Assembly (NCBI GenBank): GCA_964578535.1
Contig: CAZODI010000002.1
Coordinates: forward strand, 12,177 to 76,176
Reading direction: 5' to 3'
Source of the DNA: an uncultured Syntrophaceae bacterium
Lineage (GTDB): Bacteria > Desulfobacterota > Syntrophia > Syntrophales > PHBD01
Length of the DNA stretch: 64,000 bases
The notes under the pieces: model-generated
Told to the model about the DNA's origin: nothing
What the model saw: only the letters and a program-made list of their open reading frames with translations
The model's database searches: none
Shown: piece after piece, positions 1 to 64,000 of the stretch
Layout: every line of letters starts with the position of its first letter
How positions within the stretch are numbered: position 1 is the stretch's first letter
Made by a program: the position numbers and the translations under genes

Positions 1-92
1 TTTCCTCCATTACGATGTCGAGTTGAGAGAACGCCAGGCCAGCCACGCCGCGAGCGGCGGCCTGAGATACAGTTGGTAGTTAGCGAGCAATT

Positions 93-116
93 GTTCCTGC
101 CGCAGTTCCTGCCGCA
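93..116. repeat. perfect tandem duplication of a 12-nt unit (GTTCCTGCCGCA x2, followed by a partial GTT)
   Basis: Read directly from the sequence upstream of the first CDS. No function is implied. Confidence 0.6.
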
Positions 117-143
117 GTTTGTTCAGGTTGAGAAAGGAAGATC

Positions 144-719
144 ATGAAGAGAAACATCGGTCCCTGCGACATGTTTTTTCCCGTTCCCGCGGCCTTGATC
201 GTGAGTGGAGAGGAGGAGGAGGCAAACATCGCCACCGTAGCCTGGATCGGAATCCTCAGCTCCGAGCCTCCCACGATCGGGATATCCCTCAGAAAGGACC
301 GCTATACCCTGCAGTTGATCCGCAAGGGGCACGAGTTCAGCGTCAACATCCCTTCGGAGGACCTGTCGATCCAGGTCGATTACTGCGGAATCATCTCCGG
401 GCGCGATGCCAACAAGTTTGAGGCGACCGGCTTCAAAACGGATGCCTCGCTTTATATCAGGCCGCCCCTGATTCGGAACTGTCCATACAACCTGGAGTGC
501 GTCGTGGTGGGCGAACAGGAGATCGGGGATTTTATCCTGGTCATGGGAAAGATTGTCGCCAACCATATCGACGAGAACCTGCTGTCCCCGGAAGGCAAAG
601 TGGAGATGAGCGCCGTCAGGCCGCTGGTCTACTGCGCCGGCCCCAGGGAATACTGGAATCTGGGCTGCAAGCTGGACGATGCGTATTCGGTCGGGTTGAT
701 GATGGACGTGGTTGAGTGA
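144..719 (+). CDS. flavin reductase-like FMN-binding (split-barrel) domain protein
   Basis: 191-aa ORF with an ATG start and a GAAAGGAAG purine-rich stretch just upstream. The translation (FPVPAALIVSG...ANIATVAWIGILSSEPPTIGISLRK...GRDANKFE) fits the flavin reductase-like domain family as I remember it. Confidence 0.7.
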   Translation: MKRNIGPCDMFFPVPAALIVSGEEEEANIATVAWIGILSSEPPTIGISLRKDRYTLQLIRKGHEFSVNIPSEDLSIQVDYCGIISGRDANKFEATGFKTDASLYIRPPLIRNCPYNLECVVVGEQEIGDFILVMGKIVANHIDENLLSPEGKVEMSAVRPLVYCAGPREYWNLGCKLDDAYSVGLMMDVVE

Positions 720-747
720 CGGTGATTTCAGCAAGAGTGAGGAATGT

Positions 748-1086
748 ATGGTGGAAACTTTTCCGGATCCTATACGAAGGCTTCCCGAGGCGGATATACC
801 GATTGACGGAGTCAGGGCATATCTGTCCCAATCCGATACGCACCAGATCATTTTCATGGAGTTCGATAAGGATGTGAATCTGCCGGAGCATTCCCATGAG
901 GCTCAGATCGGTATCGTTCTGGAGGGCCGGATCGATCTGGTGATCGGTGGCAAAAAGGCCACCTACTCAAAGGGCGACCGGTATTACATTCCCGAAGGAG
1001 TACTGCATTCCGGGAAGATCTATTCCGGGTATGCGGACATCACCTTCTTCGACCAGCCGGATCGATACTCGCGGAAATCAGCATAA
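748..1086 (+). CDS. cupin domain protein
   Basis: Cupin motifs PEHSHEAQIGIVLEGRIDLVIGG and YYIPEGVLHSG are present. The start is ambiguous: TTG at 712 (ORF track) or ATG at 748 preceded by GAGGAA. Confidence 0.65.
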   Translation: MVETFPDPIRRLPEADIPIDGVRAYLSQSDTHQIIFMEFDKDVNLPEHSHEAQIGIVLEGRIDLVIGGKKATYSKGDRYYIPEGVLHSGKIYSGYADITFFDQPDRYSRKSA

Positions 1087-1179
1087 TCAGTAAAACGGGC
1101 CACCGGGGAAAAATTAAAGTGACACGGCAGGGGGATTCAGGGGGACCATAGAAAAACCATGTTAAAAGGGGGCAATACG

Positions 1180-1878
1180 GTGAAGACAATCGGTTTGATC
1201 GGGGGGATGAGCTGGGAATCAACCATTCCATACTATCGGATCATCAACGAAACCGTCAGGGAGCGGCTGGGAGGACTTCACTCCGCCAAGGTCCTTCTCT
1301 ACAGCGTTGATTTTCATGAAATCGAGCAGCTGCAGCGGGACGGGAAATGGGATGAAGCCGGCGAAATGCTGGCCGGAGCGGCATGCTCCCTGCAGAACGC
1401 AGGCGCCGAGATGATCGTCCTGTGCACGAACACCATGCACAAGGTGGCCGAACGGATTCAGGACGCCACGGACGTTCCCTTTCTCCACATCGCCGATCCC
1501 ACGGCCGAGGAGGTCAAGCGCACCGGATTCTGCACCGTGGGCCTGCTGGGCACTCGATTCACGATGGAACAGGATTTCTACAAGGGGCGTCTTCTGGAGA
1601 GGCATGGCATCGAGGTCATCATTCCGCAAGAAGAGGACCGCGAGCTCGTGCACAGGGTCATCTTCGAAGAGCTCTGCCTGGGAGAAGTCCTGGAGAACTC
1701 GCGTTCGGAATTCCGGCGCATCATCGGTGATCTTGCCGACCGGGGAGCCCAGGGAGTCATTCTCGGCTGCACCGAGATCCAGATGCTGGTCAGCCAGCAA
1801 GACTCGGATGTTCGCATCTTCGACACCACCGCCATCCATGCACGCGGGGCGGTGGAATGTGCGCTGGCGGGCTTTTGA
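1180..1878 (+). CDS. aspartate/glutamate racemase family protein
   Basis: KTIGLIGGMSWEST near the N-terminus, plus LCTNTMH and ILGCTEI containing the two catalytic Cys. GTG 1180 is preceded by AAAAGGGGG; the alternative ATG 1159 adds 7 aa. Confidence 0.8.
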   Translation: MKTIGLIGGMSWESTIPYYRIINETVRERLGGLHSAKVLLYSVDFHEIEQLQRDGKWDEAGEMLAGAACSLQNAGAEMIVLCTNTMHKVAERIQDATDVPFLHIADPTAEEVKRTGFCTVGLLGTRFTMEQDFYKGRLLERHGIEVIIPQEEDRELVHRVIFEELCLGEVLENSRSEFRRIIGDLADRGAQGVILGCTEIQMLVSQQDSDVRIFDTTAIHARGAVECALAGF

Positions 1879-2088
1879 ACATGCCTGTCCGATGAAAATT
1901 TTACGCCCTTTGATACGGCAACCGTTGCGTCTCATGATCCGGATTCCGGACGATTCAGCCGCCGGCCGTGTTTTCAACCGTCCGGAGCGGTGCCTTCTCC
2001 GGCAACCCGCAGTTCTTCTTCCATATTTTGCCCCAAGGATGTATAGTCCGCATCGCATTTCATCCCTCCGATCCGGAGCGCCCATTCC

Positions 2089-3492
2089 ATGAAAGAGTTT
2101 TTTCGATTCGAGGAGCGCGGAACGAACCTGCGGACCGAACTTTCTGCGGGAGTCACCACGTTTCTGACGATGGCCTACATCCTCTTCGTGAATCCCGGCA
2201 TTCTCTCCGCCGCCGGGGTTCCCTTCGCCGGCGCGGCGACCGCCACGGCCCTCGGCGCGGCCTTTATGTGCATCTGCATGGGTCTGGTGACGAACCGGCC
2301 GCTTGCCCTTGCCTCGGGGATGGGGCTGAACGCCGTCATCGCCTTCGGCGTCATCGGCTTACAGCAGGCCCATGTCCCGTGGCAGGTCGGGATGTCGGTA
2401 ATTTTTCTGGAAGGCCTCCTCATCCTGATCCTGGTCCTTTCGGGCCTCCGGGAAGCGGTGATGAACGCCATCCCGATGGATCTGAAGCGCGCCATCGGGG
2501 TGGGCATCGGCCTCTTCATCACCATCATCGGGCTGAACGGGGGCGGGATCATCCGCCCGGCGCCGTTCACACTCGTTGCCCTGGGCGATCTTTCCCAGAA
2601 GTATGTGTGGGTTTCCTTCATCGGCCTCTTTGCCGTCCTGATTTTCAAAACGATCGGGATCCGGAGCTATATCCTGTTCGGAATCCTGGCGGCGACGCTG
2701 GCTGCGCTCTTCCTGGGCGTGGCAAAACCTCCTTCCGGAATCGTCGGGCCGCTCGATTTCCAGACGTTCTTCGGGCCTTTTCAGCAAATCGACGGCTCGT
2801 ATGCCGTGCTCCGGGTGTTCACCCCCGCCCTCCTGGTCGTGGTATTCGCCGTTTTGCTGACGGATTTTTTCGACACCATGGGAACGGTTGTTGCGGTGGG
2901 AGAGCAGGCGGGATTCGTGGACCGGGAAGGACGGATTCCCGGGATCCGGGGCATCCTGACCGTGGATTCCGTTGCGGCTCTCACGGGTGGACTTTTTGGG
3001 GCCAGCTCCATCACGACGTACGTCGAGTCGGCATCCGGTGTAGCCGAGGGAGGGCGGACCGGCCTGACGGCGGTCGTGGTCGGCGTCCTGTTCGCGTTCG
3101 CAGCCTTCTTCTCGCCGATCATTCAGATGGTCGGCGGCGGCTTTGCGATTCCCAGCGCCCAGCAGTACGGCCTGCTGGTCGGCGCCGGCGCCACGGTTCC
3201 GGCGGGCGACTATCACCTTTATCCGATCACCGCGGGTGCCCTGATCGTCGTCGGATTCCTCATGATGGGGATTGTCCGGGAGATTCAATGGGGCAGTTTT
3301 GAAGACGCCTTTCCAGCCTTTCTCATCATGGTCGGAATCCCGCTGACCTACAACATCAGCTACGGAATCGGCTTCGGGTTCATCAGCTACACCCTCCTCA
3401 AGATCGTACGCGGACGGTATCGCGATGTCCCGCCCCTTCTTTATGTCATCAGCGCGGCCTTTGTGATCGCCTTTGCATTGCCGTTCCTTTGA
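2089..3492 (+). CDS. NCS2 family nucleobase permease (AzgA/PbuG-like adenine/guanine/hypoxanthine permease)
   Basis: 467-aa polytopic membrane protein. The N-terminus FRFEERGTNLRTELSAGVTTFLTMAYILFVNP is characteristic of AzgA-type purine permeases. Confidence 0.85.
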   Translation: MKEFFRFEERGTNLRTELSAGVTTFLTMAYILFVNPGILSAAGVPFAGAATATALGAAFMCICMGLVTNRPLALASGMGLNAVIAFGVIGLQQAHVPWQVGMSVIFLEGLLILILVLSGLREAVMNAIPMDLKRAIGVGIGLFITIIGLNGGGIIRPAPFTLVALGDLSQKYVWVSFIGLFAVLIFKTIGIRSYILFGILAATLAALFLGVAKPPSGIVGPLDFQTFFGPFQQIDGSYAVLRVFTPALLVVVFAVLLTDFFDTMGTVVAVGEQAGFVDREGRIPGIRGILTVDSVAALTGGLFGASSITTYVESASGVAEGGRTGLTAVVVGVLFAFAAFFSPIIQMVGGGFAIPSAQQYGLLVGAGATVPAGDYHLYPITAGALIVVGFLMMGIVREIQWGSFEDAFPAFLIMVGIPLTYNISYGIGFGFISYTLLKIVRGRYRDVPPLLYVISAAFVIAFALPFL

Positions 3493-3528
3493 ACGGCCTG
3501 AACCATCATTTCTTCAAGGAGGTATGGC

Positions 3529-5052
3529 ATGAAACTGCTCAGAATGGTTGTCCTTTTCGTGTCCTGTTTGCTGATCGTCATACCGACCGGCGCCGGTGCC
3601 GCGGCAACGGGAAAGATCGTCGTCGCCCAGGGTGTGGATGTGTCAAGCCTCGATCCCCAGAAGGCGGGCACGTCCGTCGATCTGAACTACTGCTCCGCCG
3701 TATTCGACGGCCTCCTGCGGAGGACGGGGAAGGACGGGATGAAACCCAACCTGGCGGAGAGTTATCGGAACATCGATCCGACGACCTGGGAATTCAAGAT
3801 CCGCAAGGGCGTCTTCTTCCACAACGGAGATCCGCTGACGGCCGCCGACGTTGCCTTCAGCTTCAGCCGGACGAAGAAGGAGCACAACCCCTTTAAAATG
3901 TTCTTTACGGGCCTGAAGGATGTGATCGTCGTGGATCCCTATACGGTTCGCATCGTTACGGCGAATCCCGATCCAATCCTGCCGAAACGGATGGCCTGTG
4001 TCGCGTATGTCGTCCCCGAAAAATACATTCGCGAAAAGGGGGAGGAGTATTTTGCACACCATCCCGTCGGAACGGGCCGCTACAAATTCGTGAGGCGCGT
4101 GATCGGACAATTCGTCGAACTGGAGGCGAATGACCGATACTGGGGACTGAAACCGGCAACGGTCAAAACGCTCGTGTTCAAAGTCGTTCCCGATCCGGCC
4201 AAGCGCGCGGAGGATCTGAAAAAAGGACGGGTGCAGGTCGCAGTCGGCATTCCGCCCCGCGCTGTTCCCGATCTGCAGAAGAATTCCGAACTGAATGTGA
4301 TCTCCGGTCCGAGCGGCAGGGTGGTGTTTATCGGTTTCAACCTGCTGAAGCCGGACGGCAGCCCGATTTCAGACAAACGGGTCCGCCAGGCCATCAGCCA
4401 TGCCATCGACCGGGAGTCACTCATAAAAAGAACACTCCATGGCAGCGGCGTACCCCTGGCCACGCCCCTGGTTCCCTCCGTCTCCGGGTATGATCCCTCG
4501 ATCCCGCAGATCCCCTACGATCCTGCAAAGGCCCGGAAACTCCTGGCGGAGGCGGGTTATCCGAACGGATTTGAAATCACGCTGGCCGCACCCTCCGGAC
4601 GCTACATCCACGACCAGCAGGTTGCCGAGGCGGTTGTCGGGATGCTGGACAGGGTCGGCATCAGCGTAGACGTCAAGCTGTATGAATGGACCGCCTATCA
4701 GCAGGCGATGGTGAGCCGCAAGCTGGAACCCATGTATCTGCTGGGATGGGGCAACCCGCTTTATGATGCCGACGGCGTACTGATTCCGCTCCTGTCAACC
4801 GGTACCCGCGTTTCCCATTATTCCAACCCGGAGCTGGACAGGCTGCTGCAGGCGGCGCGCTTCGAGATGGATCCGCAAAAAAGGCAGGCCCTGTACCGCG
4901 AGAGCCTTCTTATGATTCAAGACGACGTCCCGGGGATCTATCTCTACGAGGAGGTCGCGCGTTACGGTCTCAGCCGGAACATAGGCAATTTCCCCGCACC
5001 GGATGGAAGCGAGCGGAAGGACCTCGACATGCTGGAGCTGAAGGGCAGGTAA
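3529..5052 (+). CDS. ABC transporter substrate-binding protein, family 5 (peptide/nickel/opine type), orphan
   Basis: 507 aa with a signal peptide and a strong SD (AAGGAGG) 7 nt upstream. Length and sequence fit the family-5 periplasmic binding protein type. No permease or ATPase genes are adjacent. Confidence 0.8.
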   Translation: MKLLRMVVLFVSCLLIVIPTGAGAAATGKIVVAQGVDVSSLDPQKAGTSVDLNYCSAVFDGLLRRTGKDGMKPNLAESYRNIDPTTWEFKIRKGVFFHNGDPLTAADVAFSFSRTKKEHNPFKMFFTGLKDVIVVDPYTVRIVTANPDPILPKRMACVAYVVPEKYIREKGEEYFAHHPVGTGRYKFVRRVIGQFVELEANDRYWGLKPATVKTLVFKVVPDPAKRAEDLKKGRVQVAVGIPPRAVPDLQKNSELNVISGPSGRVVFIGFNLLKPDGSPISDKRVRQAISHAIDRESLIKRTLHGSGVPLATPLVPSVSGYDPSIPQIPYDPAKARKLLAEAGYPNGFEITLAAPSGRYIHDQQVAEAVVGMLDRVGISVDVKLYEWTAYQQAMVSRKLEPMYLLGWGNPLYDADGVLIPLLSTGTRVSHYSNPELDRLLQAARFEMDPQKRQALYRESLLMIQDDVPGIYLYEEVARYGLSRNIGNFPAPDGSERKDLDMLELKGR

Positions 5053-5392
5053 GGATCGGGGCTTGTTCCCGGGTCTGTTGGTGTTCGTTCCTCTTCGCCC
5101 CGTCACCCGATGGCGGCCTATCCTCTCCGTCCTGGGGGCGCTCCCGGCCTTTTTCATGGTTCCGGCCCCGAGCGCCCTCATCGGAAGCGCCAGTTCCTCC
5201 GTTGAGGGCCGGTCAGCGTTCCGCCTTTCCGTCCGGAAACAGGGAATCCTGCGGGAATCCGAAAATCACGGTCTGGATTAGCCTCGTTGCCGCCGCCGTC
5301 TGCGCCGCCGTGAAGTAGGCGCCGCGGATTCTGTGAACCCTGCTGCGATATTCTCTTGCATGTTCTTCTGACCAGAAGAAGACGCTCTCCCG

Positions 5393-5998
5393 TCAGAACG
5401 AGTCGATGATGCTTTCCTCCTCCAGGTTGATCAGATCCACGGCAGGCGAAAACGCGATGGGATCGCAGCCTGCTTCGTCCACCCGCCAGCGGAGATCGCT
5501 GTCGATCGAGATCTCCATGGGCCGGCGGCAGTGGGCGCATTCCGTTTGAATCGTGACCGACAGAGCCGTCCTGCGTAATTGCCCTTGCACGAAGGGCGTC
5601 GCGAATGCGTCCATCGCTCAGGCGGCGTAAATTGTCTCTCCGGTGTCGAAGGTCACGCGGTGCGGTGTCTTTTCGACAGTAACCGGGTAGGCCCAGACGA
5701 CCTCGCCCGCCTGGTTGCGGAAGAGGAAGGTCATGTGCTTTTCCAGGTCGTCCAGGATCGCATTCACCGTCCCGAGGGGCAGAGACAGGGAATCTGCAAT
5801 GTGACGGGGGGGCATGGGTCCTTCGAGGCGGGGGAGTTCCCGGACGACGAAATGGTGAACCATATTGTGCTCCCGGGTCATGAAACCGCGATGGGCCTCG
5901 AATTTTCTCGCCGCCTCGGGGAGCTTCTTTTTCCACAGAAAGGGGGGGACATCGATGACGAACCTCCACAATCCCATCATGAGCCTGTTTTTCCCCAT
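5393..5998 (-). CDS. MerB-like (alkylmercury lyase-like) protein with an in-frame TGA at 5618-5620, predicted selenocysteine
   Basis: Track ORFs 5618..5998 and 5393..5614 are in the same frame and separated only by TGA-GCG. The joined translation ...GETIYAA[TGA]AMDAFATPF...TECAHCRRPMEISI aligns by eye with MerB ...RRLYAWCALDTLIFPAL...SSHCAATGAPVSLTV. That places the TGA on catalytic Cys96 and keeps Asp99. The N-terminal winged-helix part resembles the MerB N-terminal domain. Confidence 0.6.
5573..5602 (-). promoter_or_regulatory. candidate bacterial SECIS hairpin downstream of the in-frame UGA
   Basis: mRNA reads UGA GCGAUGGACGCAUUC GCG-AC-GCCCUU-CGUGC-AAGGGC-AAUUA-CGC. It has a 6-bp GC-rich upper stem, a 5-nt apical loop containing GU and a 3-bp lower stem. 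The structure begins 15-20 nt after the UGA. Confidence 0.45.
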
Positions 5999-6063
5999 AT
6001 ATTTAACCTCCAGGTTCTATTGTCGATCCGTTCCCCGGTGATGAGGAACGGCATGCCTGTTCA

Positions 6064-6597
6064 TCATCCCCTCGACCATTCCCTGATCCGGTCGATCTCG
6101 TCGCCCGTGATTCCCAGTCCCTCGAGAAATTCCTGATGGGACAGGGGGGCTAACTTCTCGAAGGCCTTGTGCCACCTCACCAGCCCCTCGTCGTCGAGGC
6201 CCGCGGCTCTGAGCATGGCGGCCCAGCTTTCCCCGTCCAGAACGGGATAGCGATCCCGGAGCGTATCGTCGTTGAGCATGCGGATAATGACGTGCTGCTG
6301 CTCCCGGAGCTGGCCGATCTCCCTGCCCAGTTCCAGCAGCCTTTTCTCGAGGACGTCGCGCAGGCTGTCCCGGGGAGACAGCAGGATCCGGGCGATCGCG
6401 GAGAGGGACAGCCCCAGCTGGCGATACACGCAGATCGTTTCCAGCCGCCGGGCGTCCTCCTCCGTGTATCGCCGGTAGTTGGCCCGGCTCCTGCCTGCGG
6501 GATTCAGCAATCCGATGGAGTCGTAATACAGGAGCGTGCTTCGGGACAGCCCGAAGCGCCCGGCCAGCTCTCCGATGGTCATGGCGGTTTTCTTCAT
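6064..6597 (-). CDS. MerR family transcriptional regulator
   Basis: The N-terminal HTH MTIGELAGRFGLSRSTLLYYDSIGLL...YRRYTEEDARRLETICVYRQLGLSL is classic MerR. The start could be ATG 6624, 6597 or 6582. The effector domain has no Hg-binding Cys triad. Confidence 0.8.
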   Translation of the reverse strand: MKKTAMTIGELAGRFGLSRSTLLYYDSIGLLNPAGRSRANYRRYTEEDARRLETICVYRQLGLSLSAIARILLSPRDSLRDVLEKRLLELGREIGQLREQQHVIIRMLNDDTLRDRYPVLDGESWAAMLRAAGLDDEGLVRWHKAFEKLAPLSHQEFLEGLGITGDEIDRIREWSRG

Positions 6598-6654
6598 ATC
6601 CGGTTTGTCTGCATTGCGGGGCATTTTGCCATCCTCTGCGTGATGGTGATCGGG

Positions 6655-6685
6655 ATTGTAAACTGTGAAGCGATAGACGGGTCAA
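6655..6685 (-). promoter_or_regulatory. candidate sigma70 promoter with a 19-nt spacer (TTGACC-N19-TACAAT) upstream of merR
   Basis: On the minus strand, TTGACC sits at 6685-6680 and TACAAT at 6660-6655, giving a 19-nt spacer. This is about 30 nt upstream of the first possible merR ATG. Confidence 0.4.
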
Positions 6686-6730
6686 GCGTTTCTGAAGAAA
6701 TTTTTTCTCCCGTGTCCAGCCAGCCGACGG

Positions 6731-6753
6731 AAAAAGAAAAGGCAGAGCCTGCC
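6731..6753 (-). terminator. candidate rho-independent terminator after the acyltransferase gene
   Basis: The minus strand reads GGCAG-GCU-CUGCC followed by UUUUCUUUUU. The stem is short (5 bp) but is followed by a clear U-tract, about 65 nt after the stop at 6818. Confidence 0.35.
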
Positions 6754-6817
6754 GACCCTGCCTGTCTGCTTCGGAACGGAACCGTACATCAGGATCGGTC
6801 CCTATCCGCCTGTGTCC

Positions 6818-7732
6818 TCATCGTGCTTCCCCGCCCGGGACCGCCGCATTCCTCCGTGGTTCCTCCCCCAGGAAATCCTCGAAGTGGTACCACTGGTCCG
6901 GATGGCTGCGGGCCTCCTCCTCCAGGATCCGGGCGTAGGCCTGAACAGAATGCCGGACGGCATCATCCCGGTCCTTCCTTGAAGCGGCGTTCACGGTCCA
7001 GGGTGGGCCGACCCGGATGCGGTAGCGGCCCCCGGCCTCGCGATAGACAAAGAAGGGCAGAATCGGCGCCCCCGACAGAAGGGAGAACAGGTGCGGCGTC
7101 TCGGGGAGAAGGGTCTCGCGGCCGGCGAAGACGGCCGGGACGGATCGCTGGCTTGCGTGCCAGAGGCGGTCCCCCGTCATGGAGACCAGGCCGCCTTCGC
7201 GAAGGAAGCGGATCGCCTCAACGAGATCGAAGGGCGAAGCCGCATCGGGAGATGCCGTCACGATCCGCACGCCCCGTTCCGACAGGCTCTGCTTCTGCAT
7301 CCGCTCGATCTGCTCCCGGTGTTTCTCCCCCACGTACAGGAGAAGCTTCATGCCCTTGCCTTTCAGGAGATGGGCCGAGACCTCCCAGTTTCCCAGATGG
7401 GACATGAGCAGAACGCCCCCCCGTCCGGAGGTGACGGCCTCTTCCAGGTAGGGAAACCCCTCGCTTTCGTACTCGATGTCGCCCCGCTCCTGAAGCAGGA
7501 AGCGGTCCAGGAAGACGGAGGTGAAGTTCTGGTACTGGCGCCAGGTCAGGAGGAGGGCGCGAAGAAGGCCATGCCCCGGGAGGAGAATCCGGTAAAAACG
7601 GACGCTCCGGGCAACCCGTCCGGGGAAAAACACGAAGTAGCCGGCGGCGATAAACCAGGCGAAAAACCGGAACGCCCAGGGCCCGGCGTGACGGGTGAGG
7701 GTTGTCAGGAACCGGTAGGCGGCCGCCTTCAT
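6818..7732 (-). CDS. LpxL/HtrB-like lysophospholipid (lipid A biosynthesis-type) acyltransferase
   Basis: Translation from MKAAAYRF..., with LMSHLGNWEV (the HX4-type acyltransferase motif region). The ATGA overlap with the upstream exporter stop (7729-7732) fixes the start. It is equivalent to the APE-cluster ApeD-type gene. Confidence 0.8.
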   Translation of the reverse strand: MKAAAYRFLTTLTRHAGPWAFRFFAWFIAAGYFVFFPGRVARSVRFYRILLPGHGLLRALLLTWRQYQNFTSVFLDRFLLQERGDIEYESEGFPYLEEAVTSGRGGVLLMSHLGNWEVSAHLLKGKGMKLLLYVGEKHREQIERMQKQSLSERGVRIVTASPDAASPFDLVEAIRFLREGGLVSMTGDRLWHASQRSVPAVFAGRETLLPETPHLFSLLSGAPILPFFVYREAGGRYRIRVGPPWTVNAASRKDRDDAVRHSVQAYARILEEEARSHPDQWYHFEDFLGEEPRRNAAVPGGEAR

Positions 7733-10700
7733 GGTTCGTACTCCCGGGGTTTCCGGGCGACGAACCACCAGACCTCGCGGTCCGGCGACATGGGTTCCGG
7801 AAGGCCGACTCGCAGACCCGCGTCTTCGATCGCCTGCCGGACCTCTTCGACGGTGCGGAACCGTGCCCGGCCGCCGTGCCATTTCAGCCGCTTCTCCTCG
7901 AACCGGCGCTCCGGCGAGGGGGCTGGAAAGGACGGGACGAGGGCCCGGAGGACGAGGACCCCTCCCGGCTCCATGATCGCAGAAATTCGGGAGAGGGTCA
8001 GGCGGAGCTCCCCATCGTCGAGTATGTGGATCACGTCGAGGAAGAGCACCGCGTCGACCGGATCGGGGATGAAAGGCAGGTCCGGTGCCTTTCCCACGGC
8101 CATTCTGCCCCGGTCGCCGACGGCCCGGGCGGCGACCCGGACCCGGTCGGGATCGGGATCGAGACCGAAGACCCGGGCGCCCGGGTTGATCTCCAGGAGC
8201 CAGGACGACGGGATTCCGTATCCGCAGCCGATGTCCAGGATCGTCCTGGGATGGGGGACGAAGGAAGCCAGGCGCGGGAACATGGGATCCAGGCGCAGCT
8301 TGAAGAATACGAAGGCCCGCACATATCCCTCGATCCGGCGGTAGCGGGCGAGTACACGCCGGGCGTGCTTCTCCGATCCGGCCTCGAAGGTCTCTTCGGG
8401 AAGGGCCGCCGGCCGGTAAAGCCGCCGGAGCAGCGGCGGCACGATGGCGATGGTCCCGAGGAAGGAATAGCCGATTCCCAGGGCGAGGGCGATCCCGGCG
8501 CTGCTCAGCATGGCATGGCTTGCCAGGGCCAGGACGCCGAATCCCAGAAACGTGGTGGCGAAGGAAAGCAGGACCGACAGGCGGACGAGCGCCATGGAGG
8601 GATGCTTTTCATCGAGATACCGCTGCTGGGAGCGGACGATGTACATGGCGTAATCGGTTCCCATCCCGATGATGACGGCGGACACCATGATCGTCGGAAT
8701 GCCCGGGGGCCTCCCGATCAGGTGGAGGGTCCCCAGGGTGCAGATGAGCGAGAAGGCCGTCGGGGCCAGCGCGATGAGGGTCAGCCGGAGGTCCAGGAGA
8801 TACAGCGCCGCCACCACGAGGGTCAGGAGGCCGACGATGAGCGCCACCCGGAGAAAGCCGTCGAGGATGACCCCGCCGAGGCGCTCCGTGAATACGCCCG
8901 GGTCGAACAGCCGGGCGAGGCCGGAAGTGTGGAGGCGTTCAAAGAAGTCTCCTCCCCGGTAGGCGGGACCGGGAAGTACCGTGACAAACTGGCGCCAGGG
9001 GCCCGCTCCCGTGGACGGCGCGATTCCCAGGAGACCGTAGAGGGTGGTCGGGATCTCCACGGCACTTCCCGCCGCCGTTTCCAGGCGTCGCAGGAACGGA
9101 TCGAAGGATTGGGGACGAAAGCCCTCCACTTCCGCCGCCTCTGCCAGCCTGCGCCGGCAGGACTCTGCTCGCTCCGTCGTCCAGAAGGCCCGCCAGGCCA
9201 GCCGGTTTGCCGCGGCTCGTTCCGGCCCGGGGAAGGCCGTGGAGGCCACGAAAGCCGCCGACAGGACTCCCTTTTCGAGGTCCTCGTCCAGCAGGGCCGT
9301 CAGGCGGTCTCCCTTCTCCCGCAACTCCCGGTAGGAATTCCCTTCCGACAGCAGGTAGACCCGGTTCAGGATGTCGCCCCAGGCCCGTTTCATCTCCTCT
9401 TCCGCGGCAAGGGTCTCGGGCCGGACGGTGTTGAGGGACTTCAAGTCCACACGGAAATCGGGCCGGGCAAAAGGGAGGAGGGCCAGGCAAAGGACCAGGG
9501 CCGCCCAGGGCTTCCAGGCGGGATCGGCGGAGGACAGCTTCTCGGAGAGGCGCCGGAGCCAGGGGGTTCCCTCCCGGGCGGACGCGGGCACGACGGGGAA
9601 GAGGAACGGATAGACCAGGTGGACGAAGGCGAAGGTGAAAATGACGCCTAGGGCGGCGAAGGCGCCGAGCTGGGCCAGGGCCGGGAATCCGCTCAGGAAC
9701 AGGAAGGAGAAGCTGACAGCCGTCGTCAGCATTGCAAGGAGTCCCAGGGACCAGACTTCTCGTGTCGTGTCGAGCCCCCGGGTCTCGCGGGTCCGGTCGA
9801 GGAACAGGAGATAGGTGATCCCGTAATCGACGGTAAAGGAGATGATGGCGCCGCCGAAGCCGATGGCGAGAACGGAGATCTCTGACCGGAAGAGGGACAG
9901 GACGAAATAGGCCAGGGCCGTTCCCATGACAGCGGGAAACAGGGCGAGCAGTCCCAGGAGAGGGCGCGGGAATCCGATCAGCAGGAGGATGGCTATCGCC
10001 ATGGTGGAAAAGACCATGGCCCGGCGGGTGTCCGTTTTGGCGGCGTTTTCATTGTCCAGGGCGGCCCGGTAGGCCCCGACAGGGGTCAGGACGAGCCGGG
10101 GCTTGCCGGTCCAGGTCCGGTTCAGCTCCGCCTGGATGTCCGCGAAGAGACGGTCCGCCTGCCTGGCGAAGTCTGTGGCGGTGGCCGATGTCTTTGGCTC
10201 CGCGACGATAAGACAGCGGGAGCTGTCGGCGGAGAGCAGGACGTCACCCGACGGCCGGGCGCCCTTCGCCGGCTCCAGGTGTGCCATCCGGCCGAGGATG
10301 AGGAAGCGCAGCCCCAGAGGATCCGAGGCCAGCCAGCGGGCCTGGCCGATGCCTTCCAGGCCTTGGATCATCAGGGCCTGCCTGTGGACCGCGTCACGGA
10401 CGGACGGCCCCTCCAGGAGCGGGGCCACGTTCCGTCGGAGATCCCGCTCCGAGAACAGAAAGGGCAGGTTTTCCACGATCCCGTCCACCAGTTCCGGGAA
10501 AGCCCCACTTCCGCGTCCAGCCCGACCCGGCGAAAGAGCCCGCTGTCCCTCATTTTTTTTACAACAAGAGCCCCCCCTTCCTGGAGCGCCCTGGGATCCA
10601 CCGGGTCGCACCGCAGATCCGCAACGATGCGGTCCTGCATGGGATGGCTCTTCAGGACGGCCCCGGCATCCGCCAGGACGGGGTCTCCGGCGGGGAGGGC

Positions 10701-10817
10701 GTTGAGGATGTCTGTGTCCACGCCCATGCGGGTCTTCCCGACCAGGAAAAGGGCCGCCACGACGATCACGACGGCCAGGGCAAGACTCCAGCGCAACATG
10801 GGAGGGGATTTTTTCAT
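7729..10817 (-). CDS. MMPL/RND-type exporter fused to a C-terminal class I SAM methyltransferase; reading frame broken by an apparent 1-nt indel at 10503-10506
   Basis: The N-terminus (TM helix plus periplasmic start, MKKSPPMLRWSLALAVVIVVAALFLVGK...) lies in ORF 10371..10817. The rest (two 6-TM bundles, then ...ILDIGCGYGIPSSWLL...VLFLDVIHIL... methyltransferase) lies in ORF 7729..11016. The frames meet at the minus-strand GTGGGGC. One extra G would give ...GLDAEVGAFPELVDGIVENLPF... uninterrupted. Confidence 0.7.
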
Positions 10818-11431
10818 GGGCGGACTGTGGGGCGGGTTTTTTTCGGCTCGATTTCCAGGAGGAACCGGTTCTCCTTACGGTACTGGATCGGCCGGACGAT
10901 GTAATCCCTGTCCGGCACCAGTTCAACGGCCGCCCGGATGGACCCGGAAGCCGGGTCACGGCTGATCCGGACCTGGCGGACCAGGGGACCCTTGCCGTCC
11001 TGCTGGGCCGGCACACCCGGGTCGATGGAGGCGTTGGGGACGTCGAAATAGATCCGGGGCTTCTCTCCCGGAATCGTCCTGAGGACGGGCCGGTGGGGAC
11101 GGCTGAACGTGAAGGAGACCCGTTCCCGCCCCTTCGGGTCCGCCTCGCATCCGACGCTCTTCAGGAGAAGGGGGGCGGCTTTTGGCCTGTCTCCCGGGGG
11201 ACTGCCCTTCCCCGCTTCGGATTTCTTCAATGCCTCTGTCTGTCCGTCGTTCCAGCCGGCCTGCGGCGCCGGTTTCGCATGTCCCGTTTTCACGGCCGGC
11301 GGACTGTCCGCGGCGGAGACAGGCGCACTGCCCGGCGGTTTTGCAGCATCCGGAACGGTTCGTCCGGATTCGCCGAAGGCCTGGACGGCCGCGAACAGAA
11401 AAAGGATCAGGAAAAGGCCGATGCGGTTCAT
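10814..11431 (-). CDS. secreted AMIN domain-containing protein
   Basis: Signal peptide MNRIGLFLILFLFAAVQAFG, then a Pro/Ala-rich linker. The C-terminal segment ERVSFTFSRPHRPVLRTIPGEKPRIYFDVPNASI...VRQVRIS...IRAAVELV fits the AMIN pattern. Its stop overlaps the exporter ATG. Confidence 0.6.
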   Translation of the reverse strand: MNRIGLFLILFLFAAVQAFGESGRTVPDAAKPPGSAPVSAADSPPAVKTGHAKPAPQAGWNDGQTEALKKSEAGKGSPPGDRPKAAPLLLKSVGCEADPKGRERVSFTFSRPHRPVLRTIPGEKPRIYFDVPNASIDPGVPAQQDGKGPLVRQVRISRDPASGSIRAAVELVPDRDYIVRPIQYRKENRFLLEIEPKKTRPTVRP

Positions 11432-11494
11432 GGACCGGAAACCCCTTCGGAATGCGGCGGGATCCCTCCCCGGAAGCTCGTTTTCACCAGCCGG

Positions 11495-12229
11495 TTACCG
11501 GGAAGCCGGGGAATCTTCCTCGATCGGGCTTACCGGTTCCGGGTCGTTCATCAGGGGCCCCCAGTTCCCCCGCAAGGTCTCGCGCTCCCGACTCTTCCGG
11601 AGAAGCTCCAGGAAGTGGCTGCGGGAAATAAAGCGGGCGCCGAGGCTTCCCAGGTGGGCCGTATGGACCTGGCAGTCCACAAGAAGAAAGCCGAGTTTCC
11701 GGAGGCGCCGGACCAGGGCGATGAGGGCGACCTTGGAGGTGTTGCTCATCGCCGAAAACATGGACTCCCCGAAGAAGCACCCGCCGAGGGATACGCCGTA
11801 GAGGCCCCCCGCCAGTGTGTCCCCATACCAGACCTCCACGGAGTGGGCAAGGCCGGATTGGTGCAGCTCCCGGTAGGCCTCCCGCATTTCCGGCGTGATC
11901 CAGGTTTCCGGACTGCCGGGACGAGGCTTCCGGCAGGAGTCGATGACGGAGGAGAATGCGGCGTCAAAGGTGACCCGGAAGAGATTCTTTTTGAGGAGCT
12001 GGCGCATGCTCCGCGACACCTTCAGCTCATCCGGGAAGAGAACGAACCGGGGATGCGGGGACCACCAGAGGATAGGCTCGCCGGGGCCGTACCAGGGAAA
12101 GATCCCGAGCCGGTAGGCCTCGACGAGGCGGGATGTCGAGAGGTCGCCGCCGACGGCCAGGAGACCCGATGGATCGGCCAGCCGGACCGGCGGAAAGACG
12201 GGCTCCCGGGGAAGCTGGAAGACCGGCAT
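11495..12229 (-). CDS. aat: leucyl/phenylalanyl-tRNA--protein transferase
   Basis: GIFPWY...[19 protein letters not shown] and GESMFS motifs are present. It lies immediately downstream of clpA. Confidence 0.9.
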
Positions 12230-12232
12230 GGG

Positions 12233-14524
12233 TTATCCCGGGACCTCCTCCAGAACCCGGATCACCACATCGTCCCCTTCGAGGTCCGCCAGGGCCGAGC
12301 CGCCCTTCTGCAGGCGGCCGAACAGCACTTCGTCCACGAAGAAATGCTTGATCTTGTCCTGGACGAGCCGGCCGATCTCCCGGGCGCCGAACTCCGGGGA
12401 GTATCCGCGGCGGGCCAGCTCCTCATAGCAGCGCTCCGTCACCTCCAGGGAGACGCCCTTTTCTTTGAGCTGGTCGACAAATTCGCCCACGGTCTTTTTC
12501 ACGATCGATAGGACGACGTCCGGCGGAAGGCTCTCAAAGTGCACGACGGCGTCCAGGCGGTTCCGGAACTCGGGAGAGAACGCCTTCTCCACGGCGGCCG
12601 ACACGGCGTCCTTGTTGATGGACCGGCTCTCGAAGCCGATGACGGACCGCCCGATCTGGCGCGCCCCTGCGTTGGAGGTCATGATCAGGATCACGTTCCG
12701 GAAGTCCGCCTTCCGGCCGGCATTGTCCGTAAGCGTGGCGTAGTCCATGACCTGGAGAAGGGTGTTGAAGACGTCCGAGTGGGCCTTTTCGATTTCGTCC
12801 AGCAGAAGGACTGCGTGCGGTTCCTTGCGGACCGCCTCCGTCAGGAGACCTCCCTCCTCGTACCCCACGTAACCGGGGGGGGCGCCGATGAGGCGGGCCA
12901 CCGTGTGCTTCTCCTGGTACTCGCTCATGTCGTACCGGTGGAGCGGCACGCCGAGAATGGCCGCCAGTTGCCTGGCCAGCTCCGTTTTGCCCACCCCCGT
13001 GGGACCCACGAACAGGAAGGAGGCGACGGGCTTCTGGGGCTCCCGGAATCCCGCCCGGGCGCGCTTGATCGCCTCCGCGACGGCGGTGACAGCGCCGTCC
13101 TGGCCGAAGATCTGCTTTTTCAGGTCCGGAATCAGGGCGCGCAGCTTTTCCGCATCGGAGGAGGAGACGTTCTTCTCGGGAATCCGGGCCATCCGGGCCA
13201 CGATGCCCTCGACGGCCGGGCGGTCGATGGTGCAGGAGGCGTCTTCCTCGTCCCGGGTCATGGCCGCGCAGGCGCCCGCCTCGTCCAGGACGTCGATGGC
13301 CTTGTCCGGGAGGTGCCGGTCGTTGATGTAGCGAGCCGCCAGCTCGGATGCCGCCTGGAGGGCCTCTTCCGTGTAGGACACCTGGTGGTAGAGCTCGTAG
13401 CGCTCCCGGAGGCCCTTCAGGATCTCCAGGGTTTCCTGGCTTGTGGGCTCGGGGACGTCGATTTTCTGGAACCGGCGGGACAGCGCTCCGTCCTTCTCGA
13501 AGTGCTTCCGGTACTCGTCGTAGGTCGTGGAGCCGATGCAGCGAATCTTGCCCGACACCAGGGCCGGCTTGAGGATGTTGGAGGCGTCCATGGAGCCGCC
13601 GGAGACCGCGCCGGCGCCCACGATGGTGTGGATCTCGTCGATGAACAGGATGACCTTGTCCACCTTCTCCAGCTCGGCGATGATCTTTTTCATCCGTTCT
13701 TCGAAGTCTCCCCGGAAACGGGTTCCCGCCAGGATGGCGCCCATGTCGAGGGCGTAGATCTTCGATCCCTTGAGCCGCTTGGGAACCTTCCCTTCGACGA
13801 TGAGGCGTGCCAGCCCCTCGGTGATGGCCGTCTTGCCGACACCCGGATCGCCGACATGGACGGGATTGTTCTTGAAACGCCGGCAGAGAACCTGCATCGT
13901 CCGCGTGAGGATGTCCTCCCGGCCGATGAGGGGATCGATCTCCCCGGCTTTTGCCTTCGCGGTCAGGTCCGTCGTGAAGGCACTCAGGATCTTGGCTCCT
14001 CCCTCCGCTTCTTTCTCCTTTTCCTTTCCCGGAACGGCCTTCCGGATTTCCTGATCCCGGGTGCGCCGGCCCAGCGGCTCCTCCTGGCTGACCGTCGGGA
14101 TGACGCGGATGCCGTGGGAGATGTAATTCAGGAGGCTCAGGCGGGTGATTCCCTCGCGCTGCAGGAAGTAGGCGGCGAAGGACTCGGGCTCGCTGAGCAT
14201 GGAGACCAGGACGTCCCCCAGCTCGATCACGTCCTTCTGGGCGGAGAAGGTGTGCCGCACCGCCCGCTCCATGAGGCGGTGAAATCCCAGGGATTGGAGG
14301 GGATCGGATTCCGTCACCACGGGGTTTGTGTCCCGGAGATGCTTTTCCAGGGCGCCCTTGAGGCGCTCGACGTTGCCGCCGCTCTGCTCGATGATGTCCC
14401 GGCCCTCCTCGAAGAAGAGGCAGGCATACAGGACATGCTCGGGGGTGAGGAACTCGTGCCCCCGGGTCTTCGCTTCCGTATAGGCCGCCACGATGATGGC
14501 GTTCAGGTCTTCACTGATCTGCAT
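12233..14524 (-). CDS. clpA: ATP-dependent Clp protease ATP-binding subunit ClpA
   Basis: 763 aa with two AAA+ modules (GDPGVGKT and GPTGVGKTE Walker A motifs) and a Clp N-domain. Partners clpS and aat flank it. Confidence 0.95.
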
Positions 14525-14556
14525 AAAACCGTCCTTCCGCCGGGGGATCGCCCCGG

Positions 14557-14880
14557 TCAGGCCTCCTCCATGCTGCAGCGGAGGGGAAACTCCCTGTCCT
14601 TGGCCATGGAATGAACGAGGGATACCTTGGAGGAGGCGATGTCATAGGTATACACCCCGCAGATGCCCTTCCCCTTGCGATGGACATCCAGCATGATCCG
14701 CGTCGCTTCTGCCGCGGGCTTGTGAAAAACGGAGATCAGGACCTCCACGACAAAGTCCATGGTGGTGTAGTGGTCGTTATGGAGGATCACCCGGTACATT
14801 CGAGGCTCCCGGAGGTCCACCTCCTCTTCCACGTCGATGTCTTCCCCGGGCCGGGGCCGTTCAACCGGATCATTCGTCAT
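14557..14880 (-). CDS. clpS: ATP-dependent Clp protease adaptor ClpS
   Basis: PRMYRVILHNDHYTTMDFVVEVL..VFHK....A..IML.VH..G is the ClpS core. The start is taken at MTNDP (14880), downstream of the predicted promoter. Confidence 0.9.
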   Translation of the reverse strand: MTNDPVERPRPGEDIDVEEEVDLREPRMYRVILHNDHYTTMDFVVEVLISVFHKPAAEATRIMLDVHRKGKGICGVYTYDIASSKVSLVHSMAKDREFPLRCSMEEA

Positions 14881-14942
14881 GGGTGTCAGGCCGTTTCCTT
14901 CTTCCTGTCGTTTACCGTCGCGATGGGATCGCATCCGGGGTG

Positions 14943-14972
14943 ATAATATAAACAACCGGGTGGGAAATTCAA
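14943..14972 (-). promoter_or_regulatory. candidate sigma70 promoter for clpS-clpA-aat (TTGAAT-N16-TATATT)
   Basis: In an otherwise GC-rich region the minus strand reads cTTGAATttcccacccggttgttTATATTatc. This lies between the GT2 stop (15000) and the clpS start. Confidence 0.4.
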
Positions 14973-14999
14973 GCTCTCCCGGTGGAGGAATCCGCTGGC

Positions 15000-15740
15000 T
15001 CAGATGGATCGTCGTGACCGGAGGGAGCGGGGCATCAGGAACCGCTGAATGATGAGGGAAGAGAATGTCCCGGAATTCCTCATGAAATCTACAAACGGCC
15101 GGTAGTGGGAGATTCGCTGGTTTCCCGGCGGATAGGTCACCCGGACGGGAACTTCCAGGACCGGGATGCCCCGCCACTGTGCCCGCACCAGGACCTCCAC
15201 CTCGAACTGAAAACGCCGGGCCCGCACGCCCAGGGACAGGGTTTCCGGCAGGGGGTAGACCCGGAAGCCGCTCTGGGTGTCCGCTACGGGAGGGCCCCCG
15301 GAGGCCCGGACCCAGAAGTTCGAGAATGTCCGGCCGAAACGGCTTGTCCAGGGAACTTCCCGGGCGTCCATGTCCTGGCGGTTTCCCACGACGATGGATC
15401 GCTTTTCCGCGGAGACAGCCGCCAGAAGGAGGGGGATGTCCGCCGGATCGTGCTGGCCGTCGGCGTCGATCGTGACCGCCCGGTCGGAGAAGCGGACGGC
15501 CTCCGCCAGCCCGGTGAGGATGGCGGCTCCCTTGCCCCGGTTTGCCTCATGGTGGAGGACGGTGATGCCCGCAACGGAAGACAGGACCTTCCGGGTGTCG
15601 TCGGTGGAGCCGTCGTTGACGACGATCACCGGGTATCCCTGTTCCAGAACCCGCCGGACGACCGAAGCGACGGTCGAGGCGTGGTTGTAAACGGGAATGA
15701 CCACGGCGATGCGGTTTATTCCGGGTGTCGGGGCAGGCAT
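15000..15740 (-). CDS. family 2 glycosyltransferase
   Basis: The N-terminal IAVVIPVYNHASTV......VVNDGSTDDT and DADGQHD motifs are typical of GT-A/GT2 enzymes. It is equivalent to the APE-cluster glycosyl/acyltransferase position. Confidence 0.8.
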   Translation of the reverse strand: MPAPTPGINRIAVVIPVYNHASTVASVVRRVLEQGYPVIVVNDGSTDDTRKVLSSVAGITVLHHEANRGKGAAILTGLAEAVRFSDRAVTIDADGQHDPADIPLLLAAVSAEKRSIVVGNRQDMDAREVPWTSRFGRTFSNFWVRASGGPPVADTQSGFRVYPLPETLSLGVRARRFQFEVEVLVRAQWRGIPVLEVPVRVTYPPGNQRISHYRPFVDFMRNSGTFSSLIIQRFLMPRSLRSRRSI

Positions 15741-15761
15741 GAAGGCCTCCCTTGCGGCTCT

Positions 15762-17492
15762 TTACCGCTCGTCGTGGCCGGCTGCCTCCCTGCGGAGGAA
15801 GGCCACGGCCCACGTCTCCGGCCCCATGTGGGCGGCGGAGGTCCGTGACAGGGGCTCGAGCATGATCTCCACGGCGGGAAAACGCGAGTGGATCAGGGGC
15901 AGAATCTCCGCCTCCAGCCAGGGGCGGTTGTCAGAGTGCTCCAGGAGCACCCTGCCGGCTCCCGATGGAGCGAGCCCGGACTCCAGCTTTTCCAGGATGT
16001 AGCGGACCTGGTCCTTCCGGTTCCGGACGACGCCGACCTTTTTTGCCCCGTCGGGCAGCGGACTGATGACGGGCTTCATGTTCAGCATATCCCCGAAAAA
16101 GGCGCTTCCTTTTGACAGCCGCCCCCCTGCGGCGAGCCACTTCAGGCGGTCCAGGAAGATGTACTCTTCCGTCCGGGATGCGGCGTCCCGGGCAAAGGCC
16201 ACCACGGCCTCCGGGTCGGCCGCCTGGGAGGCGAACCGGGCCGTCTCAACGGCCATCAGGCCCAGCCGTCCCGAAGCGGCGCCGGTGTCGATCACGGTGA
16301 GGCGGTCGTCCGGGTCGTTGTTACGCTTCCAGTCCAGGGCCGTTTCATAATTGCCGGTGAAGACGGATCCGACGCAGAGATAGAGCACCCTTCCGAATCG
16401 GCTGACGACGCTCTCGTAGCTCTGCTGCCGCTCGAGAACGGACGCCTGGGAGGTGGAGACCTTTTCGCCCCGCCGCATGGCTTCGAACAGCTCATCCGGC
16501 GAAATCAGGGTTTCCGGAAGGCAGCGCTCTCCCACGGTGAGGTAGCTGTCCAGGAGCGTGATGCCCAGTTTCCGGGCGCCCTCCCGGGTCAGCGAGCCTG
16601 CGGCGTCGGTCATGATGTGAATCGGCGTGTCCGCCGCGGCCGCTCCGAAGTCGATCGTCTGCCGGGTCAGGTCGTCAACGGACCACCGGACGACCGGGGC
16701 GATGCTCTCGATGTCCCTCCGCAGCGAGACGGCGTCGTCGGTGTGCAGGTGAACCTTCAGGTAGTCCCGCTCGCGGATCATGACCACGCTCCGGCCGGCC
16801 GAGGCCAGCCGGTTGTAGGTCTCCTCCGGGTCGTCCGTTCCCTGGAGAACCAGATCCACGCACCATCCCCCTTCGTCGGGTCCAGACCCGGTCCGGCGGA
16901 CCCGGAGCCGCTCCCCGAAGGCCTCGGTGACCGGCCGGACGCCGGAGATGGAGTTTCCCAGTGCCGGGAAAAAACCTTCGAAAAACAGGTACATGCCGAG
17001 TGCGCCCGCATCGACCACACCGGCTTCCCGGAGCTTCGGCTGCTGCTCCACGGTGTTCCGGACCACGTCCTGAAGCCGGTCCATCAGCCGGCGGCACCAC
17101 CCCGGATCGGTCTCCCCGGAGGCGGTCCGCAGGCCCTCCTCCAGGGCCTCGAAAAAGGTCAGCATGGTTCCGGGTTTTGGCTCCCGTACGGCGCCCCGGG
17201 CCTGGTCGGCTCCCCGGGCGACCGCCGCGGCCAGCGACGGCATGTCCTCCGCGGGCAAAAGGCGGCTGAAAAAACGGGCGGCGATGTTGCCCGAGTTGCC
17301 TCGGGCGGAGAGGAGAAGGTCGCGGTTGAGGGCATCCCGCTCGCGCTCCGGGAAGCGCAGCGGCGCCAGGCTGAGGACGAGATTCCGTCCTGTGTCTCCG
17401 TCCGCCACGGGGAAGACGTTGATGTCGTCCAGGAGGTCGGACCAGGCGGTCACCCGTTCCACGCCGGCGGCAAGGGCCTTGTTCAAATCCAT
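15762..17492 (-). CDS. Dak2 (FakA-like) domain fused to a DegV (FakB-like fatty-acid-binding) domain
   Basis: The N-terminal INVFPVADGDTGRNL matches the Dak2/FakA signature. The C-terminal half carries DegV hallmarks: IMTDAAGSL, STSQASV, SVFTGNYETA, IDTGAASGRLG, LAAGGRLSK and LNMKPVIS. Confidence 0.75.
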   Translation of the reverse strand: MDLNKALAAGVERVTAWSDLLDDINVFPVADGDTGRNLVLSLAPLRFPERERDALNRDLLLSARGNSGNIAARFFSRLLPAEDMPSLAAAVARGADQARGAVREPKPGTMLTFFEALEEGLRTASGETDPGWCRRLMDRLQDVVRNTVEQQPKLREAGVVDAGALGMYLFFEGFFPALGNSISGVRPVTEAFGERLRVRRTGSGPDEGGWCVDLVLQGTDDPEETYNRLASAGRSVVMIRERDYLKVHLHTDDAVSLRRDIESIAPVVRWSVDDLTRQTIDFGAAAADTPIHIMTDAAGSLTREGARKLGITLLDSYLTVGERCLPETLISPDELFEAMRRGEKVSTSQASVLERQQSYESVVSRFGRVLYLCVGSVFTGNYETALDWKRNNDPDDRLTVIDTGAASGRLGLMAVETARFASQAADPEAVVAFARDAASRTEEYIFLDRLKWLAAGGRLSKGSAFFGDMLNMKPVISPLPDGAKKVGVVRNRKDQVRYILEKLESGLAPSGAGRVLLEHSDNRPWLEAEILPLIHSRFPAVEIMLEPLSRTSAAHMGPETWAVAFLRREAAGHDER

Positions 17493-17500
17493 GATGCTCC

Positions 17501-17920
17501 TCAGAACCCGAGGGCCAGGCGGATCTCGTCGGGGATGGAGAAGAGGATCTCCATCTCCGGCGCCTTCACCGCCACCTGCTCCGTCCGGCCGCGGGTGCAG
17601 ACCTGGCCGTCCGCCGCCAGGCGGATCTCGAAGTCGAAGACGAGCTTGAAGCGGGCCTCCCGGACGGTGGCCCGGCAGATGAATTCATCCTGGTAGCGGA
17701 GCGGGAGGATATGCTTCGTGGAGGTCCGGATGATGGGAAAAACGATGCCGGTGCGTCTGTAGATCTCGTAGAGGTCGATTCCGCGGGAGCCCAGCAGGGC
17801 GACGCGGGCGTCCTCGAAATAGTTCATGTAGTTGCCGTGCCAGACCACCTGGATGGGGTCCAGGTCGTAGAAGGGGACCCGGCGGGTGATCTCGAAGCGG
17901 ACAGGCTCTTTGCTTTCCAT
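17501..17920 (-). CDS. 4HBT/YbgC-type hotdog acyl-(ACP/CoA) thioesterase
   Basis: 139 aa. YDLDPIQVVWHGNYMNYFEDARVALL is the 4HBT-type catalytic Asp region. Confidence 0.75.
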   Translation of the reverse strand: MESKEPVRFEITRRVPFYDLDPIQVVWHGNYMNYFEDARVALLGSRGIDLYEIYRRTGIVFPIIRTSTKHILPLRYQDEFICRATVREARFKLVFDFEIRLAADGQVCTRGRTEQVAVKAPEMEILFSIPDEIRLALGF

Positions 17921-17945
17921 TTGCTTTCCTTGCCGTTCCGGCGGG

Positions 17946-19499
17946 TTATGCCGGTGGGGCGGAGCGAGTGATGAAGGCGGCTACGGCCTCGATGTCCCGG
18001 TCCATTTCCCGGTCTTCCAGGACGGCCGGGGAGAGGCGGCGGACCGCACGGACCCACCGGGCCAGCCGGGGCCGGATGTTTGCGCCGCCGCGGATCTCGC
18101 AGGCCTGGACCGCCGCCAGGAGGTGGATGGCCGCCGCCCGCTCGGCGAGGGTGCAGACTCGCTCGGCGTCACGGGCTGCGATCGTGCCCATGCTCACCTT
18201 GTCCTGGTTGTTCGATTCTGTCGGCCGTGAGAAGGACCCCGCCGGCATGGTCAGTTTCAGGGCCTCCGCCGCCAGGGCCGAAATGGAGAGGGACAGGGCC
18301 TTGAAGCCGTGGCGAAGCAGGCTTTCGCGACCGTTGGCCCGGACCAGGTCCGCCGGCAGGCCTCGATTGGTATGGGGGTCCACCAGCAGGGCCACCTGCC
18401 GGTCCGACAGGTCCGCCACCGAGGCGACGGCCGTCTTGAGGGCGTCCGCGGCGAAGGCGATGTGGCCGCCGTAGAAGTTGCCGCTCATGACGGGGGGGCC
18501 GCCGGCGGGATCGAAAATCGGGTTGTCGTTGGCGCTGTTGGCCTCAATCTCGATCCACGGAACGACCCAGGCCAGGGCGTCGGCCAGGACGCCGGCCACC
18601 TGCGGAACGCAGCGGACCGAGTAGGGGTCCTGGAGGGTCTCCGGTGCATCCGCTTCTCCGGGCAACGTGCCGGTCTTCGTTTCCAGGAGCTCCCGGAGGC
18701 GCCGGGCCACCTCGACCTGGCCGGGATGGGGCTTCGCCTCCCCGGCGGCAGGGTGGAAGTGGGAGGCCTTGCCGCGGAGGGCATGGACCGTGAGTGCCGT
18801 CGCCCCGACCACGGCGTCGAGGATCCGCCGGGCCCGGTCGGCCGCCAGGACGGCGATGCCCGTCATGGTGGCGGTGCCGTTCATCAGGGACAGGGCTTCC
18901 TTCGACTCGAAGGCATAGGCAGGGAATCCGGCTTCCCGGATCGCAAGCGCGGCGGGCATCCGGACGCCGCGGTAAAAGACCTCCCGCTCGCCGATCAAGG
19001 CGGCGGCGACGTACGACATGGGCGTGAGGTCTCCCGAGGCCCCGACGGAGCCTTCACAGGGGACAACCGGCGTGATCCCCTCGTTCAGGAAGCGGGCCAT
19101 CCGCTCCAGGAGCGCCACCGATACCCCCGAGTATCCCCGGGCCAGGCCGATCATGCGGCAGAGCATCGCCGCCCGGGTCGCCTCGATCCCGATGGGCTCG
19201 CCGGTGCCGCAGCCGTGAAAATAGAGGGGGCTGCTGCCGCCGTTCTTCAGGACCTCCTGCCGGGAGAGACGCTTTCCGCAGGAGCGGCCGAACCCCGTGG
19301 TGACCCCGTAAACCGGGACATTGTCCCGGATGGCGTCCGCCAGGAGCCGGCGGGACCGCTCCATGGACCGGCGAAAGTCCCGCCCCGTTCCGATCCGAAC
19401 CTCCCGGCCGTCCACGGCGACCGCCACGATGTCTTCCATCGAAACCGGTTGTCCGTCGATGATGAGTGGTTTTGTCAATTGTTTCAAATTGTTCTTCAT
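17946..19499 (-). CDS. aromatic amino acid ammonia-lyase (HAL/TAL/PAL family, MIO-forming Ala-Ser-Gly present)
   Basis: GSVGASGDLTPMS carries the MIO triad, with YGVTTGFG, NGTA and ANSANDNP also present. The start is trimmed to MKNNLKQL (19499). The longer track ORF (to 20432) overlaps the next gene in another frame. Confidence 0.85.
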   Translation of the reverse strand: MKNNLKQLTKPLIIDGQPVSMEDIVAVAVDGREVRIGTGRDFRRSMERSRRLLADAIRDNVPVYGVTTGFGRSCGKRLSRQEVLKNGGSSPLYFHGCGTGEPIGIEATRAAMLCRMIGLARGYSGVSVALLERMARFLNEGITPVVPCEGSVGASGDLTPMSYVAAALIGEREVFYRGVRMPAALAIREAGFPAYAFESKEALSLMNGTATMTGIAVLAADRARRILDAVVGATALTVHALRGKASHFHPAAGEAKPHPGQVEVARRLRELLETKTGTLPGEADAPETLQDPYSVRCVPQVAGVLADALAWVVPWIEIEANSANDNPIFDPAGGPPVMSGNFYGGHIAFAADALKTAVASVADLSDRQVALLVDPHTNRGLPADLVRANGRESLLRHGFKALSLSISALAAEALKLTMPAGSFSRPTESNNQDKVSMGTIAARDAERVCTLAERAAAIHLLAAVQACEIRGGANIRPRLARWVRAVRRLSPAVLEDREMDRDIEAVAAFITRSAPPA

Positions 19500-19561
19500 T
19501 GTTTTACGGACCCGCGCCCAGGCGCGGCGAAGGGGTTTCTTACCGGATGGGGTTTCATCCG

Positions 19562-20854
19562 TCAACCCTTTGTTGTCCCTTCCTCTCCGGACCTCTCCCC
19601 GCGGCGGCCGAACCTGGATTCCATCAGGTCCCGCCTGCGCCGGCGGTACGTGCCGTCTCGATGCTCCTTTTCGCTCACCTTTTTCAGGAGCTTGAACATC
19701 TTGTAGGTCTGGGGCTCGTCCCGGTAAAACGTGTCCCAGGCGTAGTGGAACAGCTCCTGGAGCTTCTCCGGCGACAGGTTCCGGGGCTGGAAGACGACCT
19801 TGTCGGCGGTGTAGTCGTTCCAGTCGTAGGACAGGATCCTCCCCTCCCGATGGAGGTCGTCGAACGTCCGGGTGTGGGGGAACGGAGTCAGGACGGTGAA
19901 TTCCGCCAGGTCCAGCTCGATCTCCATCAGGAAGTCGATGAGCCGCCGGATGCTGTCTTCCGTGTGATTGTCCAGGCCCAGGAGAATCGTCCCCTCGACG
20001 CCGATTCCGTGGTCGTGGTAGCGGCGGATGCGGTCCCGGATCGTGTCTGAGGTGTCGAAGACGGCCTGGTAGACGTACCAGGCCCCCGCCCGGGCGGCCA
20101 GATCCAGGATCTCCGGGTCGTCCTCGATGGGGTGGCTGCACCAGCTCTTCTTGAGGGGGATCATGGCCCGGAAGAGGTCCTTTTCCCACCGGCTGTCCTG
20201 GGCGAGGGAGTTGTCCACCACGAACAGGCGGTTGTTGTCGATGCCGGCAATCTCCTCGACCACCCGGTCGATGGGCCGGGGCCGGAACTGCCGTCCTCCA
20301 AGGAAAGAGACGCAGCAGGGGTAGCAGTTGAACCTGCAGCCCCGGGAGGCGTGGACCAGGTCCACCATCTGGACGCCCTTGTAATTGTACAGGTCCCGCT
20401 TGAGGATATCCCGCCGGGCCGGGCCGATCCACTCCGTCGGGGGACGATTGTCGAAGAAGTCATAGATTTTCTTGAGTTTTCCCTCCAGAAAGTCCCCGAT
20501 CACCTCCTCCATCCGTCCCTCTGCTTCGCCAAGGAAAATCGAGTCGGCGTGCCCGGCCGCCTCCTCGGCATGGAGCATGGTTCCGATCCCGCCGCAGAGG
20601 ACGGGAATCCCCCGGCGGCGGTACTCGTCGGCTATCTCCCATCCCCGCTTCACCTGGCTGGTGAGCATCATGGAGATGCCGACCAGGTCGGCCCTCTCCT
20701 CCAGGTCGAGGGGCTCCACGTTTTCGTCGGTGAAGGAGACCTCGACGCCCGGCGGCAGGGCCGCGGCGAAGACCACCGGCCCATGGGGCGGCAGGTGGAA
20801 TTCCGTCTGTCCTTCCAGTTTTCTCCAGCGGGGGTAGATCAGTTTCAATTTCAT
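19562..20854 (-). CDS. B12-binding domain radical SAM protein (class B)
   Basis: An N-terminal Rossmann-like B12-binding region (DLVGISMMLTS...) is followed by ASRGCRFNCYPC (CxxxCxxC). Confidence 0.85.
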   Translation of the reverse strand: MKLKLIYPRWRKLEGQTEFHLPPHGPVVFAAALPPGVEVSFTDENVEPLDLEERADLVGISMMLTSQVKRGWEIADEYRRRGIPVLCGGIGTMLHAEEAAGHADSIFLGEAEGRMEEVIGDFLEGKLKKIYDFFDNRPPTEWIGPARRDILKRDLYNYKGVQMVDLVHASRGCRFNCYPCCVSFLGGRQFRPRPIDRVVEEIAGIDNNRLFVVDNSLAQDSRWEKDLFRAMIPLKKSWCSHPIEDDPEILDLAARAGAWYVYQAVFDTSDTIRDRIRRYHDHGIGVEGTILLGLDNHTEDSIRRLIDFLMEIELDLAEFTVLTPFPHTRTFDDLHREGRILSYDWNDYTADKVVFQPRNLSPEKLQELFHYAWDTFYRDEPQTYKMFKLLKKVSEKEHRDGTYRRRRRDLMESRFGRRGERSGEEGTTKG

Positions 20855-20888
20855 GAAGCGAATTCCTTAAACGGTTCGGTTCGTTGCG

Positions 20889-21602
20889 TCAAGGGGTGTC
20901 CCCCTCCTCTTCGTCCGGGGCGGTCTCCGGCCGGCTCTCCAGCCGGACGGGTGTCCCGGTCAGGAGGGTCAGCGTGAGCCGGTAGGGGAAGGGGCCGTGG
21001 CCCGCCAGTTCCAGCTTCTTCGACAGGCCGTGCTCGCTCAGGCCCGTTGCCGTGAGCGTCCGGGTCAGAGCTCCCTCGCGGTACAGCCGGACCTCCCACC
21101 GCTCGGGTCCCGCAAGGACCACGTCCGTGGCCGTGTCCGGATCGTTCCGGAAGCGGCAGGCGGGGCGGTTTCCCTCTTCCAGCCCCACGGTTTCCGGGAG
21201 GGCCGCCGGCGGGAAAAGGCAGAAGGTCACGTCCCGGATCAGGGAGCGGGCGAAATCCCTGTTGGTGAACGGCGAGACGGCCCGCTCGATTTCCATGGTT
21301 TCCCCTTCGACCCGGGCGGTGAAGAGGACGAAGCCCTCGAGGGTCATGAGGGTGAGGCGAAGGGTCTGCGCAGCGGGATCCGCCACGGTGATCCCGATGG
21401 CGGAGGTCGCGCTCCCGTCGGGCAGGACCGCCTGAAGGGAGTGGATCAGCCGCGTCTCCTCCCGGAGGAACGGAAGCCGGCACTCCTGCCGGGTCCGTTC
21501 GAGCGATAATCCCTCGCCGGGCCGGATGGGCGGGAGGGTGCTGCAGGAGGCCAGAAGAAACACCGCAACCGGGATAAGGACAAGGGGCCCAAGCCGCTTC
21601 AT
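20889..21602 (-). CDS. lipoprotein (APE-cluster DUF3261-like position)
   Basis: Lipobox LLASC follows a signal peptide. The protein has no enzymatic motif. Its position between the LolA-like and core genes mirrors the APE-cluster lipoprotein. The family assignment is from memory only. Confidence 0.55.
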   Translation of the reverse strand: MKRLGPLVLIPVAVFLLASCSTLPPIRPGEGLSLERTRQECRLPFLREETRLIHSLQAVLPDGSATSAIGITVADPAAQTLRLTLMTLEGFVLFTARVEGETMEIERAVSPFTNRDFARSLIRDVTFCLFPPAALPETVGLEEGNRPACRFRNDPDTATDVVLAGPERWEVRLYREGALTRTLTATGLSEHGLSKKLELAGHGPFPYRLTLTLLTGTPVRLESRPETAPDEEEGDTP

Positions 21603-22228
21603 GGGGCCGCCTCGCCGGGATCCGCGAACAGCCGCTCGGATAAAGGAAGGTTGTGCTCCGTCCGGGTGAACTCCAGCATGGTCCAGGCGTCCTTTCCTTC
21701 GACGATTTTCACGCTCCGGATGGCGCCTTTCTTCTCCGGCGAAAAGGCGATCTCGATCCGGGAGATCAGGTTCACGAGGGCCGGATCTCTCGGGACGAGG
21801 ACGACCCGGGCGGTCCTTCCCCCCTCGAGGCGGGCGGTGAACCGGGGATCGGTGTCGAAGCGCCCCTGCGTCCAGGCGGCGATCTCGTCCATCACCATCT
21901 GCATGCCCTGGAGCCGTTCGCCCGACTCGGGAACCCAGCCCTTGTCTCCATAAATATAGCGCTTGGCACTGCCCCTGTGAATCAGAAGAACGCTCCGGAC
22001 CGGTTTGGAGTACTCCCAGCGGACCGAGCCGGGGGCCTGGAAATAGAAGCGGCCCTCCGACACGAACGGCTTCGCCAGGATGGGCAGGTGTTTCTTCTGG
22101 ACGAACCGGGCCCGGATCGACCGGATCTGCCCCGCCTCCCGGCGGATCGCGTCCCAGGAATCGGCCCAGCCGGCCAGGAGGAGCGCCAGGGCCATCGTGA
22201 GCAGCGGCACCGCGACGCGGAAGCGCAT
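21599..22228 (-). CDS. LolA-like outer-membrane lipoprotein carrier family protein
   Basis: Signal peptide MRFRVAVPLLTMALALLLAG, then IRARFVQKKHLPILAKPFVSEGRFYFQAPGSVRWEY, which fits the LolA fold pattern. The start is chosen at MRFRV. Confidence 0.65.
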   Translation of the reverse strand: MRFRVAVPLLTMALALLLAGWADSWDAIRREAGQIRSIRARFVQKKHLPILAKPFVSEGRFYFQAPGSVRWEYSKPVRSVLLIHRGSAKRYIYGDKGWVPESGERLQGMQMVMDEIAAWTQGRFDTDPRFTARLEGGRTARVVLVPRDPALVNLISRIEIAFSPEKKGAIRSVKIVEGKDAWTMLEFTRTEHNLPLSERLFADPGEAAP

Positions 22229-22337
22229 TCCGCTCCTCCCGGATTCTTGAAATCTGTGCGTTTTCAAAAACATCCCAAAATGGAGGGACACCTCCTCCGG
22301 CCGGCCGGTGCCGGACATGGAAGAAGTGTCCCGTGGG

Positions 22338-23066
22338 TTAGAACATGCCGCCGTTGACCGAGATCACCTGGCCGGTGATGTACGACGCGTCCGGGGAGCA
22401 TAGAAAGCGGACCACGTTTGCCACCTCCTCGGGGCGCCCGATGCGGTTCATGGGAATGATGTCCTTGATGCGGTCCACCGGGGCGTGGGCGATCATCTCC
22501 GTCTCGATCAGGCCCGGGGCGACCACGTTGACCCGGATGCCCAGGCGGGCCACCTCCGCGGACAGGGAACGGCTGGCGGCAATGAGGCCCGACTTGGCGG
22601 CCGAGTAGTTTACCTGCCCGCGGTTGGGGACCAGGGCCGCCACCGAGGAAACGGACACGATGGACCCGGACCGGCTCCGGGCCATCTTCCGGAGGACCGG
22701 CTTGGTCATGTTGTAGAAGCCCTTCAGGGTCGTCTGCAGGACCCGGTCCCAATCGTCCTCGGGCATCATCATGAACAGCCCGTCGGCGGTGACGCCGGCA
22801 TTGTTCACCAGGACGTCGATTTTCTTGTGGCGGTTCAGGATTTCCTTCATGTGCCGGTCCGTGTCGTGGCTGTCGGCGACGTCGAAGCGGACCGTCTCGC
22901 CGTCCCCGCCCGCTTCCCGGATCCGATCCAGGGTCTCCGCCGCCGCCGCGTCGTTGGACCGGTAATTCACGATCACGTAATAGCCTGTCCGGGCCAGCTC
23001 CATGGATACGGCCCGGCCGATTCCCCTGCTTCCGCCCGTTACGATGGCCACTGCGGCATCGCTCAT
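22338..23066 (-). CDS. fabG: 3-oxoacyl-ACP reductase (SDR, FabG family)
   Basis: [12 protein letters not shown] and YSAAKSG motifs are present. The start overlaps the upstream stop in an ATGA. Confidence 0.9.
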
Positions 23067-23530
23067 GATTCCGTCTTTCCCTCCCCGTTCCCTTCTTCGC
23101 CGAAGACCTGGATCTGCACGCGGGCGAGGGTTTCCCCGCCGGTCTCCGCGATTCCCTCGAACACGCTGTAGCCTTCGATGCTGTAAAGCAGACGGACCCG
23201 CGTCTGCACGACCGACCGAAGCGGCACCTTCTCGACCAGGAAGTCGGCGCTTTTGATGCCGACGATCCAACCCAGGGAGGCGCTCTTCTTCCCCTGGCGC
23301 TTCCGCCTGGCGCCGATGCAGACCGCCGCCGACTGGGCCGTCAGCTCGATCAGGATGACCGGATCCACCCCATCGGGACCGGCCGCAGGCCAGGAGGCGG
23401 CGACCAGGGAGCGCGTGACGGCCGTCTGGTCGTCCAGGTCCACGATCTCGTCGATCAGCCGGAGGCGGTCCCGGTGCGGAATCAGGTCCTCGATCTTCAG
23501 GTCGCTGGTCTTCAGGTCTGGCATTTTCAT
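23063..23530 (-). CDS. hotdog-fold beta-hydroxyacyl-ACP dehydratase (APE ApeI/ApeP-like)
   Basis: [15 protein letters not shown] is the dehydratase His motif of FabA/FabZ-like APE dehydratases. 155 aa. Confidence 0.7.
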
Positions 23531-23765
23531 GGGTCTTGTTCCGAATGGCCGGGTCGACTGCGGCTCCTGTTAAAGGAGATAATTCCCGGGAAGTCAAGCG
23601 GAATCCGTTCCGGCGAGCTCCACGTGCCGGACCGGATCGCTCGGGACCGGTTCTTCATCTGGAAATTCATTGACTCCCCCCCTCAGTTTTGGGTAAGAGG
23701 AGCCGTTTCTTGCCAAATCCAACCCGGGAGTCTGGATCATCGCGAATCTTTTCTCAAACAGGCGT

Positions 23766-25112
23766 TTGGAAAGCTGCCTTCGGCAGCGGTCCGGAGAAGA
23801 AGACCTGTTTCTGCCGCAGGGCGAACCGGGAAGCCTGTTTGCCCTGGCCCGGGGAATCAGGAACAGCCTTCCGCCGGGAGCCGGGCCGGGAGACATCCTC
23901 TGCCTCGCCACGGAAAGCCGCCGGCTGACCGCGGCCGCCATCCTGGCTTCCCTGACCGGCGGTCCCCGGCTGATCCTTCCCCACGCCCTCTCCGCGGCGG
24001 TGATCCGGGAGATCCATGGATGCCGCCCCCTGCTGGCAGTCCTGGCGGACGAGGCCCTGGATGTCCCCCCGGGAGTGCCCCTCCTGCGCGACGTGAAGGA
24101 GGCACCGGCGGAGGCCGCCGTCCTGGCCCGGGATGCCGACGAGCCCTTCCTCCATCTTTTTACCGGCGGATCCACCGGCAGTCCCCGTCTCTGGAGCAAG
24201 ACGCCGTCCAACCTGTTCGGCGAGGCCTTCTATCTGGCGGAGCAGTTCGGCATCGTGGGAAAGGACCGGATCCTTGCCACCGTTCCCCCCGTTCACATTT
24301 ACGGGCTCCTCTTCTCGATCCTTCTTCCCCTGGTGACGGGAGCCCGGGTCGTGGACGCCATGCCGTCTTTTCCCGGCGAGATCGCCGGGGCGCTCCGGGA
24401 GACCGGGGCGACCGTCCTGGTGAGCGTTCCCGTTCACTACCGGGTCCTCCGGACGGCTCCCCTCGACGGCCATACGCTGCGCTGCGCCTTTTCGTCGGCG
24501 GGCATGCTCGAAGCCTCCGACAGCCTGCAGTTCCACGATGAGTCGGGGGTCGGCATCACGGAGGTCTACGGATCCACGGAGACGGGGGGCATTGCCCTCC
24601 GGAACCGCTTCACCGACGGGCCCTGCTGGCATTCCTTCGGGGTTGTGGACTGGAAGATCGAGGGCGAGCTCCTGCATGTCCGCTCTCCCTTCCTGTCTCC
24701 GGAGATGGAGCGGGACGCCGACGGTTACGCCGCCACCGGGGACCGGGTCGAGGCCGCCGGGGTGTCGTCCTTCGACCTGCTGGGGAGGATGGACGGGATC
24801 GTCAAGGTGGGCGGAAAACGGGTCGATCTGCGGGAAGTCCTGGAAAAGCTGAAGGGCCTGGAGGGAGTCTCCGACGCCTACGTGACGGCCCTCCCCGTCG
24901 GAACGGGACGGCAGCAGGAAGTAGCGGCCCTCGTGGTGACGGAGCATGCTGACGACTCCCTGAAGGGCGCCCTGGAGGCGATTCTGGAGGCCCCCGCCCG
25001 GCCGAGGGTCCTGCGGACCGTTCGCCGGATCCCCGTCCTGGCCACGGGAAAGCCCGATCGCGCCCGCATCGAGGAAATCCTCCGCCACGGCGAGCCCGAT
25101 GATCGTCCTTGA
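23766..25112 (+). CDS. AMP-dependent synthetase/ligase (acyl/aryl-ACP synthetase-like)
   Basis: Adenylation core motifs FTGGSTGSPRLW, YGSTETGG, GDRV and GRMDGIVKVGGKRV are present. The TTG start at 23766 is uncertain. Confidence 0.8.
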   Translation: MESCLRQRSGEEDLFLPQGEPGSLFALARGIRNSLPPGAGPGDILCLATESRRLTAAAILASLTGGPRLILPHALSAAVIREIHGCRPLLAVLADEALDVPPGVPLLRDVKEAPAEAAVLARDADEPFLHLFTGGSTGSPRLWSKTPSNLFGEAFYLAEQFGIVGKDRILATVPPVHIYGLLFSILLPLVTGARVVDAMPSFPGEIAGALRETGATVLVSVPVHYRVLRTAPLDGHTLRCAFSSAGMLEASDSLQFHDESGVGITEVYGSTETGGIALRNRFTDGPCWHSFGVVDWKIEGELLHVRSPFLSPEMERDADGYAATGDRVEAAGVSSFDLLGRMDGIVKVGGKRVDLREVLEKLKGLEGVSDAYVTALPVGTGRQQEVAALVVTEHADDSLKGALEAILEAPARPRVLRTVRRIPVLATGKPDRARIEEILRHGEPDDRP

Positions 25113-26019
25113 GAGCCTTTCGAAATCCTACGGTCCGCAAAAGGCCCTGGACGGCCTGAACCTTACCCTCCGGGAGGGAGCCGTCACGGGTCTCCTCGGG
25201 CCGAACGGAGCCGGCAAGACGACACTGCTCTCCATCCTGTTGGGGATTCTCACGAAGGACCGCGGACGGGTCGTCGTGGGCGGGTATGATCTCGACGAGA
25301 GGCTGGAGGACGTCCGACGGATTTCCTGCCTCGTGCCCCAGAACCTGGCCTTCTACTCCGCTCTCACGGCCCGGGAGAACCTCTCCTTCTTCGGATCCCT
25401 CTGCGGCCTCTCCGGGAAGGAGCTCGGGGAGCGCATGGAGGCCGCCGTCGCCGCCGCGAGCCTGGAGTCCTTTCTCGACAAGCCGGCGGAGACCTATTCC
25501 GGAGGAATGAAACGGCGGCTCAATCTGGCCATCGGGCTCCTGGCCCGGCCCCGGGTCCTGTACCTGGACGAGCCGACGGTCGGGGTGGACGCCCAGTCCC
25601 GGACGTGGATCCTCGAGACAATCCGGCGGATCAACCGGGAGGAGGGCGTGACGGTGGTCTACGCGTCCCATTACATGGACGAAGTCGAGCAGGTGGCCGA
25701 CGATCTGGTGATCCTGGACGAGGGGCGGGCCGTCCTGGCGGGCGGCCGAGACAGGGTCCTGGCGGAGGCGGATGCCCTGGTCATGGAGGTGGCGGGGATG
25801 GATTCCGTCCTCCTGGAGCGCATCCGGAAGATCGACGGGCTCACCGTGAAGGGATCGGCCGTGATCATGGACGCCGGCCCGGGTCTGGGCGCCTCCCTGA
25901 AACGGGTCCTGATGGCCCTGGAGGGGACGGAGGCCCGGATCGCCGGGATGAAGGGCGGCAGCCGCACCCTGGAAGACCTGTTCCTGAGGCTCACCTCGCG
26001 GGCGCTGAGGGACGAATGA
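25099..26019 (+). CDS. ABC transporter ATP-binding protein
   Basis: Walker A GPNGAGKTT, signature YSGGMKRRL and Walker B LYLDEP are present. Confidence 0.9.
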   Translation: MIVLESLSKSYGPQKALDGLNLTLREGAVTGLLGPNGAGKTTLLSILLGILTKDRGRVVVGGYDLDERLEDVRRISCLVPQNLAFYSALTARENLSFFGSLCGLSGKELGERMEAAVAAASLESFLDKPAETYSGGMKRRLNLAIGLLARPRVLYLDEPTVGVDAQSRTWILETIRRINREEGVTVVYASHYMDEVEQVADDLVILDEGRAVLAGGRDRVLAEADALVMEVAGMDSVLLERIRKIDGLTVKGSAVIMDAGPGLGASLKRVLMALEGTEARIAGMKGGSRTLEDLFLRLTSRALRDE

Positions 26020-27257
26020 ACCGGATCGTCGCCATCCTTCGGAAGGAATTCCTCGTTCTCGGCCGCGACCGCGTATCGCTCGCGGTCCTGTTTTTTCTGC
26101 CCGCCGTTTTTATCCTCATCATGTCCCTGGCGATGGGGGAGCTCTTTTCCGCCCACTCCCGGGTGCGGATCCCCGTGCTGGTCGTCAACGGGGACGAGGG
26201 GCCGCGGGGCGGCGCCGTGGTGGAGATCCTGAAACAGGCCGGACCCTTCGAGATCAGGACGGGCGCCGTCGGGACGGATCCCGAAGAGGTGAAGCGTCTT
26301 CTGAAGTCGGGGGAAGTCCGGTTTGCCTGCCTCATCCGGAAGGATTTTTCCGCCGCCGTCTCCGCCCGGGACGGGGGGGAGGCGTCCGGCTCGATCCACC
26401 TGATCATGGATCCGACGGTTCACCGGCAGGCCCAGGAGCTCTTTCGCATGGCCGTGCTGGGGGCTGCCGGCAAGGCCCGCCTCGCCGCGTTCCTGGACGG
26501 AATCGGTCCGCTCCTGGACGTGGCCGGGGTGGATCGGACGTCCCTGGACGCCCGCATGGCGGCCGCCGGGGATCCGGCCGTGGCGATCTCTTATGTCGCC
26601 GGAGACGGCACGAATGGCCGGGTGCCGAACGCCGTCCAGCAGAGCGTGCCCTCCTGGATCGTCTTCGCCGTTTTCTTCATCGTGCTGCCCATCGGGAACG
26701 CCTTCATCGGCGAGCGGAACCAGGGCACCTTTTCCCGCCTCGCGGGGATGAATGTGTCGCTTGGGCTGCTCCTCATGGGAAAGACGGTTCCCTATTTCCT
26801 GGTGAACCAGATCCAGGTGGCGGCCATGCTGGCCGTCGGGGTCTGGGTCGTTCCCCTCCTGGGCGGTTTCGCCCTGACCCTGGGGAATTCCCCGGCGGGA
26901 CTGGCCCTGCTGTCGGCAAGCCTCAGCCTGTGCGCCATCGCCATGGCCCTCCTGGTTGCCGCGCTCAGCCGGACCCCGGAGCAGTCCAGCACGGTCGGGG
27001 GGATTCTGAACCTGCTCCTGGGGGCCATGGGCGGCGTCATGGTTCCCGTCTTCGTGATGCCCCCCGTTCTTCAGGCACTGTCGAGCCTGTCCCCCATGTC
27101 CTGGGGCCTCCAGGGCTACCTGGACCTCTTCCTCCGCGGCGGGGGGGTGCGGGACGTGCTGCCCGAGGCTGCGCTCCTGTTGACCGGCGCGGCGGTTCTC
27201 CTGGGGGCGGCCTTTGCCGTTCTCCGGAGTCAGGCCCGGCAGGGCGGAGTCGCGTGA
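26016..27257 (+). CDS. ABC-2 type transporter permease
   Basis: The start overlaps the ATPase stop in an ATGA. An N-terminal TM helix is followed by a large periplasmic loop and a C-terminal 5-TM bundle. Confidence 0.8.
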   Translation: MNRIVAILRKEFLVLGRDRVSLAVLFFLPAVFILIMSLAMGELFSAHSRVRIPVLVVNGDEGPRGGAVVEILKQAGPFEIRTGAVGTDPEEVKRLLKSGEVRFACLIRKDFSAAVSARDGGEASGSIHLIMDPTVHRQAQELFRMAVLGAAGKARLAAFLDGIGPLLDVAGVDRTSLDARMAAAGDPAVAISYVAGDGTNGRVPNAVQQSVPSWIVFAVFFIVLPIGNAFIGERNQGTFSRLAGMNVSLGLLLMGKTVPYFLVNQIQVAAMLAVGVWVVPLLGGFALTLGNSPAGLALLSASLSLCAIAMALLVAALSRTPEQSSTVGGILNLLLGAMGGVMVPVFVMPPVLQALSSLSPMSWGLQGYLDLFLRGGGVRDVLPEAALLLTGAAVLLGAAFAVLRSQARQGGVA

Positions 27258-27339
27258 ACAGGGTGCGGCGGGAACGGCATGCTTCAGCCGCAATACCGGA
27301 ACGGCAACTTCAGATACTGGATACAGAAGGAATGTGAGC

Positions 27340-27609
27340 ATGAAAGGATCCCTGGACGAGACCTTCAAGCGCGAACTCAAGGAACTGATCATCGAGGAGT
27401 GCGACCTGGCGGACCGCTTCCACCCCGGGGACATCCGGGACGACGAGCCCCTCTTCGGGCGGGATTCCCGCATCGGCCTGGATTCCATCGACGCCCTGCA
27501 GATCTCCATCGCCGTACAGCGGTATAACGTCAACATCACCGACAGCAAGGTCATGCGGCGCGTCATGACCTCCATCAACGCCTTTGCCGATTACATCCGG
27601 CCGGAGTAG
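27340..27609 (+). CDS. acyl carrier protein
   Basis: 89 aa with GLDSIDALQ, the phosphopantetheine Ser motif. GAAGGA lies upstream of ATG 27340. Confidence 0.8.
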   Translation: MKGSLDETFKRELKELIIEECDLADRFHPGDIRDDEPLFGRDSRIGLDSIDALQISIAVQRYNVNITDSKVMRRVMTSINAFADYIRPE

Positions 27610-27613
27610 CTCT

Positions 27614-28777
27614 GTGGAAAAAAGGGCCTGCATCCGGGGAGGCGCCCTGTCGTGCTCCCTCGGGACGGAGATGGACGCCGTCATCGGTGCCGTTCGCGGC
27701 GGGCGGACGCCCCTGGAGATCGTGCACCTGGATCTGGCGGGCCTCCCCTATGGTCGCCCCTACTACCGGCTTCCCTTCCGGGACGGAAGGCGCGACGCCG
27801 ATGTGGAGCGTTTCTTCTATGACGTTCTCTTCGATACGGTCGCCCGGGCCGTTGCCGGCGCCGGCTGGACGGCCCGAGATCTGGAGGGGGCGGCGTTCCT
27901 CTTCGGGTCCACCTCCATCGACATCCCCATCTACGAGGCCGCCTATGCCCGCTCGGAGGAGAACGGGATTCATTTCTTCGTCCACGCGTCCCTCGGCTAC
28001 GGCTCCATCGCCCGCGCCGCCGCGGACCGGTTCGGCATCGGCGGACCCTGCACGACCTTCACCACGGCCTGCACCTCCTCGGCCAATGCCGTCCTGTATG
28101 GGGCCGGCCTGATCGAGACGGGCGTCGTCGACCGGGCCGTGGCGGTCGGGTACGATCTCTACAACGCCACGGGCTTTTACGGCTTCGAGTCGCTCCGCCT
28201 CATGGCGCCGGAGCGCTACCGGCCCTTCGATGCGGACCGGGACGGGATCATCATGGGGGAGGGGTGCGGTGTCGTTCTTCTGGAGCGGGGCGGACCGGGG
28301 GACGGCGGGTTCGTTTTCCGCGGCGGCGCCAACCGGTGCGATCCCTTCAACGTGACGACCCACGAGGAGAACGGGACGGTGATCGCCGCCACCATGAGGC
28401 AGGCCCTCGCCGACGCCGGCGTGGGGGCGGACGGGATCGACGCCGTCAAGGCCCACGCCACGGGAAGCGACCTCAACGACCGGACGGAGTGCGCGGGCAT
28501 GCGGGCCGTCTTCGGCGACCGCCTGCCCCCCGTGACGGCCGTGAAGCCTTATGTGGGCCATACCGTCGGCGCCTCCGGGGCGATCGAGCTCCTGCTGGTC
28601 ACCGAGTCCCTGCGGCGGGGCTTTCTGCCCGCTGTGCCGGGATTCGAAAAGGAGGACCCGGAACTGGGCGTCAGCCCCCTGCGGGAGCCCCTGACGATGG
28701 CAAGGGGCACGGTCATGCTCAACTTCTTCGGGTTCGGCGGCAACTGCACGTCCCTGATCGTTTCGTCGGGAGGGTGA
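27614..28777 (+). CDS. beta-ketoacyl-ACP synthase (KS, catalytic Cys-His-His present)
   Basis: TACTSS (Cys), KAHATGS (His) and GHTVGASG (His) are present. GTG 27614 lies directly after the ACP stop. Confidence 0.85.
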   Translation: MEKRACIRGGALSCSLGTEMDAVIGAVRGGRTPLEIVHLDLAGLPYGRPYYRLPFRDGRRDADVERFFYDVLFDTVARAVAGAGWTARDLEGAAFLFGSTSIDIPIYEAAYARSEENGIHFFVHASLGYGSIARAAADRFGIGGPCTTFTTACTSSANAVLYGAGLIETGVVDRAVAVGYDLYNATGFYGFESLRLMAPERYRPFDADRDGIIMGEGCGVVLLERGGPGDGGFVFRGGANRCDPFNVTTHEENGTVIAATMRQALADAGVGADGIDAVKAHATGSDLNDRTECAGMRAVFGDRLPPVTAVKPYVGHTVGASGAIELLLVTESLRRGFLPAVPGFEKEDPELGVSPLREPLTMARGTVMLNFFGFGGNCTSLIVSSGG

Positions 28778-28779
28778 TC

Positions 28780-29655
28780 ATGTACATCCACGGCGCCTCG
28801 GCCTTCGTTACCGAACCGGGAACCCCGCCGCAGATCCTCAAGGAGGAGCTGGCCCGGGAATCCAAGGCATATTTCCGCCGGGTCAACCGCTACATCCTCC
28901 TGTCCCTCATCGGCGCCCACCGCTGCGTCGCGGGCCGGGCCGTACCGGCGGACACGGCGGTGTACCTGACGACGGAGCGAGGCAACTTAGGCGAGACGGA
29001 GTCGGTGCTCAGGCAGATCTTCCGCCAGCATTCCCTGCCCATGCCCTACAACTTCATCAACACCATGTCGAACACGGCGTCCTTCTACGTCGCCCAGGGG
29101 CTGGGCGCCGCTGGCCCGAACCTCTCGATCTCGGACCGCCTCCTGTCCTTCGAGCGGGGAATCACCCTGCTGACGGTGGATTTCCTGCGGGGCAGGGTCC
29201 GGAGCGCCCTTCTCGGCGGGGTGGACGAGGCCAATCCCTCGGCGGTTCACTTCGAGCGGACCTACGGGATCCCCGCCGGATCGGTACGGGGCGTCGAGGG
29301 GAGTGCCTGGCTCTGGGTGACGGACGAGCCGGAGGGGGCCCTGGGCCGGATCCTGGGGACCGGATCGGTCCGGGACGCCGGAGCAGGCGCGGCCTGGCTG
29401 AAGGAGAGGACCGGCAGGTCTCCCGTCATCGGCTACGGCCTCTCCGTGCCCGCGGCGGACCGGGAGGCCTGGAGCCGTGCCGTCGGGGCGGTGGACGAGT
29501 TCGACTATCTTTCCGCGCACGGCTGGTTCGATTCCGCCACGGCCCTGGGGATCAGCCGGTTTGTACAGGAGTGTCCGGGCCGCCTCCTCCTTCACGTGAC
29601 CTGCGACCGTCCGGGCCGCTACACCCTGGCGGCCGTGGAGACCGCCGCGAAATAG
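28780..29655 (+). CDS. KS-like chain-length-factor type protein (no active-site Cys)
   Basis: A thiolase-fold-like sequence (NFINTMSNTASFYVAQGLG) sits where KS carries its Cys. It is immediately downstream of KS, matching the APE KS:CLF pair arrangement. Confidence 0.7.
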   Translation: MYIHGASAFVTEPGTPPQILKEELARESKAYFRRVNRYILLSLIGAHRCVAGRAVPADTAVYLTTERGNLGETESVLRQIFRQHSLPMPYNFINTMSNTASFYVAQGLGAAGPNLSISDRLLSFERGITLLTVDFLRGRVRSALLGGVDEANPSAVHFERTYGIPAGSVRGVEGSAWLWVTDEPEGALGRILGTGSVRDAGAGAAWLKERTGRSPVIGYGLSVPAADREAWSRAVGAVDEFDYLSAHGWFDSATALGISRFVQECPGRLLLHVTCDRPGRYTLAAVETAAK

Positions 29656-29724
29656 CCCGGTCCCCCGCCGGGCCACGCGACCCCGGCAGGGGATGCTTCC
29701 TGGGTGCTGCCTGTACAGAGGAGC

Positions 29725-30561
29725 TCAGTTCGCCGGCTTTACGGCGGACACCCGGATGCTCACCGCCGTGGCGGCGAGATCCGACAACTCCTCCCGGGAA
29801 AGCCCCAGATCGCGGACCATGGTCTGGACCGTGGGATCGTTAAGCAGGAAGTCCACCGGGAAGACGTTTTGCCCGACGACCTCAATGCCCGTGAATCCCG
29901 CTGCGGCGATCGCTCCCAGGTAATCGGCTTTCCGTGCCGCCCCGGCCACGCAGCCGATCCAGGCGGTGAGTGACGCCTTGATCGCCTCCGGAAGATCCTT
30001 CGTCAGGACGATGTCCGAGACCATCAGCCGCCCCCCCGGTCTGAGGATCCGGAAGGCCTCCCGGAATACCTGCTGCTTGTCGGGCGAGAGGTTGATGACG
30101 CAGTTCGAGATGATTGCGTCGGCCTCCCCGTCCGCCACAGGCAGGTGCTCGATCTCGCCCAGGCGGAAGGCCACGTTTTCGTAGCCCCCCTTCCGGGCGT
30201 TTTCCCGCGCCTTCTCGATCATCTCCGGTGTCATGTCCACGCCGATGACCCGCCCCGTGGGTCCCACCTGCCGGGACGCCAGGAAGGCGTCGAAGCCCGC
30301 TCCGGACCCGAGGTCCACGACCGTCTCCCCTTCCCGGAGGGAAGCCAGGGCGACGGGGTTGCCGCAGCCGAGGCCGAGGTTCGCCCCCTCCGGGACGGAG
30401 GCCAGGTCCTCATCCGAGTAGCCGACAGCCTTGCCGATTGCCGCCGCCTGCTGTGCACCTCCACAGCAACCCGCGATGGGCAGGCTGCAGCAGGAATTCC
30501 CCGTGACGGCGATCTTCCCGTACCCTTCCCGGACATTGGTCCGGATGTCTTCGTTTTTCAT
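29725..30561 (-). CDS. arsM: arsenite S-adenosylmethionine methyltransferase
   Basis: VREGYGKIA, N-terminal Cys pairs, VVDLGSGAGFD and ISNCVINLSPDK are ArsM hallmarks. Confidence 0.85.
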   Translation of the reverse strand: MKNEDIRTNVREGYGKIAVTGNSCCSLPIAGCCGGAQQAAAIGKAVGYSDEDLASVPEGANLGLGCGNPVALASLREGETVVDLGSGAGFDAFLASRQVGPTGRVIGVDMTPEMIEKARENARKGGYENVAFRLGEIEHLPVADGEADAIISNCVINLSPDKQQVFREAFRILRPGGRLMVSDIVLTKDLPEAIKASLTAWIGCVAGAARKADYLGAIAAAGFTGIEVVGQNVFPVDFLLNDPTVQTMVRDLGLSREELSDLAATAVSIRVSAVKPAN

Positions 30562-30670
30562 CGATCATCCTCCATGATTTGAATTGCAGTTTTCAGGTAT
30601 AGGGAACCCGCGGCGACATCGCTCCGGGATGCCGGTTTCACTCGATCCTGCCGTCCGCTCCTGAACGGCA

Positions 30671-30952
30671 TCAATCCGCCAGATCCCCCAGGACGGGTCC
30701 CAGGAACTCCCGGACTCCCCGGGCCAGGGCGTCCGCCTTGATCAGGGTCAGACAGCAGACTTCGCCGTCCTTCTCCCAACTGACGAGAGCCAGTTTGTCT
30801 CCCGTCCGGATGTTCGCCCGCTCCCGGATGTCCTTGGGCAGGACCATCTGTCCCCGCTCGTCGACCCCCAGAAGGGCCTCGACCCGGCAGCAACTCTTGC
30901 CGCTCCGGGACGGCGTGCAGCATTCCTTGTCACTGGTTGTCTTGTCCGTCAT
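30671..30952 (-). CDS. AbrB/MazE/SpoVT-family DNA-binding protein with three vicinal Cys pairs
   Basis: The SpoVT-AbrB core GQMVLPKDIRERANIRTGDKLALV is present. CC dipeptides occur at KECC, KSCC and EVCC. Confidence 0.7.
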   Translation of the reverse strand: MTDKTTSDKECCTPSRSGKSCCRVEALLGVDERGQMVLPKDIRERANIRTGDKLALVSWEKDGEVCCLTLIKADALARGVREFLGPVLGDLAD

Positions 30953-30971
30953 TGTTGCTCCAGAATGGATT

Positions 30972-30997
30972 GATTGTTCAGATGCGTCTGAACAATC
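30972..30997. promoter_or_regulatory. perfect 11-bp inverted repeat GATTGTTCAGA-tgcg-TCTGAACAATC (candidate operator)
   Basis: Read directly from the sequence. It begins 20 nt upstream of the AbrB-like start codon, in the divergent intergenic region. Confidence 0.45.
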
Positions 30998-31054
30998 TGA
31001 ATTATATGTATCGATCCCGGATTGTCAAGGGGGTATCGCTCCGGGTTTTTCCGT

Positions 31055-31083
31055 TTGCCAAGGGGCTGCCAAACCAGTATGAT
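31055..31083 (+). promoter_or_regulatory. candidate sigma70 promoter TTGCCA-N17-TATGAT for the radical-SAM lipid block
   Basis: Each hexamer matches its consensus at 5 of 6 positions, with a 17-nt spacer. It lies about 50 nt upstream of GTG 31135. Confidence 0.45.
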
Positions 31084-31134
31084 CCCGAAGCATTTCCATG
31101 GAGTGAACCAATTCGAAGAGACAGGTGCCGTTCC

Positions 31135-32484
31135 GTGAAAGTCCTGCTCGTTTCCCTCAACCGCCTGACAGCGCCCTACCCGGTATACCCTCTCGGGCTG
31201 GACTATGTGGCGGGGGCCATCCGCGACCGCCATCCGGTCCGGATCGTCGATCTGGCCGTCCCGGGGTCGCCGGAGGGGCTTGCTGATGAGATCCGAAGCA
31301 TGGCTCCGGACCTGGTCGGCCTGTCGATCCGCAACATCGACAACACGGATGCCTCCAATCCCCTGGATTTTGTCGAGGAGTACCGGGAGGTCGTCACCGG
31401 GATCCGCGCCGTTTTCTCCGGTCCCCTCGTGCTCGGGGGAAGCGGCTTCACGATTTTTCCGGAAGCGCTGATGTCCCGGCTCGGGGCCGATTACGGCATC
31501 GTCGGCGAGGGGGAGCGCCTCCGCCCGCTTCTGGATGCCCTGGAACAGGGCCGGGATCCGTCGGGACTGCCGGGCGTCGTCACGAAAGGCTGCGGTGCCC
31601 CGGCGCCGGCGCCCTGGGGCGGTTCCCCGGTCCGGCATTTTGAAGGATCCGCCCGCCACGTCGCGACCTATCTCGACCGCGGGGGGATGATGAACCTGGA
31701 GACGAAGCGGGGCTGTCCGCATCAATGCCTGTACTGCACCTATCCCCACATCGACGGCCGGATCCTCCGCCGGCGGGATCCGGAAGAGGTGGCGAGAGAG
31801 GCGCGAATGCTCCAGGAACGGGGAGCCCGCTTTCTCTTCCTGACCGACTCCACCTTCAACACGGACCTGTCCCATTCCCTGGATGTGGCCCGCGCTTTCC
31901 GGGAGGCCGGCCTGTCTGTCCCCTGGACGGCGTTCTTCGCCCCCTTCCAGGTGCCTCCGGATTACTGGCGGGAGTTGAAGGACGCGGGGCTCAGCCACGT
32001 CGAGTTCGGCACCGAGGCCCTCTCGGACCGGATGCTCGCCTCGTACCGGAAACCCTTCCGGACCGCCGATGTCTTCCAGTGCCATGAGGCGGCCGTGGAG
32101 GCCGGCCTTCACGTGGCCCATTACCTCCTCCTGGGCGGTCCCGGCGAGGATGCCGAGACCCTGGCGGAGACCCTGAACCGGGCCGAGGAACTGTGCAGGG
32201 CCGTGTTTTTCCTCTTCCCGGGAATCCGGATCTACCCCCACACGGGGCTGTATGATGCTGCCCTTCGCGAAGGGCGACTGCAGGCCTCGGACGACCTCCT
32301 GAAGCCCCGTTTTTATATCTCCGGAGCCTTCGGGGAAGGGGAACTGGAGCGGCGGGTGAGGAGCCGTGCCGCCGGAAGGGGCCACTGGGTCGTGGGGGCC
32401 GGCGGAGACGAGACGGCCTCCGTCGTCACCCGCCTCCACCGCCGTGGTTGGAAAGGACCGCTCTGGGAGCACCTGATCCCATGA
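31135..32484 (+). CDS. B12-binding domain radical SAM protein (lipid-cluster type)
   Basis: The N-terminal VKVLLVSLN...DLVGLSIRN is a B12-binding-like domain, followed by ETKRGCPHQCLYCTYP (CxxxCxxC). The GTG start is inferred from the conserved N-terminus. Confidence 0.85.
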   Translation: MKVLLVSLNRLTAPYPVYPLGLDYVAGAIRDRHPVRIVDLAVPGSPEGLADEIRSMAPDLVGLSIRNIDNTDASNPLDFVEEYREVVTGIRAVFSGPLVLGGSGFTIFPEALMSRLGADYGIVGEGERLRPLLDALEQGRDPSGLPGVVTKGCGAPAPAPWGGSPVRHFEGSARHVATYLDRGGMMNLETKRGCPHQCLYCTYPHIDGRILRRRDPEEVAREARMLQERGARFLFLTDSTFNTDLSHSLDVARAFREAGLSVPWTAFFAPFQVPPDYWRELKDAGLSHVEFGTEALSDRMLASYRKPFRTADVFQCHEAAVEAGLHVAHYLLLGGPGEDAETLAETLNRAEELCRAVFFLFPGIRIYPHTGLYDAALREGRLQASDDLLKPRFYISGAFGEGELERRVRSRAAGRGHWVVGAGGDETASVVTRLHRRGWKGPLWEHLIP

Positions 32485-33323
32485 AAAATGTGCCTTCGCC
32501 CTGGTCGCCGGCCCACCGGACGGGAGCCGCCTCGCTGCTGCTGGCGGCGGGGGCGGGGGCCGTACAGCCCTGGTGGGCCATCGTTCCCCTTGCGCTTTTT
32601 CTGCTCCTCTGCGGTGTCCTCCCGTTCTTTCCCCGGTCGTCGTTCTTTCTGCCTGTTCTAAGCACGGGAAATCCGGAGAAAAATTCCGTATCGCTCACCT
32701 TCGACGATGGGCCGGATCCCCTGGTCACCCCCCGCCTTCTGGAGATCCTGGCCGCGGCGAGTGTCCCGGCGGCCTTTTTTGTGACGGGAGAGCGGGCGGC
32801 CCGCCATCCGGAGCTGATCCGGGCGATCCTCGCGGCGGGACATGAAGTGGGGAACCATTCGTGGCATCACGATCCCCTGCTCATGCTCCGCCCGATGTCC
32901 GTCCTGCGGCGGGAAGTCGAGGGGGCCCAGCAGATCCTCATGGAGGCGGGGATCCGCCCCCGGGCGTTCCGTCCGCCCGTCGGGATCACGAACCCGAGGC
33001 TTCCCGCTGTCCTTCGCGGATCGGGAATGATCTGCGTCACCTTCAGCCGCCGGGGTGCCGACTGGGGAAACCGGCGCGTTCCGGGACTGGCGGGGCGCCT
33101 TCTGCGGCAAGTCCGGCCCGGCGATATCCTGCTTCTGCACGATATCTCGCCTCCCGGGCCCGGGGGAGCCGACCGGTGGCTGGCCGAGGTCGCCGATCTC
33201 CTCCGGGGGCTCCGGGAGCGGTCCCTGGGGATCGCTTTACTATCCGATCTGATTGAACAATCTGTCATGGAACGGACGACCCGTCCGGGGAAAAAAGGTT
33301 TTGCTCCCCCGGGGCAAGAGTGA
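32481..33323 (+). CDS. polysaccharide deacetylase (NodB/CE4) family protein with N-terminal TM segments
   Basis: The motifs LTFDDGP, GHEVGNHSWHH and RPP.G form the CE4 metal/catalytic set. The start overlaps the upstream stop in an ATGA. Confidence 0.85.
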   Translation: MKNVPSPWSPAHRTGAASLLLAAGAGAVQPWWAIVPLALFLLLCGVLPFFPRSSFFLPVLSTGNPEKNSVSLTFDDGPDPLVTPRLLEILAAASVPAAFFVTGERAARHPELIRAILAAGHEVGNHSWHHDPLLMLRPMSVLRREVEGAQQILMEAGIRPRAFRPPVGITNPRLPAVLRGSGMICVTFSRRGADWGNRRVPGLAGRLLRQVRPGDILLLHDISPPGPGGADRWLAEVADLLRGLRERSLGIALLSDLIEQSVMERTTRPGKKGFAPPGQE

Positions 33324-33426
33324 TATAGAATCACGCTTTCATCGGCTTCCCTGGACAGGGTTTGGGCAGGGAATCCGATTCATCGATCTCTTCAGGTTTC
33401 GGGACGTCCATTGCAGTTGGGGGAAC

Positions 33427-33810
33427 ATGACCGAATACTGGCAGGACCTGAAGCTGAAAGAGAAAGACGCATCCGGAAGGCTTGTTGCCGAGGCCCGGTT
33501 CGCCCCGGATTCACTCTGGTTTTCCGGTCACTTTCCCGGGCATCCCATCGTCCCGGGGGTGGCGCTGCTGTACCTGGTGGCGGAGGTTCTCCGCCGGGGC
33601 GAAGCTGGAGGAGAGCGTGTGATCGTGAAATCCATCCGGAGGGTTCGCTTCCGCCAGCCGGCTTATCCGGGTGACAACCTGACCGTCATCGTTTCCCCCG
33701 ACGAGGGGAGGACGGAGGGCGCATACCTGTTCCGCCTTCTCTCGGAGGGGGAAACGGTCTGCAGCGGATCCATCGGGACACGCCGCGACCGGGGCGGGAA
33801 CGGCTGCTGA
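33427..33810 (+). CDS. FabZ/FabA-like hotdog 3-hydroxyacyl-ACP dehydratase
   Basis: FSGHFPGHPIVPGVALLYLVAEV is the FabZ catalytic His motif. Confidence 0.75.
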   Translation: MTEYWQDLKLKEKDASGRLVAEARFAPDSLWFSGHFPGHPIVPGVALLYLVAEVLRRGEAGGERVIVKSIRRVRFRQPAYPGDNLTVIVSPDEGRTEGAYLFRLLSEGETVCSGSIGTRRDRGGNGC

Positions 33811-33839
33811 GAATACCGAATCGTCGAGGAGGAAGATTC

Positions 33840-34115
33840 ATGTCTGACGTCAAGGACATCGAACAGCATATTCTTCGCATCGCCCAGATCGTCATCGACG
33901 AGCTGAGGCTGGAGGACGTCACGAAGGAGACCTTCGATCCCGACCTGGATCTTGTGGATGAACTGGGGATCGACAGCATGGACCTGGCGACCGTAGCACT
34001 TGTCCTCCAGGACGAATACGGCGTGAGCATCGATGAGGACGATTATCCCAAGCTGAAAACCCTCCGGCTGATTGCGGAATATCTTCTGGCCAGGCTTCAG
34101 GAAAAGGCTGCCTGA
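33840..34115 (+). CDS. acyl carrier protein
   Basis: 91 aa with LGIDSMDLATVAL. Confidence 0.85.
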   Translation: MSDVKDIEQHILRIAQIVIDELRLEDVTKETFDPDLDLVDELGIDSMDLATVALVLQDEYGVSIDEDDYPKLKTLRLIAEYLLARLQEKAA

Positions 34116-34142
34116 TGCCGGCGATGGGCAACGATTCCGGTA

Positions 34143-35237
34143 ATGGAGGAGCCGTTGACGAATCGAACCGCCCCGGCGGAAAAAACAGAAGGAAAATGGA
34201 AGTTCGGCGATCTTCTTCGTGACGAGCAGGTCCGGGACCGGTGGGAGAAGGTCCGGAAGTACTTCTTCCTGCGGGAATCCACCTATGACATGACCAACCG
34301 CTGCAACATCCGGTGCGACGGCTGCTACTATTACGAGGGGGAAAAACAGTTCGCCCCGGAAAACCGGGATCCCGGCGCCTGGCGGGAACGGATGCAAAAG
34401 GAGAAGGAGCGGGGCATCACGTACGTGGTTCTGGCCGGCGCCGAACCCTCCCTGGTTCCCGAGCTTCTCGAAACCTGCTTCGAGGTCATGCCCTTAGGCA
34501 GCATTGCCACCAACGGATTCCGGCTCATCCCCTCCGCGATCGGCTACAAAATCCATATCTCCGTCTGGGGAAACGACGAGACGAGCCGGCGGGTCCGCAA
34601 CGCCGCCAACCTCCTGGAAAGGCAGCTCGACAACTACGACGGGGATCCCCGGGCGGTCTTCGTTTACACCTTCACGAGACAGAATATCCGGGAAATCGCC
34701 GAAGTGTCGGAACGGATCGCCGGCCGGAACGGAAAGCTGACCTTCAACGTCTTTTCCGCTCCCGTCGGTTACAAGGGTCCCCTCCGGCATGACCATTCCT
34801 CCCTGGAGGAAACACGCCGGGCGATGCTGGAGACCATGGCGCGCCACCCGGCATCCGTGCTGTTTTCGAATTACAGCGCCATGGCCCATACGCACGGGCT
34901 GGGGCTGCATGCCCTGTACGGCTGCTCCTATCCCCGCCGGAACGCCTCCACGGACATCGGCCTCGGGCGCTCCTTCCGGCAGTACCGGGCCGATCTGACC
35001 TGGGACCGGAGCGTCGCCTGCTGCGTTCCCGACACGGACTGCGACGACTGCCGCCACTATGCCGCCGGAAGCGCCGTGGTGACGGCCCGCCTGTTCCGGC
35101 ATGCCTCCGACCCCGATACGTTCCGCTCCTGGCTGGATTACGTGGACACGTACCTGGCGGTGTGGGTCATGGGTTACGAGAAGGGGGAGAATCTCTGCGA
35201 CCGCCTGGTGGATCCGCCGGGATTTTCCATGAAATAG
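34143..35237 (+). CDS. radical SAM protein (non-B12; paralog of 35915..36913)
   Basis: YDMTNRCNIRCDGCYY (CxxxCxxC) and LAGAEPSL are present. A C-terminal Cys cluster ACCVPDTDCDDCRHYAA is also present. Confidence 0.8.
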   Translation: MEEPLTNRTAPAEKTEGKWKFGDLLRDEQVRDRWEKVRKYFFLRESTYDMTNRCNIRCDGCYYYEGEKQFAPENRDPGAWRERMQKEKERGITYVVLAGAEPSLVPELLETCFEVMPLGSIATNGFRLIPSAIGYKIHISVWGNDETSRRVRNAANLLERQLDNYDGDPRAVFVYTFTRQNIREIAEVSERIAGRNGKLTFNVFSAPVGYKGPLRHDHSSLEETRRAMLETMARHPASVLFSNYSAMAHTHGLGLHALYGCSYPRRNASTDIGLGRSFRQYRADLTWDRSVACCVPDTDCDDCRHYAAGSAVVTARLFRHASDPDTFRSWLDYVDTYLAVWVMGYEKGENLCDRLVDPPGFSMK

Positions 35238-35276
35238 AGACCCCGGGACAACCGGGACCGAGAGAAAGGATGGACC

Positions 35277-35912
35277 ATGAAACCGAATTCCATGAAGACC
35301 TGGAAAGCCGGAGCCGCTCTTTTCGTTGCGATTCTGTTTCTCGCCGGATGCGGGGCCGCCGGGGGCGTCAAGGTCGCCGTCCAGCAGGATAAATACAACC
35401 CCGGATTCCGGGCCTCCGACGCGGGGCGGCTCAAGGGCAAGCGGATCGCCCTGGCCTCCTTCATCAACCGGGCGGACAACACGAAGACCTGGAACTTCTA
35501 CAGCCCCGACAAAAAGCGGGTCTATGAGACCTCGACGCCGCTGGAGTCGTTCTTCTGGGAGTGCTACAGCAAGGCCTTCCGGCATGCCGGCGCCCGGATC
35601 GTGGACTACCAGGGGGGCGCCTACCATGGCCCCGGGCCCTGGTGGTGGGGCGGGCCCCAGCCGGCAGGCGTTGTCGCCCCGAAGGGCGTTCCCGAAATCC
35701 AGCTGGTGCTGACCTCCGTCACGGACCAGGAGGTGCGTTTCCAGGTTTACGTCTTCCGGGACGGCGTCGAGAAATTACGGAAGGACTATGTGGCGACGAT
35801 GTCGCCGGCGGCGTCCCAGGACGTGAAGGACCTGGAGAAGCGCGCCTATGAACTGGTCGACCAGACCTTCACGACCCTGGTCCGGGATCGTGATTTTCAG
35901 AGGGCCCTGTAG
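35277..35912 (+). CDS. lipoprotein of unknown function
   Basis: Signal peptide with lipobox FLAGC. I recognise no domain. It lies between the two paralogous radical SAM genes. Confidence 0.55.
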   Translation: MKPNSMKTWKAGAALFVAILFLAGCGAAGGVKVAVQQDKYNPGFRASDAGRLKGKRIALASFINRADNTKTWNFYSPDKKRVYETSTPLESFFWECYSKAFRHAGARIVDYQGGAYHGPGPWWWGGPQPAGVVAPKGVPEIQLVLTSVTDQEVRFQVYVFRDGVEKLRKDYVATMSPAASQDVKDLEKRAYELVDQTFTTLVRDRDFQRAL

Positions 35913-35914
35913 GC

Positions 35915-36913
35915 ATGCAGACCATCAGCTCCCTCCTCGACAGCGACTGGTACGAGCGATACCGGCGGATCTCACATCTGAACATCCGGAGCTCCATTTA
36001 TGATGTGACAAACCGGTGCAACCTGCGCTGCAAGGGGTGTTTTTTCTTTTCTTCCGGGGAACACGAGGCGGCAAAGGACGAGGAAGATATCCACCGATGG
36101 GAGTCTTTCATCGACCGGGAGAAGGCCCGGGGCGTGAATATGGCCATCCTGATCGGCGGCGAGCCTACCCTCTTCCTGGACCGGGTGGAGGCTTTCTATC
36201 GGCGGCTCCCGACCTACTGTGCCACCAACGGCCTGATCCGCGTGCCCCGGGACCGCTTCCCCGGAATGCTGGTGGGAATCTCCCTCTGGGGGGACGAAGA
36301 GGACGAGAAGGCCCTCCGGGGACGGGACGTCTTCAGCGTTTCGCGCAAAAATTACGAGGGGGACAGCCACACCTATTACCTGTACACCATCACCCCGAAG
36401 CAGATCGGCCGGACGGAGAAGATCATCCGGAAGATCGCCGACGCGGGGCTGAAGGTACACATGCAGCTCCTCACCAACGACGAGCAGGTGGAGGGCTTCC
36501 ACTGGACCCCGGAGGCCCTGCGGGACGTCCGTGCGGAGATGGACGCAATGCTGGACCGGTATCCCCGGACGGTCATTTCCTGCCGGTACTATCACGAGAT
36601 CATCTGCACGGGAAGGATGATGGGCCGCCCCTTCGGATGGGGCGAGTGCCCCTCCGTGACGGAGCCCCTGGACAACCGGGATCCGAAGCCGAAACGGCTC
36701 ATCCGTTTCATCCGCTGGGCCGCGGATCTCCAGACGATGCACCGCTGCTGCACCAGCGCCACCCGGGATTGCTCCATCTGCAAGGACGGGGCCGCCCACA
36801 TGAGCTGGGTCATGGTGAACAAGCGCGAGCACCTGCGCTCGGCCGGGGATCTGAAGAACTGGATCGAGGTGTACGAGATGTTCGCCAAGCTCTACGGATT
36901 CATCCCCTGGTAA
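35915..36913 (+). CDS. radical SAM protein (non-B12; paralog of 34143..35237)
   Basis: YDVTNRCNLRCKGCFF and IGGEPTLF are present. The C-terminal RCCTSATRDCSICKDGAA aligns with its paralog. Confidence 0.8.
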   Translation: MQTISSLLDSDWYERYRRISHLNIRSSIYDVTNRCNLRCKGCFFFSSGEHEAAKDEEDIHRWESFIDREKARGVNMAILIGGEPTLFLDRVEAFYRRLPTYCATNGLIRVPRDRFPGMLVGISLWGDEEDEKALRGRDVFSVSRKNYEGDSHTYYLYTITPKQIGRTEKIIRKIADAGLKVHMQLLTNDEQVEGFHWTPEALRDVRAEMDAMLDRYPRTVISCRYYHEIICTGRMMGRPFGWGECPSVTEPLDNRDPKPKRLIRFIRWAADLQTMHRCCTSATRDCSICKDGAAHMSWVMVNKREHLRSAGDLKNWIEVYEMFAKLYGFIPW

Positions 36914-36950
36914 TGGCCCGCCGAACGCCTTTGTGAATCGTAAGGACGGA

Positions 36951-38204
36951 ATGCACCCCGATCAACAACCCGTCATTCTCGGATACGATGCCGTTTCCCC
37001 CCTGGGCGTGGAGTGGGAGGACCAGTGGCGGCGCGCCGCCGGAGGTGACAGCGGCGTCGGTCCCCTGACGCGCTTTCCCCTCCGGGAGGGGTTTCCCGTC
37101 CGGGTGGCCGGCCAGGTGGACGAGTTCGACGAAACCCCCTATCCCTTTCTGAAGCCGCGGGAGATGGCCCACTGGACGTCGCCGATTTTCCGGCATGCCC
37201 TCCTTGTGGTCCACCGGGCGCTCCGCCGGGCGGGTGTGGAGATCACCGGGGAGCTGGCGCCCCGTGTGGCGGTCACCTTCAGCACCGCCGTGGGCGGGCT
37301 CGACGCCGTCATTTCCGCCGACCGCCTCCTCGTATCGGAGGGACGGCTGCCCCATCCCTTCACGAACGCCAATTCCTGCGTCAACATGGTAGGCGGAAAG
37401 GTGTCCATCCTGACGGGGGCCACGGGTCCCATCTGCTCCCCCATCACGGCCTGTGCGACCGGATCCTCCTCCCTCATCCTGGGGGCGATGTTCCTTCGGC
37501 AGGGTATGGCCGATGCAGCGATTTGCGGGGCCGTGGATTTTTCCCTGGTCGAGCCCATCGTCGCCGGCTTCGCCACGATGAACGGGGCCTATCGCCCCAA
37601 GGAGGGCCGGCCGGAGGAGGATCCCCGCGCCGTTAGCCGTCCCTTTTCCCGGAATCGCCGGGGATTCGTCATCTCCGAGGGGGCCGGATGCTTCATCTTG
37701 GCCACAAAGGACTTCGCCCGCGCCCATGGAATTCCCTGGCGGATCGAGGTGGCCGGCTGGGGAATGACCTCCGACGCCTACCACTTCGTGGCCCCCAAAA
37801 GGGAAACGATCCGGCGCTGCATGGCCGAGGCGATCGAGCATGCCGGCATCGCGCCCGGCGACGTGGACGCCGTGAACGCCCATGCCGCCTCGACGAGGGT
37901 GGGCGACAAGGTGGAGGCCGAGGCCCTGGGGGATCTTTTCGGAGACAGGATTCCCCCGGTGTCGGCCAACAAATCCCAGATCGGCCACGCCATGGGGGCC
38001 TCCAGCGCCATCGAGGCGCTCCTGGGCATCGAGGGGATGCTCCGGGACACGCTTCTGCCGACCATCAATTACGATCCGGACCCGGAGATCGTCCTGGACT
38101 GCGTCCCCGGGGAGGCCCGCCGTGCGGAGCAGGAGTTTCTCCTGAAGAACGCCTTCGGATTCGGCGGCTGCAACGCCTGCATCGTCTTCCGGAGGTCCGG
38201 ATAG
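36951..38204 (+). CDS. beta-ketoacyl-ACP synthase II-like (FabF family)
   Basis: ACATGSSS (Cys), NAHAASTRVGD (His), GHAMGASS (His) and FGFGGCNA are present. ATG 36951 follows AAGGA; the alternative is GTG 36933. Confidence 0.9.
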   Translation: MHPDQQPVILGYDAVSPLGVEWEDQWRRAAGGDSGVGPLTRFPLREGFPVRVAGQVDEFDETPYPFLKPREMAHWTSPIFRHALLVVHRALRRAGVEITGELAPRVAVTFSTAVGGLDAVISADRLLVSEGRLPHPFTNANSCVNMVGGKVSILTGATGPICSPITACATGSSSLILGAMFLRQGMADAAICGAVDFSLVEPIVAGFATMNGAYRPKEGRPEEDPRAVSRPFSRNRRGFVISEGAGCFILATKDFARAHGIPWRIEVAGWGMTSDAYHFVAPKRETIRRCMAEAIEHAGIAPGDVDAVNAHAASTRVGDKVEAEALGDLFGDRIPPVSANKSQIGHAMGASSAIEALLGIEGMLRDTLLPTINYDPDPEIVLDCVPGEARRAEQEFLLKNAFGFGGCNACIVFRRSG

Positions 38205-38205
38205 A

Positions 38206-39471
38206 ATGCGACCCCCGAGGAATAGACGCGTCTTTGTCGTCGGGTACGGCGCCGCCACGCCCCTGGGGGGAACCCTCGCCCGGACCTGGGAGCGGGCCGT
38301 TCGCGGCGAGGCGGGTTTCCGGACCATCACCCGCTGCCCGGTGGACGCCGCATCGAAGGTGGTCGGCGAGATCCCCGACTGGGACCCCCGGGCGTACCGC
38401 TTCGCCAGCGCCAAGGAGGTTTACAACTGGAACGCCGCCTTCGTGCTGCTCACCATGGCCCTCTGCAAAGATGCCCTCGAGGATGCGGGCCTGGCCATGG
38501 ATGCCGGGACGGCACCGCGGACGGCCTGCCTCGTCGGGTCGGCCCTCAACGGAACGGACGCCTTCCGGATCGCGTCGGAACAGCTCCGGGAGAGGGGGCC
38601 CCTTCGGGTGAGCCCCTATCTGCTGCCCAACCTCTGCGCCAACCTCCCTTCCGGCAAGGCGGGCATCCTCCTGGGTTTCACCGGCCCTGTTTTTTCCCCC
38701 CAGGGGGCCTGCGCGTCGGGAAACCACGCCATCGGCCTCGGGGCCCGGATGATCCGGGACGGGGACTGCGATTTCGTCCTTGCCGGAGGCGTGGACATGC
38801 CGATCCTGCCGGAGCTGGTGCACGGCTTCGAGAACATGAACGCCACCATCAGGATCGGCCCGAAGGACCGGGCATGGAACGATCCGTCCCAGGCCTCGCG
38901 GCCCTTCAGCCGCGACCGGCGGGGCTTCGTCCTGGCCGAGGGCGGGGCCGTCCTCGTCCTGGCGGCGGAGGATTGTCTCGGGTCGCATGGACTGGCGCCC
39001 CGGGCGGAGGTCCTCGGGGTGGGCTGGACCTCCGACGCCTTCCACTTCACGAACCCGCGGCAGGAGACCATTGTCCGGGCGATCCGGGAGGCCATCGAAG
39101 ACGGGGGGATCTCTCCGGCGGACGTGCAGTACGTCAACGCCCACGGGACATCCACGCCGAAAGGGGATGCCGCGGAAATCGCCTGCCTCCGGGAGGTTTT
39201 CGGCCGTCATCTGAATAACATGGCCGTGTCCTCCAACAAGTCCCAGATCGGGCATACCCTCGGGGCGGCGGCGGCCATCGAGGCGGTCCTCACCATCGAG
39301 GGCATGCGGCGCGGGGTGATCCTGCCCACGATCAACCACATTCCCGATCCGGCCCTGGAGGACGTGGACGTCGTCCCCAACGAGACGAGGAAGCAGGCCG
39401 TGGAGATCGCCCTGTCCAACGCCTTCGGGTTCGGCGGCACCAACTGCTGCATCCTTTTCCGGGGGGCATGA
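38206..39471 (+). CDS. beta-ketoacyl-ACP synthase II-like (FabF family)
   Basis: GACASGNHA (Cys), NAHGTSTPKGD (His), GHTLGAAA (His) and FGFGGTNC are present. Confidence 0.9.
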   Translation: MRPPRNRRVFVVGYGAATPLGGTLARTWERAVRGEAGFRTITRCPVDAASKVVGEIPDWDPRAYRFASAKEVYNWNAAFVLLTMALCKDALEDAGLAMDAGTAPRTACLVGSALNGTDAFRIASEQLRERGPLRVSPYLLPNLCANLPSGKAGILLGFTGPVFSPQGACASGNHAIGLGARMIRDGDCDFVLAGGVDMPILPELVHGFENMNATIRIGPKDRAWNDPSQASRPFSRDRRGFVLAEGGAVLVLAAEDCLGSHGLAPRAEVLGVGWTSDAFHFTNPRQETIVRAIREAIEDGGISPADVQYVNAHGTSTPKGDAAEIACLREVFGRHLNNMAVSSNKSQIGHTLGAAAAIEAVLTIEGMRRGVILPTINHIPDPALEDVDVVPNETRKQAVEIALSNAFGFGGTNCCILFRGA

Positions 39472-39482
39472 AGAGAAGAACG

Positions 39483-39503
39483 GCGCCGGGGCGGTCCCGG
39501 CGC
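39483..39503 (+). other. GC-rich intercistronic hairpin (8-bp stem GCGCCGGG/CCCGGCGC, 5-nt loop), no U-tract
   Basis: Read directly from the sequence. It begins 12 nt after the KS stop, inside the co-directional block. Confidence 0.3.
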
Positions 39504-39552
39504 AACCGTCGGGAGACAACGATGCGAATGATCGATCACGGAACAGCTTGAC

Positions 39553-40029
39553 ATGAAACCGAAACCCTTTCTCCCGGAAGCCCTCCCGGATGCCCGTTTC
39601 GTCCGGGACCGGACGACGGGTCAGGCCTGGCACCGCTGCTCCAACCGGACCCTGTACGCCGATACGGACCGCTCCGCCGTGGTCTACCACGCCAACTACC
39701 TCCGGTATTTCGAGATGGGCCGGGCGTCCCTGATGCGCGACGCCGCCTACCCGTACCGGGAAATCGAGGAGAGCGGCTTCGTCTATCCCATTATCGATCT
39801 CGCTGTGCAATTCTACCAGCCGCTGCGCTATGACGATCCCATGTGGATCCACACCCGGCCCGGCGAGCTGGAGCGGGTCCGCCTCCGGTTCGACTACGTC
39901 ATTACGCATGCCGAGACGGGGGTCCTGGTCTGCAGGGGCCACACCCGCCACTGTGCCCTGAACCGGTCGGGCAGGCCCGTGGCCGTGGACCCCAAGACGG
40001 TCCACCTCTGGAAGAGCTTCCCGCCATGA
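39553..40029 (+). CDS. YbgC/4HBT-type acyl-CoA/ACP thioesterase
   Basis: YADTDRSAVVYHANYLRYFEMGR is the 4HBT catalytic Asp region. 158 aa. Confidence 0.8.
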   Translation: MKPKPFLPEALPDARFVRDRTTGQAWHRCSNRTLYADTDRSAVVYHANYLRYFEMGRASLMRDAAYPYREIEESGFVYPIIDLAVQFYQPLRYDDPMWIHTRPGELERVRLRFDYVITHAETGVLVCRGHTRHCALNRSGRPVAVDPKTVHLWKSFPP

Positions 40030-40916
40030 CGGCGCGGGAAAGCGAAACCGTGAGGATTGCCGTCCCGGCCTGGCTGCGGGACCATTCCCTCGAGGGACGG
40101 ACGATCCTGCCCGCCGTGGAGATTCTGGAAATCCTCGCCGATTCCGTACAGGGCCGCTTTCCGGACACCGGCGTGCGGATCATGGAAGAGGTCCTGTTCC
40201 CCCGGTTTCTCGTCCTCGATCCAGGGGTGGCCGCCGTAGAGGTTCGGATCGAACGGCAGCCCCTCGAAGCCGGCCGCGTGAAGGCAGTCCTCGGGACGGC
40301 GGTCCGGTCCCGGTCGGGAGCCATCGGCCGGCTGGCCGTGCACGGGACGGCCGTCTTCGGAGGAGAAGCAGAGCCGGAAGCAAATCCGGAAGAGAACCCC
40401 ACCGTGTTGCGGACGGACCGGTTCACCGTTCCGGCCGGCCTGCTGTACCGGGATCTGGTCCCCTTTGGGCCGGCGTTTCGAAACGCCCGGGACCCCATCG
40501 AGATCTGGGAGGAGGGAGCCGAGGCCGTCCTGGAAGCCCCGGCGGGCGGTCATCCCCGGCTGCTGCTCGGATCCCCCTTCGTGCTGGACGCCGCCCTGCA
40601 CGTGGCCTGTGCCTGGTGCCAGCGTTACGGGGACACGGTTGCGCTCCCCGTCGGCTTCGCGAGCCGGAGGATCGTCCGGCCGGTTGCACCCGGCGAGTCC
40701 TGCCGGGTGAGGATGGATGCGAGAGGCGTTTCGGCAGGGGCGTTTTGTTTCGATCTCGTGATCCTGGACTCGGATCGCAGCCTGCGGGAGACCCTTCGGG
40801 GGGTGCGGATGCAGGATGTGAGCCGGGGGCGCCTGCGGCCGCCCGCCTGGATCCGGACCGGGCGGGACGGGGCATCCGGAGAGCCGGTGCCGGGAAGCGA
40901 AACGCCCCCCGCTTGA
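40026..40916 (+). CDS. free-standing polyketide-synthase-type dehydratase (double hotdog)
   Basis: The HxxxGxxxxP motif (HSLEGRTILP) is near the N-terminus and DxxxH (DAALH) is in the second half. The start overlaps the upstream stop in an ATGA. Confidence 0.65.
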   Translation: MTARESETVRIAVPAWLRDHSLEGRTILPAVEILEILADSVQGRFPDTGVRIMEEVLFPRFLVLDPGVAAVEVRIERQPLEAGRVKAVLGTAVRSRSGAIGRLAVHGTAVFGGEAEPEANPEENPTVLRTDRFTVPAGLLYRDLVPFGPAFRNARDPIEIWEEGAEAVLEAPAGGHPRLLLGSPFVLDAALHVACAWCQRYGDTVALPVGFASRRIVRPVAPGESCRVRMDARGVSAGAFCFDLVILDSDRSLRETLRGVRMQDVSRGRLRPPAWIRTGRDGASGEPVPGSETPPA

Positions 40917-41044
40917 CTTTTCGGGGAGGGGAACGATACAAGGGGCGGGAGGCGTGTGAAACAAACGCCGTTATCCCCTGCGGAGCGGTTCTTTCCGGCG
41001 GGCCCGGCGGATTCCGATTCCAGAAAGGTGCGTTGAACAGGAAT

Positions 41045-41344
41045 ATGACACGCGAGGCGATCGAAGCCGAAATCCGGCGGATTTTTCTTCAGGAGTTCGA
41101 GATCGAAGACCCGGCCATGGACGCGGATCTCCGGGAAGCCTACCAGTTCGACAGCATCGACGCCATCGAGCTGCTGGTGGAGATCGAGCGGTTCCTGGGC
41201 TCCGAGCTGACCATGGAGGAGAAAAAGAGGGCCATGGATATCCGCACGGTTCGCCAGATCTGCGCTTACGTGGAGGATCTCGCTCGGATCCGCCGTCCCG
41301 GCGGAGGCCGTCCCATCGGAGACTTATGCAAAGAAGGGTCGTAA
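41045..41344 (+). CDS. acyl carrier protein-like
   Basis: YQFDSIDAIELLVEIE is present. The 3' end overlaps the next KS start by 19 nt. Confidence 0.75.
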   Translation: MTREAIEAEIRRIFLQEFEIEDPAMDADLREAYQFDSIDAIELLVEIERFLGSELTMEEKKRAMDIRTVRQICAYVEDLARIRRPGGGRPIGDLCKEGS

Positions 41345-42561
41345 TCACAGCGGCATCCGCCATTACCCCGATCGGCCACGGCCGGGAGAATATCGTGCGG
41401 AGCCTCCGGCAGGGAGTCTCCGGCGTAAAGCCCCTCCGGCGGGACGATCTCCTGGCGCCCTTCATCCATTCCCAGGTCTTCGGCACCGTCGATTATCCCA
41501 TTCCCTTCGACTTCAAGCGGGTCAACCGGAAGACCATGGGCCCTGTCGGTTACTATGCCTGCCAGGTGGCAAAGGAGGTCCTGGAGGCCTCCGGCCTGGA
41601 GCAGGAATTCATCACCTCCGGCCGGCTGGGGGTGGCCTTCGGGTCCACCCACGGCAGCCCTACGGTACAGCGGGACATTTACCGGGTCTTCCACAGCGCC
41701 GACCGGGCGGGCGTCGCCTCCATCGGGGCGGTGGATTACCTGAAGTCGATGGTGCACACCACGGCGGTGAACATCACCAAGATGTTCGGCATCACCGGGC
41801 GCGTCATTGCCTCGTCGACCGCCTGCACCACCAGCAGCCAGTCCATCGGCTTCGGCTACGAGACGGTCCGGTACGGCATGCAGGACGCCATGCTCTGCGG
41901 TGGAGCCGATGAGTACGACACCACCACGGTGGCCGTCTTCGACAACCTTCTGGCCTGTTCCACCGGATTCAACGACGAGCCGCAGAGAACTCCCCGTCCT
42001 TTCGATGTCCGCCGGGACGGTCTTGTGGTCGGGGAAGGGGCGGGTGCGGTCCTCTTGGAGGAGTACGAGTCTGCACGCCGGCGGGGGGCTCCCATTCTGG
42101 CGGAAGTCGTCGGATTCGCCTGCAACAACAACGGAGGGGACCTGATCCTTCCGAATCTGGCCGGCATCCGGGAAACCCTGCGCCTGGCGCTCCGGGACGC
42201 CGGCATGACACCCGGCGAGATCGATCTCGTCAGTGCCCACGCGACGGCCACGAAGATGGGGGATATCATCGAGGCCCAGGCCATCTCCCAGGTATATGGA
42301 GACCACCCCCTCGTGACGGCCCTGAAGAGCTACATGGGGCATACCATGGCCTCCTGCGGGGTCATCGAAACGATCCTGGTCCTCTACATGATGCGGGATG
42401 GTTTCGTAGCGCCGACCCTGAACCTGGAAGAGGTGGACCCGAGGTGCGCCATGATCCGCCACGCCACATCACTCGCGGAGACCCCCGTCCGGACTGCCGC
42501 CGTCCAGAATTTTGCCTTCGGAGGGGTCAATACGGGCCTGATCCTCCGGAAGGATCCGTGA
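41326..42561 (+). CDS. beta-ketoacyl-ACP synthase (FabB/FabF family)
   Basis: RVVITAASAITPIG, STACTTSS (Cys), SAHATATKMGD (His), GHTMASCG (His) and FAFGGVN are present. Confidence 0.9.
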   Translation: MQRRVVITAASAITPIGHGRENIVRSLRQGVSGVKPLRRDDLLAPFIHSQVFGTVDYPIPFDFKRVNRKTMGPVGYYACQVAKEVLEASGLEQEFITSGRLGVAFGSTHGSPTVQRDIYRVFHSADRAGVASIGAVDYLKSMVHTTAVNITKMFGITGRVIASSTACTTSSQSIGFGYETVRYGMQDAMLCGGADEYDTTTVAVFDNLLACSTGFNDEPQRTPRPFDVRRDGLVVGEGAGAVLLEEYESARRRGAPILAEVVGFACNNNGGDLILPNLAGIRETLRLALRDAGMTPGEIDLVSAHATATKMGDIIEAQAISQVYGDHPLVTALKSYMGHTMASCGVIETILVLYMMRDGFVAPTLNLEEVDPRCAMIRHATSLAETPVRTAAVQNFAFGGVNTGLILRKDP

Positions 42562-42583
42562 TTCCGCCTCCCGGACGGTGCAG

Positions 42584-43441
42584 ATGAATCCGACGCGACC
42601 CACGATCCCCCGCCGCTCAGCATGCAGGTCGCTGATCGATCTCCCGGTGACGCTCCTCCTCTGGGTCTATTTCCTGGCGGGAACGCTGATTCTGCCGTTC
42701 TACGGTCTGTTGCGCCTGTTCTCGAACGACCGGGAGGCGTCCTTCCAGGGGATGAACAGCCGTTTCTACCGGGGATTCTTCCGGCTCGTCCAATGGCTGA
42801 TCCCCGGGCTTTCCCTCCGGATCGGAGAGGACGTCCGGGCGCTGCGCTCGGCGGTCATTGTCTCGAACCACCTGTCCTTTCTCGATCCGATCCTGCTGAT
42901 CTCCATTTTCGACCGACAGAAGACGATCGTCCGGAGCGATTTTTTCAACTATCCGATCTTCGGCTGGGTCCTGAAGACGGCGGGCTACCTCCCCTCCTCG
43001 GCAAACGGGGACCGCTTCTCGACCCTGCTGATCCAGCGAGTGGAAGACATGGACCGCTATCTTGCCACGGGAGGCAATCTCTTTATCTTTCCCGAGGGGA
43101 CGAGAAGCCGGAGCGGTCGCCGCCGGCCCTTCAGCCGGGGGGCCTTCCGCATCGCCGCCCGCTGCCGGGCGCCCCTCGGCGTGGTCCGGATCACGAATAC
43201 CCACCTGCTGTTTCCGCCGGACCGGTTTCTTTTTCGAACGGGTACCCGGGAGCCGGTGACCGTCGAGATGCTGGCGCTCCTGCGCCCCGACTGGGATGCA
43301 CCGGACTTTTCACTGAACGAGCTGATGGCCCGGGTGCAGGCCCTTTACGATGAGCGGGAGCAACGGGACGGGGAACGGGATCCGTCGCCGGCGGCCGGCC
43401 CCGGCGGAAAGCCGTCCGGAGGGGAGGCCGGGACACCGTGA
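42584..43441 (+). CDS. PlsC-like 1-acyl-sn-glycerol-3-phosphate (lysophospholipid) acyltransferase
   Basis: NHLSFLD (HX4D) and FPEGTRS motifs follow N-terminal TM helices. The start is either ATG 42584 or GTG 42578. Confidence 0.8.
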   Translation: MNPTRPTIPRRSACRSLIDLPVTLLLWVYFLAGTLILPFYGLLRLFSNDREASFQGMNSRFYRGFFRLVQWLIPGLSLRIGEDVRALRSAVIVSNHLSFLDPILLISIFDRQKTIVRSDFFNYPIFGWVLKTAGYLPSSANGDRFSTLLIQRVEDMDRYLATGGNLFIFPEGTRSRSGRRRPFSRGAFRIAARCRAPLGVVRITNTHLLFPPDRFLFRTGTREPVTVEMLALLRPDWDAPDFSLNELMARVQALYDEREQRDGERDPSPAAGPGGKPSGGEAGTP

Positions 43442-44043
43442 CGGAATGCCTGCTGGGGGCGGCCGTCGTCTATGTCGCCGCCTCGGTGAACTTCGCCATC
43501 CTCATCCTCACCGTCCTGGGGAAGGGGGATCCCCGGGGCCGCTTCAGCGGGAATGCGGGAACCACGAACGTATACCGCATGGCCGGCCCCTTCTGGGCGG
43601 CGGTGGTCCTGCTTCTGGACGTGGGACGGGCCGTGGCCGCGGCGGTCCTGGGCTCGATGCTTTTGCCTCCGAATCAGGTCCCCTGGCTGGGCCTGGCGCT
43701 GGTGGCGGGAAACCGTTTCCCCTGTTTCCACGGCTTCCGGGGCGGAAAGGGTGTGGCCGCCTACCTGGGTTTCGCGGGGGCCCTGGCCCCGTGGGCGGCG
43801 GCCCTGGCGGCGGCGCTGTGGCTGGTTGTCTTCTCGGTCGTCCGGGTGCCCTTCGTGGCCTCCTTCTACATGATCGCCGCCCTCGCGGCGGGAGAGGGAC
43901 TGGCTTCCGGGGCATCGGCAGGCGCCGCCGCAGCGGTGACGGCAACGGTCCTTTTGATTCTGGCGGGCCACTGGCGGAACATCCGGGAGATCGGGAAAGG
44001 GAAGAAGACGGGTGCCTCCGTGATCGAATCGGGGGCCGGATGA
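43438..44043 (+). CDS. plsY: PlsY-like glycerol-3-phosphate acyltransferase (acyl-phosphate dependent family), divergent
   Basis: SGNAGTTNV and FRGGKGVA motifs are present, with HWRNIREI near the C-terminus. The His of the usual GH..P motif reads GNRFP here. The GTG start overlaps the PlsC-like stop (GTGA). Confidence 0.75.
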   Translation: MTECLLGAAVVYVAASVNFAILILTVLGKGDPRGRFSGNAGTTNVYRMAGPFWAAVVLLLDVGRAVAAAVLGSMLLPPNQVPWLGLALVAGNRFPCFHGFRGGKGVAAYLGFAGALAPWAAALAAALWLVVFSVVRVPFVASFYMIAALAAGEGLASGASAGAAAAVTATVLLILAGHWRNIREIGKGKKTGASVIESGAG

Positions 44044-44056
44044 CAGGAGATGCACG

Positions 44057-44575
44057 ATGAAAAAAGGGGAAGTACCGCAGGACGATATCCGCCATTTCCG
44101 GACCGCCCGCAAGGCGGCCTATGCCGTGGACGAGGAGGGGCATTACACGACCGTTCCGACCACCGGCTGGGACGTGGAGGAGGTCATCCTGTACCAGGCC
44201 ATCGGGGAGTTCGAGGAGCAGGCGGAGGCCTGCCGGCAGCGCGTCCTCCGAGGGGAAGACTCGCCCATTGCCTTTTTCATGTACAAGCGCTGCATGGATC
44301 CCACGGTCCTGGCCCAGGCCATGGGCCTGCCGAAATGGAGGGTCAAGCGTCACCTGAAGGGGAAGGTCTTCGCCCGGATGGGGGAGGAGATGCGGAAGGA
44401 ATATGCCAGGATCCTGCGGGTTCCCCCGGACGCCCTCGCGCCGTTTCGTCCCGAGGTGCTGGAGGGGGAGACCTACGAGCTGCCCCCCGGACTCTCCACG
44501 GAGGACCGGGAGGCCGGAAGAATCCCCGGGCCCAAATCGGAAGACGGAAAAACGAATGGAAGGAGCGCTTCTTGA
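44057..44575 (+). CDS. hypothetical protein (possible HTH segment)
   Basis: 172-aa ORF translationally coupled to its neighbours. The DPTVLAQAMGLPKWRVKRHLKG stretch looks HTH-like. No family is recognised. Confidence 0.45.
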   Translation: MKKGEVPQDDIRHFRTARKAAYAVDEEGHYTTVPTTGWDVEEVILYQAIGEFEEQAEACRQRVLRGEDSPIAFFMYKRCMDPTVLAQAMGLPKWRVKRHLKGKVFARMGEEMRKEYARILRVPPDALAPFRPEVLEGETYELPPGLSTEDREAGRIPGPKSEDGKTNGRSAS

Positions 44576-45570
44576 AGCACGTCATCGATTTTGAACACCG
44601 CCATTACGGCCACTGCGAGAGCGGAGTCGTATCCGGCCTCCTCCGGCACAGCGGGCTCGACCTTTCGGAAGCTATGGTTTTCGGGCTCGCCAGCGCCATC
44701 ATGTTTGCCTACGTGCCGTTCCTCCGGATGAACAACATGCCCACCATCTCCTACCGGATTCTCCCCCGGACCATCATCAGCGGCATCCAGGGCCGCCTGG
44801 GCATCCCCTTCCGGAAACAGACCTACCGGGACCCACGCCGGGCGATGGATGAACTGGTCGATTTCATGCGGAAGGGGCAGATCGTGGGGCTCCAGACATC
44901 GGCGTACTGGCTGACGTACTTTCCGCCCGAGATGCGGTTCCAGTTCAACGTCCACAACCTGATCGTGTTCGGGGTGGAGGACGGCGAGTTCCTGGTGAGC
45001 GATCCCGTCTTCGAGCATCCCGTCCGCATCCAGGCGGCTGACCTGGAGAACGCCCGTTTCGCCAAGGGCGTCATGGCCCCGAGGGGCTTCGTCTATCACC
45101 CCGAAGGGGTCCCGGCCTCGGTGGACCTGCCGGTGCTGATCCGGAAGGCCGTCGCCCGGACCCTCTTCATGATGCTCTCCTCGCCCCCTCCCTTCGGGAT
45201 CCGCGGGATCTTCTACCTGGCCCGGAAGATCGAGCGGCTGGACCGAAGCAGGGATGGCCGCTACATCCGCCTCTTCCTGGGACATATGATCCGGATGCAG
45301 GAGGAGATCGGCACGGGCGGAGGCGGGTTTCGCTTCATGTATGCCGCGTTTCTCCAGGAGGCGTCGGAGATCCTGCATTCGGCCGCCTTGCAGGAGGCGT
45401 CTGGGAAAATGACCCGGGCGGGGGACCAGTGGCGGACCTTTGCGCTGGCATGCGCCAGGATCATCCGGCAGCGCGACGGCGCTCCGGACCTGAAGGAGAT
45501 CGCCGCGCTGCTCCGTCGGTGCGGCGAGATGGAGCGGGACGTGTACGTCCTGCTGAAAAAGGGGATCTGA
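44572..45570 (+). CDS. BtrH-N/DUF4872-like protein (papain-fold ACP-dependent acyltransferase-like)
   Basis: FEHRHYGHCESGVVSGLLRHSGLDLSEAMVFGLASAIMFAY matches my memory of the BtrH N-terminal domain signature (GxHCE...LL...SEAMVFG). The TTG start follows GGAAGGAG and overlaps the upstream stop (TTGA). Confidence 0.6.
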   Translation: MKHVIDFEHRHYGHCESGVVSGLLRHSGLDLSEAMVFGLASAIMFAYVPFLRMNNMPTISYRILPRTIISGIQGRLGIPFRKQTYRDPRRAMDELVDFMRKGQIVGLQTSAYWLTYFPPEMRFQFNVHNLIVFGVEDGEFLVSDPVFEHPVRIQAADLENARFAKGVMAPRGFVYHPEGVPASVDLPVLIRKAVARTLFMMLSSPPPFGIRGIFYLARKIERLDRSRDGRYIRLFLGHMIRMQEEIGTGGGGFRFMYAAFLQEASEILHSAALQEASGKMTRAGDQWRTFALACARIIRQRDGAPDLKEIAALLRRCGEMERDVYVLLKKGI

Positions 45571-45593
45571 GGTCTCCGCGGGGGAGGTTGTCG

Positions 45594-47021
45594 ATGCGTG
45601 TCGCCCTGGTCCAGCCGGCCGGGTCCAACTGGGTCCGGGGCCGCCGGGACATGGCCGCCGTGGCCAACCGGATGGCTCCGCTCGGTCTCCTGTCCATCGC
45701 CGCGTGGCTCGAGCGCGAGGGGCATGAGGTGTCGGTCCTGGACTGCCTGGGACCCGGCGCCGCGCCCGGTGCGGAGGCGGTCGTCCGGGACCTGCTCGAA
45801 TTCCGTCCCGACCTGGTGGGATTCTCTACCACCACGTCCAGTTTTCTTGACGGCCATGCCCTGGCGGTCCGCCTGAAGGAGGCCGACCCGGGGATCCGGA
45901 CCGTCTTCGGCGGCGTCCATGTTTCGGCCGTCGGCGAGCCGCTCCTGGAGCGGTATGCGGCCATTGATTATCTCTGCCCCGGGGAGGGGGAGGTCACGCT
46001 GGCGGCGCTGGCCGGCGGCGGGGATCCGCGGGAAATCGACGGCCTCATTTGGCGCGACGGGGAGCGCATCGCCGCCAACCGGGCCCGGCCGACCCTGCCC
46101 GACCTGGATCGCCTTCCCTTTCCGGCGTATCACCTGCTCCGGGGGTTCCCGCGGGGCTACAACCTTCCGCTGTTCAGCTACATCCGGACGCCGGGAGCCA
46201 CCATGGTGACGAGCCGAGGCTGCCCGTACCGCTGCAGCTACTGCGACCGATCCGTCTTCCGGCAGTCCTATCGCATGAATTCCCCGGAATACATCTACGA
46301 GCACCTGAGCCACCTGCGACGGCATTTCGGGGTGCGCCATGTCAACATTTATGACGATCTGTTCACGGCCCACCGCCCGCGGATCGCCGAGCTATGCCGT
46401 CTTCTCAGCTCCCGGCCCCTGGGGATCCAGTTCAACTGCGCTGTCCGGGCGGGCCACACGGATCGCGAGCTCCTTCGCATGCTCAGGGAAGCGGGCTGCC
46501 TGATGGTTTCCGTGGGCATCGAATCGGGGGAGCCGGAGCTCCTGGCCCGGCACAAGGCCGGGGTGACCCTGGAGGAGCTGCGGGAGACGGTGGCGCTGAT
46601 CCGGGAGAGCGGGCTCCGGGCGAAGGGGCTGTTCATGATGGGGCTGCCCGGAGAAACGGAGGAGTCGATCCGGAAGACCAGCGACTTCTGCCTGTCGCTG
46701 GAGCTGGACGACATGAACATGGCCAAGTTTACCCCGTTCCCGGGAGCGCCCGTCTGGGGGAACATCCGGGAGGAGGGAACCTTCGAGGAGGACTGGCCGT
46801 TGATGAACTGCCTGAACTTCGTCTTCGTTCCCCGGGGTATTGCTTCGCGTGACCGCCTCGACGAGCTGTACAACCGGCACGTAAAACGGTTCTACACCGA
46901 CCCGGGCTGGCGGCGCCGCCTGATCCGCCGGACCTGGCAGCACCGCTGGAGCCTCTGGTACCTGTTTTCCCACTTGCCCCAGTTCTGGACGGCGAAAAAC
47001 TCGTTCCAGCCGAAGGGGTGA
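45594..47021 (+). CDS. B12-binding domain radical SAM protein (class B)
   Basis: MRVALVQPA...DLVGFSTTTSS is a B12-binding-like N-terminus, followed by TSRGCPYRCSYCDR (CxxxCxxC). GGGGGAGG SD lies upstream. Confidence 0.85.
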   Translation: MRVALVQPAGSNWVRGRRDMAAVANRMAPLGLLSIAAWLEREGHEVSVLDCLGPGAAPGAEAVVRDLLEFRPDLVGFSTTTSSFLDGHALAVRLKEADPGIRTVFGGVHVSAVGEPLLERYAAIDYLCPGEGEVTLAALAGGGDPREIDGLIWRDGERIAANRARPTLPDLDRLPFPAYHLLRGFPRGYNLPLFSYIRTPGATMVTSRGCPYRCSYCDRSVFRQSYRMNSPEYIYEHLSHLRRHFGVRHVNIYDDLFTAHRPRIAELCRLLSSRPLGIQFNCAVRAGHTDRELLRMLREAGCLMVSVGIESGEPELLARHKAGVTLEELRETVALIRESGLRAKGLFMMGLPGETEESIRKTSDFCLSLELDDMNMAKFTPFPGAPVWGNIREEGTFEEDWPLMNCLNFVFVPRGIASRDRLDELYNRHVKRFYTDPGWRRRLIRRTWQHRWSLWYLFSHLPQFWTAKNSFQPKG

Positions 47022-47069
47022 CCGGTCCTGAAAGCCCGGGATGAACCGGGACACCCCTGCTCCGGGATT

Positions 47070-47327
47070 CTATTTCGTCCGGTGGTTGAGGATGTAGTCC
47101 GCCAGCGCGTTGAGAGAGGCGAACACCTTCACCCCCAGCTCCTTGTTGTCGATCTTGACCCCGTATTCCTTCTCGATCATCATCACCAGCTCGAGCACGT
47201 CGATGGAGTCCAGGCCCAGGTCTCCACCGACCAGCGCCCCCTTCTCGTCGATATCCTCCGGGGCCACGTCCAGCAGGCCCAGCGTGGAAATAATTTTCTC
47301 TTTCAATTCCTGCTTCAGGTTGTCCAT
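47070..47327 (-). CDS. acyl carrier protein
   Basis: 85 aa with LGLDSIDVLELVMMIE. Confidence 0.85.
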   Translation of the reverse strand: MDNLKQELKEKIISTLGLLDVAPEDIDEKGALVGGDLGLDSIDVLELVMMIEKEYGVKIDNKELGVKVFASLNALADYILNHRTK

Positions 47328-47366
47328 TTGCTTTCTTCTTCTCCTTGCAAAAAATAACGGACCCGT

Positions 47367-47768
47367 CTACGGGCCTTGATCTGTTTCCCTTCCGTCCTTC
47401 CCCGGTCCGGCGGGAAAGGGGGGGCGGCTCAGGATTCGTTCCATGAGCCGCCGGGTGGCATGCTTCATCAGCAGCCGCACGTATCGGGCCCCTGCCAGCC
47501 AGGCCCCGGCCAGGAACACCAGGTGGGACAGGCCGTACGTCAGGGGGCCGCCGACGGCGATGATCAGGGGTTCCCGGAACCAGGCGGCCAGCACTCCGAA
47601 GGCGGCTACGGCAGGCCAGCCGATCACGTAGCTGAGGCCGACGAGGAAGAGGCCCGCCCATACCCGGGGGGAAGGTTTTCTGCGAATTTCCCGAAGGTCC
47701 GGAGGGTGTTCCAGAGCGTCCCGGACATAGGCCGTCCGGGCCAGGCACTCCGCGATTTTCCCGATCAT
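47367..47768 (-). CDS. small integral membrane protein of unknown function
   Basis: Three or four hydrophobic helices (WAGLFLVGLSYVIGWPAVAAFGVLAAW..., LIIAVGGPLTYGLSHLVFLAGAWLAG). The start is chosen at MIGKIAE. Confidence 0.45.
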   Translation of the reverse strand: MIGKIAECLARTAYVRDALEHPPDLREIRRKPSPRVWAGLFLVGLSYVIGWPAVAAFGVLAAWFREPLIIAVGGPLTYGLSHLVFLAGAWLAGARYVRLLMKHATRRLMERILSRPPFPAGPGKDGRETDQGP

Positions 47769-47787
47769 GCCCGGACCTTCCTGCGCA

Positions 47788-49962
47788 TCACCGGGAGATC
47801 CGGACGTTCTGAAAGGCGAAATCAAACTCCTGCCACGACCAGAAAACCTTGCGGTAATAGATGTAGGGATGAATCATCAGCTTGCTGATGGATTTCATGC
47901 CCGGGACCTGCTTGAAGTGCAACAGGACGCTTCTGGTCGCCCGGCCTTCGAGGGGCACCCCCCTGCTTCCGGCGCTGTACATGGTCGTCTTCTCGTTCCC
48001 GCTGTAGAACGTGACTTCCGAGACGTTGTGTTCCTTTCCCTCCGGGTCGGTGATCCGGGACTTGGTCCAGCGGTAGGCATGGTCGTACAAGGCCACGCTG
48101 CGGATCGAGTCCTCGGTCAGGTTGGTGATGTCCACCCGGACCAGGATGTCCTTGCCGGCGGATTTCACGCTGATCAGCTCGAACAGGACGTCGTTGCCTT
48201 CGTGGGAGCCGATGGCGTGCGGGTTCCGCCGGACCGGCGTCTTCGCCGGCGGAGCCGGTGCGGCGGGCTTTTCGACGTCCCGGGACGGCTCCGGAGACGG
48301 AAGGATCTTTGCGAAGAAGCCGTCATCCTTGTCCTTCTCCTCAGGAGGCTTGGCAGCTGGGACGCGCTCAGCGGGTTTCCGTTCGATCGGTTTGCGATTC
48401 ACCTGTTTGCGGTTGGCGGATTTGCGATCGACGGGTCTGTGGTCGACGGGTTTCCGTTCGGCGGGCCTGTAATCGGCCACCCGTTTCCCGTCGTCCGCGC
48501 TCTCCTCCAGTACGGTCCTCACCCGGAACGCCATTTTCACCCGGACGCTGTCCCCCTCGTTGATGAAGGAAATGAGGCGGACGGACTGGATCCGGGCCTC
48601 CGTCACGGCCTGGTGGGACGATTCACCGGTGACGGTGAAATTCGTCACCTCTGTGGTGGACGTGGAGTGTTGTGTCTTGGCGTCGTTTTTCACCTCTGCC
48701 AGCTTGTCGATGATCGCCAGTGCCGAGGCCTCGGCGGGTGTCTGGGATCCCCGGGCCGTCGCCAGTGCGGTCTTGAAGATGATGGATTCGCGGACCCGCT
48801 TGGTGTCGTGCAGGGCCTGCTGGGCGTCCCGGAAAGCCTTGTCCGCCTCCTCTTTCTGGGATTGGACGGCAGCCGCTTCGCGGGTCGTTTTGTCGAGTTG
48901 TTCCTCGCGGCGCTTCAGGATGGACGCCTGGCTTTCCTTGTCTGACTGGGCCTCACGGATCCTCTTCTGGAGGGAGGCGATGCGGTCCTGGTAGGACTTG
49001 ACCTGCTCCTGGAGTCCTTCCTCGGCGGCGGCATTCGTCTGCGCGGTCTCGCGGATCAACCGGTAGGCCCGGTCGAGATCATGGGCGGTGGGGGTATAGC
49101 GGTTCTCGACGAGGAAATTGTCCAGGTCCTTCTTGCTCGACACGACGACCGCCCGGATGCCCCTTGAGGCCGGCGGCGGCTTGACACGCCCCCCCTTCGG
49201 GGCCTGGAAGGGGTAGAGCTCGTAGCGCTTCAGCCGGAGATAGGTCGTTCCCCGAGTGCCCTTTTCCATCTCGTAGCGGAGGGGCTCCTCGTTGTTCCAC
49301 TTGGCCGTTCCCTCCTCGATGGCGCGGATGAAGTCCACCGACAGGACCGTGTTGATGACCTTTGAAAAGGACTGGATGTAGGTTCCCATATGCTGGGCCA
49401 TCAGGGGCGCGGAGGCCTGGTCGGCCAGGGCCTCCAGCGTATGGGCCTTGTCCTTGAAGCCCCGGGTGAACAGGACCGCCACGGCGGCCTCTCCCTGCTT
49501 CTCGGTCTGGAGCCATTTCTTGAGGGATGCCTGCTGGGCCTGGATGTCCTGGTTGTAGCGGGCGACCTGGCTGTCCAGGTTTTCGATACCCGCCCGGATG
49601 GTCCGGACGTTTTTCTGCTGCTCCTCCCGCTCCGAAAAAACAGCCTGGTATCGGCTCGTCAGGTCGTCCCGTTTCTTCTTGGCCCGGATGAACTCTCGGT
49701 TTGCGTCGGAGACCCCCTTCTTGTAGGTAGAGTCGTCCCGCTCCTTTTCCTCCTCCGCGGACTTCAGGTTCGCCCTTTCCTCCTGGGACGTGGAAAAGCC
49801 CTCCCGTTTGTCCACCTCCGAGCGGATGATCTCCCTGACCGCGCCGGCATCGTCGGAGCGGAGCGTCACCCAGCGGCTCAGGGGGACGGTGGCGGCAAGA
49901 ACCGGGACGGCCAGGAGCAGAATGAATACAGCGGGGACCCATTTTCGGATGGCCGCAGGCAT
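47788..49962 (-). CDS. secreted coiled-coil protein with a basic pentapeptide repeat and a C-terminal beta-rich domain, unknown function
   Basis: A signal peptide is followed by about 400 aa of heptad-like E/K/Q/R-rich sequence. Then come 7-8 xxRKP-type pentapeptides and a C-terminal domain (DILVRVDITNLTEDSIRSVALY...). Confidence 0.6.
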   Translation of the reverse strand: MPAAIRKWVPAVFILLLAVPVLAATVPLSRWVTLRSDDAGAVREIIRSEVDKREGFSTSQEERANLKSAEEEKERDDSTYKKGVSDANREFIRAKKKRDDLTSRYQAVFSEREEQQKNVRTIRAGIENLDSQVARYNQDIQAQQASLKKWLQTEKQGEAAVAVLFTRGFKDKAHTLEALADQASAPLMAQHMGTYIQSFSKVINTVLSVDFIRAIEEGTAKWNNEEPLRYEMEKGTRGTTYLRLKRYELYPFQAPKGGRVKPPPASRGIRAVVVSSKKDLDNFLVENRYTPTAHDLDRAYRLIRETAQTNAAAEEGLQEQVKSYQDRIASLQKRIREAQSDKESQASILKRREEQLDKTTREAAAVQSQKEEADKAFRDAQQALHDTKRVRESIIFKTALATARGSQTPAEASALAIIDKLAEVKNDAKTQHSTSTTEVTNFTVTGESSHQAVTEARIQSVRLISFINEGDSVRVKMAFRVRTVLEESADDGKRVADYRPAERKPVDHRPVDRKSANRKQVNRKPIERKPAERVPAAKPPEEKDKDDGFFAKILPSPEPSRDVEKPAAPAPPAKTPVRRNPHAIGSHEGNDVLFELISVKSAGKDILVRVDITNLTEDSIRSVALYDHAYRWTKSRITDPEGKEHNVSEVTFYSGNEKTTMYSAGSRGVPLEGRATRSVLLHFKQVPGMKSISKLMIHPYIYYRKVFWSWQEFDFAFQNVRISR
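48372..48476 (-). repeat. seven tandem 15-nt units (consensus about CGGGTTTSCGNTCGA on the + strand) encoding the [P/V]x[D/E/N]RK pentapeptide repeat
   Basis: Read directly from the sequence. Units 1 and 6 are identical except for the last base. Confidence 0.6.
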
Positions 49963-50305
49963 GGATCATGATCCTTTCTGTATTGCGCCCGGTAACAGGC
50001 TGGAACGAAAGAAAGACAGCAGGTACCCGGAACCCTCGTTCTGAGGACCCGATTCCCCTCCTCCGGGCAGGGCGTAATCTAATGGATCGACTGCCTGATG
50101 TCAAATCATTTTCAGCGATTACGAGGGAACAATCCTGTTGACAGTGGTTTTGGTGCATGTTAGGAATGACGACCTCGCGGAAAGCATGCAACGGCGCGGT
50201 TTTGAGCGCCTGCCCCGGGCCGGGGAAGCCTGTGGTTGCAGCGGCATGCCGATATGTTGCCGGAGCCCCCGAGGGGATCCTGTACAGGGACATCAGGAGG
50301 CGTTC

Positions 50306-51190
50306 ATGACCTTTCAAGAACTTGTCCTGGCCCTCGACCGCTACTGGGCCGATCGGGGCTGCGTCATCCAGCAGCCCTACGACCTGGAGGTCGGGGCGGG
50401 GACCTTCAATCCGGCCACCTTCCTTCGCTCTCTGGGGCCGGAGCCGTGGAACGTAGCCTATGTGGAGCCGTCGCGGCGGCCCACCGACGGGCGCTACGGG
50501 GAAAATCCCAACCGTCTGCAGCATTATTACCAGTACCAGGTGATCATGAAGCCCTCCCCCCTGGACGTCCAGGATCTCTACCTGGATTCGCTCCGCAGCT
50601 TCGGCATCGATCCCCTGGACCACGACATCCGCTTCGTTGAGGACGACTGGGAATCACCCACTGTCGGGGCCTGGGGCCTCGGGTGGGAGGTCTGGCTGGA
50701 TGGCATGGAGATCACCCAGTTCACCTATTTCCAGCAGGTCGGGGGCTTCGACCTCAAACCGGTTTGTTCCGAGATCACCTACGGCATCGAGCGGATCGCC
50801 ATGTACATCCAGGGGGTGGACAACGTCTACGACCTCATGTGGAACGATTCGGTGACCTATGGTGACGTACACCACCGGGGTGAGGTCGAATGGTCTGTCT
50901 ACAATTTCGAGAAGGCTGACACGGCCATGCTGCGGACGCTGTTCGACATGTACGAGGCGGAGGGAATCCGGGCCGCCGGACTGGATCTGGTTCTGCCGAC
51001 GTATGACTGCTGCCTCAAGTGTTCGCACACCTTCAACATGCTCAATGCCCGCGGAGCTATCAGCACGGCCGAGCGGACGAGCTACATCGGCAGGGTGCGC
51101 AACCTTGCCCGGCTCAGCGCCGAGGGATACCTGAAGCAAAGAGAGAAAATGGGCTACCCGCTGCTGGGCCGGACGTGGAAGACATCCTGA
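50306..51190 (+). CDS. glyQ: glycine--tRNA ligase alpha subunit
   Basis: [26 protein letters not shown]...[21 protein letters not shown] is near-invariant GlyQ sequence. AGGAGG SD lies upstream. Confidence 0.95.
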
Positions 51191-51385
51191 ACGGGCAGCT
51201 TCTGAACCTGTCGTTGAATCAGGCTGCACCAATACGCACGAAAGCCGAATTCCCGGGACCCTGAGCCTCAAGGCGTGCCTGACGGCGCGCCGCAGGACGA
51301 CGGGCGGGGGAATCTCGGCGGTTCGGCGTCTTTTGGCATTCTGCACGAAGCGGCTGCACGGATACGCTGGATACGGGAGATGAAC

Positions 51386-53458
51386 ATGGGCAAGGAATTG
51401 CTTCTGGAAATCGGAACGGAGGAAATCCCCGCGGGTTTCCTGCCGAAGGCGATCGCCGACATGGATGAAATGGTCCGGAAGGCCCTCGCCGAAGAGAGAA
51501 TTTCTCACGGACCGCTCAAGGTTCTTGCGACGCCCCGCCGTCTCTGCCTGACCGTGGCGGACGTGGCGGAGCGGCAGGAAGACCAGTTGGTGGAGAAGAT
51601 GGGGCCGGCCCGGAAGGTCGGCTTCGACGAGGCCGGAAACCCCACCAAGGCCCTCCTCGGCTTCGCCCGGGGGCAGGGCCTCGACGTCTCGGAACTGGAG
51701 ACGGTCACAACGGAGAAGGGGGAGTACTTCTGCGCCCGCAAAAGGATCGCCGGGGTGGAGACGGTGTCCATCCTGCCGGGCCTCCTGCCGAAGCTCCTGG
51801 TGTCCATCCCCTTCAAGAAGACCATGCGCTGGTCCTCTTTCGACCTTCGCTTCCCGCGGCCCATCCACTGGATTCTGGCCCTGTTCGGCGGAGAGGTGGT
51901 GCCGTTCGGCATCGAGAACATCGCGAGCGGCCGGGAAACCCGGGGGCACCGCTTCATGAGTCCCGATCCTTCTCCCGTAAAGGGGTTTGAGGATTACCGG
52001 AACGTCCTCCGCGGAAAATTCGTGATCGTCGACCCGGAGGAGCGCAAGCGCATTATCCGGGAGGAGAGCCGCAAGGCGGCCGCGGCGGTCGGCGGCCGGC
52101 CCCTGGAGAATGACGACCTTCTGGAGACGGTGACGTTTCTCGTCGAGTATCCTACGGTTGTATGCGGCAGCTTCGATACGGCCTACCTGGACCTTCCCCG
52201 GGAAGTGCTCATCACCTCCATGATGTCCCATCAGAAGTACTTTCCCGTCGTGGACGCCGGGGGCAAGCTCTTGGCCCACTTCCTGACGGTGAACAATACC
52301 CTGGCGCGGGAGCCCGCCGTGGTGACCCGAGGCAATGAAAAAGTCATCCGGGCCCGCCTCTCCGACGCCCGGTTTTTCTTCGACGAGGATCAGAAAATTC
52401 CGCTCGACCGGCGCGTGGAGGATCTCCGCAAGGTCGTGTACCACAGCCTGCTGGGGACGTCCTTCGACAAGGTCGGGCGTTTCCGGGCCCTGGCGGCGGC
52501 CGTCGCGGGTCGGGTCTGCCCCGCGAAGAAAGAGACCGTCGACCGGACGGCCTGGCTCGCCAAGGCGGATCTGGACACGCAGATGGTCGGCGAGTTCCCG
52601 GAGCTCCAGGGCGTCATGGGGCGGGAATACGGCCTCCTGGCGGGGGAGGATCCCGCCGTGGCGAGAGGCATTTACGAACACTACCTTCCGGTGGTCGCCG
52701 GCGGTGACCTGCCGCAGACGGATGAAGGGGCCGTCGTCAGCATCGCCGACAAGCTGGACACGATCGTCGGATTCTTCGGGGTCGGCGTGGTTCCCACGGG
52801 AACGGCGGACCCCTATGCCCTGCGCCGGCAGGCCCTGGGTATCCTGAACATCATCCTGGACCGGGGGTATGCCCTTGACCTCGGCGAGCTCGTGGAGGAT
52901 AGCCTGGCCATCCTGGGGCCGCTGGTGAAGAAGCCCCGGGCGGACGTGAAGGCCGACGTCCTGGCTTTCATCCAGGCCCGTTTCCAGAACCAGCTCATCA
53001 CCCAGGGGTACGCCTATGACGTGGTCGACGCCGTCCTGGCCGCCGGGGCGACGGACGCCGTGCAAGTGCTCCAGCGGGTCAAGGCCATGGATGTCTTCAA
53101 GTCCCACGAGGCCTACCGCCCCCTGGCGACGGCCTTCAAGCGGGCGGGGAACATCATCCGCGACTTCCAGGGGGGGGACGTGGATCCCTCCCTCTTCGAG
53201 GGCGAAGAGGAAAAGGCGCTTCACGCGGCATTTCTCGGAATGAAGGAAAAGGCCCAGTCGAACATCTCCCGGCACGACTATCTGGCTGCCCTTGCGGAGA
53301 TGGCCGGGATCCGCGGACCGGTGGACGCCTTCTTCGAGAAGGTCCTGGTCATGGCGAAGGACGACCGGATCCGTTTCAACCGCCTGTCGCTGCTCAGCGA
53401 GATCTCTTCCTTTTTCCGGCAGGTGGCCGATTTCTCGAAGATTGTCACGGAATCATAA
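51386..53458 (+). CDS. glyS: glycine--tRNA ligase beta subunit
   Basis: LLLEIGTEEIPAGFL, ATPRRL and further GlyS motifs are present. 690 aa. Confidence 0.95.
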   Translation: MGKELLLEIGTEEIPAGFLPKAIADMDEMVRKALAEERISHGPLKVLATPRRLCLTVADVAERQEDQLVEKMGPARKVGFDEAGNPTKALLGFARGQGLDVSELETVTTEKGEYFCARKRIAGVETVSILPGLLPKLLVSIPFKKTMRWSSFDLRFPRPIHWILALFGGEVVPFGIENIASGRETRGHRFMSPDPSPVKGFEDYRNVLRGKFVIVDPEERKRIIREESRKAAAAVGGRPLENDDLLETVTFLVEYPTVVCGSFDTAYLDLPREVLITSMMSHQKYFPVVDAGGKLLAHFLTVNNTLAREPAVVTRGNEKVIRARLSDARFFFDEDQKIPLDRRVEDLRKVVYHSLLGTSFDKVGRFRALAAAVAGRVCPAKKETVDRTAWLAKADLDTQMVGEFPELQGVMGREYGLLAGEDPAVARGIYEHYLPVVAGGDLPQTDEGAVVSIADKLDTIVGFFGVGVVPTGTADPYALRRQALGILNIILDRGYALDLGELVEDSLAILGPLVKKPRADVKADVLAFIQARFQNQLITQGYAYDVVDAVLAAGATDAVQVLQRVKAMDVFKSHEAYRPLATAFKRAGNIIRDFQGGDVDPSLFEGEEEKALHAAFLGMKEKAQSNISRHDYLAALAEMAGIRGPVDAFFEKVLVMAKDDRIRFNRLSLLSEISSFFRQVADFSKIVTES

Positions 53459-53642
53459 AGCGGGGGTGAAGACCCCGAAGGTGCGGCGGATATCAAACCG
53501 CCTTGTCCCCGCCTGAAAAGGGAAGCAACCATGCCGGTGCCTGCCGGATACGAAGGGTGAGAGGGCGGCACTGACAGAGAAGAAATCAGCCGGTCCGCAT
53601 GAGTACCGCCGGGATGGCGGGCGGGCCGGGGGGAGTTGAAAA

Positions 53643-55940
53643 ATGGCGTCGGATCCCGTCAGCAGCAGAAAAATTTCCGAGCTCGAGGAGAAGCTGATTC
53701 TCCGCAAGCAGCTCCAGGATATCACCAACCGCATCCACGCGGCGCAGAACCTGAAGCAGATCCTGGTGGACCTGAAGGACGGCATCCTCACGCTTTTCGA
53801 CGCCCATTCCGTCACCATCTACGTGGTGGACAAGATCCGCAACGAAATCTACTCCATGTTTCTGAGCGGGACAGAGCTCAGGGACATCCGCGTTCCCATC
53901 AGCAACAACAGCATCGCCGGTTTTGTGGCCAATACGGGCAAGATCGTGAACATCGCCGATGCCTACGACGGGGATGAGCTGCGGAAGATCGACAAGAACC
54001 TGAATTTCGACCCGAGCTGGGACAAAAAGACCGGGTTCCGGACCCGGCAGATCCTGGCCATGCCGGTTCTGTACAACAACACCCTGATGGGGGTGGTCCA
54101 GATCATTAACCGCAAGGGCTCGACGGGCCGGTTCTCCGACGATGAAGAGAATTTTCTCCGCGAGATCGCCCAGGTCCTCGGGGTGTCCTTTTTCAACCAG
54201 GAGCGGTTTGCCCGGCGCCGGAAGACCAAGTTCGACTACCTTGTGATCCGTGGACTCCTGAAGGAGGAGGAACTGGATGCTGCCTGGGACGAGGCCCGGG
54301 AGCAGAAGGAGACCATGGAAAACTTCCTCATGAAGAAATATAAGATTTCCCGGGAAGACATCGGGAAATCCTATGAGGAGTTTTATCGTTGCCGCTTCAT
54401 CCAGTTCAACGACAAGCTTCCCATCCCCGGGGAGCTCTTGAAAAACCTCAAGCCCGAGTACCTGCGCCGGGAGTTGTGGGTGCCCATCGAAAAGATCGAC
54501 GGCCAGATCCACGTCATCGTCGACGACCCGAACAACATCCTCAAGCGGGACACCATCGAAAGCCTCCTGAAAACGAAGGCGGTCAAGTACGACGTCTCCC
54601 TGCCGGAGGATATCATCAAGTACATCGCCCAGTTCTTCCATTCCGCGGTGGACGAGACTTCCATCTCGGAGATCCTCGGGAGAATGGACACGCCGGACGA
54701 GGAGGCATACGAGGATGGCGAGGAGGTCGTTACCGAGTCGGACAGCGCCATCATGCAGCTGGTGAACAAGATCATCAACGACGCCTACGCCCGCCGGACG
54801 TCGGATATTCACATCGAGCCGAACGTCACCAAGAAGAACGTGGAAATACGGCTCCGCGTCGACGGGGACTGCGGCCTCTACCAGACCGTTCCCTTCAGCT
54901 ACCGGAACGCCATCGTGTCGCGCATCAAGATCATGTCCAACCTGGACATCACGGTGAAGCGGATCCCCCAGGACGGCAAAATCAAGTTCCGCCGCGCCGG
55001 CGGGGACGAGATCGAGCTCCGTGTGGCCACCATCCCGACCCAGGGGGGCGTGGAGGACGTGGTCATGCGCATCCTCGCCAAAGGCGAGACGCTTCCCCTT
55101 GAGGCCATGGGCATGCTGCCCCGGAACTACAAGGAACTGGTCAATTCCTGTGAGAAGCCCTACGGGATGGTCCTGGTGGTGGGTCCCACCGGATCCGGTA
55201 AGACCACCACCCTCCACGCGGCGCTGAAGCACATCAACACGCCGGACCGCAAGATCTGGACCGCCGAGGACCCCGTGGAAATCACCCAGTACGGGCTCCG
55301 GCAGGTCCAGGTACAGCCTAAGATCGGATTCGACTTTGCCGCCGCCATGCGGGCCTTTCTCAGGGCAGACCCGGACGTGATCATGGTCGGGGAAATGCGC
55401 GACTTCGAGACGGCCAAGACGGGCGTCGAGGCCTCCCTTACAGGCCATCTCGTCTTCAGCACCCTCCACACGAACAGCGCACCGGAGACGATCACCCGTC
55501 TTCTGGACATGGGCATCGATCCCCTGAACTTCGCCGACGCCCTCCTGGCCATCCTGGCCCAGCGGCTGGTGAGGACGCTCTGCAAGAGCTGCAAGGAGGC
55601 CTATCACCCGACGCAGGCGGAGTACGACGAGATCGTCCAGAGCTACGGGGAGGAGGACTTTGCGAAGCTCAATATTCCATACAGCGACAGCCTGACCCTC
55701 TATCGCCCCAAGGGCTGCGGTGCCTGCGACAATTCGGGATACAAGGGCCGGATGGGGATCCACGAGCTTTTGCTGGGAACGGACGAGATGAAGCGGCTCA
55801 TCCAGAAACACTCCTCCATCGAGGATCTGCGGGCCCTGGCCATGGACCAGGGGATGACCACGCTGCTGCAGGACGGCATTCAGAAATCCATCCAGGGGGT
55901 GACGGATTTCAAGCAGGTGAGAAGAGTCTGCATCAAATAG
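53643..55940 (+). CDS. GspE/PilB-family secretion ATPase with N-terminal GAF domain
   Basis: The N-terminal roughly 180 aa is GAF-like, followed by a T2SSE_N-like region. The ATPase core carries GPTGSGKTTT Walker A, an Asp box and the tetracysteine CxxC...CxxC (CKSCK...CGAC). Confidence 0.85.
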   Translation: MASDPVSSRKISELEEKLILRKQLQDITNRIHAAQNLKQILVDLKDGILTLFDAHSVTIYVVDKIRNEIYSMFLSGTELRDIRVPISNNSIAGFVANTGKIVNIADAYDGDELRKIDKNLNFDPSWDKKTGFRTRQILAMPVLYNNTLMGVVQIINRKGSTGRFSDDEENFLREIAQVLGVSFFNQERFARRRKTKFDYLVIRGLLKEEELDAAWDEAREQKETMENFLMKKYKISREDIGKSYEEFYRCRFIQFNDKLPIPGELLKNLKPEYLRRELWVPIEKIDGQIHVIVDDPNNILKRDTIESLLKTKAVKYDVSLPEDIIKYIAQFFHSAVDETSISEILGRMDTPDEEAYEDGEEVVTESDSAIMQLVNKIINDAYARRTSDIHIEPNVTKKNVEIRLRVDGDCGLYQTVPFSYRNAIVSRIKIMSNLDITVKRIPQDGKIKFRRAGGDEIELRVATIPTQGGVEDVVMRILAKGETLPLEAMGMLPRNYKELVNSCEKPYGMVLVVGPTGSGKTTTLHAALKHINTPDRKIWTAEDPVEITQYGLRQVQVQPKIGFDFAAAMRAFLRADPDVIMVGEMRDFETAKTGVEASLTGHLVFSTLHTNSAPETITRLLDMGIDPLNFADALLAILAQRLVRTLCKSCKEAYHPTQAEYDEIVQSYGEEDFAKLNIPYSDSLTLYRPKGCGACDNSGYKGRMGIHELLLGTDEMKRLIQKHSSIEDLRALAMDQGMTTLLQDGIQKSIQGVTDFKQVRRVCIK

Positions 55941-55969
55941 CCCGCCAAGGCCTTGAAATGATAAAAAGA

Positions 55970-55998
55970 TTGTAAGTGTCCGTCTTTTTCTGTATAGT
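55970..55998 (+). promoter_or_regulatory. candidate sigma70 promoter TTGTAA-N17-TATAGT
   Basis: It lies in an AT-rich patch between the ATPase stop and the kinase start. Confidence 0.4.
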
Positions 55999-56072
55999 TT
56001 TTCTAAAGGATTTGAAGGGATTCAGCAGGCGGACGGTTGGGGAGACATCATGCAGATGGGCAGGGGAGTACA

Positions 56073-58550
56073 ATGAGCAAGTGGAAGGGTTCGTTCGTGG
56101 CCGATGCCATGATCGGCCTGATTCTGACCGTTCTGGCCCTTCTGGCTTTGTATTTTCAATGGGGACCCCTGGAAAGAATCGGTTACGGCACCTATGACCT
56201 GGGGCTCTCCCTGCGGCAGAATCCCTCCGCCCGGACCGCCCCGTCCCCCGTCGTCGTCGTGGCCATCGACGATGCCAGCATTGCCGGGATCGGCCGGTGG
56301 CCGTGGCCCCGCCACTACATTGCCCAGATGATCTGGTTCCTCCGGCAGGCCGAGGCCAAGGTCGTGGGGGTGAACATCATCTACTCGGAACCGGACCAGA
56401 ATCAGGGCCTCCTGGAAATCCGGAACATCCTCAAGGAATTCGAGAGCGGCGCCGCCCGGTCAGGCCAGCTCTTCACCATGCTGAAGGAGGCGGAGGGCCG
56501 CCTCGACAACGATACGCGCCTGGCGGCAAGCCTGGAAGAGAGCAAGCGGGTGGTCCTGCCCCTGTATTTCCAGATTGGAAACGCTTTCGGCGGCGAGCGG
56601 AAGGACATGCCGGAGGTGCTGAAACGCAATTCCGTGTCGCTTCCCGGTCTCGCCGGCGGACTGACGGCCATCGAGATCACGCCCCCGATTCCGGAGTTTG
56701 CCGAGAGAGCCGCGGCCCTGGGCCACCTGAATATCCTCATGGACCCCGACGGCGCCGTGCGGAGCGCACCTCTCCTGATCAACTATGAAAACCGATTCTT
56801 CCCGTCCCTGCCGTTGCAGATGACCCTGCAGTACCTGAATTACGGCATCGGCGACCTGACGGCCCGGGGGCAGGAACTCCGCATCGGCCGCCTCGTCATT
56901 CCCGTACAGCCGGACAATCGAATGTTCGTGAGCTATTCGCGGTTTCCAACGGTCTATTCGTTCGTGGACGTGGCCAGCAACAAGGTGCCGCCGGAGGCGT
57001 TCAAGGATAAAATCGTCCTCGTCGCCCTGAATGCGGTCGGCCTGGGGGCGTTCCAGTTGACGCCCATGGGACCCAACGTCCCGTCGTTCGTGGGGCTTTC
57101 AAATGTCATCACCGACATCATCGACAACCGGGACTTTGTGGTCCGGCCCGACTGGGCCTTCTGGGTGGAGATCGCGGTGACGGTTCTCTTCGGCCTCTTC
57201 CTGGCCCTTGCCATTCCCCATATGAAGGCCTGGCTGAGCGCCCTGATCTCCCTGGTCCTTCTGGTGGCGTGGTGCGGCGCGTCCATGTTTCTCCTGGTTT
57301 CCCAGGGCTGGTGGATCAAGATGACCTATCCCGCTGTGCTGCTCCTGGCGGGGTACATCGTGCTCGTCTCGAAGCGGTTCCTCTGGACGGAGAAAACCAA
57401 GGAGTACATGGAGGCGGACGGCATCGAGACGAACAAGATGCTTGGACTCTCCTTCCAGGGCCAGGGGATGCTGGACATGGCCTTCGACAAGTTCCGGAAG
57501 TGTCCCGTGGAGGACGAGTCGGTGAAGGATCTCGTCTACAACCTGGGCCTCGACTTCGAGCGGAAGCGGATGTTCAACAAGGCCGTGGCGGCCTATGAGC
57601 ATATCCGCACGGCCGGGCCGTTCAAGGACGTCGACGACCGGATCAAAAAGCTCAAGGTGGCCGGAGAGACGATGATCTTCGGCCTCGGCGGCGCCAAGAA
57701 GGACGGAACCGTCCTGATCGACAGCGCCGAGACGAAACCGACGCTGGGCCGGTACGAGGTCGTAAAGGAACTCGGCCGAGGCGCCATGGGTACCGTTTAT
57801 CTGGGGAAAGATCCCAAGATCAACCGGGAGGTGGCCATCAAGACCCTCCGGTACGAGGACATCGACGAGGAGCAGCTTGCAGAGGTGAAGAAGCGGTTCT
57901 TCCGTGAGGCCGAGGCGGCCGGTCGACTTTCGCACCCGAACATCGTCACCATTTACGACGTGGGTGAGGACTATGAAATCGCCTACATGGCCATGGAGCT
58001 TCTCTCCGGCTCCGACCTGGCGAAATACTGCCAGAAGGAAAACCTCCTGCCCCTCCACGAGGTGGTGCGGATCGTGACGGCCACGGCGAACGCCCTGGAT
58101 TACGCCCACGAGCACGACGTCGTCCACAGGGACATCAAGCCGGCGAACATCATGGTCCTGAAAAACGGCGAGGTTCGGGTCGCCGACTTCGGCATCGCCC
58201 GGGTGGTCACGTCCTCGAAGACCCAGACGGGGGTTGTCCTCGGAACGCCGAGCTACATGTCTCCGGAGCAGATCGCGGGACAGAAGGTGGACGGCCGTTC
58301 CGATCTGTTTTCCCTGGGGGTGGTGCTCTTCGAGCTTTTGACGGGAACGAAACCCTTCCAGGGAGACAGCATCGCCACACTGATGTTCAACATCACGACG
58401 GGGCTTCCGCCCCGGGTGGCCGAGCTGGTCCCGGACATCCCGCCGGCTTTGCAGGCCATCCTGGACAAGGCCCTGGGCAAGGACCGGGAACAGCGATACC
58501 AGAAGGGATCGGAGATGGCCGGGGACCTTGCCCAGGCCCTTAAATCGTAA
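56073..58550 (+). CDS. CHASE2 sensor domain-containing Ser/Thr protein kinase
   Basis: The N-terminal TM helix plus VVVAIDD.S....GRWPWPR is CHASE2, followed by three TM helices. Hanks kinase motifs GRGAMGTVY, VAIK, HRDIKPAN, DFG and SPE follow. Confidence 0.85.
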   Translation: MSKWKGSFVADAMIGLILTVLALLALYFQWGPLERIGYGTYDLGLSLRQNPSARTAPSPVVVVAIDDASIAGIGRWPWPRHYIAQMIWFLRQAEAKVVGVNIIYSEPDQNQGLLEIRNILKEFESGAARSGQLFTMLKEAEGRLDNDTRLAASLEESKRVVLPLYFQIGNAFGGERKDMPEVLKRNSVSLPGLAGGLTAIEITPPIPEFAERAAALGHLNILMDPDGAVRSAPLLINYENRFFPSLPLQMTLQYLNYGIGDLTARGQELRIGRLVIPVQPDNRMFVSYSRFPTVYSFVDVASNKVPPEAFKDKIVLVALNAVGLGAFQLTPMGPNVPSFVGLSNVITDIIDNRDFVVRPDWAFWVEIAVTVLFGLFLALAIPHMKAWLSALISLVLLVAWCGASMFLLVSQGWWIKMTYPAVLLLAGYIVLVSKRFLWTEKTKEYMEADGIETNKMLGLSFQGQGMLDMAFDKFRKCPVEDESVKDLVYNLGLDFERKRMFNKAVAAYEHIRTAGPFKDVDDRIKKLKVAGETMIFGLGGAKKDGTVLIDSAETKPTLGRYEVVKELGRGAMGTVYLGKDPKINREVAIKTLRYEDIDEEQLAEVKKRFFREAEAAGRLSHPNIVTIYDVGEDYEIAYMAMELLSGSDLAKYCQKENLLPLHEVVRIVTATANALDYAHEHDVVHRDIKPANIMVLKNGEVRVADFGIARVVTSSKTQTGVVLGTPSYMSPEQIAGQKVDGRSDLFSLGVVLFELLTGTKPFQGDSIATLMFNITTGLPPRVAELVPDIPPALQAILDKALGKDREQRYQKGSEMAGDLAQALKS

Positions 58551-58568
58551 GGAGGAGGCTCCCGAAGC

Positions 58569-59375
58569 ATGCTCCGGATTGCCGCACGGACCGACACGGG
58601 ACGGGTCAGGGCCAACAACGAGGACAGTTTTTATGTCCGCGGGGACAGGGGCCTCCTCGTCGTGGCCGACGGCATGGGAGGGCATGCCTCCGGAGAGGTC
58701 GCGAGCCGGATGGCCGTGGACATCATGCGGGACTACTTCGACGATGCGGCGGGTGAAAAAGGCTTTGTCGGCGATTTCGACCCGGCCTGCCTGGAAGGGA
58801 CGAACCGGCTGGGGGCCGCAATCCGGCTGGCCAACATGGCCATCTTTGAAGCAGCGGCGGGCCAGGCGAAGTATGCCGGCATGGGAACCACGGTTGCAGC
58901 GGTGCTGATCCAGGGCAAACGCATGGGCATCGCCCATGTCGGAGACAGCCGTGTGTACCTGGCCCGGGCCGGGGACCTGATCCAGTTGACGGACGATCAC
59001 TCCCTCGTGGCGGAGCAGCTCAAGCGGGAGATGATCACCCCCGAGGAGGCCGCGGCGGCGGAAAACCGGAACATCCTGACCCGGGCACTGGGCATCGCAC
59101 CGGAGGTCCGGGTGGATCTCGACGAGATGACCGTTGCCGACGGGGACAGGATTGTCCTCTGCTCCGACGGACTGAACACCATGATCTCCGACGGGGAGAT
59201 CCTGTCCGTCGTCGAGGCGGCGGAGGATTTCGATGCGGCCTGCGACAGGCTGGTCGCAATGGCCAACGACCGCGGCGGACGGGATAACATCACCGTGGTC
59301 CTGGCGGAAATCAGGAAGAAGAAGGGTCCGGTCGCGTCCATCTGGCACGCGTTGACATCATGGTTCAGGAGGTGA
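58569..59375 (+). CDS. PP2C-family Ser/Thr phosphatase (Stp1-like)
   Basis: RANNEDSF, VADGMGGH, GTT and DNITVV motifs are present. Confidence 0.9.
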   Translation: MLRIAARTDTGRVRANNEDSFYVRGDRGLLVVADGMGGHASGEVASRMAVDIMRDYFDDAAGEKGFVGDFDPACLEGTNRLGAAIRLANMAIFEAAAGQAKYAGMGTTVAAVLIQGKRMGIAHVGDSRVYLARAGDLIQLTDDHSLVAEQLKREMITPEEAAAAENRNILTRALGIAPEVRVDLDEMTVADGDRIVLCSDGLNTMISDGEILSVVEAAEDFDAACDRLVAMANDRGGRDNITVVLAEIRKKKGPVASIWHALTSWFRR

Positions 59376-59378
59376 GGT

Positions 59379-60080
59379 ATGGCAAGGGTTCTGCTGAAGT
59401 TCAAGGAGGCCTTGATCAAAGAGATCCCGCTTGACAAGCCCGTCATCACCATCGGCAGAAAGGCGGAAAACGATATCGTCATCGACAACCAGGCCGTCTC
59501 GGGCTTCCATGCCAAGATCCTGGCCGAAGGCGAGGCGTTTGCCATCGAGGATCTCGGGAGCCTCAACGGTACCTTCGTGAACGGGCAGCGGGTGACGAAG
59601 ATCGACCTGGACAACGGCGATATCGTTCTGATCGGGATTCACAGCCTGGAGGTGGAGTGCCCGCCCCGCAAGGAGGCGGACAGGATGGCGCAGGCTGTGA
59701 GAGGACGGTCCATGGACGAGACGATGGTGATCGATCCGGCGTCCCAGAAGCGGATGCTGGAAGCGACCGTCAAGGCCGCCGAGGAGGTCCTCGGGGGGTT
59801 TGTCGTCGTCGAGGGATCCTCGGACAAGCGGGAGTACGAGCTCAAGGACCGGGTGGTGACGATCGGAAAGGACGACAGCGCCGCCATCCGCCTGAAGGGG
59901 TTCTTCGCGCCGTCTGTGGCTGCCCTCGTGAACCGCCGCAGGGAGGGGTACTTCATGACGCCCGCCAGCGGTAAATCCTTCAAGGTGAACGGCCAGGACG
60001 TGAAAACCCGCTACGACCTGAAGGACGGCGACCTGGTGGAGGTCGGCAACCTGAAGATGCAATTCTTTATCAAGGAGTGA
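59379..60080 (+). CDS. protein with two FHA domains
   Basis: ITIGRKAENDIVIDNQAVSGFHAKI...SLNGTFVNGQRV forms the first FHA domain. A second, more degenerate FHA runs VTIGKDDSAAIRL...VNGQDV...DGDLVEVG. Confidence 0.85.
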   Translation: MARVLLKFKEALIKEIPLDKPVITIGRKAENDIVIDNQAVSGFHAKILAEGEAFAIEDLGSLNGTFVNGQRVTKIDLDNGDIVLIGIHSLEVECPPRKEADRMAQAVRGRSMDETMVIDPASQKRMLEATVKAAEEVLGGFVVVEGSSDKREYELKDRVVTIGKDDSAAIRLKGFFAPSVAALVNRRREGYFMTPASGKSFKVNGQDVKTRYDLKDGDLVEVGNLKMQFFIKE

Positions 60081-60084
60081 ATCC

Positions 60085-60819
60085 ATGAAAAAGTTCATCG
60101 TCAACGGGGTGATACTGATTGCAGCGGGGTTGCTGGTTCTTCCGGTCCTGTCGGGGTGCATGGTCAAGGAGAGCACGTACCTGAAGAAGGTGGAGGAAGA
60201 GAAGGCGCTTCAGCAGAAGTACAACCAGCTGGAGAAGGAAAAGGCCGATGTCCTCCGGAAGAAGGAGGAATGCGACCGCGACCTGCAGCGGATCATGACC
60301 GAACTCCAGCAGAAGAACGTCGATATCAGTTCGCTGCAGAAGAAGAAGGAGGAGATCCAGACGGAGAGCCAGGCCTACAAGGACCTGCTCCGTGAAATGA
60401 AAGGCGAGATGGCCAGGGGCCAGGTGACCATCGAGGAGCTGAAGGGCAAGCTGACCCTCGGACTGGCGGACCAGATCCTCTTCGATTCCGGCCAGTCGGA
60501 GGTGAAGAAGGACGGCCTGGCGATTCTCAAGCGGATCGTGGACATTCTGGGCAAGGTGCAGGGAAAGGCCATCCGCGTCGAGGGCCACACGGACAACGTG
60601 AAGATTGCAGGCCGTCTGGCCCGGCGCTTCCCGACCAACTGGGAGCTCTCGGCCGCCCGGGCCATCAATGTCGCCCGTTTCCTTGAAGAGAACGGGATCG
60701 ACCCGAAGATCCTGTCAGCCGCCGCCTACGGCGAGTACAAGCCCATCGCGGACAACAGCACGCCGGAGGGACGCCAGAAGAACCGGCGGATCGCCATCAT
60801 TCTCCTGCCGACGGACTGA
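60085..60819 (+). CDS. OmpA/MotB-family lipoprotein with coiled-coil linker
   Basis: Lipobox LSGC is followed by an E/K-rich coiled coil. The C-terminal OmpA_C motifs are ILFDSGQSEV, VEGHTDN, NWELSAARA and NRRIAIIL. Confidence 0.85.
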   Translation: MKKFIVNGVILIAAGLLVLPVLSGCMVKESTYLKKVEEEKALQQKYNQLEKEKADVLRKKEECDRDLQRIMTELQQKNVDISSLQKKKEEIQTESQAYKDLLREMKGEMARGQVTIEELKGKLTLGLADQILFDSGQSEVKKDGLAILKRIVDILGKVQGKAIRVEGHTDNVKIAGRLARRFPTNWELSAARAINVARFLEENGIDPKILSAAAYGEYKPIADNSTPEGRQKNRRIAIILLPTD

Positions 60820-60845
60820 GGGGGAGGCGAACCGGGATTCATCAC

Positions 60846-60902
60846 GAAGGGGTTGGAGGGGAGGGGAGAGCCGGAACCCCGCCTCCGACCCCTTCCTGTT
60901 TT
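60846..60902 (+). terminator. candidate rho-independent terminator
   Basis: GAAGGGGT pairs with ACCCCTTC as the outer stem, and GGAGG/CCTCC and GGGG/CCCC pair inside. CTGTTTT follows, about 25 nt after the OmpA-like stop. Confidence 0.45.
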
Positions 60903-60929
60903 CGTATGGAGGGTCATCGTAGAGGAGCC

Positions 60930-62870
60930 ATGCCGGGAAAAACCATCACCGAAAAGATCATCGCCAATCACCTGGTCAAGGGGACATTCGGACCCGGCGA
61001 GGAGATCGCCATCCGCATCGACCAGACCCTGACCCAGGACGCCACGGGGACCATGGCCTACCTGCAGTTCGAATCGATGGGCATCCCCCGCGTCCGGACG
61101 GAGCTGTCCGTCAGCTACATCGACCACAACACCGTGCAGATCGGTTTCGAGAACGCCGACGACCACCGCTATCTCCAGACGGTGGCCGGGCGGTACGGCA
61201 TCCACCTTTCCCGGGCGGGAAACGGCATCTGTCACCAGGTGCACCTGGAGCGGTTCGGACGTCCCGGAAAGACCCTGGTCGGCTCCGACAGCCACACCCC
61301 TACCGGAGGCGGGCTGGCCATGCTGGCCATCGGCGTCGGCGGTCTGGACGTGGCGCTGGCCATGGCCGGGGAGGCCTTCTGGCTGACCTGCCCCCGGGTC
61401 GTCGGGATCCGGCTGTCGGGAAAGCTCCGGCCCTGGGTCTCCGCCAAGGACATCATCCTGAAGGTGCTGGAGATCTTTTCCGCCAAGGGCAACGTGGGCA
61501 CGGTCTTCGAGTACGGCGGGGAAGGCCTGGCGGGCCTCGCCGTTCCCGAGCGGGCGACCATCGCCAACATGGGCGCCGAGTGCGGCGTCACGACATCCGT
61601 TTTCCCCAGCGACGAACAGACCCGCCGTTTTCTCCGGGCCCAGGACCGCGAATCCGCCTGGGTCTCCCTGGCGGCGGACCCGGACGCATCCTATGACCGT
61701 GTGGTGGAGATCGACCTGTCCACGCTGGAACCCATGGCGGCCAAGCCCCACAGCCCCGACAACGTCAGCCCCGTCCGGGAGATTGCCGGGATCGGGGTGG
61801 ATCAGGTCTGCCTTGGCAGCTGCACGAATTCCTCCTACCGGGACCTGGCGACGGTGGCCCGGATCCTGAAGGGCCGGACCGTTCATCCCAACGTCAGCTT
61901 CGTCATCGCCCCGGGGTCCCGGCAGGTCCTTGAGAACCTGCTCCGGGACGGATACCTGGGAGACCTGCTGGCCTCCGGCGCCCGGCTCATGGAAAACGCC
62001 TGCGGCTTCTGTATCGGCAGCGGCCAGAGCCCCCGGACGGAGGGTGTTTCCCTCCGGACCTCGAACCGGAACTTCTTCGGCCGGTCGGGGACGAAGGACG
62101 CCCGGGTCTACCTGGTAAGTCCCGAGACGGCGGCGGCCGCCGCGCTGGAAGGGCGCATCACGGATCCCCGGGAACTGGGGATTTCCTACCCGGAGATTGC
62201 CCTTCCGGAGCGCTTCCACATCGACGACGGGCTGATCCTGTCGCCTCCGGACGCCGAGGCCGCCCGGACGGTGGAGGTCTACCGCGGTCCCAACATCGGG
62301 GAGCCGCCGGCCAACACACCCCTCCCGGAGGATCTCCGGATGGAGGCGGCCATCAAAGTGGGGGACGCCATCACGACGGACCACATCATCCCGGCGGGGG
62401 ACCGGATGAAGTACCGGTCCAACATCCCCAAGTATTCCGAATACGTCTTCGAGATCGTGGACAATCATTTCCACCGGCGGGCCTGGAAGATCCAGGGCGA
62501 GGGAAGACAGAACGCCATCGTCGCCGGCCTTTCCTATGGCCAGGGATCGTCCCGGGAGCACGCCGCCATCTGTCCCATGTACTTAGGGGTGCGGGCCGTC
62601 ATCGCCCGCTCCTTTGAACGGATCCATGCAGCGAACCTGGTCAATTTCGGAATCCTGCCGCTCGTCTTCGCCGACGGGAGGGATTACGACCGAATCGATC
62701 AGGGAGACCGCCTGGAGATTCCGGGCATCCGGGAAGCCCTGCTGGAAAACGGGTCGCTCATGGTGGAGAACCGGACGAAGGGGAACTCCTTCCGGGTGAC
62801 CTGCGACCTGACGGACCGCCAGAAGCGGATGATCCTGGCCGGCGGGGCCCTGAACCTGCGCAACGGCTGA
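60930..62870 (+). CDS. aconitate hydratase (about 646-aa short type)
   Basis: [29 protein letters not shown] and NRNFFGRSG (Fe-S ligands and active site) are present, plus the C-terminal swivel domain [11 protein letters not shown]. Confidence 0.9.
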
Positions 62871-62944
62871 AGAAGGAAAACGGGACTCCCGGCGGGATGC
62901 GCCGCGGGGTCCGGGAAAACCATTACGAAGTGGAGTTGTCATTC

Positions 62945-64000
62945 ATGGCCAAGGCTGGAAAAATTGTCGTCAAGACGCCCCTTGTCGAGATGGACGGGGA
63001 CGAGATGACCCGCGTCATGTGGGCGATGGTGAAGGAGAAACTGCTGTTTCCCTTCCTGGAGATGCCCCTGGAGTACTACGATCTGTACCTGAAACACAGG
63101 GACGAGACGGACGACCGGGTCACGGTCGATGCCGCCCGGGCCGTGGCGAGGCTGGGCGTGGGCGTCAAGTGCGCCACCATCACCGCCAACGAGGACCGTG
63201 TCCGGGAGTATTCGCTGAAGAAGGCCTGGAAGAGCCCCAACGCCACCATCCGGGCCTTCCTGGACGGGACGGTGTTCCGGACGCCGATCCTCGTGAAGAA
63301 CATCCGGCCTTCCGTGAGCTCCTGGAAGCGTCCCATCATCATCGGCCGTCACGCCTACGGCGACGTCTACAGCGGTGTCGAGATCCGCGTGCCCGGAGAG
63401 GGGACGGCGGAGATCGTGTTCCGGCCCTCCGACGGCGGAGAGCCTCTCCAGAAGACCATCCACGCCTTCACGGGGCCCGGCATCATCCAGGGAATCCACA
63501 ACACCGACGCCTCCATCGAGAGCTTCGCCCGGGCCTGTTTCACCTACGCCCTGGATCGCAAAGTGGACGTCTGGTTCAGCACGAAGGACACCATCTCCCA
63601 GACCTACGATGCCCGGTTCCGGGAGGTCTTCCAGCGGGAGTACGATCAGAACTGGAAACAGGCCTTCGAGAAGGAGGGGCGGGAGTACTTCTTCACCCTC
63701 ATCGACGATGCGGTGGCCCGGGTCATGAAGTCCGAGGGGGGGATGCTCTGGGCCTTGAAAAATTACGACGGCGACGTCCTGTCCGACATGGTCGCCTCCG
63801 CCTGCGGCAGCCTGGCCATGATGACCTCCGTCCTCGTGTCGCCCCGCGGGTGGTACGAATTCGAAGCGGCCCACGGGACGGTGCAGAAGCACTACTACAA
63901 GCACCTCAAGGGGGAGGTCACGTCCACCAACTCGATGGCCCTCATCTTCGCCTGGACGGGCGCTCTCCGGAAGCGGGGCGAGATGGACGGGACGCCGGAG
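62945..64000 (+). CDS. icd: NADP-dependent isocitrate dehydrogenase, eukaryotic-like (IDH1/2) type; 3' end truncated by the window edge
   Basis: Not in the ORF track because it runs off the window; I translated it by hand. [26 protein letters not shown]...[11 protein letters not shown]...[12 protein letters not shown]...NYDGDVLSD is present, and the frame stays open to position 64000. Confidence 0.9.

Follow-up and report, generated by a model that had tools for sequence, protein, structure and literature searches.

How is a gene to be read when its frame runs through TGA codons at the positions of the catalytic cysteines of MerB, and what would its product do? The question was raised by a locus on the minus strand of the window, the whole 64,000-nucleotide stretch of DNA that was analyzed here. 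In the original prediction, two ORFs in one frame were described as parted by a TGA only, and these were recovered at 5998..5621 and 5614..5396 (minus strand), with the TGA at 5620-5618 between them. The read-through product had been put at about 201 aa. That version ends at a further in-frame TGA (5395-5393), which comparison with relatives revealed to be directly followed by the conserved sequence RESVFFWSEEHAREYR..., and past which the same frame runs on as RESVFFWSEEHAREYRSRVHRIRGAYFT... for 59 further codons to the TGA at 5215-5213. Because conserved coding follows the TGA at 5395-5393 up to 5215-5213, the product is 261 aa long and not 201 aa. The one selenocysteine (Sec) codon that had been proposed stood at the right place, the column of MerB Cys96, but a second Sec codon at the column of Cys159, together with its hairpin and the C-terminal segment of 59 residues, had been overlooked. 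The gene and its elements were located as follows.

5213..5998, minus strand: complete coding sequence of a probable MerB-like double selenoprotein, 261 aa and a stop (from the translation)
5998-5996, minus strand: start codon ATG
6007..6011, minus strand: ribosome-binding site GGAGG, 8 nt 5' of the ATG (read from the sequence)
5618..5620, minus strand: UGA codon 127, probable Sec 1, at the MerB Cys96 position in YAA-U-AMD (from the profile alignment to MerB structures)
5609..5611, minus strand: GAC codon 130, Asp at the position of the MerB proton donor Asp99, invariant in 18 full-length relatives
5528..5539, minus strand: motif C154-A-H-C157, invariant columns; C154 corresponds to MerB Cys117, and C157 is without a MerB counterpart
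5393..5395, minus strand: UGA codon 202, probable Sec 2, at the MerB Cys159 position in IIDSF-U-RESVFFWSEEHA, aligned to SFC159C of MerB and GTC of MerB2
5213-5215, minus strand: third TGA, the true stop

It is very probable that this locus encodes a genuine MerB-fold selenoprotein with two Sec residues. The reading in full, to which we assign a probability of about 0.85, is that of one gene of 261 aa with the MerB fold, in which Cys96 and Cys159 are replaced by Sec, Asp99 is kept as D130, read-through is directed by hairpins, and a metal site of the MerB type is formed.

Among about 1000 relatives from a protein search, most were 125 aa long and ended exactly at ...YAA. Loci were taken from representative genomes (23) and from the metagenomes (80 of at least 555 loci), and the codon census covered 110 loci. 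The representative-genome loci were from MAGs of Desulfobacterota (including Syntrophaceae and Desulfomonilaceae), Nitrospirota, Chloroflexota, and Acidobacteriota, and the double-TGA family was present on at least 555 metagenome contigs. The three-segment frame, with two TGAs and then a stop, was conserved in the 110 loci. At the Cys96 column (site 1), TGA was found in 106 of the 110, TGT (Cys) in three (L001 and L002/L003), and TGG (Trp) in one (L004); at the Cys159 column (site 2), all 109 readable loci carried TGA. The 786-nt gene of the window, with both TGAs, was also assembled identically and independently in five other samples. Since the same gene was present in these five samples and the arrangement in more than 100 loci, the arrangement of the TGAs was due neither to chance nor to sequencing error. 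Public contigs that carry this gene reach 784 kb; a close relative, P0002 (95% identical and representative of a cluster at 90% identity), is located on the HGW-Deltaproteobacteria-19 MAG, and a further member of that cluster (NPU83516.1) on a Syntrophaceae MAG. Between the window and its nearest relative, L005, which showed 87% nucleotide identity to the window over 10 kb, the ratios of synonymous to non-synonymous codon differences were 17:6, 6:4, and 9:5 in segments 1, 2, and 3, respectively.

Distant relatives with Cys/Sec, Ser/Cys, or degenerate sites were found by an exhaustive profile search; a k-mer protein search with the C-terminal half gave 14 matches only. L110 carried Cys at site 1 and Sec at site 2, where the TGA was checked on the DNA. 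L111 (protein P0133) carried Ser at site 1 and Cys (TGC) at site 2, P0138 carried Cys at site 2, and degenerate paralogs, including P0137, P0140, P0146, and others, were without either ligand. Sec and Cys therefore alternate at both columns, as Cys was present at site 1 in L001, L002, and L110 and at site 2 in L111 and P0138. Two marks of a bacterial selenoprotein, an in-frame UGA with conserved coding downstream (more than 100 loci) and homologs with Cys aligned at the UGA, were found at both sites.

Bacterial SelB binds a hairpin located 3' of the UGA. A hairpin with a GU-containing loop had been predicted 15-20 nt past the first UGA, and such a hairpin was indeed found at 5597-5581, 20 nt after the UGA and with GU in its loop. 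A second one followed the second UGA.

5581..5597, minus strand: SECIS-like hairpin 1, G-CCCUU / loop CGUGC / AAGGG-C, starting 20 nt after UGA-1
5363..5380, minus strand: SECIS-like hairpin 2, UUCUUCU / loop GGUC / AGAAGAA, starting 12 nt after UGA-2

In the RNAalifold consensus of 102 sequences, 97.9% of the cells of hairpin 1 were paired, with double changes from G-C to U-A in five sequences and 11 U.G wobbles; hairpin 1 is nearly invariant and therefore offers little covariation. For hairpin 2 (101 sequences), 99.7% of the cells were paired, and two pairs showed compensatory changes from U-A to C-G in 7 and 2 sequences (nine cells). This covariation was reached by none of 500 shuffles, and slid controls gave 0-1. 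One of the compensatory changes in hairpin 2 pairs a Trp-to-Arg replacement with a synonymous TCA-to-TCG change. A lower stem for hairpin 2 (columns 11-14 with 35-38) was dropped from consideration, its covariation being no better than that of shuffles.

Synonymous codon entropy was 0.08, 0, 0, 0.49, and 0.14 bits at residues P, F, V, Q, and G of hairpin 1 and 0, 0, 0.45, 0.20, and 0.41 bits at residues F, F, S, E, and E of hairpin 2, compared with a baseline at equally conserved residues elsewhere of about 0.85-1.0 bits for two-fold and about 1.5-2.0 bits for four-fold codons. As judged from the aligned sequences, the low entropy within the hairpins reflects selection acting on the RNA just where a bacterial SECIS element would be located. 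Synonymous codon entropy was the strongest of the recoding signals. When folded from the window sequence alone, the hairpins were no more stable than shuffled sequences (z = -0.57 and -0.90), and the case for them therefore rests on the comparison across loci. A search of Rfam at gathering and permissive thresholds gave no match to SECIS or other relevant families. Directly 3' of the UGAs, in the place of a SECIS stem-loop, the comparison thus revealed conserved hairpins with suppressed synonymous variation and compensatory changes. Each UGA would have its own hairpin to recruit SelB and Sec-tRNA(Sec) and would be decoded as Sec; with this bacterial SelB-type arrangement at each UGA, translation would pass both of them and stop at the third TGA (5215-5213). 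No selA, selB, selC, or selD, no tRNA, and no other genes with in-frame TGA were found within the 64-kb window, in which about 30 ORFs were scanned for sel genes; such an absence carries no information in a piece of this size, and Sec decoding is inferred for this genome.

The product was then placed by its fold. When both TGAs were translated as Cys, the protein scored 57.8 bits with Pfam MerB (PF03243; cut-off 27) over model positions 2-119 of 126, and the 201-aa version with Cys for the first TGA scored 42.4 bits against the same cut-off over positions 2-55. The fold was taken from an AlphaFold model of the homolog P0001, which is 61% identical and carries Trp placeholders at both Sec sites, and not from the window protein itself. 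For the model (pLDDT 90.3, pTM 0.88), the 11 best PDB matches were all MerB or MerB2, the lowest E being 5e-11; the next match had E = 0.07. The TM-scores normalized by target length were 0.57-0.77 for the 11 matches and 0.69-0.77 for the ten crystal structures among them. On this model, the predicted fold is that of MerB (TM about 0.75), as only MerB structures match. The cut-offs of the NCBIfam MerB equivalogs NF009710 and NF033555 were not reached (48.4 bits vs 193 and 41.3 bits vs 200), nor was that of SaoL, NF040728 (42.4 bits vs 140), to which only residues 73-167 were aligned. Because of these low scores, the Sec at the Cys96 position, and the absence of a CU motif and of an SAO neighborhood, the protein belongs to the MerB superfamily at the Pfam level and is neither MerB proper nor SaoL.

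In MerB, the ligands of Hg are Cys96 and Cys159, and the leaving carbon receives its proton from Asp99. When a profile of the 18 full-length relatives was searched against the PDB sequences, only MerB proteins matched (MerB2 5c17, E=6e-7; R831b MerB 1s6l/3f0p, E=6e-6). The resulting alignment placed YAA-U127-A-x-D130 on YAW-C96-A-L-D99 of MerB, TE-C154-AHC on SH-C117-AAT, and DAF-U202-RKSVFFWSEEHA on QSF-C159-CHVHFFASVPTA. All three catalytic columns (Cys96, Asp99, and Cys159) were aligned; the Asp was invariant, and both Cys columns were occupied by UGA, that is, by Sec, a chemically analogous but different residue. The match of IYAA-[TGA]-AMD with LYAW-C96-ALD99 that had been proposed was borne out by this alignment, as was the match of a later segment, with ECAHCRRPMEISI falling on SHCAATGAPVSLTV, from which it follows that C154 is MerB Cys117. 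In the comparison of the U-joined translation with Pfam MerB and the Cys homologs, the TGA likewise fell on the catalytic Cys column, and the homologs were not truly split into two genes. The central claim of the original prediction, that the TGA at this column is read as Sec, was supported by the frame kept in 106 of 110 loci, by the Cys homologs, by the hairpin with its suppressed synonymous variation, and by the MerB fold.

By analogy with MerB, the two selenolates and Asp130 would form a site of the MerB type. This site would capture an organometal cation, for example CH3Hg+, on selenium, after which the carbon would be protonated and the hydrocarbon released. The lower pKa of the selenolate and its far higher affinity for Hg would suit a trace substrate in anoxic sediments. 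We regard the odds of such a carbon-metal lyase activity, argued from the likeness to MerB, as about even, and Hg as the physiological metal is a tentative proposal. Selenoamino acids are described as demethylating methylmercury chemically in work cited in PMC10114901. The lyase mechanism has against it that no merA, merT, or merP lies nearby and that release of Hg(II) from a bis-selenolate site (Hg(Sec)2) would be hard.

The main functional rival is a non-catalytic trap or redox role, in which the protein would be a real selenoprotein and not a lyase: its bis-selenolate, with or without the CxxC, would sequester or chaperone a soft metal (Hg(II), CH3Hg+, or another) with very high affinity, or would form a diselenide or selenenylsulfide redox center. 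We consider such a role rather unlikely. It would agree with the absence of any merA, merT, or merP that could receive Hg(II) as product, with the invariant Cys157, which creates a CxxC that is absent from MerB, and with the fact that most prokaryotic selenoproteins are redox proteins. Non-catalytic states are also tolerated by the scaffold, given that both ligands are lost in P0137, P0140, P0146, and others and that site 1 is Ser in P0133. However, the proton-donor Asp was invariant in the forms with Sec at both sites, and pure binding or redox chemistry would not need it; moreover, the whole catalytic geometry of MerB was kept, as seen in the profile alignment and the P0001 model.

The upstream neighbor of the gene is the following.

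6064..6624, minus strand: MerR-family transcription regulator, same strand, immediately upstream after a 65-nt gap (Pfam MerR_1, 64 bits)

This regulator is probably a co-transcribed or regulating partner. In 8 of 26 genome loci and in 11 loci of the 110-locus set, an ortholog of this regulator was adjacent to the MerB-like gene. The protein stayed below every NCBIfam metal-sensor cut-off and has a conserved C-terminal domain and a single conserved Cys. The Hg-sensing MerR has three metal-binding cysteines, which a protein with one Cys cannot carry. On one side of the gene, the window contained a flavin reductase, a racemase, a permease, and a family-5 solute-binding protein, and on the other side, the MerR-family regulator was followed by an acyltransferase and an MMPL-methyltransferase fusion. 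Neither merA, merT, and merP nor the SAO genes were found among the neighbors in the window or recurring in the flanks of the 110 loci. The only recurring neighbors across loci were the MerR-type regulator, a MarR-type regulator, and a small thioesterase. As the gene mostly stands alone behind a MerR- or MarR-type regulator, its setting suggests an inducible detoxification role.

Two further explanations deny the Sec residues altogether, and both are very improbable. In the first, these organisms would use genetic code 4 or 25, with TGA reassigned to Trp or Gly, as about 20 database proteins with Trp at both sites would imply. Under the standard code, however, the DNA of these Trp-bearing entries does not yield the listed proteins: it has TGA at both sites, and the database translation of L028 runs even through the terminal TGA. 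The conserved Trp residues within the same gene use TGG, and the host phyla use the standard genetic code. TGA also terminates the gene of the window and 40 of 94 relatives, in which the other final stops were TAA (31) and TAG (23); because TGA is still a true stop in these 40, the code is not reassigned. The "full-length" entries with Trp are the result of gene callers choosing a TGA=Trp code on short contigs. In the second explanation, the TGAs would be true stops in a decayed MerB-like pseudogene or between two or three separate small genes, in line with the separate hypothetical proteins of about 125-126 aa and 73 aa in the public annotation, but the two TGAs keep to identical columns in more than 100 loci of four phyla with protein conservation continuing after each, the third segment is without a start codon of its own, relatives have Cys codons at both columns, synonymous differences exceed non-synonymous ones in all three segments, and the hairpins are under RNA-level selection. 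What the public records expose is a systematic annotation error, by which the gene is either split into hypothetical proteins or mistranslated with Trp at both sites.

With the two TGAs read as Sec, the selenoproteome gains a two-Sec family. To our knowledge, no enzyme with Sec as both metal ligands has been described, MerB alone among known enzymes cleaves the carbon-mercury bond of methylmercury, and no gene for a mer-operon-independent degradation of methylmercury in anoxic environments has been identified yet. The double-Sec MerB-fold family, with its MAGs from four phyla typical of anoxic sediments, is a candidate for turning over organometals at the sites of methylmercury formation. That strictly anaerobic sediment bacteria have in this family a dedicated bis-selenolate carbon-metal lyase, and that it lies behind the mer-operon-independent degradation of methylmercury or other organometals in anoxic environments, is a larger proposal that we hold to be unlikely as it stands. 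The finding would extend the link between selenium and mercury biochemistry that was proposed for SaoL and HgcA.

Comparison with known systems was made at the level of the RNA signal, the enzyme, and the selenoprotein. In E. coli fdhF, the SECIS is a short stem-loop that lies about 11 nt past the UGA and exposes G and U in an apical loop containing GGUC. Hairpin 2 resembles it in starting 12 nt after its UGA and in having a GGUC loop and a stem of 7 bp, and hairpin 1 has GU in its 5-nt loop; each hairpin is located within the coding sequence, just 3' of its own UGA. Both are, however, shorter than the full fdhF element and show no evident bulged U, the distance from the UGA to hairpin 1 is 20 nt, and binding by SelB is putative. 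With MerB (EC 4.99.1.2; PF03243; PDB 3F0P and 1S6L; MerB2 5C17), the protein shares the same predicted fold and the aligned columns of Cys96, Asp99, Cys159, and Cys117. It differs from MerB in that both Cys ligands are replaced by Sec, identity is only about 20%, an N-terminal extension of ~40 aa and Cys157 are additional, merA, merT, and merP are absent nearby, and the hosts belong to obligate-anaerobe lineages.

The closest precedent is SaoL, a MerB-like "selenocysteine-assisted organometallic lyase" of Clostridioides difficile and other anaerobes (Haft & Gwadz 2022, bioRxiv 10.1101/2022.07.06.499078). SaoL has Cys99, Asp102, and a C161-U162 dipeptide, marks the nine-gene SAO locus saoTECXLBPAD, and has a distribution skewed heavily toward Firmicutes (bioRxiv 10.1101/2022.07.06.499078). 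Like SaoL, the protein of the window is of the MerB type, occurs in strict anaerobes, keeps the Asp, and has Sec where MerB has Cys159; both are truncated at UGA in the databases, both are found without a mer operon, and for both, the function is putative. Unlike SaoL, which has one Sec in its CU dipeptide and Cys at the Cys96 position, the protein of the window has F-U-R at site 2 and Sec at the Cys96 position. It is also without the nine-gene SAO neighborhood, its recurring neighbors being a MerR- or MarR-type regulator, and the double-Sec family occurs in MAGs of Desulfobacterota, Nitrospirota, Chloroflexota, and Acidobacteriota. Among MerB-like proteins, the prokaryotic selenoprotein inventories of 2022 and 2026 (119 families in the latter) contained only SaoL, with one Sec, and Sec at the Cys96 position was absent from the 119 families of 2026. 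Since SaoL is known, a MerB-like selenoprotein is not new as a kind; the novelty lies in an active site with two Sec residues, in how widely the family occurs among uncultured anaerobes, and in what it may mean for the anaerobic turnover of organomercury.

The "full-length" entries of the MerB-like family in public protein sets carried Trp at both site 1 and site 2, the columns of MerB Cys96 and Cys159 at which the main gene has in-frame TGA codons. Proteins P0001, P0003, P0005, P0008 and others were of this kind, as were the entries in two related loci:
L028, 243-1058, MerB-like entry with Trp at both sites, its terminal TGA read through too
L029, 164-916, MerB-like entry with Trp at both sites
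Trp at both Sec sites was rejected as biology. These were short contigs translated by gene callers with a code that reads TGA as Trp, and the residue in the database entries is an annotation artefact.

A genuine TGG codon (Trp) was found at site 1 of the related locus L004 (651-653), followed by Gly, with site 2 still TGA. In the subgroup formed by L028, L029, L068, L070 and L072, U-G-I-D replaced U-A-x-D. In the distant relative L111 (261-1013, protein P0133), Ser occupied site 1 and a TGC codon (Cys) occupied site 2; the SECIS-like hairpin 2 of this locus was almost intact and its hairpin 1 had decayed. The distant paralogs P0137, P0140, P0146, P0192 and P0211 had neither ligand and no equivalent of the Asp (D130; MerB Asp99). 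Together, P0133 and these ligand-less paralogs suggest that the catalytic site of the family was lost repeatedly. L015 had a second, paralogous MerB-like copy some 1.5 kb downstream from its main one, and the N-terminal part of the gene in L026 (6001-6330) was frameshifted, which could be an assembly error or a pseudogene.

A regulator was encoded directly upstream of the MerB-like gene, on the same strand, in a number of metagenome loci, being of the MarR type in 11 and of the MerR type in 11. Examples are:
L058, 2429-2941
L035, 2335-2967
L008, 1883-2422
A 4HBT-like thioesterase was next to the MerB-like gene in 7 loci.

Elsewhere in the window (58551-60077, plus strand), a gene for a PP2C phosphatase shared its frame with an FHA-domain gene, with a single TGA between them (59373-59375); these appear to be two ordinary neighbouring genes rather than a selenoprotein. 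Two methyltransferase genes were also identified:
7729-11016, minus strand, MMPL-type membrane transporter with a SAM methyltransferase domain fused at the C-terminal end, 1095 aa
29728-30564, minus strand, SAM methyltransferase, strong Methyltransf_31 match (141 bits)
The fusion was kept in L005, the nearest relative locus, and the second gene is possibly an arsenite or metalloid methyltransferase. Radical SAM and ketoacyl-synthase genes formed a dense cluster (27569-47018, together with 19565-20866):
30784-32481, 45042-47018 and 19565-20866, three B12-binding radical SAM genes
34116-35234 and 35894-36910, two smaller radical SAM genes
27569-28774, 36855-38201, 38146-39468 and 40960-42558, four ketoacyl-synthase genes
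This cluster looks like an unusual biosynthetic locus of the lipid or polyketide type.

Follow-up and report, generated by a model that had tools for sequence, protein, structure and literature searches.

The structure of APEL and the roles of ApeD, ApeJ, ApeM, ApeL and ApeN have been described (bioRxiv 10.1101/2020.12.19.423268). In Desulfotalea, a "ladderane-like" FASII/radical-SAM cluster, reported as syntenic, was noted in 2009; the organism showed no ladderanes, only polyunsaturated hydrocarbons (Rattray et al. 2009, PMC2649909); "ladderane" clusters have also been called in Desulfobacterota by antiSMASH (PMC9902471). The window which we analysed (the whole stretch of 64,000 nucleotides, from a Syntrophales bacterium) contains at 6818-47366 a lipid-biosynthesis supercluster of about 40 kb which belongs to this "ladderane-like" family. 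Judged by its predicted proteins, it joins five radical-SAM enzymes, three of which have B12-binding domains, to an aryl-polyene (APE) lipid machinery like that of E. coli; it further holds a second pair of ketosynthases, a FakA-FakB fusion, a sugar deacetylase, a PlsY paralogue and a DarH-type acyltransferase. A previous reading made from the sequence only had described 6818-29655 as an aryl-polyene-like cluster. This stretch is the left half of the supercluster, and its genes, with the insertions found in and beside it, are the following:

6818-7732 (-), Lip_A_acyltrans-type acyltransferase (PF03279, 70 bits)
7729-10817 (-), ApeM-like MMPL/RND exporter with C-terminal class I SAM methyltransferase (MMPL, Methyltransf_25/11)
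10814-11431 (-), secreted 205-aa protein (signal peptide in translation)
11495-12229 (-), insertion, aat (Leu_Phe_trans)
12233-14524 (-), insertion, clpA (AAA_2/ClpB_D2-small/Clp_N)
14557-14880 (-), insertion, clpS (ClpS)
15000-15740 (-), GT2 glycosyltransferase (PF00535)
15762-17492 (-), FakA (N-terminal kinase and middle domain) fused to a full DegV/FakB domain (Dak2, FakA-like_M, DegV)
17501-17920 (-), ApeK-like 4HBT thioesterase (PF03061; ApeK E 1.7e-21)
17946-19499 (-), MIO-dependent aromatic amino-acid ammonia-lyase or aminomutase (PF00221, 495 bits)
19562-20854 (-), RS*, radical-SAM enzyme with B12-binding domain (PF02310, PF04055; CxxxCxxC at 20315-20338)
20889-21602 (-), ApeN/LolB-like DUF3261 lipoprotein (PF11659, 22.6 bits, cut-off 22.3; lipobox LLASC)
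21599-22228 (-), LolA-like carrier, ApeL-like and flexirubin LolA2-like (PF03548; NF053544 LolA2_flexi 81.6 bits, below cut-off 125; ApeL E 1.5e-4, weak)
22338-23066 (-), ApeQ/FlxB-like FabG ketoreductase (adh_short; FlxB 303 bits, cut-off 340; ApeQ 43% identity, E 1e-66)
23063-23530 (-), ApeP-like hotdog dehydratase (PF22817 weak, below cut-off; ApeP 31% identity, E 5e-13)
23766-25112 (+), short AMP-ligase, ApeH-like aryl-acid:ACP ligase (AMP-binding; 4-coumarate-CoA ligase TIGR02372 103 bits, below cut-off; ApeH 30% identity, E 4.5e-37)
25099-26019 (+), ABC ATPase (ABC_tran)
26016-27257 (+), ABC-2 permease (ABC2_membrane_3)
27340-27609 (+), ApeE-like acyl carrier protein (ACP) 1 (PP-binding; PRK09184; ApeE E 1e-11)
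27584-28777 (+), ApeO/amxFabF2-like ketosynthase (KS; ketoacyl-synt N and C; intact Cys163-His-His triad; best PDB matches 9s5h_B 7e-36 and 6qsp_A 1.4e-34; ApeO E 3e-42)
28774-29655 (+), Cys-less chain-length factor (CLF), by profile comparison
29725-30561 (-), insertion, arsenite methyltransferase ArsM (NF008823, 356 bits, above cut-off 263)

The left half is not contiguous: aat, clpA and clpS, at 11495-14880, form an N-degron module of housekeeping nature, unrelated to lipids and outside the system, which lies within the cluster only among the closest relatives (loci L001-L007). A sigma-70-like site is found upstream of clpS. ArsM, likewise found within the cluster in no loci but those of the closest relatives, separates the CLF gene from the TIGR04072 radical-SAM gene, which the CLF/KS gene adjoins directly in other cluster loci. 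The system does not end at 29655 either and continues into a right block (31135-47366), where, besides the PlsY paralogue and the DarH-type enzyme, homologues of ApeR, ApeD, ApeF and ApeI and four more radical-SAM enzymes are encoded:

31135-32484 (+), start refined, B12-binding radical-SAM enzyme, TIGR04072 "rSAM_ladder_B12", lipid biosynthesis (391.8 bits, above cut-off 360)
32448-33323 (+), NodB-type polysaccharide deacetylase (PF01522; NodB/PdaB-type matches below cut-off)
33253-33810 (+), FabA/ApeI-like hotdog dehydratase (FabA; Pfam ApeI below cut-off; ApeI E 2e-8)
34143-35237 (+), radical-SAM enzyme a (Radical_SAM)
35277-35912 (+), lipoprotein (lipobox)
35915-36913 (+), radical-SAM enzyme b (Radical_SAM)
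36933-38204 and 38206-39471 (+), two FabF-like ketosynthases (fabF 320 and 382 bits, below cut-off; both Cys-His-His)
39553-40029 (+), second thioesterase (YbgC/FadM family)
39843-40916 (+), ORF with uncertain start, PKS-type double-hotdog dehydratase (PS-DH, PKS_DH_N)
41045-41344 (+), ApeF-like ACP 2 (PP-binding; ApeF E 4e-9)
41326-42561 (+), ApeR-like ketosynthase (PRK09116 394 bits, below cut-off 470; ApeR 38% identity, E 3e-96)
42578-43441 (+), ApeD-like PlsC-type lysophospholipid acyltransferase (PF01553; ApeD E 3e-21)
43438-44043 (+), divergent PlsY paralogue, acyl-phosphate:glycerol-3-phosphate acyltransferase family (TIGR00023 77.9 bits, below cut-off 137)
44572-45570 (+), BtrH-related acyltransferase, DarH family (NF053550 436.5 bits, above cut-off 300; BtrH_N, DUF4872)
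45594-47021 (+), B12-binding radical-SAM enzyme 3, HpnJ/BchE-like (HpnJ 186 bits, E 1e-54, below cut-off; BchE 163 bits)
47070-47366 (-), ACP 3 (PP-binding; PRK09184 78.5 bits, above cut-off 70)

Nearly all genes of the APE-type parts list and of the export parts, as named in the sequence-only reading, are where it had put them, and comparison with a reference APE cluster, that of E. coli CFT073, found homology gene by gene. The left block has homologues of ApeE, H, J, K, L, M, O, P and Q, those of ApeR, D, F and I being confined to the right block, so that the supercluster as a whole shares homologues of ApeD, E, F, H, I, J, K, L, M, O, P, Q and R with the APEL system of E. coli/Xenorhabdus. 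No homologues of ApeA, ApeB and ApeG were found in the comparison with the CFT073 proteins. The CLF, at profile level, and the DUF3261 protein, which is borderline and gave no direct phmmer match to ApeN, would stand for ApeC and ApeN. The CLF has no match in Pfam or NCBIfam; its profile A2 matches the CLF chains 6kxd_B (3e-12), 9s5h_C (5e-7) and 6qsp_B (6e-6), that is, the CLF subunits Iga12, amxFabFmut and ApeC. In other orders, KS and CLF form one fused ORF. The announced LpxL-like acyltransferase does exist, as a member of the Lip_A_acyltrans family whose true start is an internal ATG (304 aa, as in the 304-aa gene call of the identical contig L001). It matches residues 318-548 of E. coli ApeJ (blastp, E 4e-12), an alignment which makes it the counterpart of ApeJ's C-terminal half rather than of ApeD. 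The GT2 enzyme, whose top NCBIfam match is the polyprenyl-phospho-GalNAc synthase PpgS (84 bits, below cut-off), aligns with ApeJ 8-237 (36% identity, E 1.5e-36) and is likewise the equivalent of the N-terminal half.

We then used RS* as the anchor of a scan in a collection of one genome per species, which gave 576 related stretches; presence and adjacency were counted in 80 related loci from other species. The gene set and order around RS* are shared with these 80 loci, ape-type genes lying beside it in nearly all of them and the DUF3261 gene directly upstream of it in 56. Since this order is repeated in other species, the grouping is more than chance. In loci L014, L051, L056, L068 and L071 (Desulfobacterales, Desulfobulbales), the two blocks are merged into one cluster, with their genes interleaved. 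Together with the ApeR, D, F and I homologues of the right block, this strongly supports the functional link to the adjacent radical-SAM genes that had been suggested. Radical-SAM enzymes a and b and the lipoprotein between them always occur together, with 61-78% identity in other orders, the PlsY paralogue recurs in 8 other cluster loci (46-57% identity), and the HpnJ-like gene directly follows GT2 in L016, L024 and L070.

The features that had been listed as foreign to canonical APE clusters are present, except that the AMIN assignment was not confirmed. However, three of them are not peculiar to this cluster and are family features: the B12-type radical-SAM enzyme is found in nearly all of the 80 loci, the Dak2-DegV fusion in 35 and the MMPL-methyltransferase fusion in seven, from other taxa, of the loci where the exporter was captured. 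Accessories restricted to certain lineages are the ammonia-lyase, the ABC-2 pair (7 loci of 80) and the AMIN-like protein, each present in a subset of the relatives. RS* ranks among the best-conserved proteins in the family (70-77% identity across orders). Its NCBIfam matches are weak (HpnJ the best, 49 bits), and the best fold match of its AF2 model (pLDDT 68.7) is AprD4, at a Foldseek TM of 0.5; AprD4 is not known to use cobalamin. The Fak fusion matches 7w7h_A (FakA 15-318) and DegV/FakB chains in the PDB, and the Dak2-FakA_M-DegV architecture has roughly 100 full-length representatives; it is a putative single-chain fatty-acid kinase with a fatty-acid-binding DegV/FakB domain. The exporter (HAE3/HpnN/MMPL matches in NCBIfam; ApeM E 4e-17) carries its class I methyltransferase domain at the C-terminus. 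Its gene is split here because one nucleotide is missing from a G-run near 10506 (G4 against G5 in otherwise identical contigs) and is one ORF of 1029 aa in L001. Its start overlaps the stop codon of the 205-aa secreted protein, in keeping with the translational coupling of the two. The AMIN domain attributed to this protein was not recovered: Pfam gives no match even at E<=5 and NCBIfam none, and among only 10 homologues one is named AMIN domain-containing, the label coming solely from the NCBI name of a 64%-identical orthologue. A comparable ABC pair is held by the Azoarcus dar cluster (PMC3949708).

The ammonia-lyase has its ASG motif at 19032-19040 and SPLYFHGCGTG at 19200-19232, and its best PDB matches are SgTAM and RsTAL. 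Alignment to AvPAL, SgTAM and RsTAL placed Phe94-His95 (19215-19220) at the selectivity switch, and this pair fits no characterised specificity class, as the sequence-only reading had supposed for the whole region. FHGCGTG and NQD are invariant in every orthologue covering them. That the gene is an ordinary hutH was considered and rejected: its orthologues (60-89% identity) are found at the corresponding place of the cluster in the other loci that have a lyase, its score is below every NCBIfam cut-off, HutH included, and it has Gln at the site where histidases have an imidazole-binding Glu. For the aromatic lyase, cinnamate would be the favoured product, the switch residue being Phe as in PALs.

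We lean, with moderate confidence, towards reading 6818-47366 as an APE-related lipid supercluster with a proposed pathway from the lyase to the outer membrane, and our best model of the product would be an outer-membrane aryl-polyene glycolipid. Beyond the identity of the genes, every step of this pathway is deduced from sequence. The lyase would remove ammonia from an aromatic amino acid and so give an aryl-acrylate, by preference cinnamate and possibly, through the His adjoining Phe, p-coumarate; the ApeH-like ligase would charge an ACP with this acid. KS:CLF, the ketoreductase and the hotdog dehydratases would then, with no enoyl reductase, build the polyene, while the other KS/ACP sets may make a second acyl chain; the radical-SAM enzymes adjoining the chain-building genes might modify the chains, either adding methyl groups or forming C-C bonds. 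One acid, released by a thioesterase, would be converted to an acyl-phosphate by the Fak fusion and transferred to glycerol-3-phosphate by the PlsY paralogue, the ApeD/PlsC-like enzyme attaching the second chain. GT2 would add a hexosamine, which the deacetylase and the HpnJ-like enzyme may remodel (HpnI/K/J precedent: PMC13459092), and the ApeJ-C-like and DarH-like acyltransferases would join the polyene. The MMPL-methyltransferase exporter, the LolA-like carrier and the DUF3261 lipoprotein would bring the lipid to the outer membrane.

We counted against this model the frameshifted exporter gene of the assembly, the weak ApeL, DUF3261, ApeP/ApeI, CLF, PlsY and HpnJ assignments, the missing ApeA/B/G homologues, the Phe-His pair, RS* being left with no informative relative, Desulfotalea having no ladderanes, and the scarcity of the lyase.

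The lyase is found in 17 of the 80 loci, mainly in Syntrophales, which means that the aryl starter is not a property of the family. The modified aryl-polyene outer-membrane lipid of the sequence-only reading is in keeping with the APE-type genes, its aryl part applying to the lyase-bearing subset only. The gene set as a whole recurs as a cluster throughout Desulfobacterota and is widespread in the sulfate-reducer relatives, and an aryl head group would be expected in its lyase-bearing, mainly Syntrophales members.

The G+C content of the window lies between 62 and 69%, so that raw lists of open reading frames (ORFs) are crowded with shadow ORFs; reading frames were chosen by third-position GC phase, starts were set by start-codon context, and families were assigned with Pfam and NCBIfam. 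The interval 6818-29655 (the left block) consists of two divergent operons whose meeting point lies at 23531-23765. The sequence-only reading had described it as an aryl-polyene (APE)-like cluster; its end coordinates match gene ends, and Pfam and NCBIfam bear out essentially the whole of its list of APE-type and export parts. The genes of the interval are real, but they are not contiguous: about 3.4 kb inside it (11495-14880) is a complete N-degron module, clpS-clpA-aat. As a reference we took the ape cluster of E. coli CFT073, with which the window proteins were compared by phmmer and blastp.

Genes of the left block in order of transcription, with the matching E. coli Ape protein
23063-23530, minus strand: hotdog dehydratase (DH), first in minus-strand order; ApeP, E 5e-13
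22338-23066, minus strand: FabG-type ketoreductase (KR); ApeQ, 43% identity
21599-22228, minus strand: LolA-like protein; ApeL, E 1.5e-4
20889-21602, minus strand: DUF3261 lipoprotein
19562-20854, minus strand: RS*, B12-binding/radical-SAM protein
17946-19499, minus strand: MIO ammonia-lyase
17501-17920, minus strand: 4HBT thioesterase; ApeK, E 2e-21
15762-17492, minus strand: Dak2-FakA_M-DegV fusion (Fak fusion)
15000-15740, minus strand: GT2; ApeJ residues 8-237, 36% identity, E 1.5e-36
14557-14880, minus strand: clpS
12233-14524, minus strand: clpA
11495-12229, minus strand: aat
10814-11431, minus strand: secreted 205-aa protein
7729-10817, minus strand: MMPL exporter with C-terminal methyltransferase; ApeM, E 4e-17
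6818-7732, minus strand: Lip_A_acyltrans acyltransferase, last in minus-strand order; ApeJ residues 318-548, 24% identity, E 4e-12
23766-25112, plus strand: AMP-ligase; ApeH, 30% identity, E 4.5e-37
25099-26019, plus strand: ABC ATPase
26016-27257, plus strand: ABC-2 permease
27340-27609, plus strand: acyl carrier protein (ACP1); ApeE, E 1e-11
27584-28777, plus strand: ketosynthase (KS), Cys-His-His triad present; ApeO, E 3e-42
28774-29655, plus strand: 293-aa protein resembling a chain-length factor (CLF)

Two labels of the earlier list had to be changed. The 205-aa protein had been called an AMIN-domain protein, and Pfam finds no AMIN domain in it even at E<=5; the label stems from the NCBI name of a 64%-identical orthologue, and the protein has 10 homologues in all, each a close relative. 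The enzyme described as LpxL-like is, from its alignment, the acyltransferase half of ApeJ, while the equivalent of ApeD lies outside the interval. A MerR-family regulator (6064-6624, minus strand) abuts the left end of the cluster, as it also does in L001, a contig otherwise identical to the window, and is a candidate regulator. The scan for promoters and terminators gave no enrichment of terminators and is too weak to define operons.

The equivalent of ApeD belongs to the adjacent radical-SAM block (the right block, 31135-47366), beyond an arsenite methyltransferase (ArsM).

Genes of the right block, with the matching E. coli Ape protein
Right of ArsM: TIGR04072 ("rSAM_ladder_B12, lipid biosynthesis") B12 radical-SAM enzyme, 391.8 bits against an equivalog cut-off of 360
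NodB-type deacetylase
33253-33810: FabA/ApeI-like dehydratase; ApeI, E 2e-8
Two radical-SAM enzymes, a and b, flanking a lipoprotein
Two FabF-like ketosynthases, triads intact in both
Second thioesterase
PKS-type double-hotdog dehydratase
41045: second ACP (ACP2); ApeF, E 4e-9
41326-42561: third type of KS; ApeR, 38% identity, E 3e-96
42578-43441: PlsC-type acyltransferase; ApeD, E 3e-21
43438-44043: divergent PlsY paralogue
44572-45570: BtrH-related acyltransferase, DarH equivalog 436.5 bits against a cut-off of 300
HpnJ/BchE-like B12 radical-SAM enzyme
Third ACP

The PlsY paralogue (43438-44043) and the DarH-family acyltransferase (44572-45570) lie side by side; an ORF at 43350-44060 was rejected as a Gly/Arg-rich artefact of the wrong frame, the real gene there being that of the PlsY paralogue. 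The genes glyQ and glyS come after the right block, at 50138. The stretch 47367-49962, which separates the cluster from glyQS and lies upstream of the third ACP, encodes on its minus strand a secreted, coiled-coil-rich protein of 724 aa and a protein of 152 aa, both without a family match; in the other loci examined, the 10 kb on either side of RS* contain no homologue of either. Further on, the plus strand of 53640-60819 is a signalling/secretion cluster with, in a row, a GAF-MshEN-T2SSE ATPase, a CHASE2 Ser/Thr kinase, a PP2C phosphatase, an FHA protein and an OmpA-domain protein.

Taken together, the two blocks contain homologues of ApeD, E, F, H, I, K, L, M, O, P, Q and R of E. coli CFT073 and X. 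doucetiae; ApeJ is split here into the GT2 and the acyltransferase, the CLF is recognised at the profile level, and the sole sign of an ApeN equivalent is the DUF3261 match, at the Pfam cut-off. The window thus shares with APE clusters a type II KS:CLF pair (ApeO:ApeC; the KS matches Xenorhabdus 6qsp_A at 1.4e-34) with KR (ApeQ) and a dehydratase pair (ApeI:ApeP), without enoyl reductase (ER), a second KS (ApeR), the ACPs ApeE and ApeF, and the lipid-anchor and export set ApeD, J, K, L, M and N with its LolA, DUF3261 and MMPL proteins; ApeR and ApeF are encoded beyond the left block. The identities are only 23-43%, and the Pfam ApeP-like and ApeI-like scores of the dehydratases fall under the gathering cut-offs. 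ApeA, ApeB (a separate methyltransferase) and ApeG have no phmmer match at E<0.01 among the window proteins; the class I methyltransferase, which is unlike ApeB, is fused to the exporter. As judged from these homologies, the APE core gene set comes together only when both blocks are combined. Compared with APE clusters, the window has in addition five radical-SAM enzymes, the FabF pair, the PKS-type dehydratase, a total of three ACPs, the FakA-FakB fusion, the PlsY paralogue, the NodB-type deacetylase, the DarH-type acyltransferase and the methyltransferase fused to the exporter. Its starter would come from the MIO lyase, whereas the APE starter is 4-hydroxybenzoate.

The CLF deserves a separate word. 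As a single sequence, the 293-aa protein has no match in Pfam, NCBIfam or PDB, and it was recognised only when aligned with its orthologues and used as a profile, which matches three CLF subunits from type II systems that are unusual or make polyenes: Iga12 6kxd_B (3e-12), 9s5h_C (5e-7), which is the inactive half of the FabF heterodimer of anammox bacteria (amxFabFmut), and Xenorhabdus ApeC 6qsp_B (6e-6). In Desulfobacterales/Desulfobulbales, the KS and the CLF-like region are one uninterrupted ORF of 728-793 codons (in loci L020, L056, L058, L072, L083 and L086 from other genomes, e.g. L056 4606-6789). We know of no description of a natural KS-CLF fusion in type II systems. This single ORF in other orders is independent support for the KS and the CLF of the window acting together.

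Exact-match look-ups find the sequence in metagenome bins of Syntrophales/Syntrophaceae. Homologues of RS* number thousands; the best 120 of them share at least 73% identity with it and belong to Syntrophales, Desulfococcaceae and other "Deltaproteobacteria". A collection of one genome per species was scanned with the RS* alignment, which gave at least 576 related stretches; 80 loci, with at most 10 kb on each side, were retained and searched with the window proteins by tblastn. They include the cultured Desulfobacter curvatus DSM 3379 and Desulfopila sp. IMCC35006. The core which recurs in them is hotdog DH - FabG - LolA - DUF3261 - RS*, the DUF3261 gene being directly upstream of RS* in 56 of the 80; the other genes usually found near RS* are those of Dak2-DegV (35/80), GT2 (32/80), AMP-ligase (30/80) and acyltransferase (22/80), and seven loci of other taxa have preserved the MMPL-methyltransferase fusion. 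The lyase is present in 17 of the 80 loci, most of them Syntrophales/Syntrophobacterales bins, and is directly downstream of RS* in 15; the ABC-2 permease is present in 7 of the 80 only. The cluster family is known but chemically uncharacterised; the window contains a variant of it which is marked by the lyase, the ABC-2 pair and the insertions. The extras which had been regarded as non-canonical are present, but RS*, Dak2-DegV and the MMPL-methyltransferase fusion recur across the family and are not additions peculiar to this window. The first observation was largely right and its interpretation partly so; the APE-type reading and the suggested link to the radical-SAM block are both supported.

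This link is visible in the gene order of relatives. In loci of Desulfobacterales/Desulfobulbales, among them L014, L051, L056, L068 and L071, homologues of the right and of the left block are interleaved around RS*, typically in the order radical-SAM b, radical-SAM a, ApeI-like DH, TIGR04072, CLF, KS, ACP, then DH, FabG, LolA, DUF3261, RS*, and then PlsC, ApeR-like KS, ACP2, acyltransferase, GT2, Dak2-DegV and thioesterase. Hence, we concluded that ArsM and clp/aat are lineage-specific interruptions of one system, which extends over about 6818-47366. ArsM (29725-30561; NF008823, 356 bits against a cut-off of 263) sits between the CLF gene and that of the TIGR04072 enzyme; it is next to the CLF end also in L007 and L008, and in no other locus examined.

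The left block could, on the contrary, be a self-contained pigment cluster of the flexirubin/APE type, with the extras incidental and the radical-SAM block a separate pathway. Its divergent operons do have their own ligase, ACP, KS, CLF, KR, DH, thioesterase, GT2 and exporter, ArsM does separate it from the right block, and its lyase and ligase resemble flexirubin initiation by FlxA and 4-coumarate ligase, with NCBIfam matches to FlxA, FlxB and LolA2. Like flexirubin (Bacteroidota) and arcuflavin (Azoarcus) clusters, the window has an ammonia-lyase and a short AMP-ligase for initiation; it also has a FlxB-like KR (303 bits), a LolA2-like carrier, a DarH-family acyltransferase over the cut-off and, in common with the Azoarcus dar cluster, an ABC ATPase/permease pair. 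However, the lyase is far under the FlxA cut-off (NF053541, 277 bits against 700) and carries the selectivity pair Phe-His instead of the His-Leu of FlxA; there are radical-SAM enzymes, the lineage is one of strict anaerobes, and the dialkylresorcinol genes DarA and DarB are not found among the window ORFs scanned (2089-62870). This explanation is made improbable by the confinement of the ApeR, ApeD, ApeF and ApeI homologues to the right block, by the interleaving of the blocks in other orders, by the recurrence of RS*, Dak2-DegV and the MMPL-methyltransferase fusion across the family and by the fact that ArsM comes between the blocks in the closest relatives only.

The interruptions of this single system, together with the frameshift in its exporter, could also be signs of a cluster which, in this genome, decays or is silent. 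Besides ArsM there is the clpS-clpA-aat module, which is inside the cluster in the closest relatives only, among the 80 loci, and has, shortly before clpS, a sigma-70-like site (14972-14943, promoter scan). In the distant locus L053, clpS and clpA lie just beyond the CLF end of the cluster, so that the clp association may predate the insertion. As to the frameshift, the window and the otherwise identical public contigs differ by two single-base indels only, over 17 kb. A run of four G at about 10506, in place of five (L001 14716), splits the MMPL-methyltransferase gene of the window, and the public contigs lack a C in clpA, which is thereby broken into 560 + 211 aa (window 12882, L001 12341): each assembly has its frameshift in a different gene. 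As the public contigs carry an intact exporter ORF of 1029 aa, differing by homopolymer length alone, and show the opposite kind of error in clpA, the two indels look like homopolymer assembly noise. Moreover, all the remaining ORFs are intact and have a strong third-position GC bias, and we consider decay quite improbable. The 148-aa ORF 10371-10817 was rejected as a separate gene, since it is the N-terminus of the exporter.

The ammonia-lyase is a full-length MIO enzyme (PF00221, 495 bits), with the catalytic Tyr within VYGVTTGFG and the ASG triad at 19032-19040; the string SPLYFHGCGTG, in which none of the pairs SH, HL and FL had been recognised, is at 19200-19232. In a PDB search its best solved relatives are SgTAM and RsTAL, histidases ranking lower. 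We read the selectivity pair by alignment with AvPAL and SgTAM, and the surroundings of His89-Leu90 of RsTAL were verified on 2o6y and on the H89F mutant 2o78. The register is fixed by the GxG which follows: Phe94 of the window corresponds to RsTAL His89 and AvPAL Phe107, and His95 to RsTAL Leu90, AvPAL Leu108 and SgTAM His93. This means that the selectivity pair is Phe-His, which indeed matches none of the three pairs; the switch position has Phe, as in PALs, and its neighbour has His, as in SgTAM and, presumably, in histidases. FHGCGTG does not vary among the 16 aligned lyase sequences, nor NQD among the 15 which cover it, the latter motif placing Gln where, we assume, histidases carry the Glu that binds the imidazole. 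A change of His to Phe at the switch position turns a TAL into a PAL (PMC9002059, summarising Watts 2006). The product of the lyase would preferably be cinnamate, with p-coumarate as the alternative.

One could still ask whether all this is ordinary metabolism, the lyase being HutH and the KS, KR and DH serving housekeeping fatty-acid synthesis. The best NCBIfam models of the lyase are HAL models (413 bits), and some of its orthologues are publicly annotated "histidine ammonia-lyase". This score is under the HutH cut-offs of 524 and 539, however (403.8 bits for the HutH equivalog whose cut-off is 539), no hutU, hutI or hutG is annotated near the lyase in the window, and the cluster context is conserved among the orthologues, so that the lyase does not turn out to be an ordinary hutH of relatives, as the sequence-only reading had wished to see checked, and a histidase is excluded. 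Add to this the Gln of NQD, the presence of a KS:CLF pair and of export genes, and the absence of FabD, FabH and FabI from the annotated genes, and an explanation by ordinary metabolism is scarcely credible.

The radical-SAM enzymes can be distinguished by their gene neighborhood. RS* matches PF02310 with 38.5 bits (cut-off 32.1) and Radical_SAM with 26.8, under the cut-off of 29.5; its motif CRFNCYPC has the CxxxCxxC core, and a class B domain layout is predicted. Its best NCBIfam match is HpnJ (49 bits), with AprD4 at 35 bits, and neither was used to assign a function. An AF2 model from a shallow alignment of 17 sequences (pLDDT 68.7) retrieved with Foldseek generic folds of B12-type radical-SAM enzymes at TM <=0.52 (AprD4, MgmA, TsrM, MiaB, CysS), the first being AprD4 (TM 0.52), which we take to be a dehydratase having the B12 domain without using cobalamin. 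With this best fold and uninformative relatives, neither methylation nor the use of B12 should be assumed for RS*. Mid-chain methyl-branched fatty acids such as 10Me16:0 of Desulfobacter were considered as its product and dropped, as nothing here supports them. In the loci, the TIGR04072 enzyme and radical-SAM a and b travel with the chain-building genes ACP-KS-CLF-DH, while RS* travels with LolA/DUF3261 and with the ligase or the lyase, and these neighborhoods suggest a possible division of labour.

The HpnJ-like enzyme (186 bits, E 1e-54) is well under the HpnJ cut-off of 577, and its gene directly follows GT2 in L016, L024 and L070. The NodB-type deacetylase has a different fold from HpnK, and no hopanoid genes were seen. 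The trio of GT2, sugar deacetylase and HpnJ-like B12 radical-SAM enzyme may nevertheless parallel HpnI, HpnK and HpnJ, which remodel the GlcNAc head group on hopanoids (PMC13459092), and we mention it as a lead, not as a finding.

Residues 9-277 of the Fak fusion match the kinase and middle domains of FakA (7w7h_A 15-318), and residues 290-570 match DegV/FakB structures, so that the C-terminal domain of FakA appears to be replaced by a fused fatty-acid-binding partner, Dak2, FakA-like_M and DegV being predicted in one chain. This architecture is not unique: among 1.84 billion representatives scanned there are 285 matches at E<=1e-30, about 100 of them full-length. The full-length FakA(N+M)-DegV representatives (P0131-P0280) form two groups, one with 40-52% identity to the protein of the window and one of about 600 aa with 26-34%; they suggest that fused fatty-acid kinases may comprise at least two subfamilies. 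Eight other cluster loci also contain the PlsY paralogue, in many cases next to RS* and the PlsC/ApeD-like gene. Acyl-phosphate is the product of Fak and the acyl donor with which PlsY acylates glycerol-3-phosphate. Compared with the Fak/PlsY pathway of Firmicutes, FakB is here covalently fused, the context is Gram-negative and that of a specialised lipid, and the PlsY paralogue is under the family cut-off. The conserved run thioesterase - Fak fusion - GT2, with PlsY and PlsC, would form a consistent pathway by which a specialised acid, once released, reaches a glycerolipid anchor; we found no description of it in the open-access literature.

The end products of the Xenorhabdus ape cluster are aryl-polyene lipids (APELs), in which ApeD places a conjugated C26:5 acyl chain on a glycerol-phosphate-GalNAc backbone that also bears a saturated acyl chain and, on the sugar, an aryl polyene attached via ApeJ; ApeM, ApeL and ApeN have been proposed to export them to the outer membrane (bioRxiv 10.1101/2020.12.19.423268). 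The best named relative of the GT2 of the window makes polyprenyl-phospho-GalNAc, which fits this backbone. The gene identities and the synteny are observed; on them we base a model, each chemical step of which is inferred. By homology, the product would be an APEL-like outer-membrane glycolipid. An aryl-acrylate made by the lyase would be loaded by the ApeH-like ligase and lengthened by KS:CLF, KR and DH, no enoyl reductase taking part; the radical-SAM enzymes would act on the chains, the head group or both; thioesterase, Fak, PlsY, PlsC, GT2 and the acyltransferases would assemble the lipid, and the MMPL-methyltransferase fusion, LolA and the DUF3261 protein would export it. We think it possible, and propose it tentatively, that this Desulfobacterota supercluster makes a new class of outer-membrane polyene glycolipids, in which as many as five radical-SAM enzymes remodel the acyl chains, the head group or both, and which are assembled by a dedicated acyl-phosphate route leading from the thioesterase through the FakA-FakB fusion to the PlsY paralogue.

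A further comparison concerns the chain-building module. The ACP-KS-CLF-B12 radical-SAM module is common to the window and to the "ladderane-like" FASII/radical-SAM clusters of anammox bacteria (Kuenenia Cluster I and kuste3335-3352) and of Desulfotalea psychrophila, the TIGR04072 enzyme being near ACP-KS-CLF directly in relatives and with ArsM between them in the window; an acyl ligase, a glycosyltransferase (GT), an Mmp-like exporter, a polysaccharide deacetylase and a SAM methyltransferase are also common to them (Rattray 2009). The Kuenenia FASII clusters are syntenic with Desulfotalea psychrophila, Geobacter and Pelobacter, the genes shared being those of a radical-SAM enzyme, acyl ligase, GT, Mmp-like membrane protein and polysaccharide deacetylase, and Desulfotalea has no ladderanes, only polyunsaturated hydrocarbons (PMC2649909, 2009). 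Anammox Cluster I contains ACP, FabZ, FabF2, FabFmut, a PDH-like protein and a B12 radical-SAM enzyme and is described as exclusive to ladderane producers (PMC10139942), and the anammox FabF pair is a heterodimer like KS/CLF (bioRxiv 2026.05.19.726425). The module of the window resembles Cluster I in its predicted composition; differences are the host, which is of the Syntrophales and not an anammox bacterium, and the phytoene-desaturase/amine-oxidase family, of which family scans found no member among the window ORFs. Our searches found no open-access paper tying Desulfobacterota clusters to APEL machinery or describing their lyase, Fak/PlsY or DarH-type parts, nor, in the literature on aryl polyenes with radical SAM or DegV and on TIGR04072, any paper on this type of cluster, nor any follow-up of the Desulfotalea and Geobacter clusters.

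The product of the family might also not be aryl at all, but a polyunsaturated or radical-SAM-modified fatty acid or hydrocarbon of anaerobic synthesis, such as has been proposed for the "ladderane-like" FASII clusters of Kuenenia and Desulfotalea; the lyase of Syntrophales would then be a peripheral add-on without bearing on the nature of the product. The membership in TIGR04072 speaks for it, as do the KS, whose nearest solved structure is anammox amxFabF2, the match of the CLF profile to amxFabFmut, the restriction of the lyase to 17 of the 80 loci, and the synteny and polyunsaturated hydrocarbons of D. psychrophila (Rattray 2009). The ApeH-like aryl-acid ligase is common, however (30 of 80 loci), the lyase directly follows RS* in 15 loci, genes for attachment and export of the APEL type are present, the DarH-type acyltransferase is over its cut-off, and the window shows no phytoene-desaturase-like gene. 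We regard a non-aryl product as rather unlikely.

APE clusters have been described as some of the most widespread biosynthetic clusters of bacteria. Outside anammox bacteria, the "ladderane" clusters which antiSMASH reports from Desulfobacterota and further phyla are a recognised puzzle, and their role there is called unknown (PMC9902471). In this Syntrophales genome, the APE and "ladderane" labels apply to the halves of one system. It is worth following up, since the family is widespread, five radical-SAM enzymes sit on a ketoacyl-lipid pathway, and cultured carriers exist. Two questions are raised: whether a kinase in which FakA and FakB are fused can, with a PlsY paralogue, channel a specialised acid into a glycerolipid, and whether the related anammox module can be approached through cultivable carriers as models. 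A genetic system is lacking for anammox bacteria (PMC10139942); if the proposed new class of glycolipids is real, cultivable carriers, whose module resembles the anammox one in composition, would offer a practical way into the proposed, never demonstrated, radical chemistry of ladderanes. If the product is identified, it would provide a new lipid class for the outer membranes of anaerobic Gram-negative bacteria and functions for conserved radical-SAM families.

Follow-up and report, generated by a model that had tools for sequence, protein, structure and literature searches.

A putative single-chain fatty-acid kinase in an aryl-polyene-like lipid cluster and a candidate acyl-phosphate route through an Asn-type PlsY

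In a 64,000-nucleotide stretch of DNA from an uncultured Syntrophaceae bacterium (hereafter the window), one open reading frame (15762..17492, minus strand) encodes a 576-residue Fak-like protein in which a Dak2 domain, a FakA middle domain and a DegV domain follow one another on a single chain. From its domain content and from gene associations across genomes, we infer that this protein may be a fatty-acid kinase dedicated to an aryl-polyene-lipid-like cluster, and that it would link a thioesterase to an Asn-type PlsY paralog by way of an acyl-phosphate, a reading to which we give about an even chance. The textbook view is of fatty-acid kinase as a two-protein, Gram-positive system that scavenges host fatty acids, a task for which acyl-CoA or acyl-ACP synthetases are named in Gram-negative bacteria (PMC10146087). 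Our literature search found no paper on fused FakA-FakB enzymes, nor on Fak in a biosynthetic cluster.

Results

Domain architecture of the fusion protein

The reading frame opens with an ATG, 4 nt downstream of a GGAG ribosome-binding site, and its GC3 of 0.85 marks it as the coding frame; the stop codon of the thioesterase gene upstream lies only 8 nt away. Pfam places a Dak2 / FakA_N ATP-Mg domain at residues 28-174 (16971..17411, minus strand; PF02734, 56.5 bits), a FakA middle domain at residues 209-279 (16656..16868, minus strand; FakA-like_M, PF21645, 31.7 bits) and a full-length DegV / FakB-type acid-binding domain at residues 291-567 (15792..16622, minus strand; PF02645, 156.8 bits), the last of which also passes NCBIfam TIGR00762 (157.8 bits, cut-off 99.7). 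The original prediction, that a Dak2 signature and a full DegV domain are joined in one 576-residue chain, is thus borne out by Pfam for both domains, but its count of two has to be raised to three by the middle domain. The FPVADGDTGRNL motif occupies residues 27-38. The match to the YloV/FakA model is restricted to the N-terminal 302 of its 530 positions, and the Pfam scan gave no match to FakA-like_C (PF13684) in the protein, the DegV domain standing at that position. With a whole FakB-type domain in place of the FakB-docking FakA_C, kinase and substrate carrier would therefore constitute one polypeptide.

Over 76 homologs of the fusion protein, for which we computed residue conservation, the DGDTG motif (D31, D33) is invariant, as are R64-N66 and G68-I70 of the SARGNSGNI core, with S62 and S67 conserved in at least 90%, and all of VVDAGALG save A162. 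D31 and D33 match the Mg-coordinating D37 and D39 of S. suis FakA. The middle domain has C211 and H248 in every homolog and H250 in at least 90%; by alignment they correspond to C244, H289 and H291 in the zinc finger of S. suis FakA, a mapping that covers three of four ligands, the fourth being H226. In the DegV domain, no homolog departs from R458 or H555, while T347 and S376 are kept by at least 90%. By way of an alignment with the DegV protein 1pzx and of motif positions, we take T347, S376, R458 and H555 to be the counterparts of the FakB carboxylate residues T61, S93, R170 and H264. In the AlphaFold2 model (pLDDT 87.9, pTM 0.90), Foldseek matches the C-terminal domain to whole fatty-acid-loaded FakB/DegV structures with TM-scores of 0.78-0.88, and the N-terminal domain to S. 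aureus FakA_N with a TM-score of 0.73, while the whole chain compares with the FakA crystal structure at a TM-score of 0.29, the domain arrangement being different. Judged by sequence and model, the protein has all the features that one would look for in a FakA N-terminal half competent as a kinase, coupled to a FakB-type domain competent to bind its ligand.

The FakA and FakB proteins of Firmicutes (S. aureus; the S. suis complex 7W7H) share with the window protein the Dak2 Asp pair, the middle-domain Cys/His site, the DegV fold with the same Thr/Ser/Arg/His carboxylate site and, by prediction, the product, an acyl-phosphate for PlsY; the acyl-phosphate made by FakA/B goes to PlsY, not to PlsC (PMC13400652). 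They are, however, two components, whereas the window protein is one chain in which FakA_C has been replaced, and it scores far below both the FakA equivalog (68.2 against a cut-off of 975) and the FakB1 equivalog (56.3 against 350). Fak is moreover described as a Gram-positive strategy (2023 review, PMC10146087), whereas the hosts of the window type are Gram-negative anaerobes in which the kinase is encoded in a biosynthetic cluster, beside a thioesterase. The dihydroxyacetone kinases (DhaK/DhaL) offer another parallel, as there too the substrate sits on a separate EDD-fold domain and receives its phosphate from a Dak2 nucleotide domain, and both two-subunit and fused single-chain (Citrobacter) forms exist. 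The substrate domain of the window protein, though, is the carboxylic-acid-binding DegV and not Dak1, and the domain order is the reverse of that in the fused Citrobacter enzyme, where DhaK is N-terminal.

Gene content and type of the cluster

Upstream of the kinase gene, at the distance of 8 nt, lies TE1, a 4HBT/YbgC-type, ApeK-like thioesterase (17501..17920, minus strand; Pfam 4HBT and 4HBT_2), and 21 nt downstream lies an ApeJ-like family-2 glycosyltransferase, GT2 (15000..15740, minus strand; Pfam Glycos_transf_2, 91.5 bits). Beyond TE1, also on the minus strand, follow an aromatic amino-acid ammonia-lyase of the TAL/HAL type (17946..19439; Pfam Lyase_aromatic, 496.6 bits; called with 497 residues in locus L001), a B12-binding radical-SAM-like protein (19562..20854), an ApeN / LolB-like DUF3261 protein (20889..21602; PF11659, a marginal 22.6 bits against a cut-off of 22.3), an ApeL-like LolA-type chaperone (21599..22228; NCBIfam LolA2_flexi, 81.6 bits; Pfam LolA in L001), a FlxB/FabG-like ketoreductase (22338..23066) and an ApeP-like dehydratase (23063..23530; Pfam PF22817 in L001). 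On the far side of GT2, the same strand carries a fusion of an MMPL transporter with a SAM methyltransferase (ApeM plus ApeB-like; 7729..10818) and an LpxL-type (Lip_A_acyltrans) acyltransferase (6818..7732; PF03279, 70.4 bits) with the HX4E motif SHLGNWE.

The plus strand encodes an AMP-forming, 4-coumarate-ligase-like enzyme (ApeH/FlxY-like; 23766..25112) and a block of radical SAM protein, unknown protein, radical SAM protein and two ketosynthases (34143..39471), such as stands ahead of TE2 and PlsY at related loci. The second 4HBT/YbgC-type thioesterase that had been proposed at 39553..40029 (TE2, plus strand) is upheld by Pfam and by TIGR00051 (80.9 bits, cut-off 68.7), and the proposed PlsC-like gene by PF01553 (71 bits) and by its HX4D (NHLSFLD) and FPEGTRS motifs; we place the latter at 42578..43441 on the plus strand, the start at 42584 named earlier being an alternative. 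This HX4D acyltransferase remains under the AGP_acyltrn cut-off (60.2 against 102.95), and its stop codon overlaps the start of the plsY-like gene (43438..44043, plus strand). Downstream of the latter lie genes for a DarG-family protein (44057..44575, plus strand; NCBIfam DarG_fam, 140.1 bits, cut-off 70) and for DarH, a BtrH-like acyltransferase (about 44587..45570, plus strand; NCBIfam DarH, 436.5 bits, cut-off 300); the frame switches between the two, DarG being a separate gene and DarH starting near 44587.

The window shares with the aryl-polyene (APE) clusters of E. coli and Xenorhabdus both the core set of ketosynthases, ACPs, ApeI/ApeP-type dehydratase, ketoreductase and MMPL transporter, and the attachment and export set (ApeD, ApeJ-ApeN) of thioesterase, GT2, acyltransferases, LolA-like protein and the marginal DUF3261 protein. 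By gene content, the kinase gene is located in a putative export and attachment module resembling that of the APE clusters, and in most lineages this module runs in the order LolA-like protein, DUF3261, kinase, GT2, MMPL-methyltransferase. The gene table of the canonical APE clusters, in contrast, has neither the kinase nor a PlsY; the window further differs in the fusion of its MMPL protein to a methyltransferase, in the addition of radical-SAM enzymes, DarG and DarH, and in its starter, which probably comes from the ammonia-lyase and the ligase, as in flexirubin. Together with a TIGR04072 member (391.8 bits, cut-off 360), the extra radical-SAM enzymes suggest a modified product. As in flexirubin and dialkylresorcinol clusters, DarG_fam and DarH score above their cut-offs, although the flexirubin equivalogs themselves are not reached (FlxA 276.6 against 700, FlxB 300.8 against 340, flexirubin_DarG 124.5 against 170); no match to the resorcinol-forming DarA/DarB pair was found among the window genes scanned.

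The kinase gene across genomes

The fusion kinase has at least 594 genome matches, of which we examined the loci of the best 80 species (Syntrophales, Desulfobacterales, SAR324, Spirochaetota). In all 80 of these best matches, the gene lies within an aryl-polyene-like, radical-SAM-rich lipid cluster, and among them the gene orders around it are shuffled across several phyla. As it keeps this placement despite the rearrangements, the kinase, on the evidence of these loci, is a signature gene and putatively a dedicated part of the cluster family, rather than a housekeeping neighbour. Its most constant neighbour, counted within 10 kb in the 80 species genomes, is TE1, directly upstream in 67/80, so that the predicted position of the fusion gene right after the 4HBT thioesterase holds well beyond the window. 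GT2 is found near the kinase in 52/80 loci, the B12-binding radical-SAM-like protein in 47/80, the ammonia-lyase in 42/80, the LpxL-like acyltransferase in 39/80 and the MMPL-methyltransferase fusion in 32/80; PlsY lies within this distance in only 5/80.

Given the 42 loci in which the lyase immediately precedes the kinase, or the pair of TE1 and kinase, one could speculate that the DegV domain binds the lyase product, p-coumarate or a derivative, and that the kinase activates a small aromatic acid, replacing or supplementing the AMP-forming ligase. The lyase directly adjoins the kinase in seven loci (L006, L007, L016, L051, L063, L065 and L080), and an isolated kinase module (L170) has the lyase without an AMP-ligase within 10 kb. 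We nevertheless consider this improbable: the C-terminal domain matches full-size DegV structures that bind long-chain fatty acids (TM-scores of 0.78-0.88), a 4-coumarate-ligase-like enzyme is present in the window cluster and in the PlsY module of other genomes, the lyase is missing beside the kinase in roughly half of the loci, and we know of no DegV protein that binds a small aromatic acid.

An Asn-type PlsY paralog

The protein encoded at 43438..44043 belongs to the PlsY fold family (G3P_acyltransf, PF02660, 106 bits; 54.8 bits against Aquifex aeolicus PlsY, 5XJ5) and falls short of the PlsY equivalog TIGR00023 (77.9 bits, cut-off 137.2). Alignment of its GNRFPCF with GHMYPVF of the Aquifex enzyme confirms the earlier observation that this divergent protein has Asn in place of His in the GH..P motif. 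The substrate-site residues (S35, N37, T41, R45, K104, H177 and N180 of PlsY) are retained, in that SGNAGTTNVYR (the SGNxGxTN motif), GGKGVA, H178 and N181 are conserved, whereas LDxxKG has become LDxGRA in the window subfamily and His92, one of the two side chains that bind the acyl-phosphate, has become Asn. N92 is invariant throughout the subfamily and sits in a new invariant motif, PCFH. Across the PlsY family, position 92 is His in 97.8% and Asn in 0.5%, and in Aquifex PlsY, where His92 lines the 'phosphate hole' for the acyl-phosphate, an H92N mutant retains 6.9% of its activity; this may mean that the paralog takes a different donor or is of low activity.

Within the retrieved loci, 84 of 87 PlsY matches are of the Asn type, and no His-type PlsY was found in any retrieved locus of the kinase clade. 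Among metagenome loci carrying the Asn type (39 informative ones of at least 6 kb), 38 place it inside the same cluster type and 28 contain TE2, in most cases directly upstream of PlsY; the order of two radical-SAM genes, two ketosynthases, TE2 and PlsY (rS1-rS2-KS2-KS3-TE2-PlsY) recurs. This context argues for a cluster-specific paralog, as had been anticipated when the PlsY was proposed to be dedicated to the cluster, and the window subfamily differs from PlsY at large in being confined to this cluster type. As in the PlsX/PlsY/PlsC pathway, a PlsC-like gene lies immediately 5' of the plsY-like gene, but a plsX was not seen in the annotated window cluster, where thioesterase and kinase would supply the acyl-phosphate instead.

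A distant clade paired with plsY

The same three-domain architecture recurs, at 26-34% identity to the window protein, in a distant clade from Marinimicrobia, KSB1 and Rhodothermia-like Bacteroidetes (L171-L174), whose members are annotated merely as 'DegV family protein'. As in the window cluster type, the kinase gene is paired with a PlsY gene, here immediately adjacent in 4/4 loci from different phyla. The window PlsY, however, is of the Asn type and lies in a polyketide cluster, whereas the distant-clade PlsY keeps its His (with canonical motifs in 3/4 loci) and is surrounded by def, fmt, rsmB and secDF, all of them housekeeping genes; neither a thioesterase nor polyketide genes were found nearby in the four loci. 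From this setting, the ancestral substrate of the kinase was probably an ordinary fatty acid.

The housekeeping look of this clade lends some colour to the idea that the window protein is likewise a general kinase for exogenous fatty acids, beside the cluster by chance, with plsY and plsC serving the general phospholipid pathway. We find this scarcely credible, in view of the cluster placement of the kinase in 80/80 species genomes from several phyla and in rearranged orders, the Asn-type PlsY within the cluster in 38/39 loci, and a window PlsY score under the equivalog cut-off; a residue found at 0.5% in the family, and whose introduction leaves 6.9% activity, also makes this PlsY unlikely as a sole essential enzyme. 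The pairing with plsY in other phyla points to acyl-phosphate chemistry, and thereby bears on a further alternative, in which the protein would be a non-catalytic lipid chaperone, its DegV domain ferrying a finished lipid or acid to MMPL/LolA-like export and its Dak2 domain gating loading or release with ATP. The position of the gene in the export and attachment module of most lineages would fit such a role, which is nonetheless very improbable considering that the Asp pair that binds Mg, the GNSG loop (its S67 in at least 90%) and the FakB Arg on which phosphotransfer depends do not vary.

Discussion

A route from thioesterase to kinase to acyl-phosphate to PlsY is made plausible by the cluster placement of the kinase, by the Asn-type PlsY and by the distant plsY-paired clade; domain content and gene associations are what we observed, and the five steps are inferred from them. 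The co-transcribed 4HBT thioesterase would release an acyl chain built on a cluster ACP, and the DegV domain would take up the free acid through its conserved Thr/Ser/Arg/His carboxylate site. The Dak2 domain would then move the gamma-phosphate of ATP onto the carboxylate, and with the resulting acyl-phosphate the Asn-type PlsY paralog of the cluster would acylate glycerol-3-phosphate. Finally, the PlsC-like and LpxL-like acyltransferases, GT2 and the MMPL/LolA-like/DUF3261 machinery would finish and export a specialised glycerophospho-glycolipid. Thioesterase and kinase would in this way stand in for PlsX on acyl chains of non-housekeeping ACPs.

The private acyl-phosphate route of the original prediction is partly supported, in that the kinase appears cluster-specific, TE1 precedes it in 67/80 loci, the Asn-type PlsY is in the cluster in 38/39 and plsY pairing is seen in 4/4 distant loci; the distance between the kinase and PlsY genes speaks against it. 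The window has about 26 kb between them, and two other genomes have them in separate loci, 55-60 kb from each other, with unrelated genes flanking each. In favour of a link, they adjoin in L049 and L108 and are a few kb apart in L006/L016, L048, L083, L084 and L132, and wherever both were traceable they shared one contig.

As substrate of the kinase, either the specialised polyketide acid or a common C14-C16 acid may be considered. We put forward, as a possibility well short of an even chance, that a polyketide-type acid (aryl-polyene, conjugated or radical-SAM-modified) moves from its private ACP to a membrane lipid as an acyl-phosphate, via thioesterase, kinase and Asn-type PlsY and bypassing PlsX, that the His-to-Asn exchange adapts PlsY to acyl-phosphates of bulky or rigid shape, and that plsY-paired single-chain kinases represent a widespread, unrecognised Gram-negative system for fatty-acid activation. 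Known aryl-polyene lipids have a glycerol-phosphate-sugar backbone; in that of Xenorhabdus, plain C14/C16 chains occupy one glycerol position, and for the special acids, a conjugated acid and an aryl polyene, the proposal is a direct origin from ApeF and ApeE, with passage straight from the ACP via ApeD and ApeJ (bioRxiv 10.1101/2020.12.19.423268). ApeK-type thioesterases show no acyl-ACP hydrolysis in vitro and have been proposed to be proofreaders. Both observations weaken the thioesterase-kinase route, and favour the view that kinase and Asn-type PlsY put ordinary saturated C14-C16 chains at sn-1, or recycle acids from a proofreading ApeK-like thioesterase, while the specialised acids go directly from their ACPs via HX4D, LpxL-like, DarH or GT2-associated acyltransferases. 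The probably ordinary ancestral substrate of the distant clade would agree with this, as would S. aureus Fak, which recycles the intracellular pool of free fatty acids (PMC5539427). We hold this view to be doubtful, as a dedicated kinase and PlsY would duplicate the housekeeping PlsX/PlsY for ordinary chains, a changed specificity is indicated by the Asn at the site for acyl-phosphate and by Fak and PlsY scores that stay under their thresholds, and the tight TE1-kinase and TE2-PlsY pairs lie within modules of the polyketide type.

Descriptions of the acyl-phosphate route have so far been confined to Gram-positive bacteria and their ordinary lipids. The thioesterase-kinase-PlsY route, if true, would extend acyl-phosphate chemistry to natural-product-like lipids, explain how the acids that the enigmatic ApeK-type thioesterases release become activated again, and offer an uncomplicated fusion enzyme with which to examine phosphotransfer or to produce acyl-phosphates in vitro. 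A putative one-protein version of Fak is common in Gram-negative anaerobes and several other phyla, and one clade has recruited it into a cluster for a specialised lipid, together with a thioesterase and a PlsY variant of its own. For this cluster family, the kinase gene and the Asn-type PlsY serve as easy sequence markers in metagenomes.

Architecture and predicted fold of the fusion protein

The reading frame at 15762..17492 on the reverse strand, which the original prediction described as joining a Dak2 to a DegV domain, proved to be a real gene. It encodes 576 aa from an ATG start, with a GGAG ribosome-binding site 4 nt 5' of the ATG, and is marked as the coding frame by its GC3 of 0.85 and its frame-specific GC profile (the window has about 65% G+C). 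It begins 8 nt past the stop of the gene for the 4HBT thioesterase TE1 and ends 21 nt before that for the glycosyltransferase GT2, and these short gaps indicate an operon-like TE1-kinase-GT2 arrangement. Pfam confirmed both predicted domains, Dak2 at residues 28-174 (56.5 bits) and DegV at residues 291-567 (156.8 bits), and revealed a third, FakA-like_M, between them (residues 209-279, 31.7 bits). Among the NCBIfam models, the protein passes the DegV domain model (157.8 against a cut-off of 99.7), covers just the first 302 of the 530 positions of the FakA/YloV model, and scores far under threshold for the FakA and FakB equivalogs. A sequence search of the PDB matched residues 290-568 to fatty-acid-binding DegV proteins and FakB, and FakA solely over residues 9-277.

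Conservation was read from alignments of 14 and of 76 homologs. In the N-terminal part, the Mg-binding DGDTG motif (D31, D33), the RGN-GNI core of SARGNSGNI (with S62 and S67 at 90% or more) and VVDAGALG, except for A162, are conserved. So are C211 and H248 of the zinc site, where H250 reaches 90% or more; the aligned counterparts of the three in S. suis FakA are C244, H289 and H291. The DegV half conserves T347, S376, R458 and H555, and motif alignment equates T347, S376 and H555 with the carboxylate-binding T61, S93 and H264 of FakB, and R458 with the essential R170. That such a protein, with both its Mg-binding and its carboxylate-binding residues retained, should act as a non-catalytic lipid chaperone is a minor alternative.

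An AlphaFold2 model built from the 76-sequence alignment is of good confidence, with a mean pLDDT of 87.9 and a pTM of 0.90. In Foldseek comparisons with the PDB, its C-terminal domain superimposes on complete DegV/FakB structures that contain fatty acid (target TM-scores between 0.78 and 0.88 across about 285 columns), and its N-terminal domain on S. aureus FakA_N (TM of about 0.73). The entire chain has the same domain order as S. suis FakA and a TM of 0.29 to it, which suggests that the modelled domain arrangement is unlike the extended, domain-swapped crystal form of FakA. From the Pfam domains, the PDB matches, the conserved residues and the model, it follows that the fusion protein is a FakA_N plus a FakA_M plus a complete FakB-type domain, which replaces the compact, FakB-docking FakA_C. 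We also considered the C-terminal half as a normal FakA_C docking domain and discarded this possibility, given the strong DegV score, the full-size match to FakB structures and the lack of any match to PF13684, the FakA C-terminal family, in the Pfam scan. Lacking FakA_C, being fused and scoring far below the cut-offs, the protein thus belongs to neither the FakA nor the FakB equivalog family, although it is predicted to work like both together.

The kinase as a signature gene of the cluster

Metagenome contigs carry the identical kinase protein amid the same genes as in the window, and close relatives (86-95% identity) are found in uncultured Syntrophaceae and Syntrophales. At least 120 clusters with 53-95% identity came up in a protein search; those listed all have the three Pfam domains and are named just "DegV family". 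A scan of one genome per species gave at least 594 matches, the best 80 of which (48-95% identity, full length) were analysed. The hosts of these 80 comprise Syntrophaceae, Smithella, Syntrophus, Desulfobacterales (including Desulfosudis oleivorans and Desulfosalsimonas), SAR324 and Spirochaetota/Leptospirales.

Neighbours were counted by tblastn of the window's cluster proteins against the 80 loci, each with 10 kb on either side. Every locus that reached past the kinase gene itself held genes of the same cluster type. TE1 lies directly upstream of the kinase in 67 of the 80, followed in frequency by GT2 (52/80), a B12 radical-SAM-like protein (47/80), the ammonia-lyase (42/80), the LpxL-like acyltransferase (39/80), the MMPL-methyltransferase fusion (32/80) and the PlsC-like protein (15/80). 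A PlsY-like gene was seen in 5/80, a count taken within 10 kb of most loci, so that a genome may hold PlsY beyond this view. Gene order around the kinase varies by lineage. Since cluster-type neighbours recur despite this variation, the kinase is a signature gene of the cluster and not a housekeeping kinase adjoining it by chance, a reading that we list among the minor alternatives. The recurrence of the lyase in about half of the loci brings up another minor alternative, namely that the enzyme is a kinase for the lyase product p-coumarate; its DegV half is of the type that binds fatty acids.

A cluster-specific PlsY paralog with Asn in place of His

The PlsY-like gene (43438..44043, forward strand) has a GTG start overlapping the stop codon of the PlsC-like gene (42578..43441, forward strand), whose product was correctly described as PlsC-like and is an HX4D acyltransferase with the motifs NHLSFLD and FPEGTRS. 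The Asn reported at the position of His92 (Aquifex PlsY numbering) is borne out by alignment. The protein keeps SGNxGxTN, GGKGVA and the equivalents of H177/N180; throughout the Asn-type subfamily, GN(R/S)(F/Y)PCFH replaces GH..P.F and LDxGRA replaces LDxxKG. Just two side chains of Aquifex PlsY bind acyl-phosphate, and that of His92 is one of them; position 92 is His in 97.8% and Asn in 0.5% of the family, and the H92N variant has 6.9% of the activity left with an unchanged Km (PMC5700162). Just past the substituted position, Cys96 and His98 (PCFH) are invariant in the Asn-type proteins (window 43438-44043 and subfamily alignment A3), and one could speculate that the new His98 might compensate for the lost His92.

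A metagenome scan with patterns specific to the Asn-type PlsY gave at least 507 relatives, and 39 loci of 6 kb or more were examined. Cluster-type genes surround 38 of these 39, most commonly in the order radical SAM-radical SAM-ketosynthase-ketosynthase-TE2-PlsY. TE2, the second 4HBT thioesterase, is present in 28/39, directly upstream in most, so that a thioesterase is the closest partner of the Asn-type PlsY. Both 4HBT/YbgC-type thioesterases of the window were found as described, TE1 at 17501..17920 on the reverse and TE2 at 39553..40029 on the forward strand. A tblastn search with Aquifex PlsY against all fetched loci of the clade gave 87 hits, 84 of them Asn-type and 3 without the motif; within these loci, none of the 87 was His-type. 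The subfamily motifs, the cluster context in 38/39 and the absence of His-type hits nearby therefore identify the window gene as a cluster-specific paralog.

Linkage of kinase and PlsY

Within the cluster clade, the kinase and PlsY are adjacent in two of the fetched loci (L049 and L108) and a few kb apart in others (L006/L016, L048, L083, L084 and L132). Wherever both were traced they share a contig, namely the window, a 1.13-Mb Syntrophaceae contig, a 151.8-kb contig and a Spirochaete contig. On the last two contigs, 55-60 kb separate them, and each belongs to a module complete in itself and flanked by unrelated genes. PlsY is thus not always at the kinase locus, and the linkage is genome-level rather than operon-level in many lineages. 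The split modules are the loci L169 (8794-29372) and L170 (71680-93398) of ERZ25039554 contig_41524, and L168 and L063 of JAFGBT010000019.1. Their PlsY module reads deacetylase-dehydratase-ACP-radical SAM-radical SAM-ketosynthase-ketosynthase-TE2-PlsY-B12 radical SAM, and their kinase module B12 radical SAM-lyase-TE1-kinase-GT2-MMPL/methyltransferase-LpxL-like; in L170, genes for a GHMP sugar kinase and a nucleotidyltransferase come after the latter.

An exhaustive search for representatives brought up a further, more distant group of full-length proteins, 26-34% identical to the kinase, with Dak2, FakA_M and DegV all present. They make up a large family with members in Marinimicrobia, KSB1 and Rhodothermia-like Bacteroidetes, and here too the annotation says no more than DegV protein. 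In all four loci inspected (L171:6001-8467, L172:6001-8629, L173:5001-7446 and L174:3895-6800), plsY lies immediately beside the fusion gene, directly downstream on the same strand in three and divergent in one, in housekeeping surroundings (def, fmt, rsmB, secDF, ccmF). These PlsY proteins keep the His, with fully canonical motifs in three and divergent ones in L174. Because PlsY, unlike PlsC, can use the acyl-phosphate that FakA/B makes (PMC13400652), the recurrent pair provides good comparative evidence that single-chain Dak2-FakA_M-DegV proteins feed PlsY. Gram-negative phyla thus appear to have a single-chain Fak paired with PlsY that has yet to be described.

A proposed acyl-phosphate route

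The predicted acyl-phosphate route is partly supported, being strengthened by the comparative data on cluster specificity and plsY pairing. From the directly observed architecture, residue conservation, fold, cluster specificity and gene associations, we infer each of the chemical steps as well as the nature of the acid. The fusion protein would be a single-chain fatty-acid kinase dedicated to the cluster. TE1 would free an acyl chain from a cluster ACP, the DegV domain would bind the free acid, the Dak2 domain would phosphorylate it, and the Asn-type PlsY would use the product to acylate glycerol-3-phosphate. A glycerophospho-glycolipid akin to the aryl-polyene lipids may then be completed by the HX4D and LpxL-type acyltransferases and GT2, together with the MMPL, LolA-like and DUF3261 proteins, and exported. 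We give this whole chain, from TE1 through the kinase and acyl-phosphate to the Asn-type PlsY and an exported glycerophospho-glycolipid, roughly even chances.

The main alternative is that the same enzymes act on an ordinary saturated chain, or recycle proofreading products, with the special acids passing directly from ACP to lipid. Such direct transfer has been proposed for Xenorhabdus (bioRxiv 10.1101/2020.12.19.423268), and ApeK, a homolog of TE1, showed no hydrolysis in vitro (PMC8253772); we consider this alternative rather improbable.

Comparison with known systems

In gene content the window matches aryl-polyene clusters, with which it shares a thioesterase, GT2, an acyltransferase, LolA-like, DUF3261 and MMPL proteins, a ketoreductase, an ApeP-like dehydratase, ketosynthases and ACPs (gene table of PMC8253772). 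The product of the Xenorhabdus aryl-polyene cluster is a glycerol-phosphate-GalNAc lipid with three acyl groups (bioRxiv 10.1101/2020.12.19.423268). ApeM and ApeB are separate genes in E. coli, whereas the window has a single MMPL/methyltransferase protein. Its block of radical-SAM enzymes and ketosynthases is reminiscent of the Kuenenia/Desulfotalea clusters that Rattray et al. discussed (PMC2649909).

The Dak2-FakA_M-DegV combination is already present in databases. The sole mention of "Dak2-DegV fusions" that we met is one sentence, citing Erni 2006, in a heliorhodopsin preprint. In the literature searchable here, we found no paper that describes FakA-FakB fusion enzymes, their pairing with plsY or a Fak within a biosynthetic cluster, and nothing relevant on DegV with aryl polyenes or DegV in Deltaproteobacteria; a 2023 review presents Fak as a Gram-positive strategy (PMC10146087).

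Organization of the window cluster

A family scan placed on the reverse strand an LpxL-type acyltransferase (6818..7732), an MMPL transporter fused to a methyltransferase (7729..10818), an inserted set (10814..14880), GT2 (15000..15740), the kinase, TE1 and an aromatic ammonia-lyase (17946..19439), followed by a B12-binding radical-SAM-like protein, DUF3261, a LolA-like protein, a ketoreductase and an ApeP-like dehydratase. The MMPL/methyltransferase protein has 1029 aa with the SAM methyltransferase C-terminal, a fusion kept in the 32 related loci counted for it. The inserted set consists of a 205-aa gene without assignment, Aat, ClpA and ClpS; this housekeeping block (10814-15177) separates GT2 from the MMPL/methyltransferase gene in the window and in locus L009. 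In most other lineages the latter directly follows GT2, so the block splits the cluster only in this Syntrophaceae lineage. ClpA is a single intact 763-aa frame in the window (12233-14524) and two overlapping genes (560 and 211 aa) in L001:10699-12989 and L002:9030-11320, two contigs with the identical kinase; the difference is probably a frameshift or an assembly difference.

The forward strand carries a 4-coumarate-ligase-like AMP ligase (from 23766), an ABC exporter, an ACP and ketosynthases, and then a B12 radical-SAM enzyme (30937-32484) that passes TIGR04072 "lipid biosynthesis" (391.8 against 360), a family first linked to proposed ladderane lipid clusters of anammox bacteria. A polysaccharide deacetylase, dehydratases, two more radical-SAM enzymes and two ketosynthases follow, then TE2, a PKS-type dehydratase, an ACP and a ketosynthase, the PlsC-like and PlsY-like genes, DarG, DarH and another B12 radical-SAM enzyme, and finally an ACP on the reverse strand. 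On the opposite strand inside the cluster, a methyltransferase (29725-30561, reverse) scores 356.3 against a cut-off of 263 for the "arsenite methyltransferase" subfamily; it has no counterpart in any of 160 related loci and is probably a lineage-specific insertion.

The DarG-family gene and DarH, a BtrH-like acyltransferase (44057-45570), are both above the NCBIfam cut-offs. A flexirubin/dialkylresorcinol cluster was rejected: the resorcinol-forming pair DarA/DarB was not seen in the window cluster, and the flexirubin equivalogs fall under their cut-offs. The long frame at 44050..45570 is an artefact, its first 180 codons overlapping DarG in another frame. Adjoining PlsY or TE2, a protein with a phosphopantetheinyl-transferase (ACPS) domain and a length of about 500-511 aa is encoded in L006:16139-17674, L007:11808-13343 and L168:7571-9073, the last with the ACPS domain fused to a PKS-type dehydratase domain; the window counterpart (39843..40916) has dehydratase domains only.
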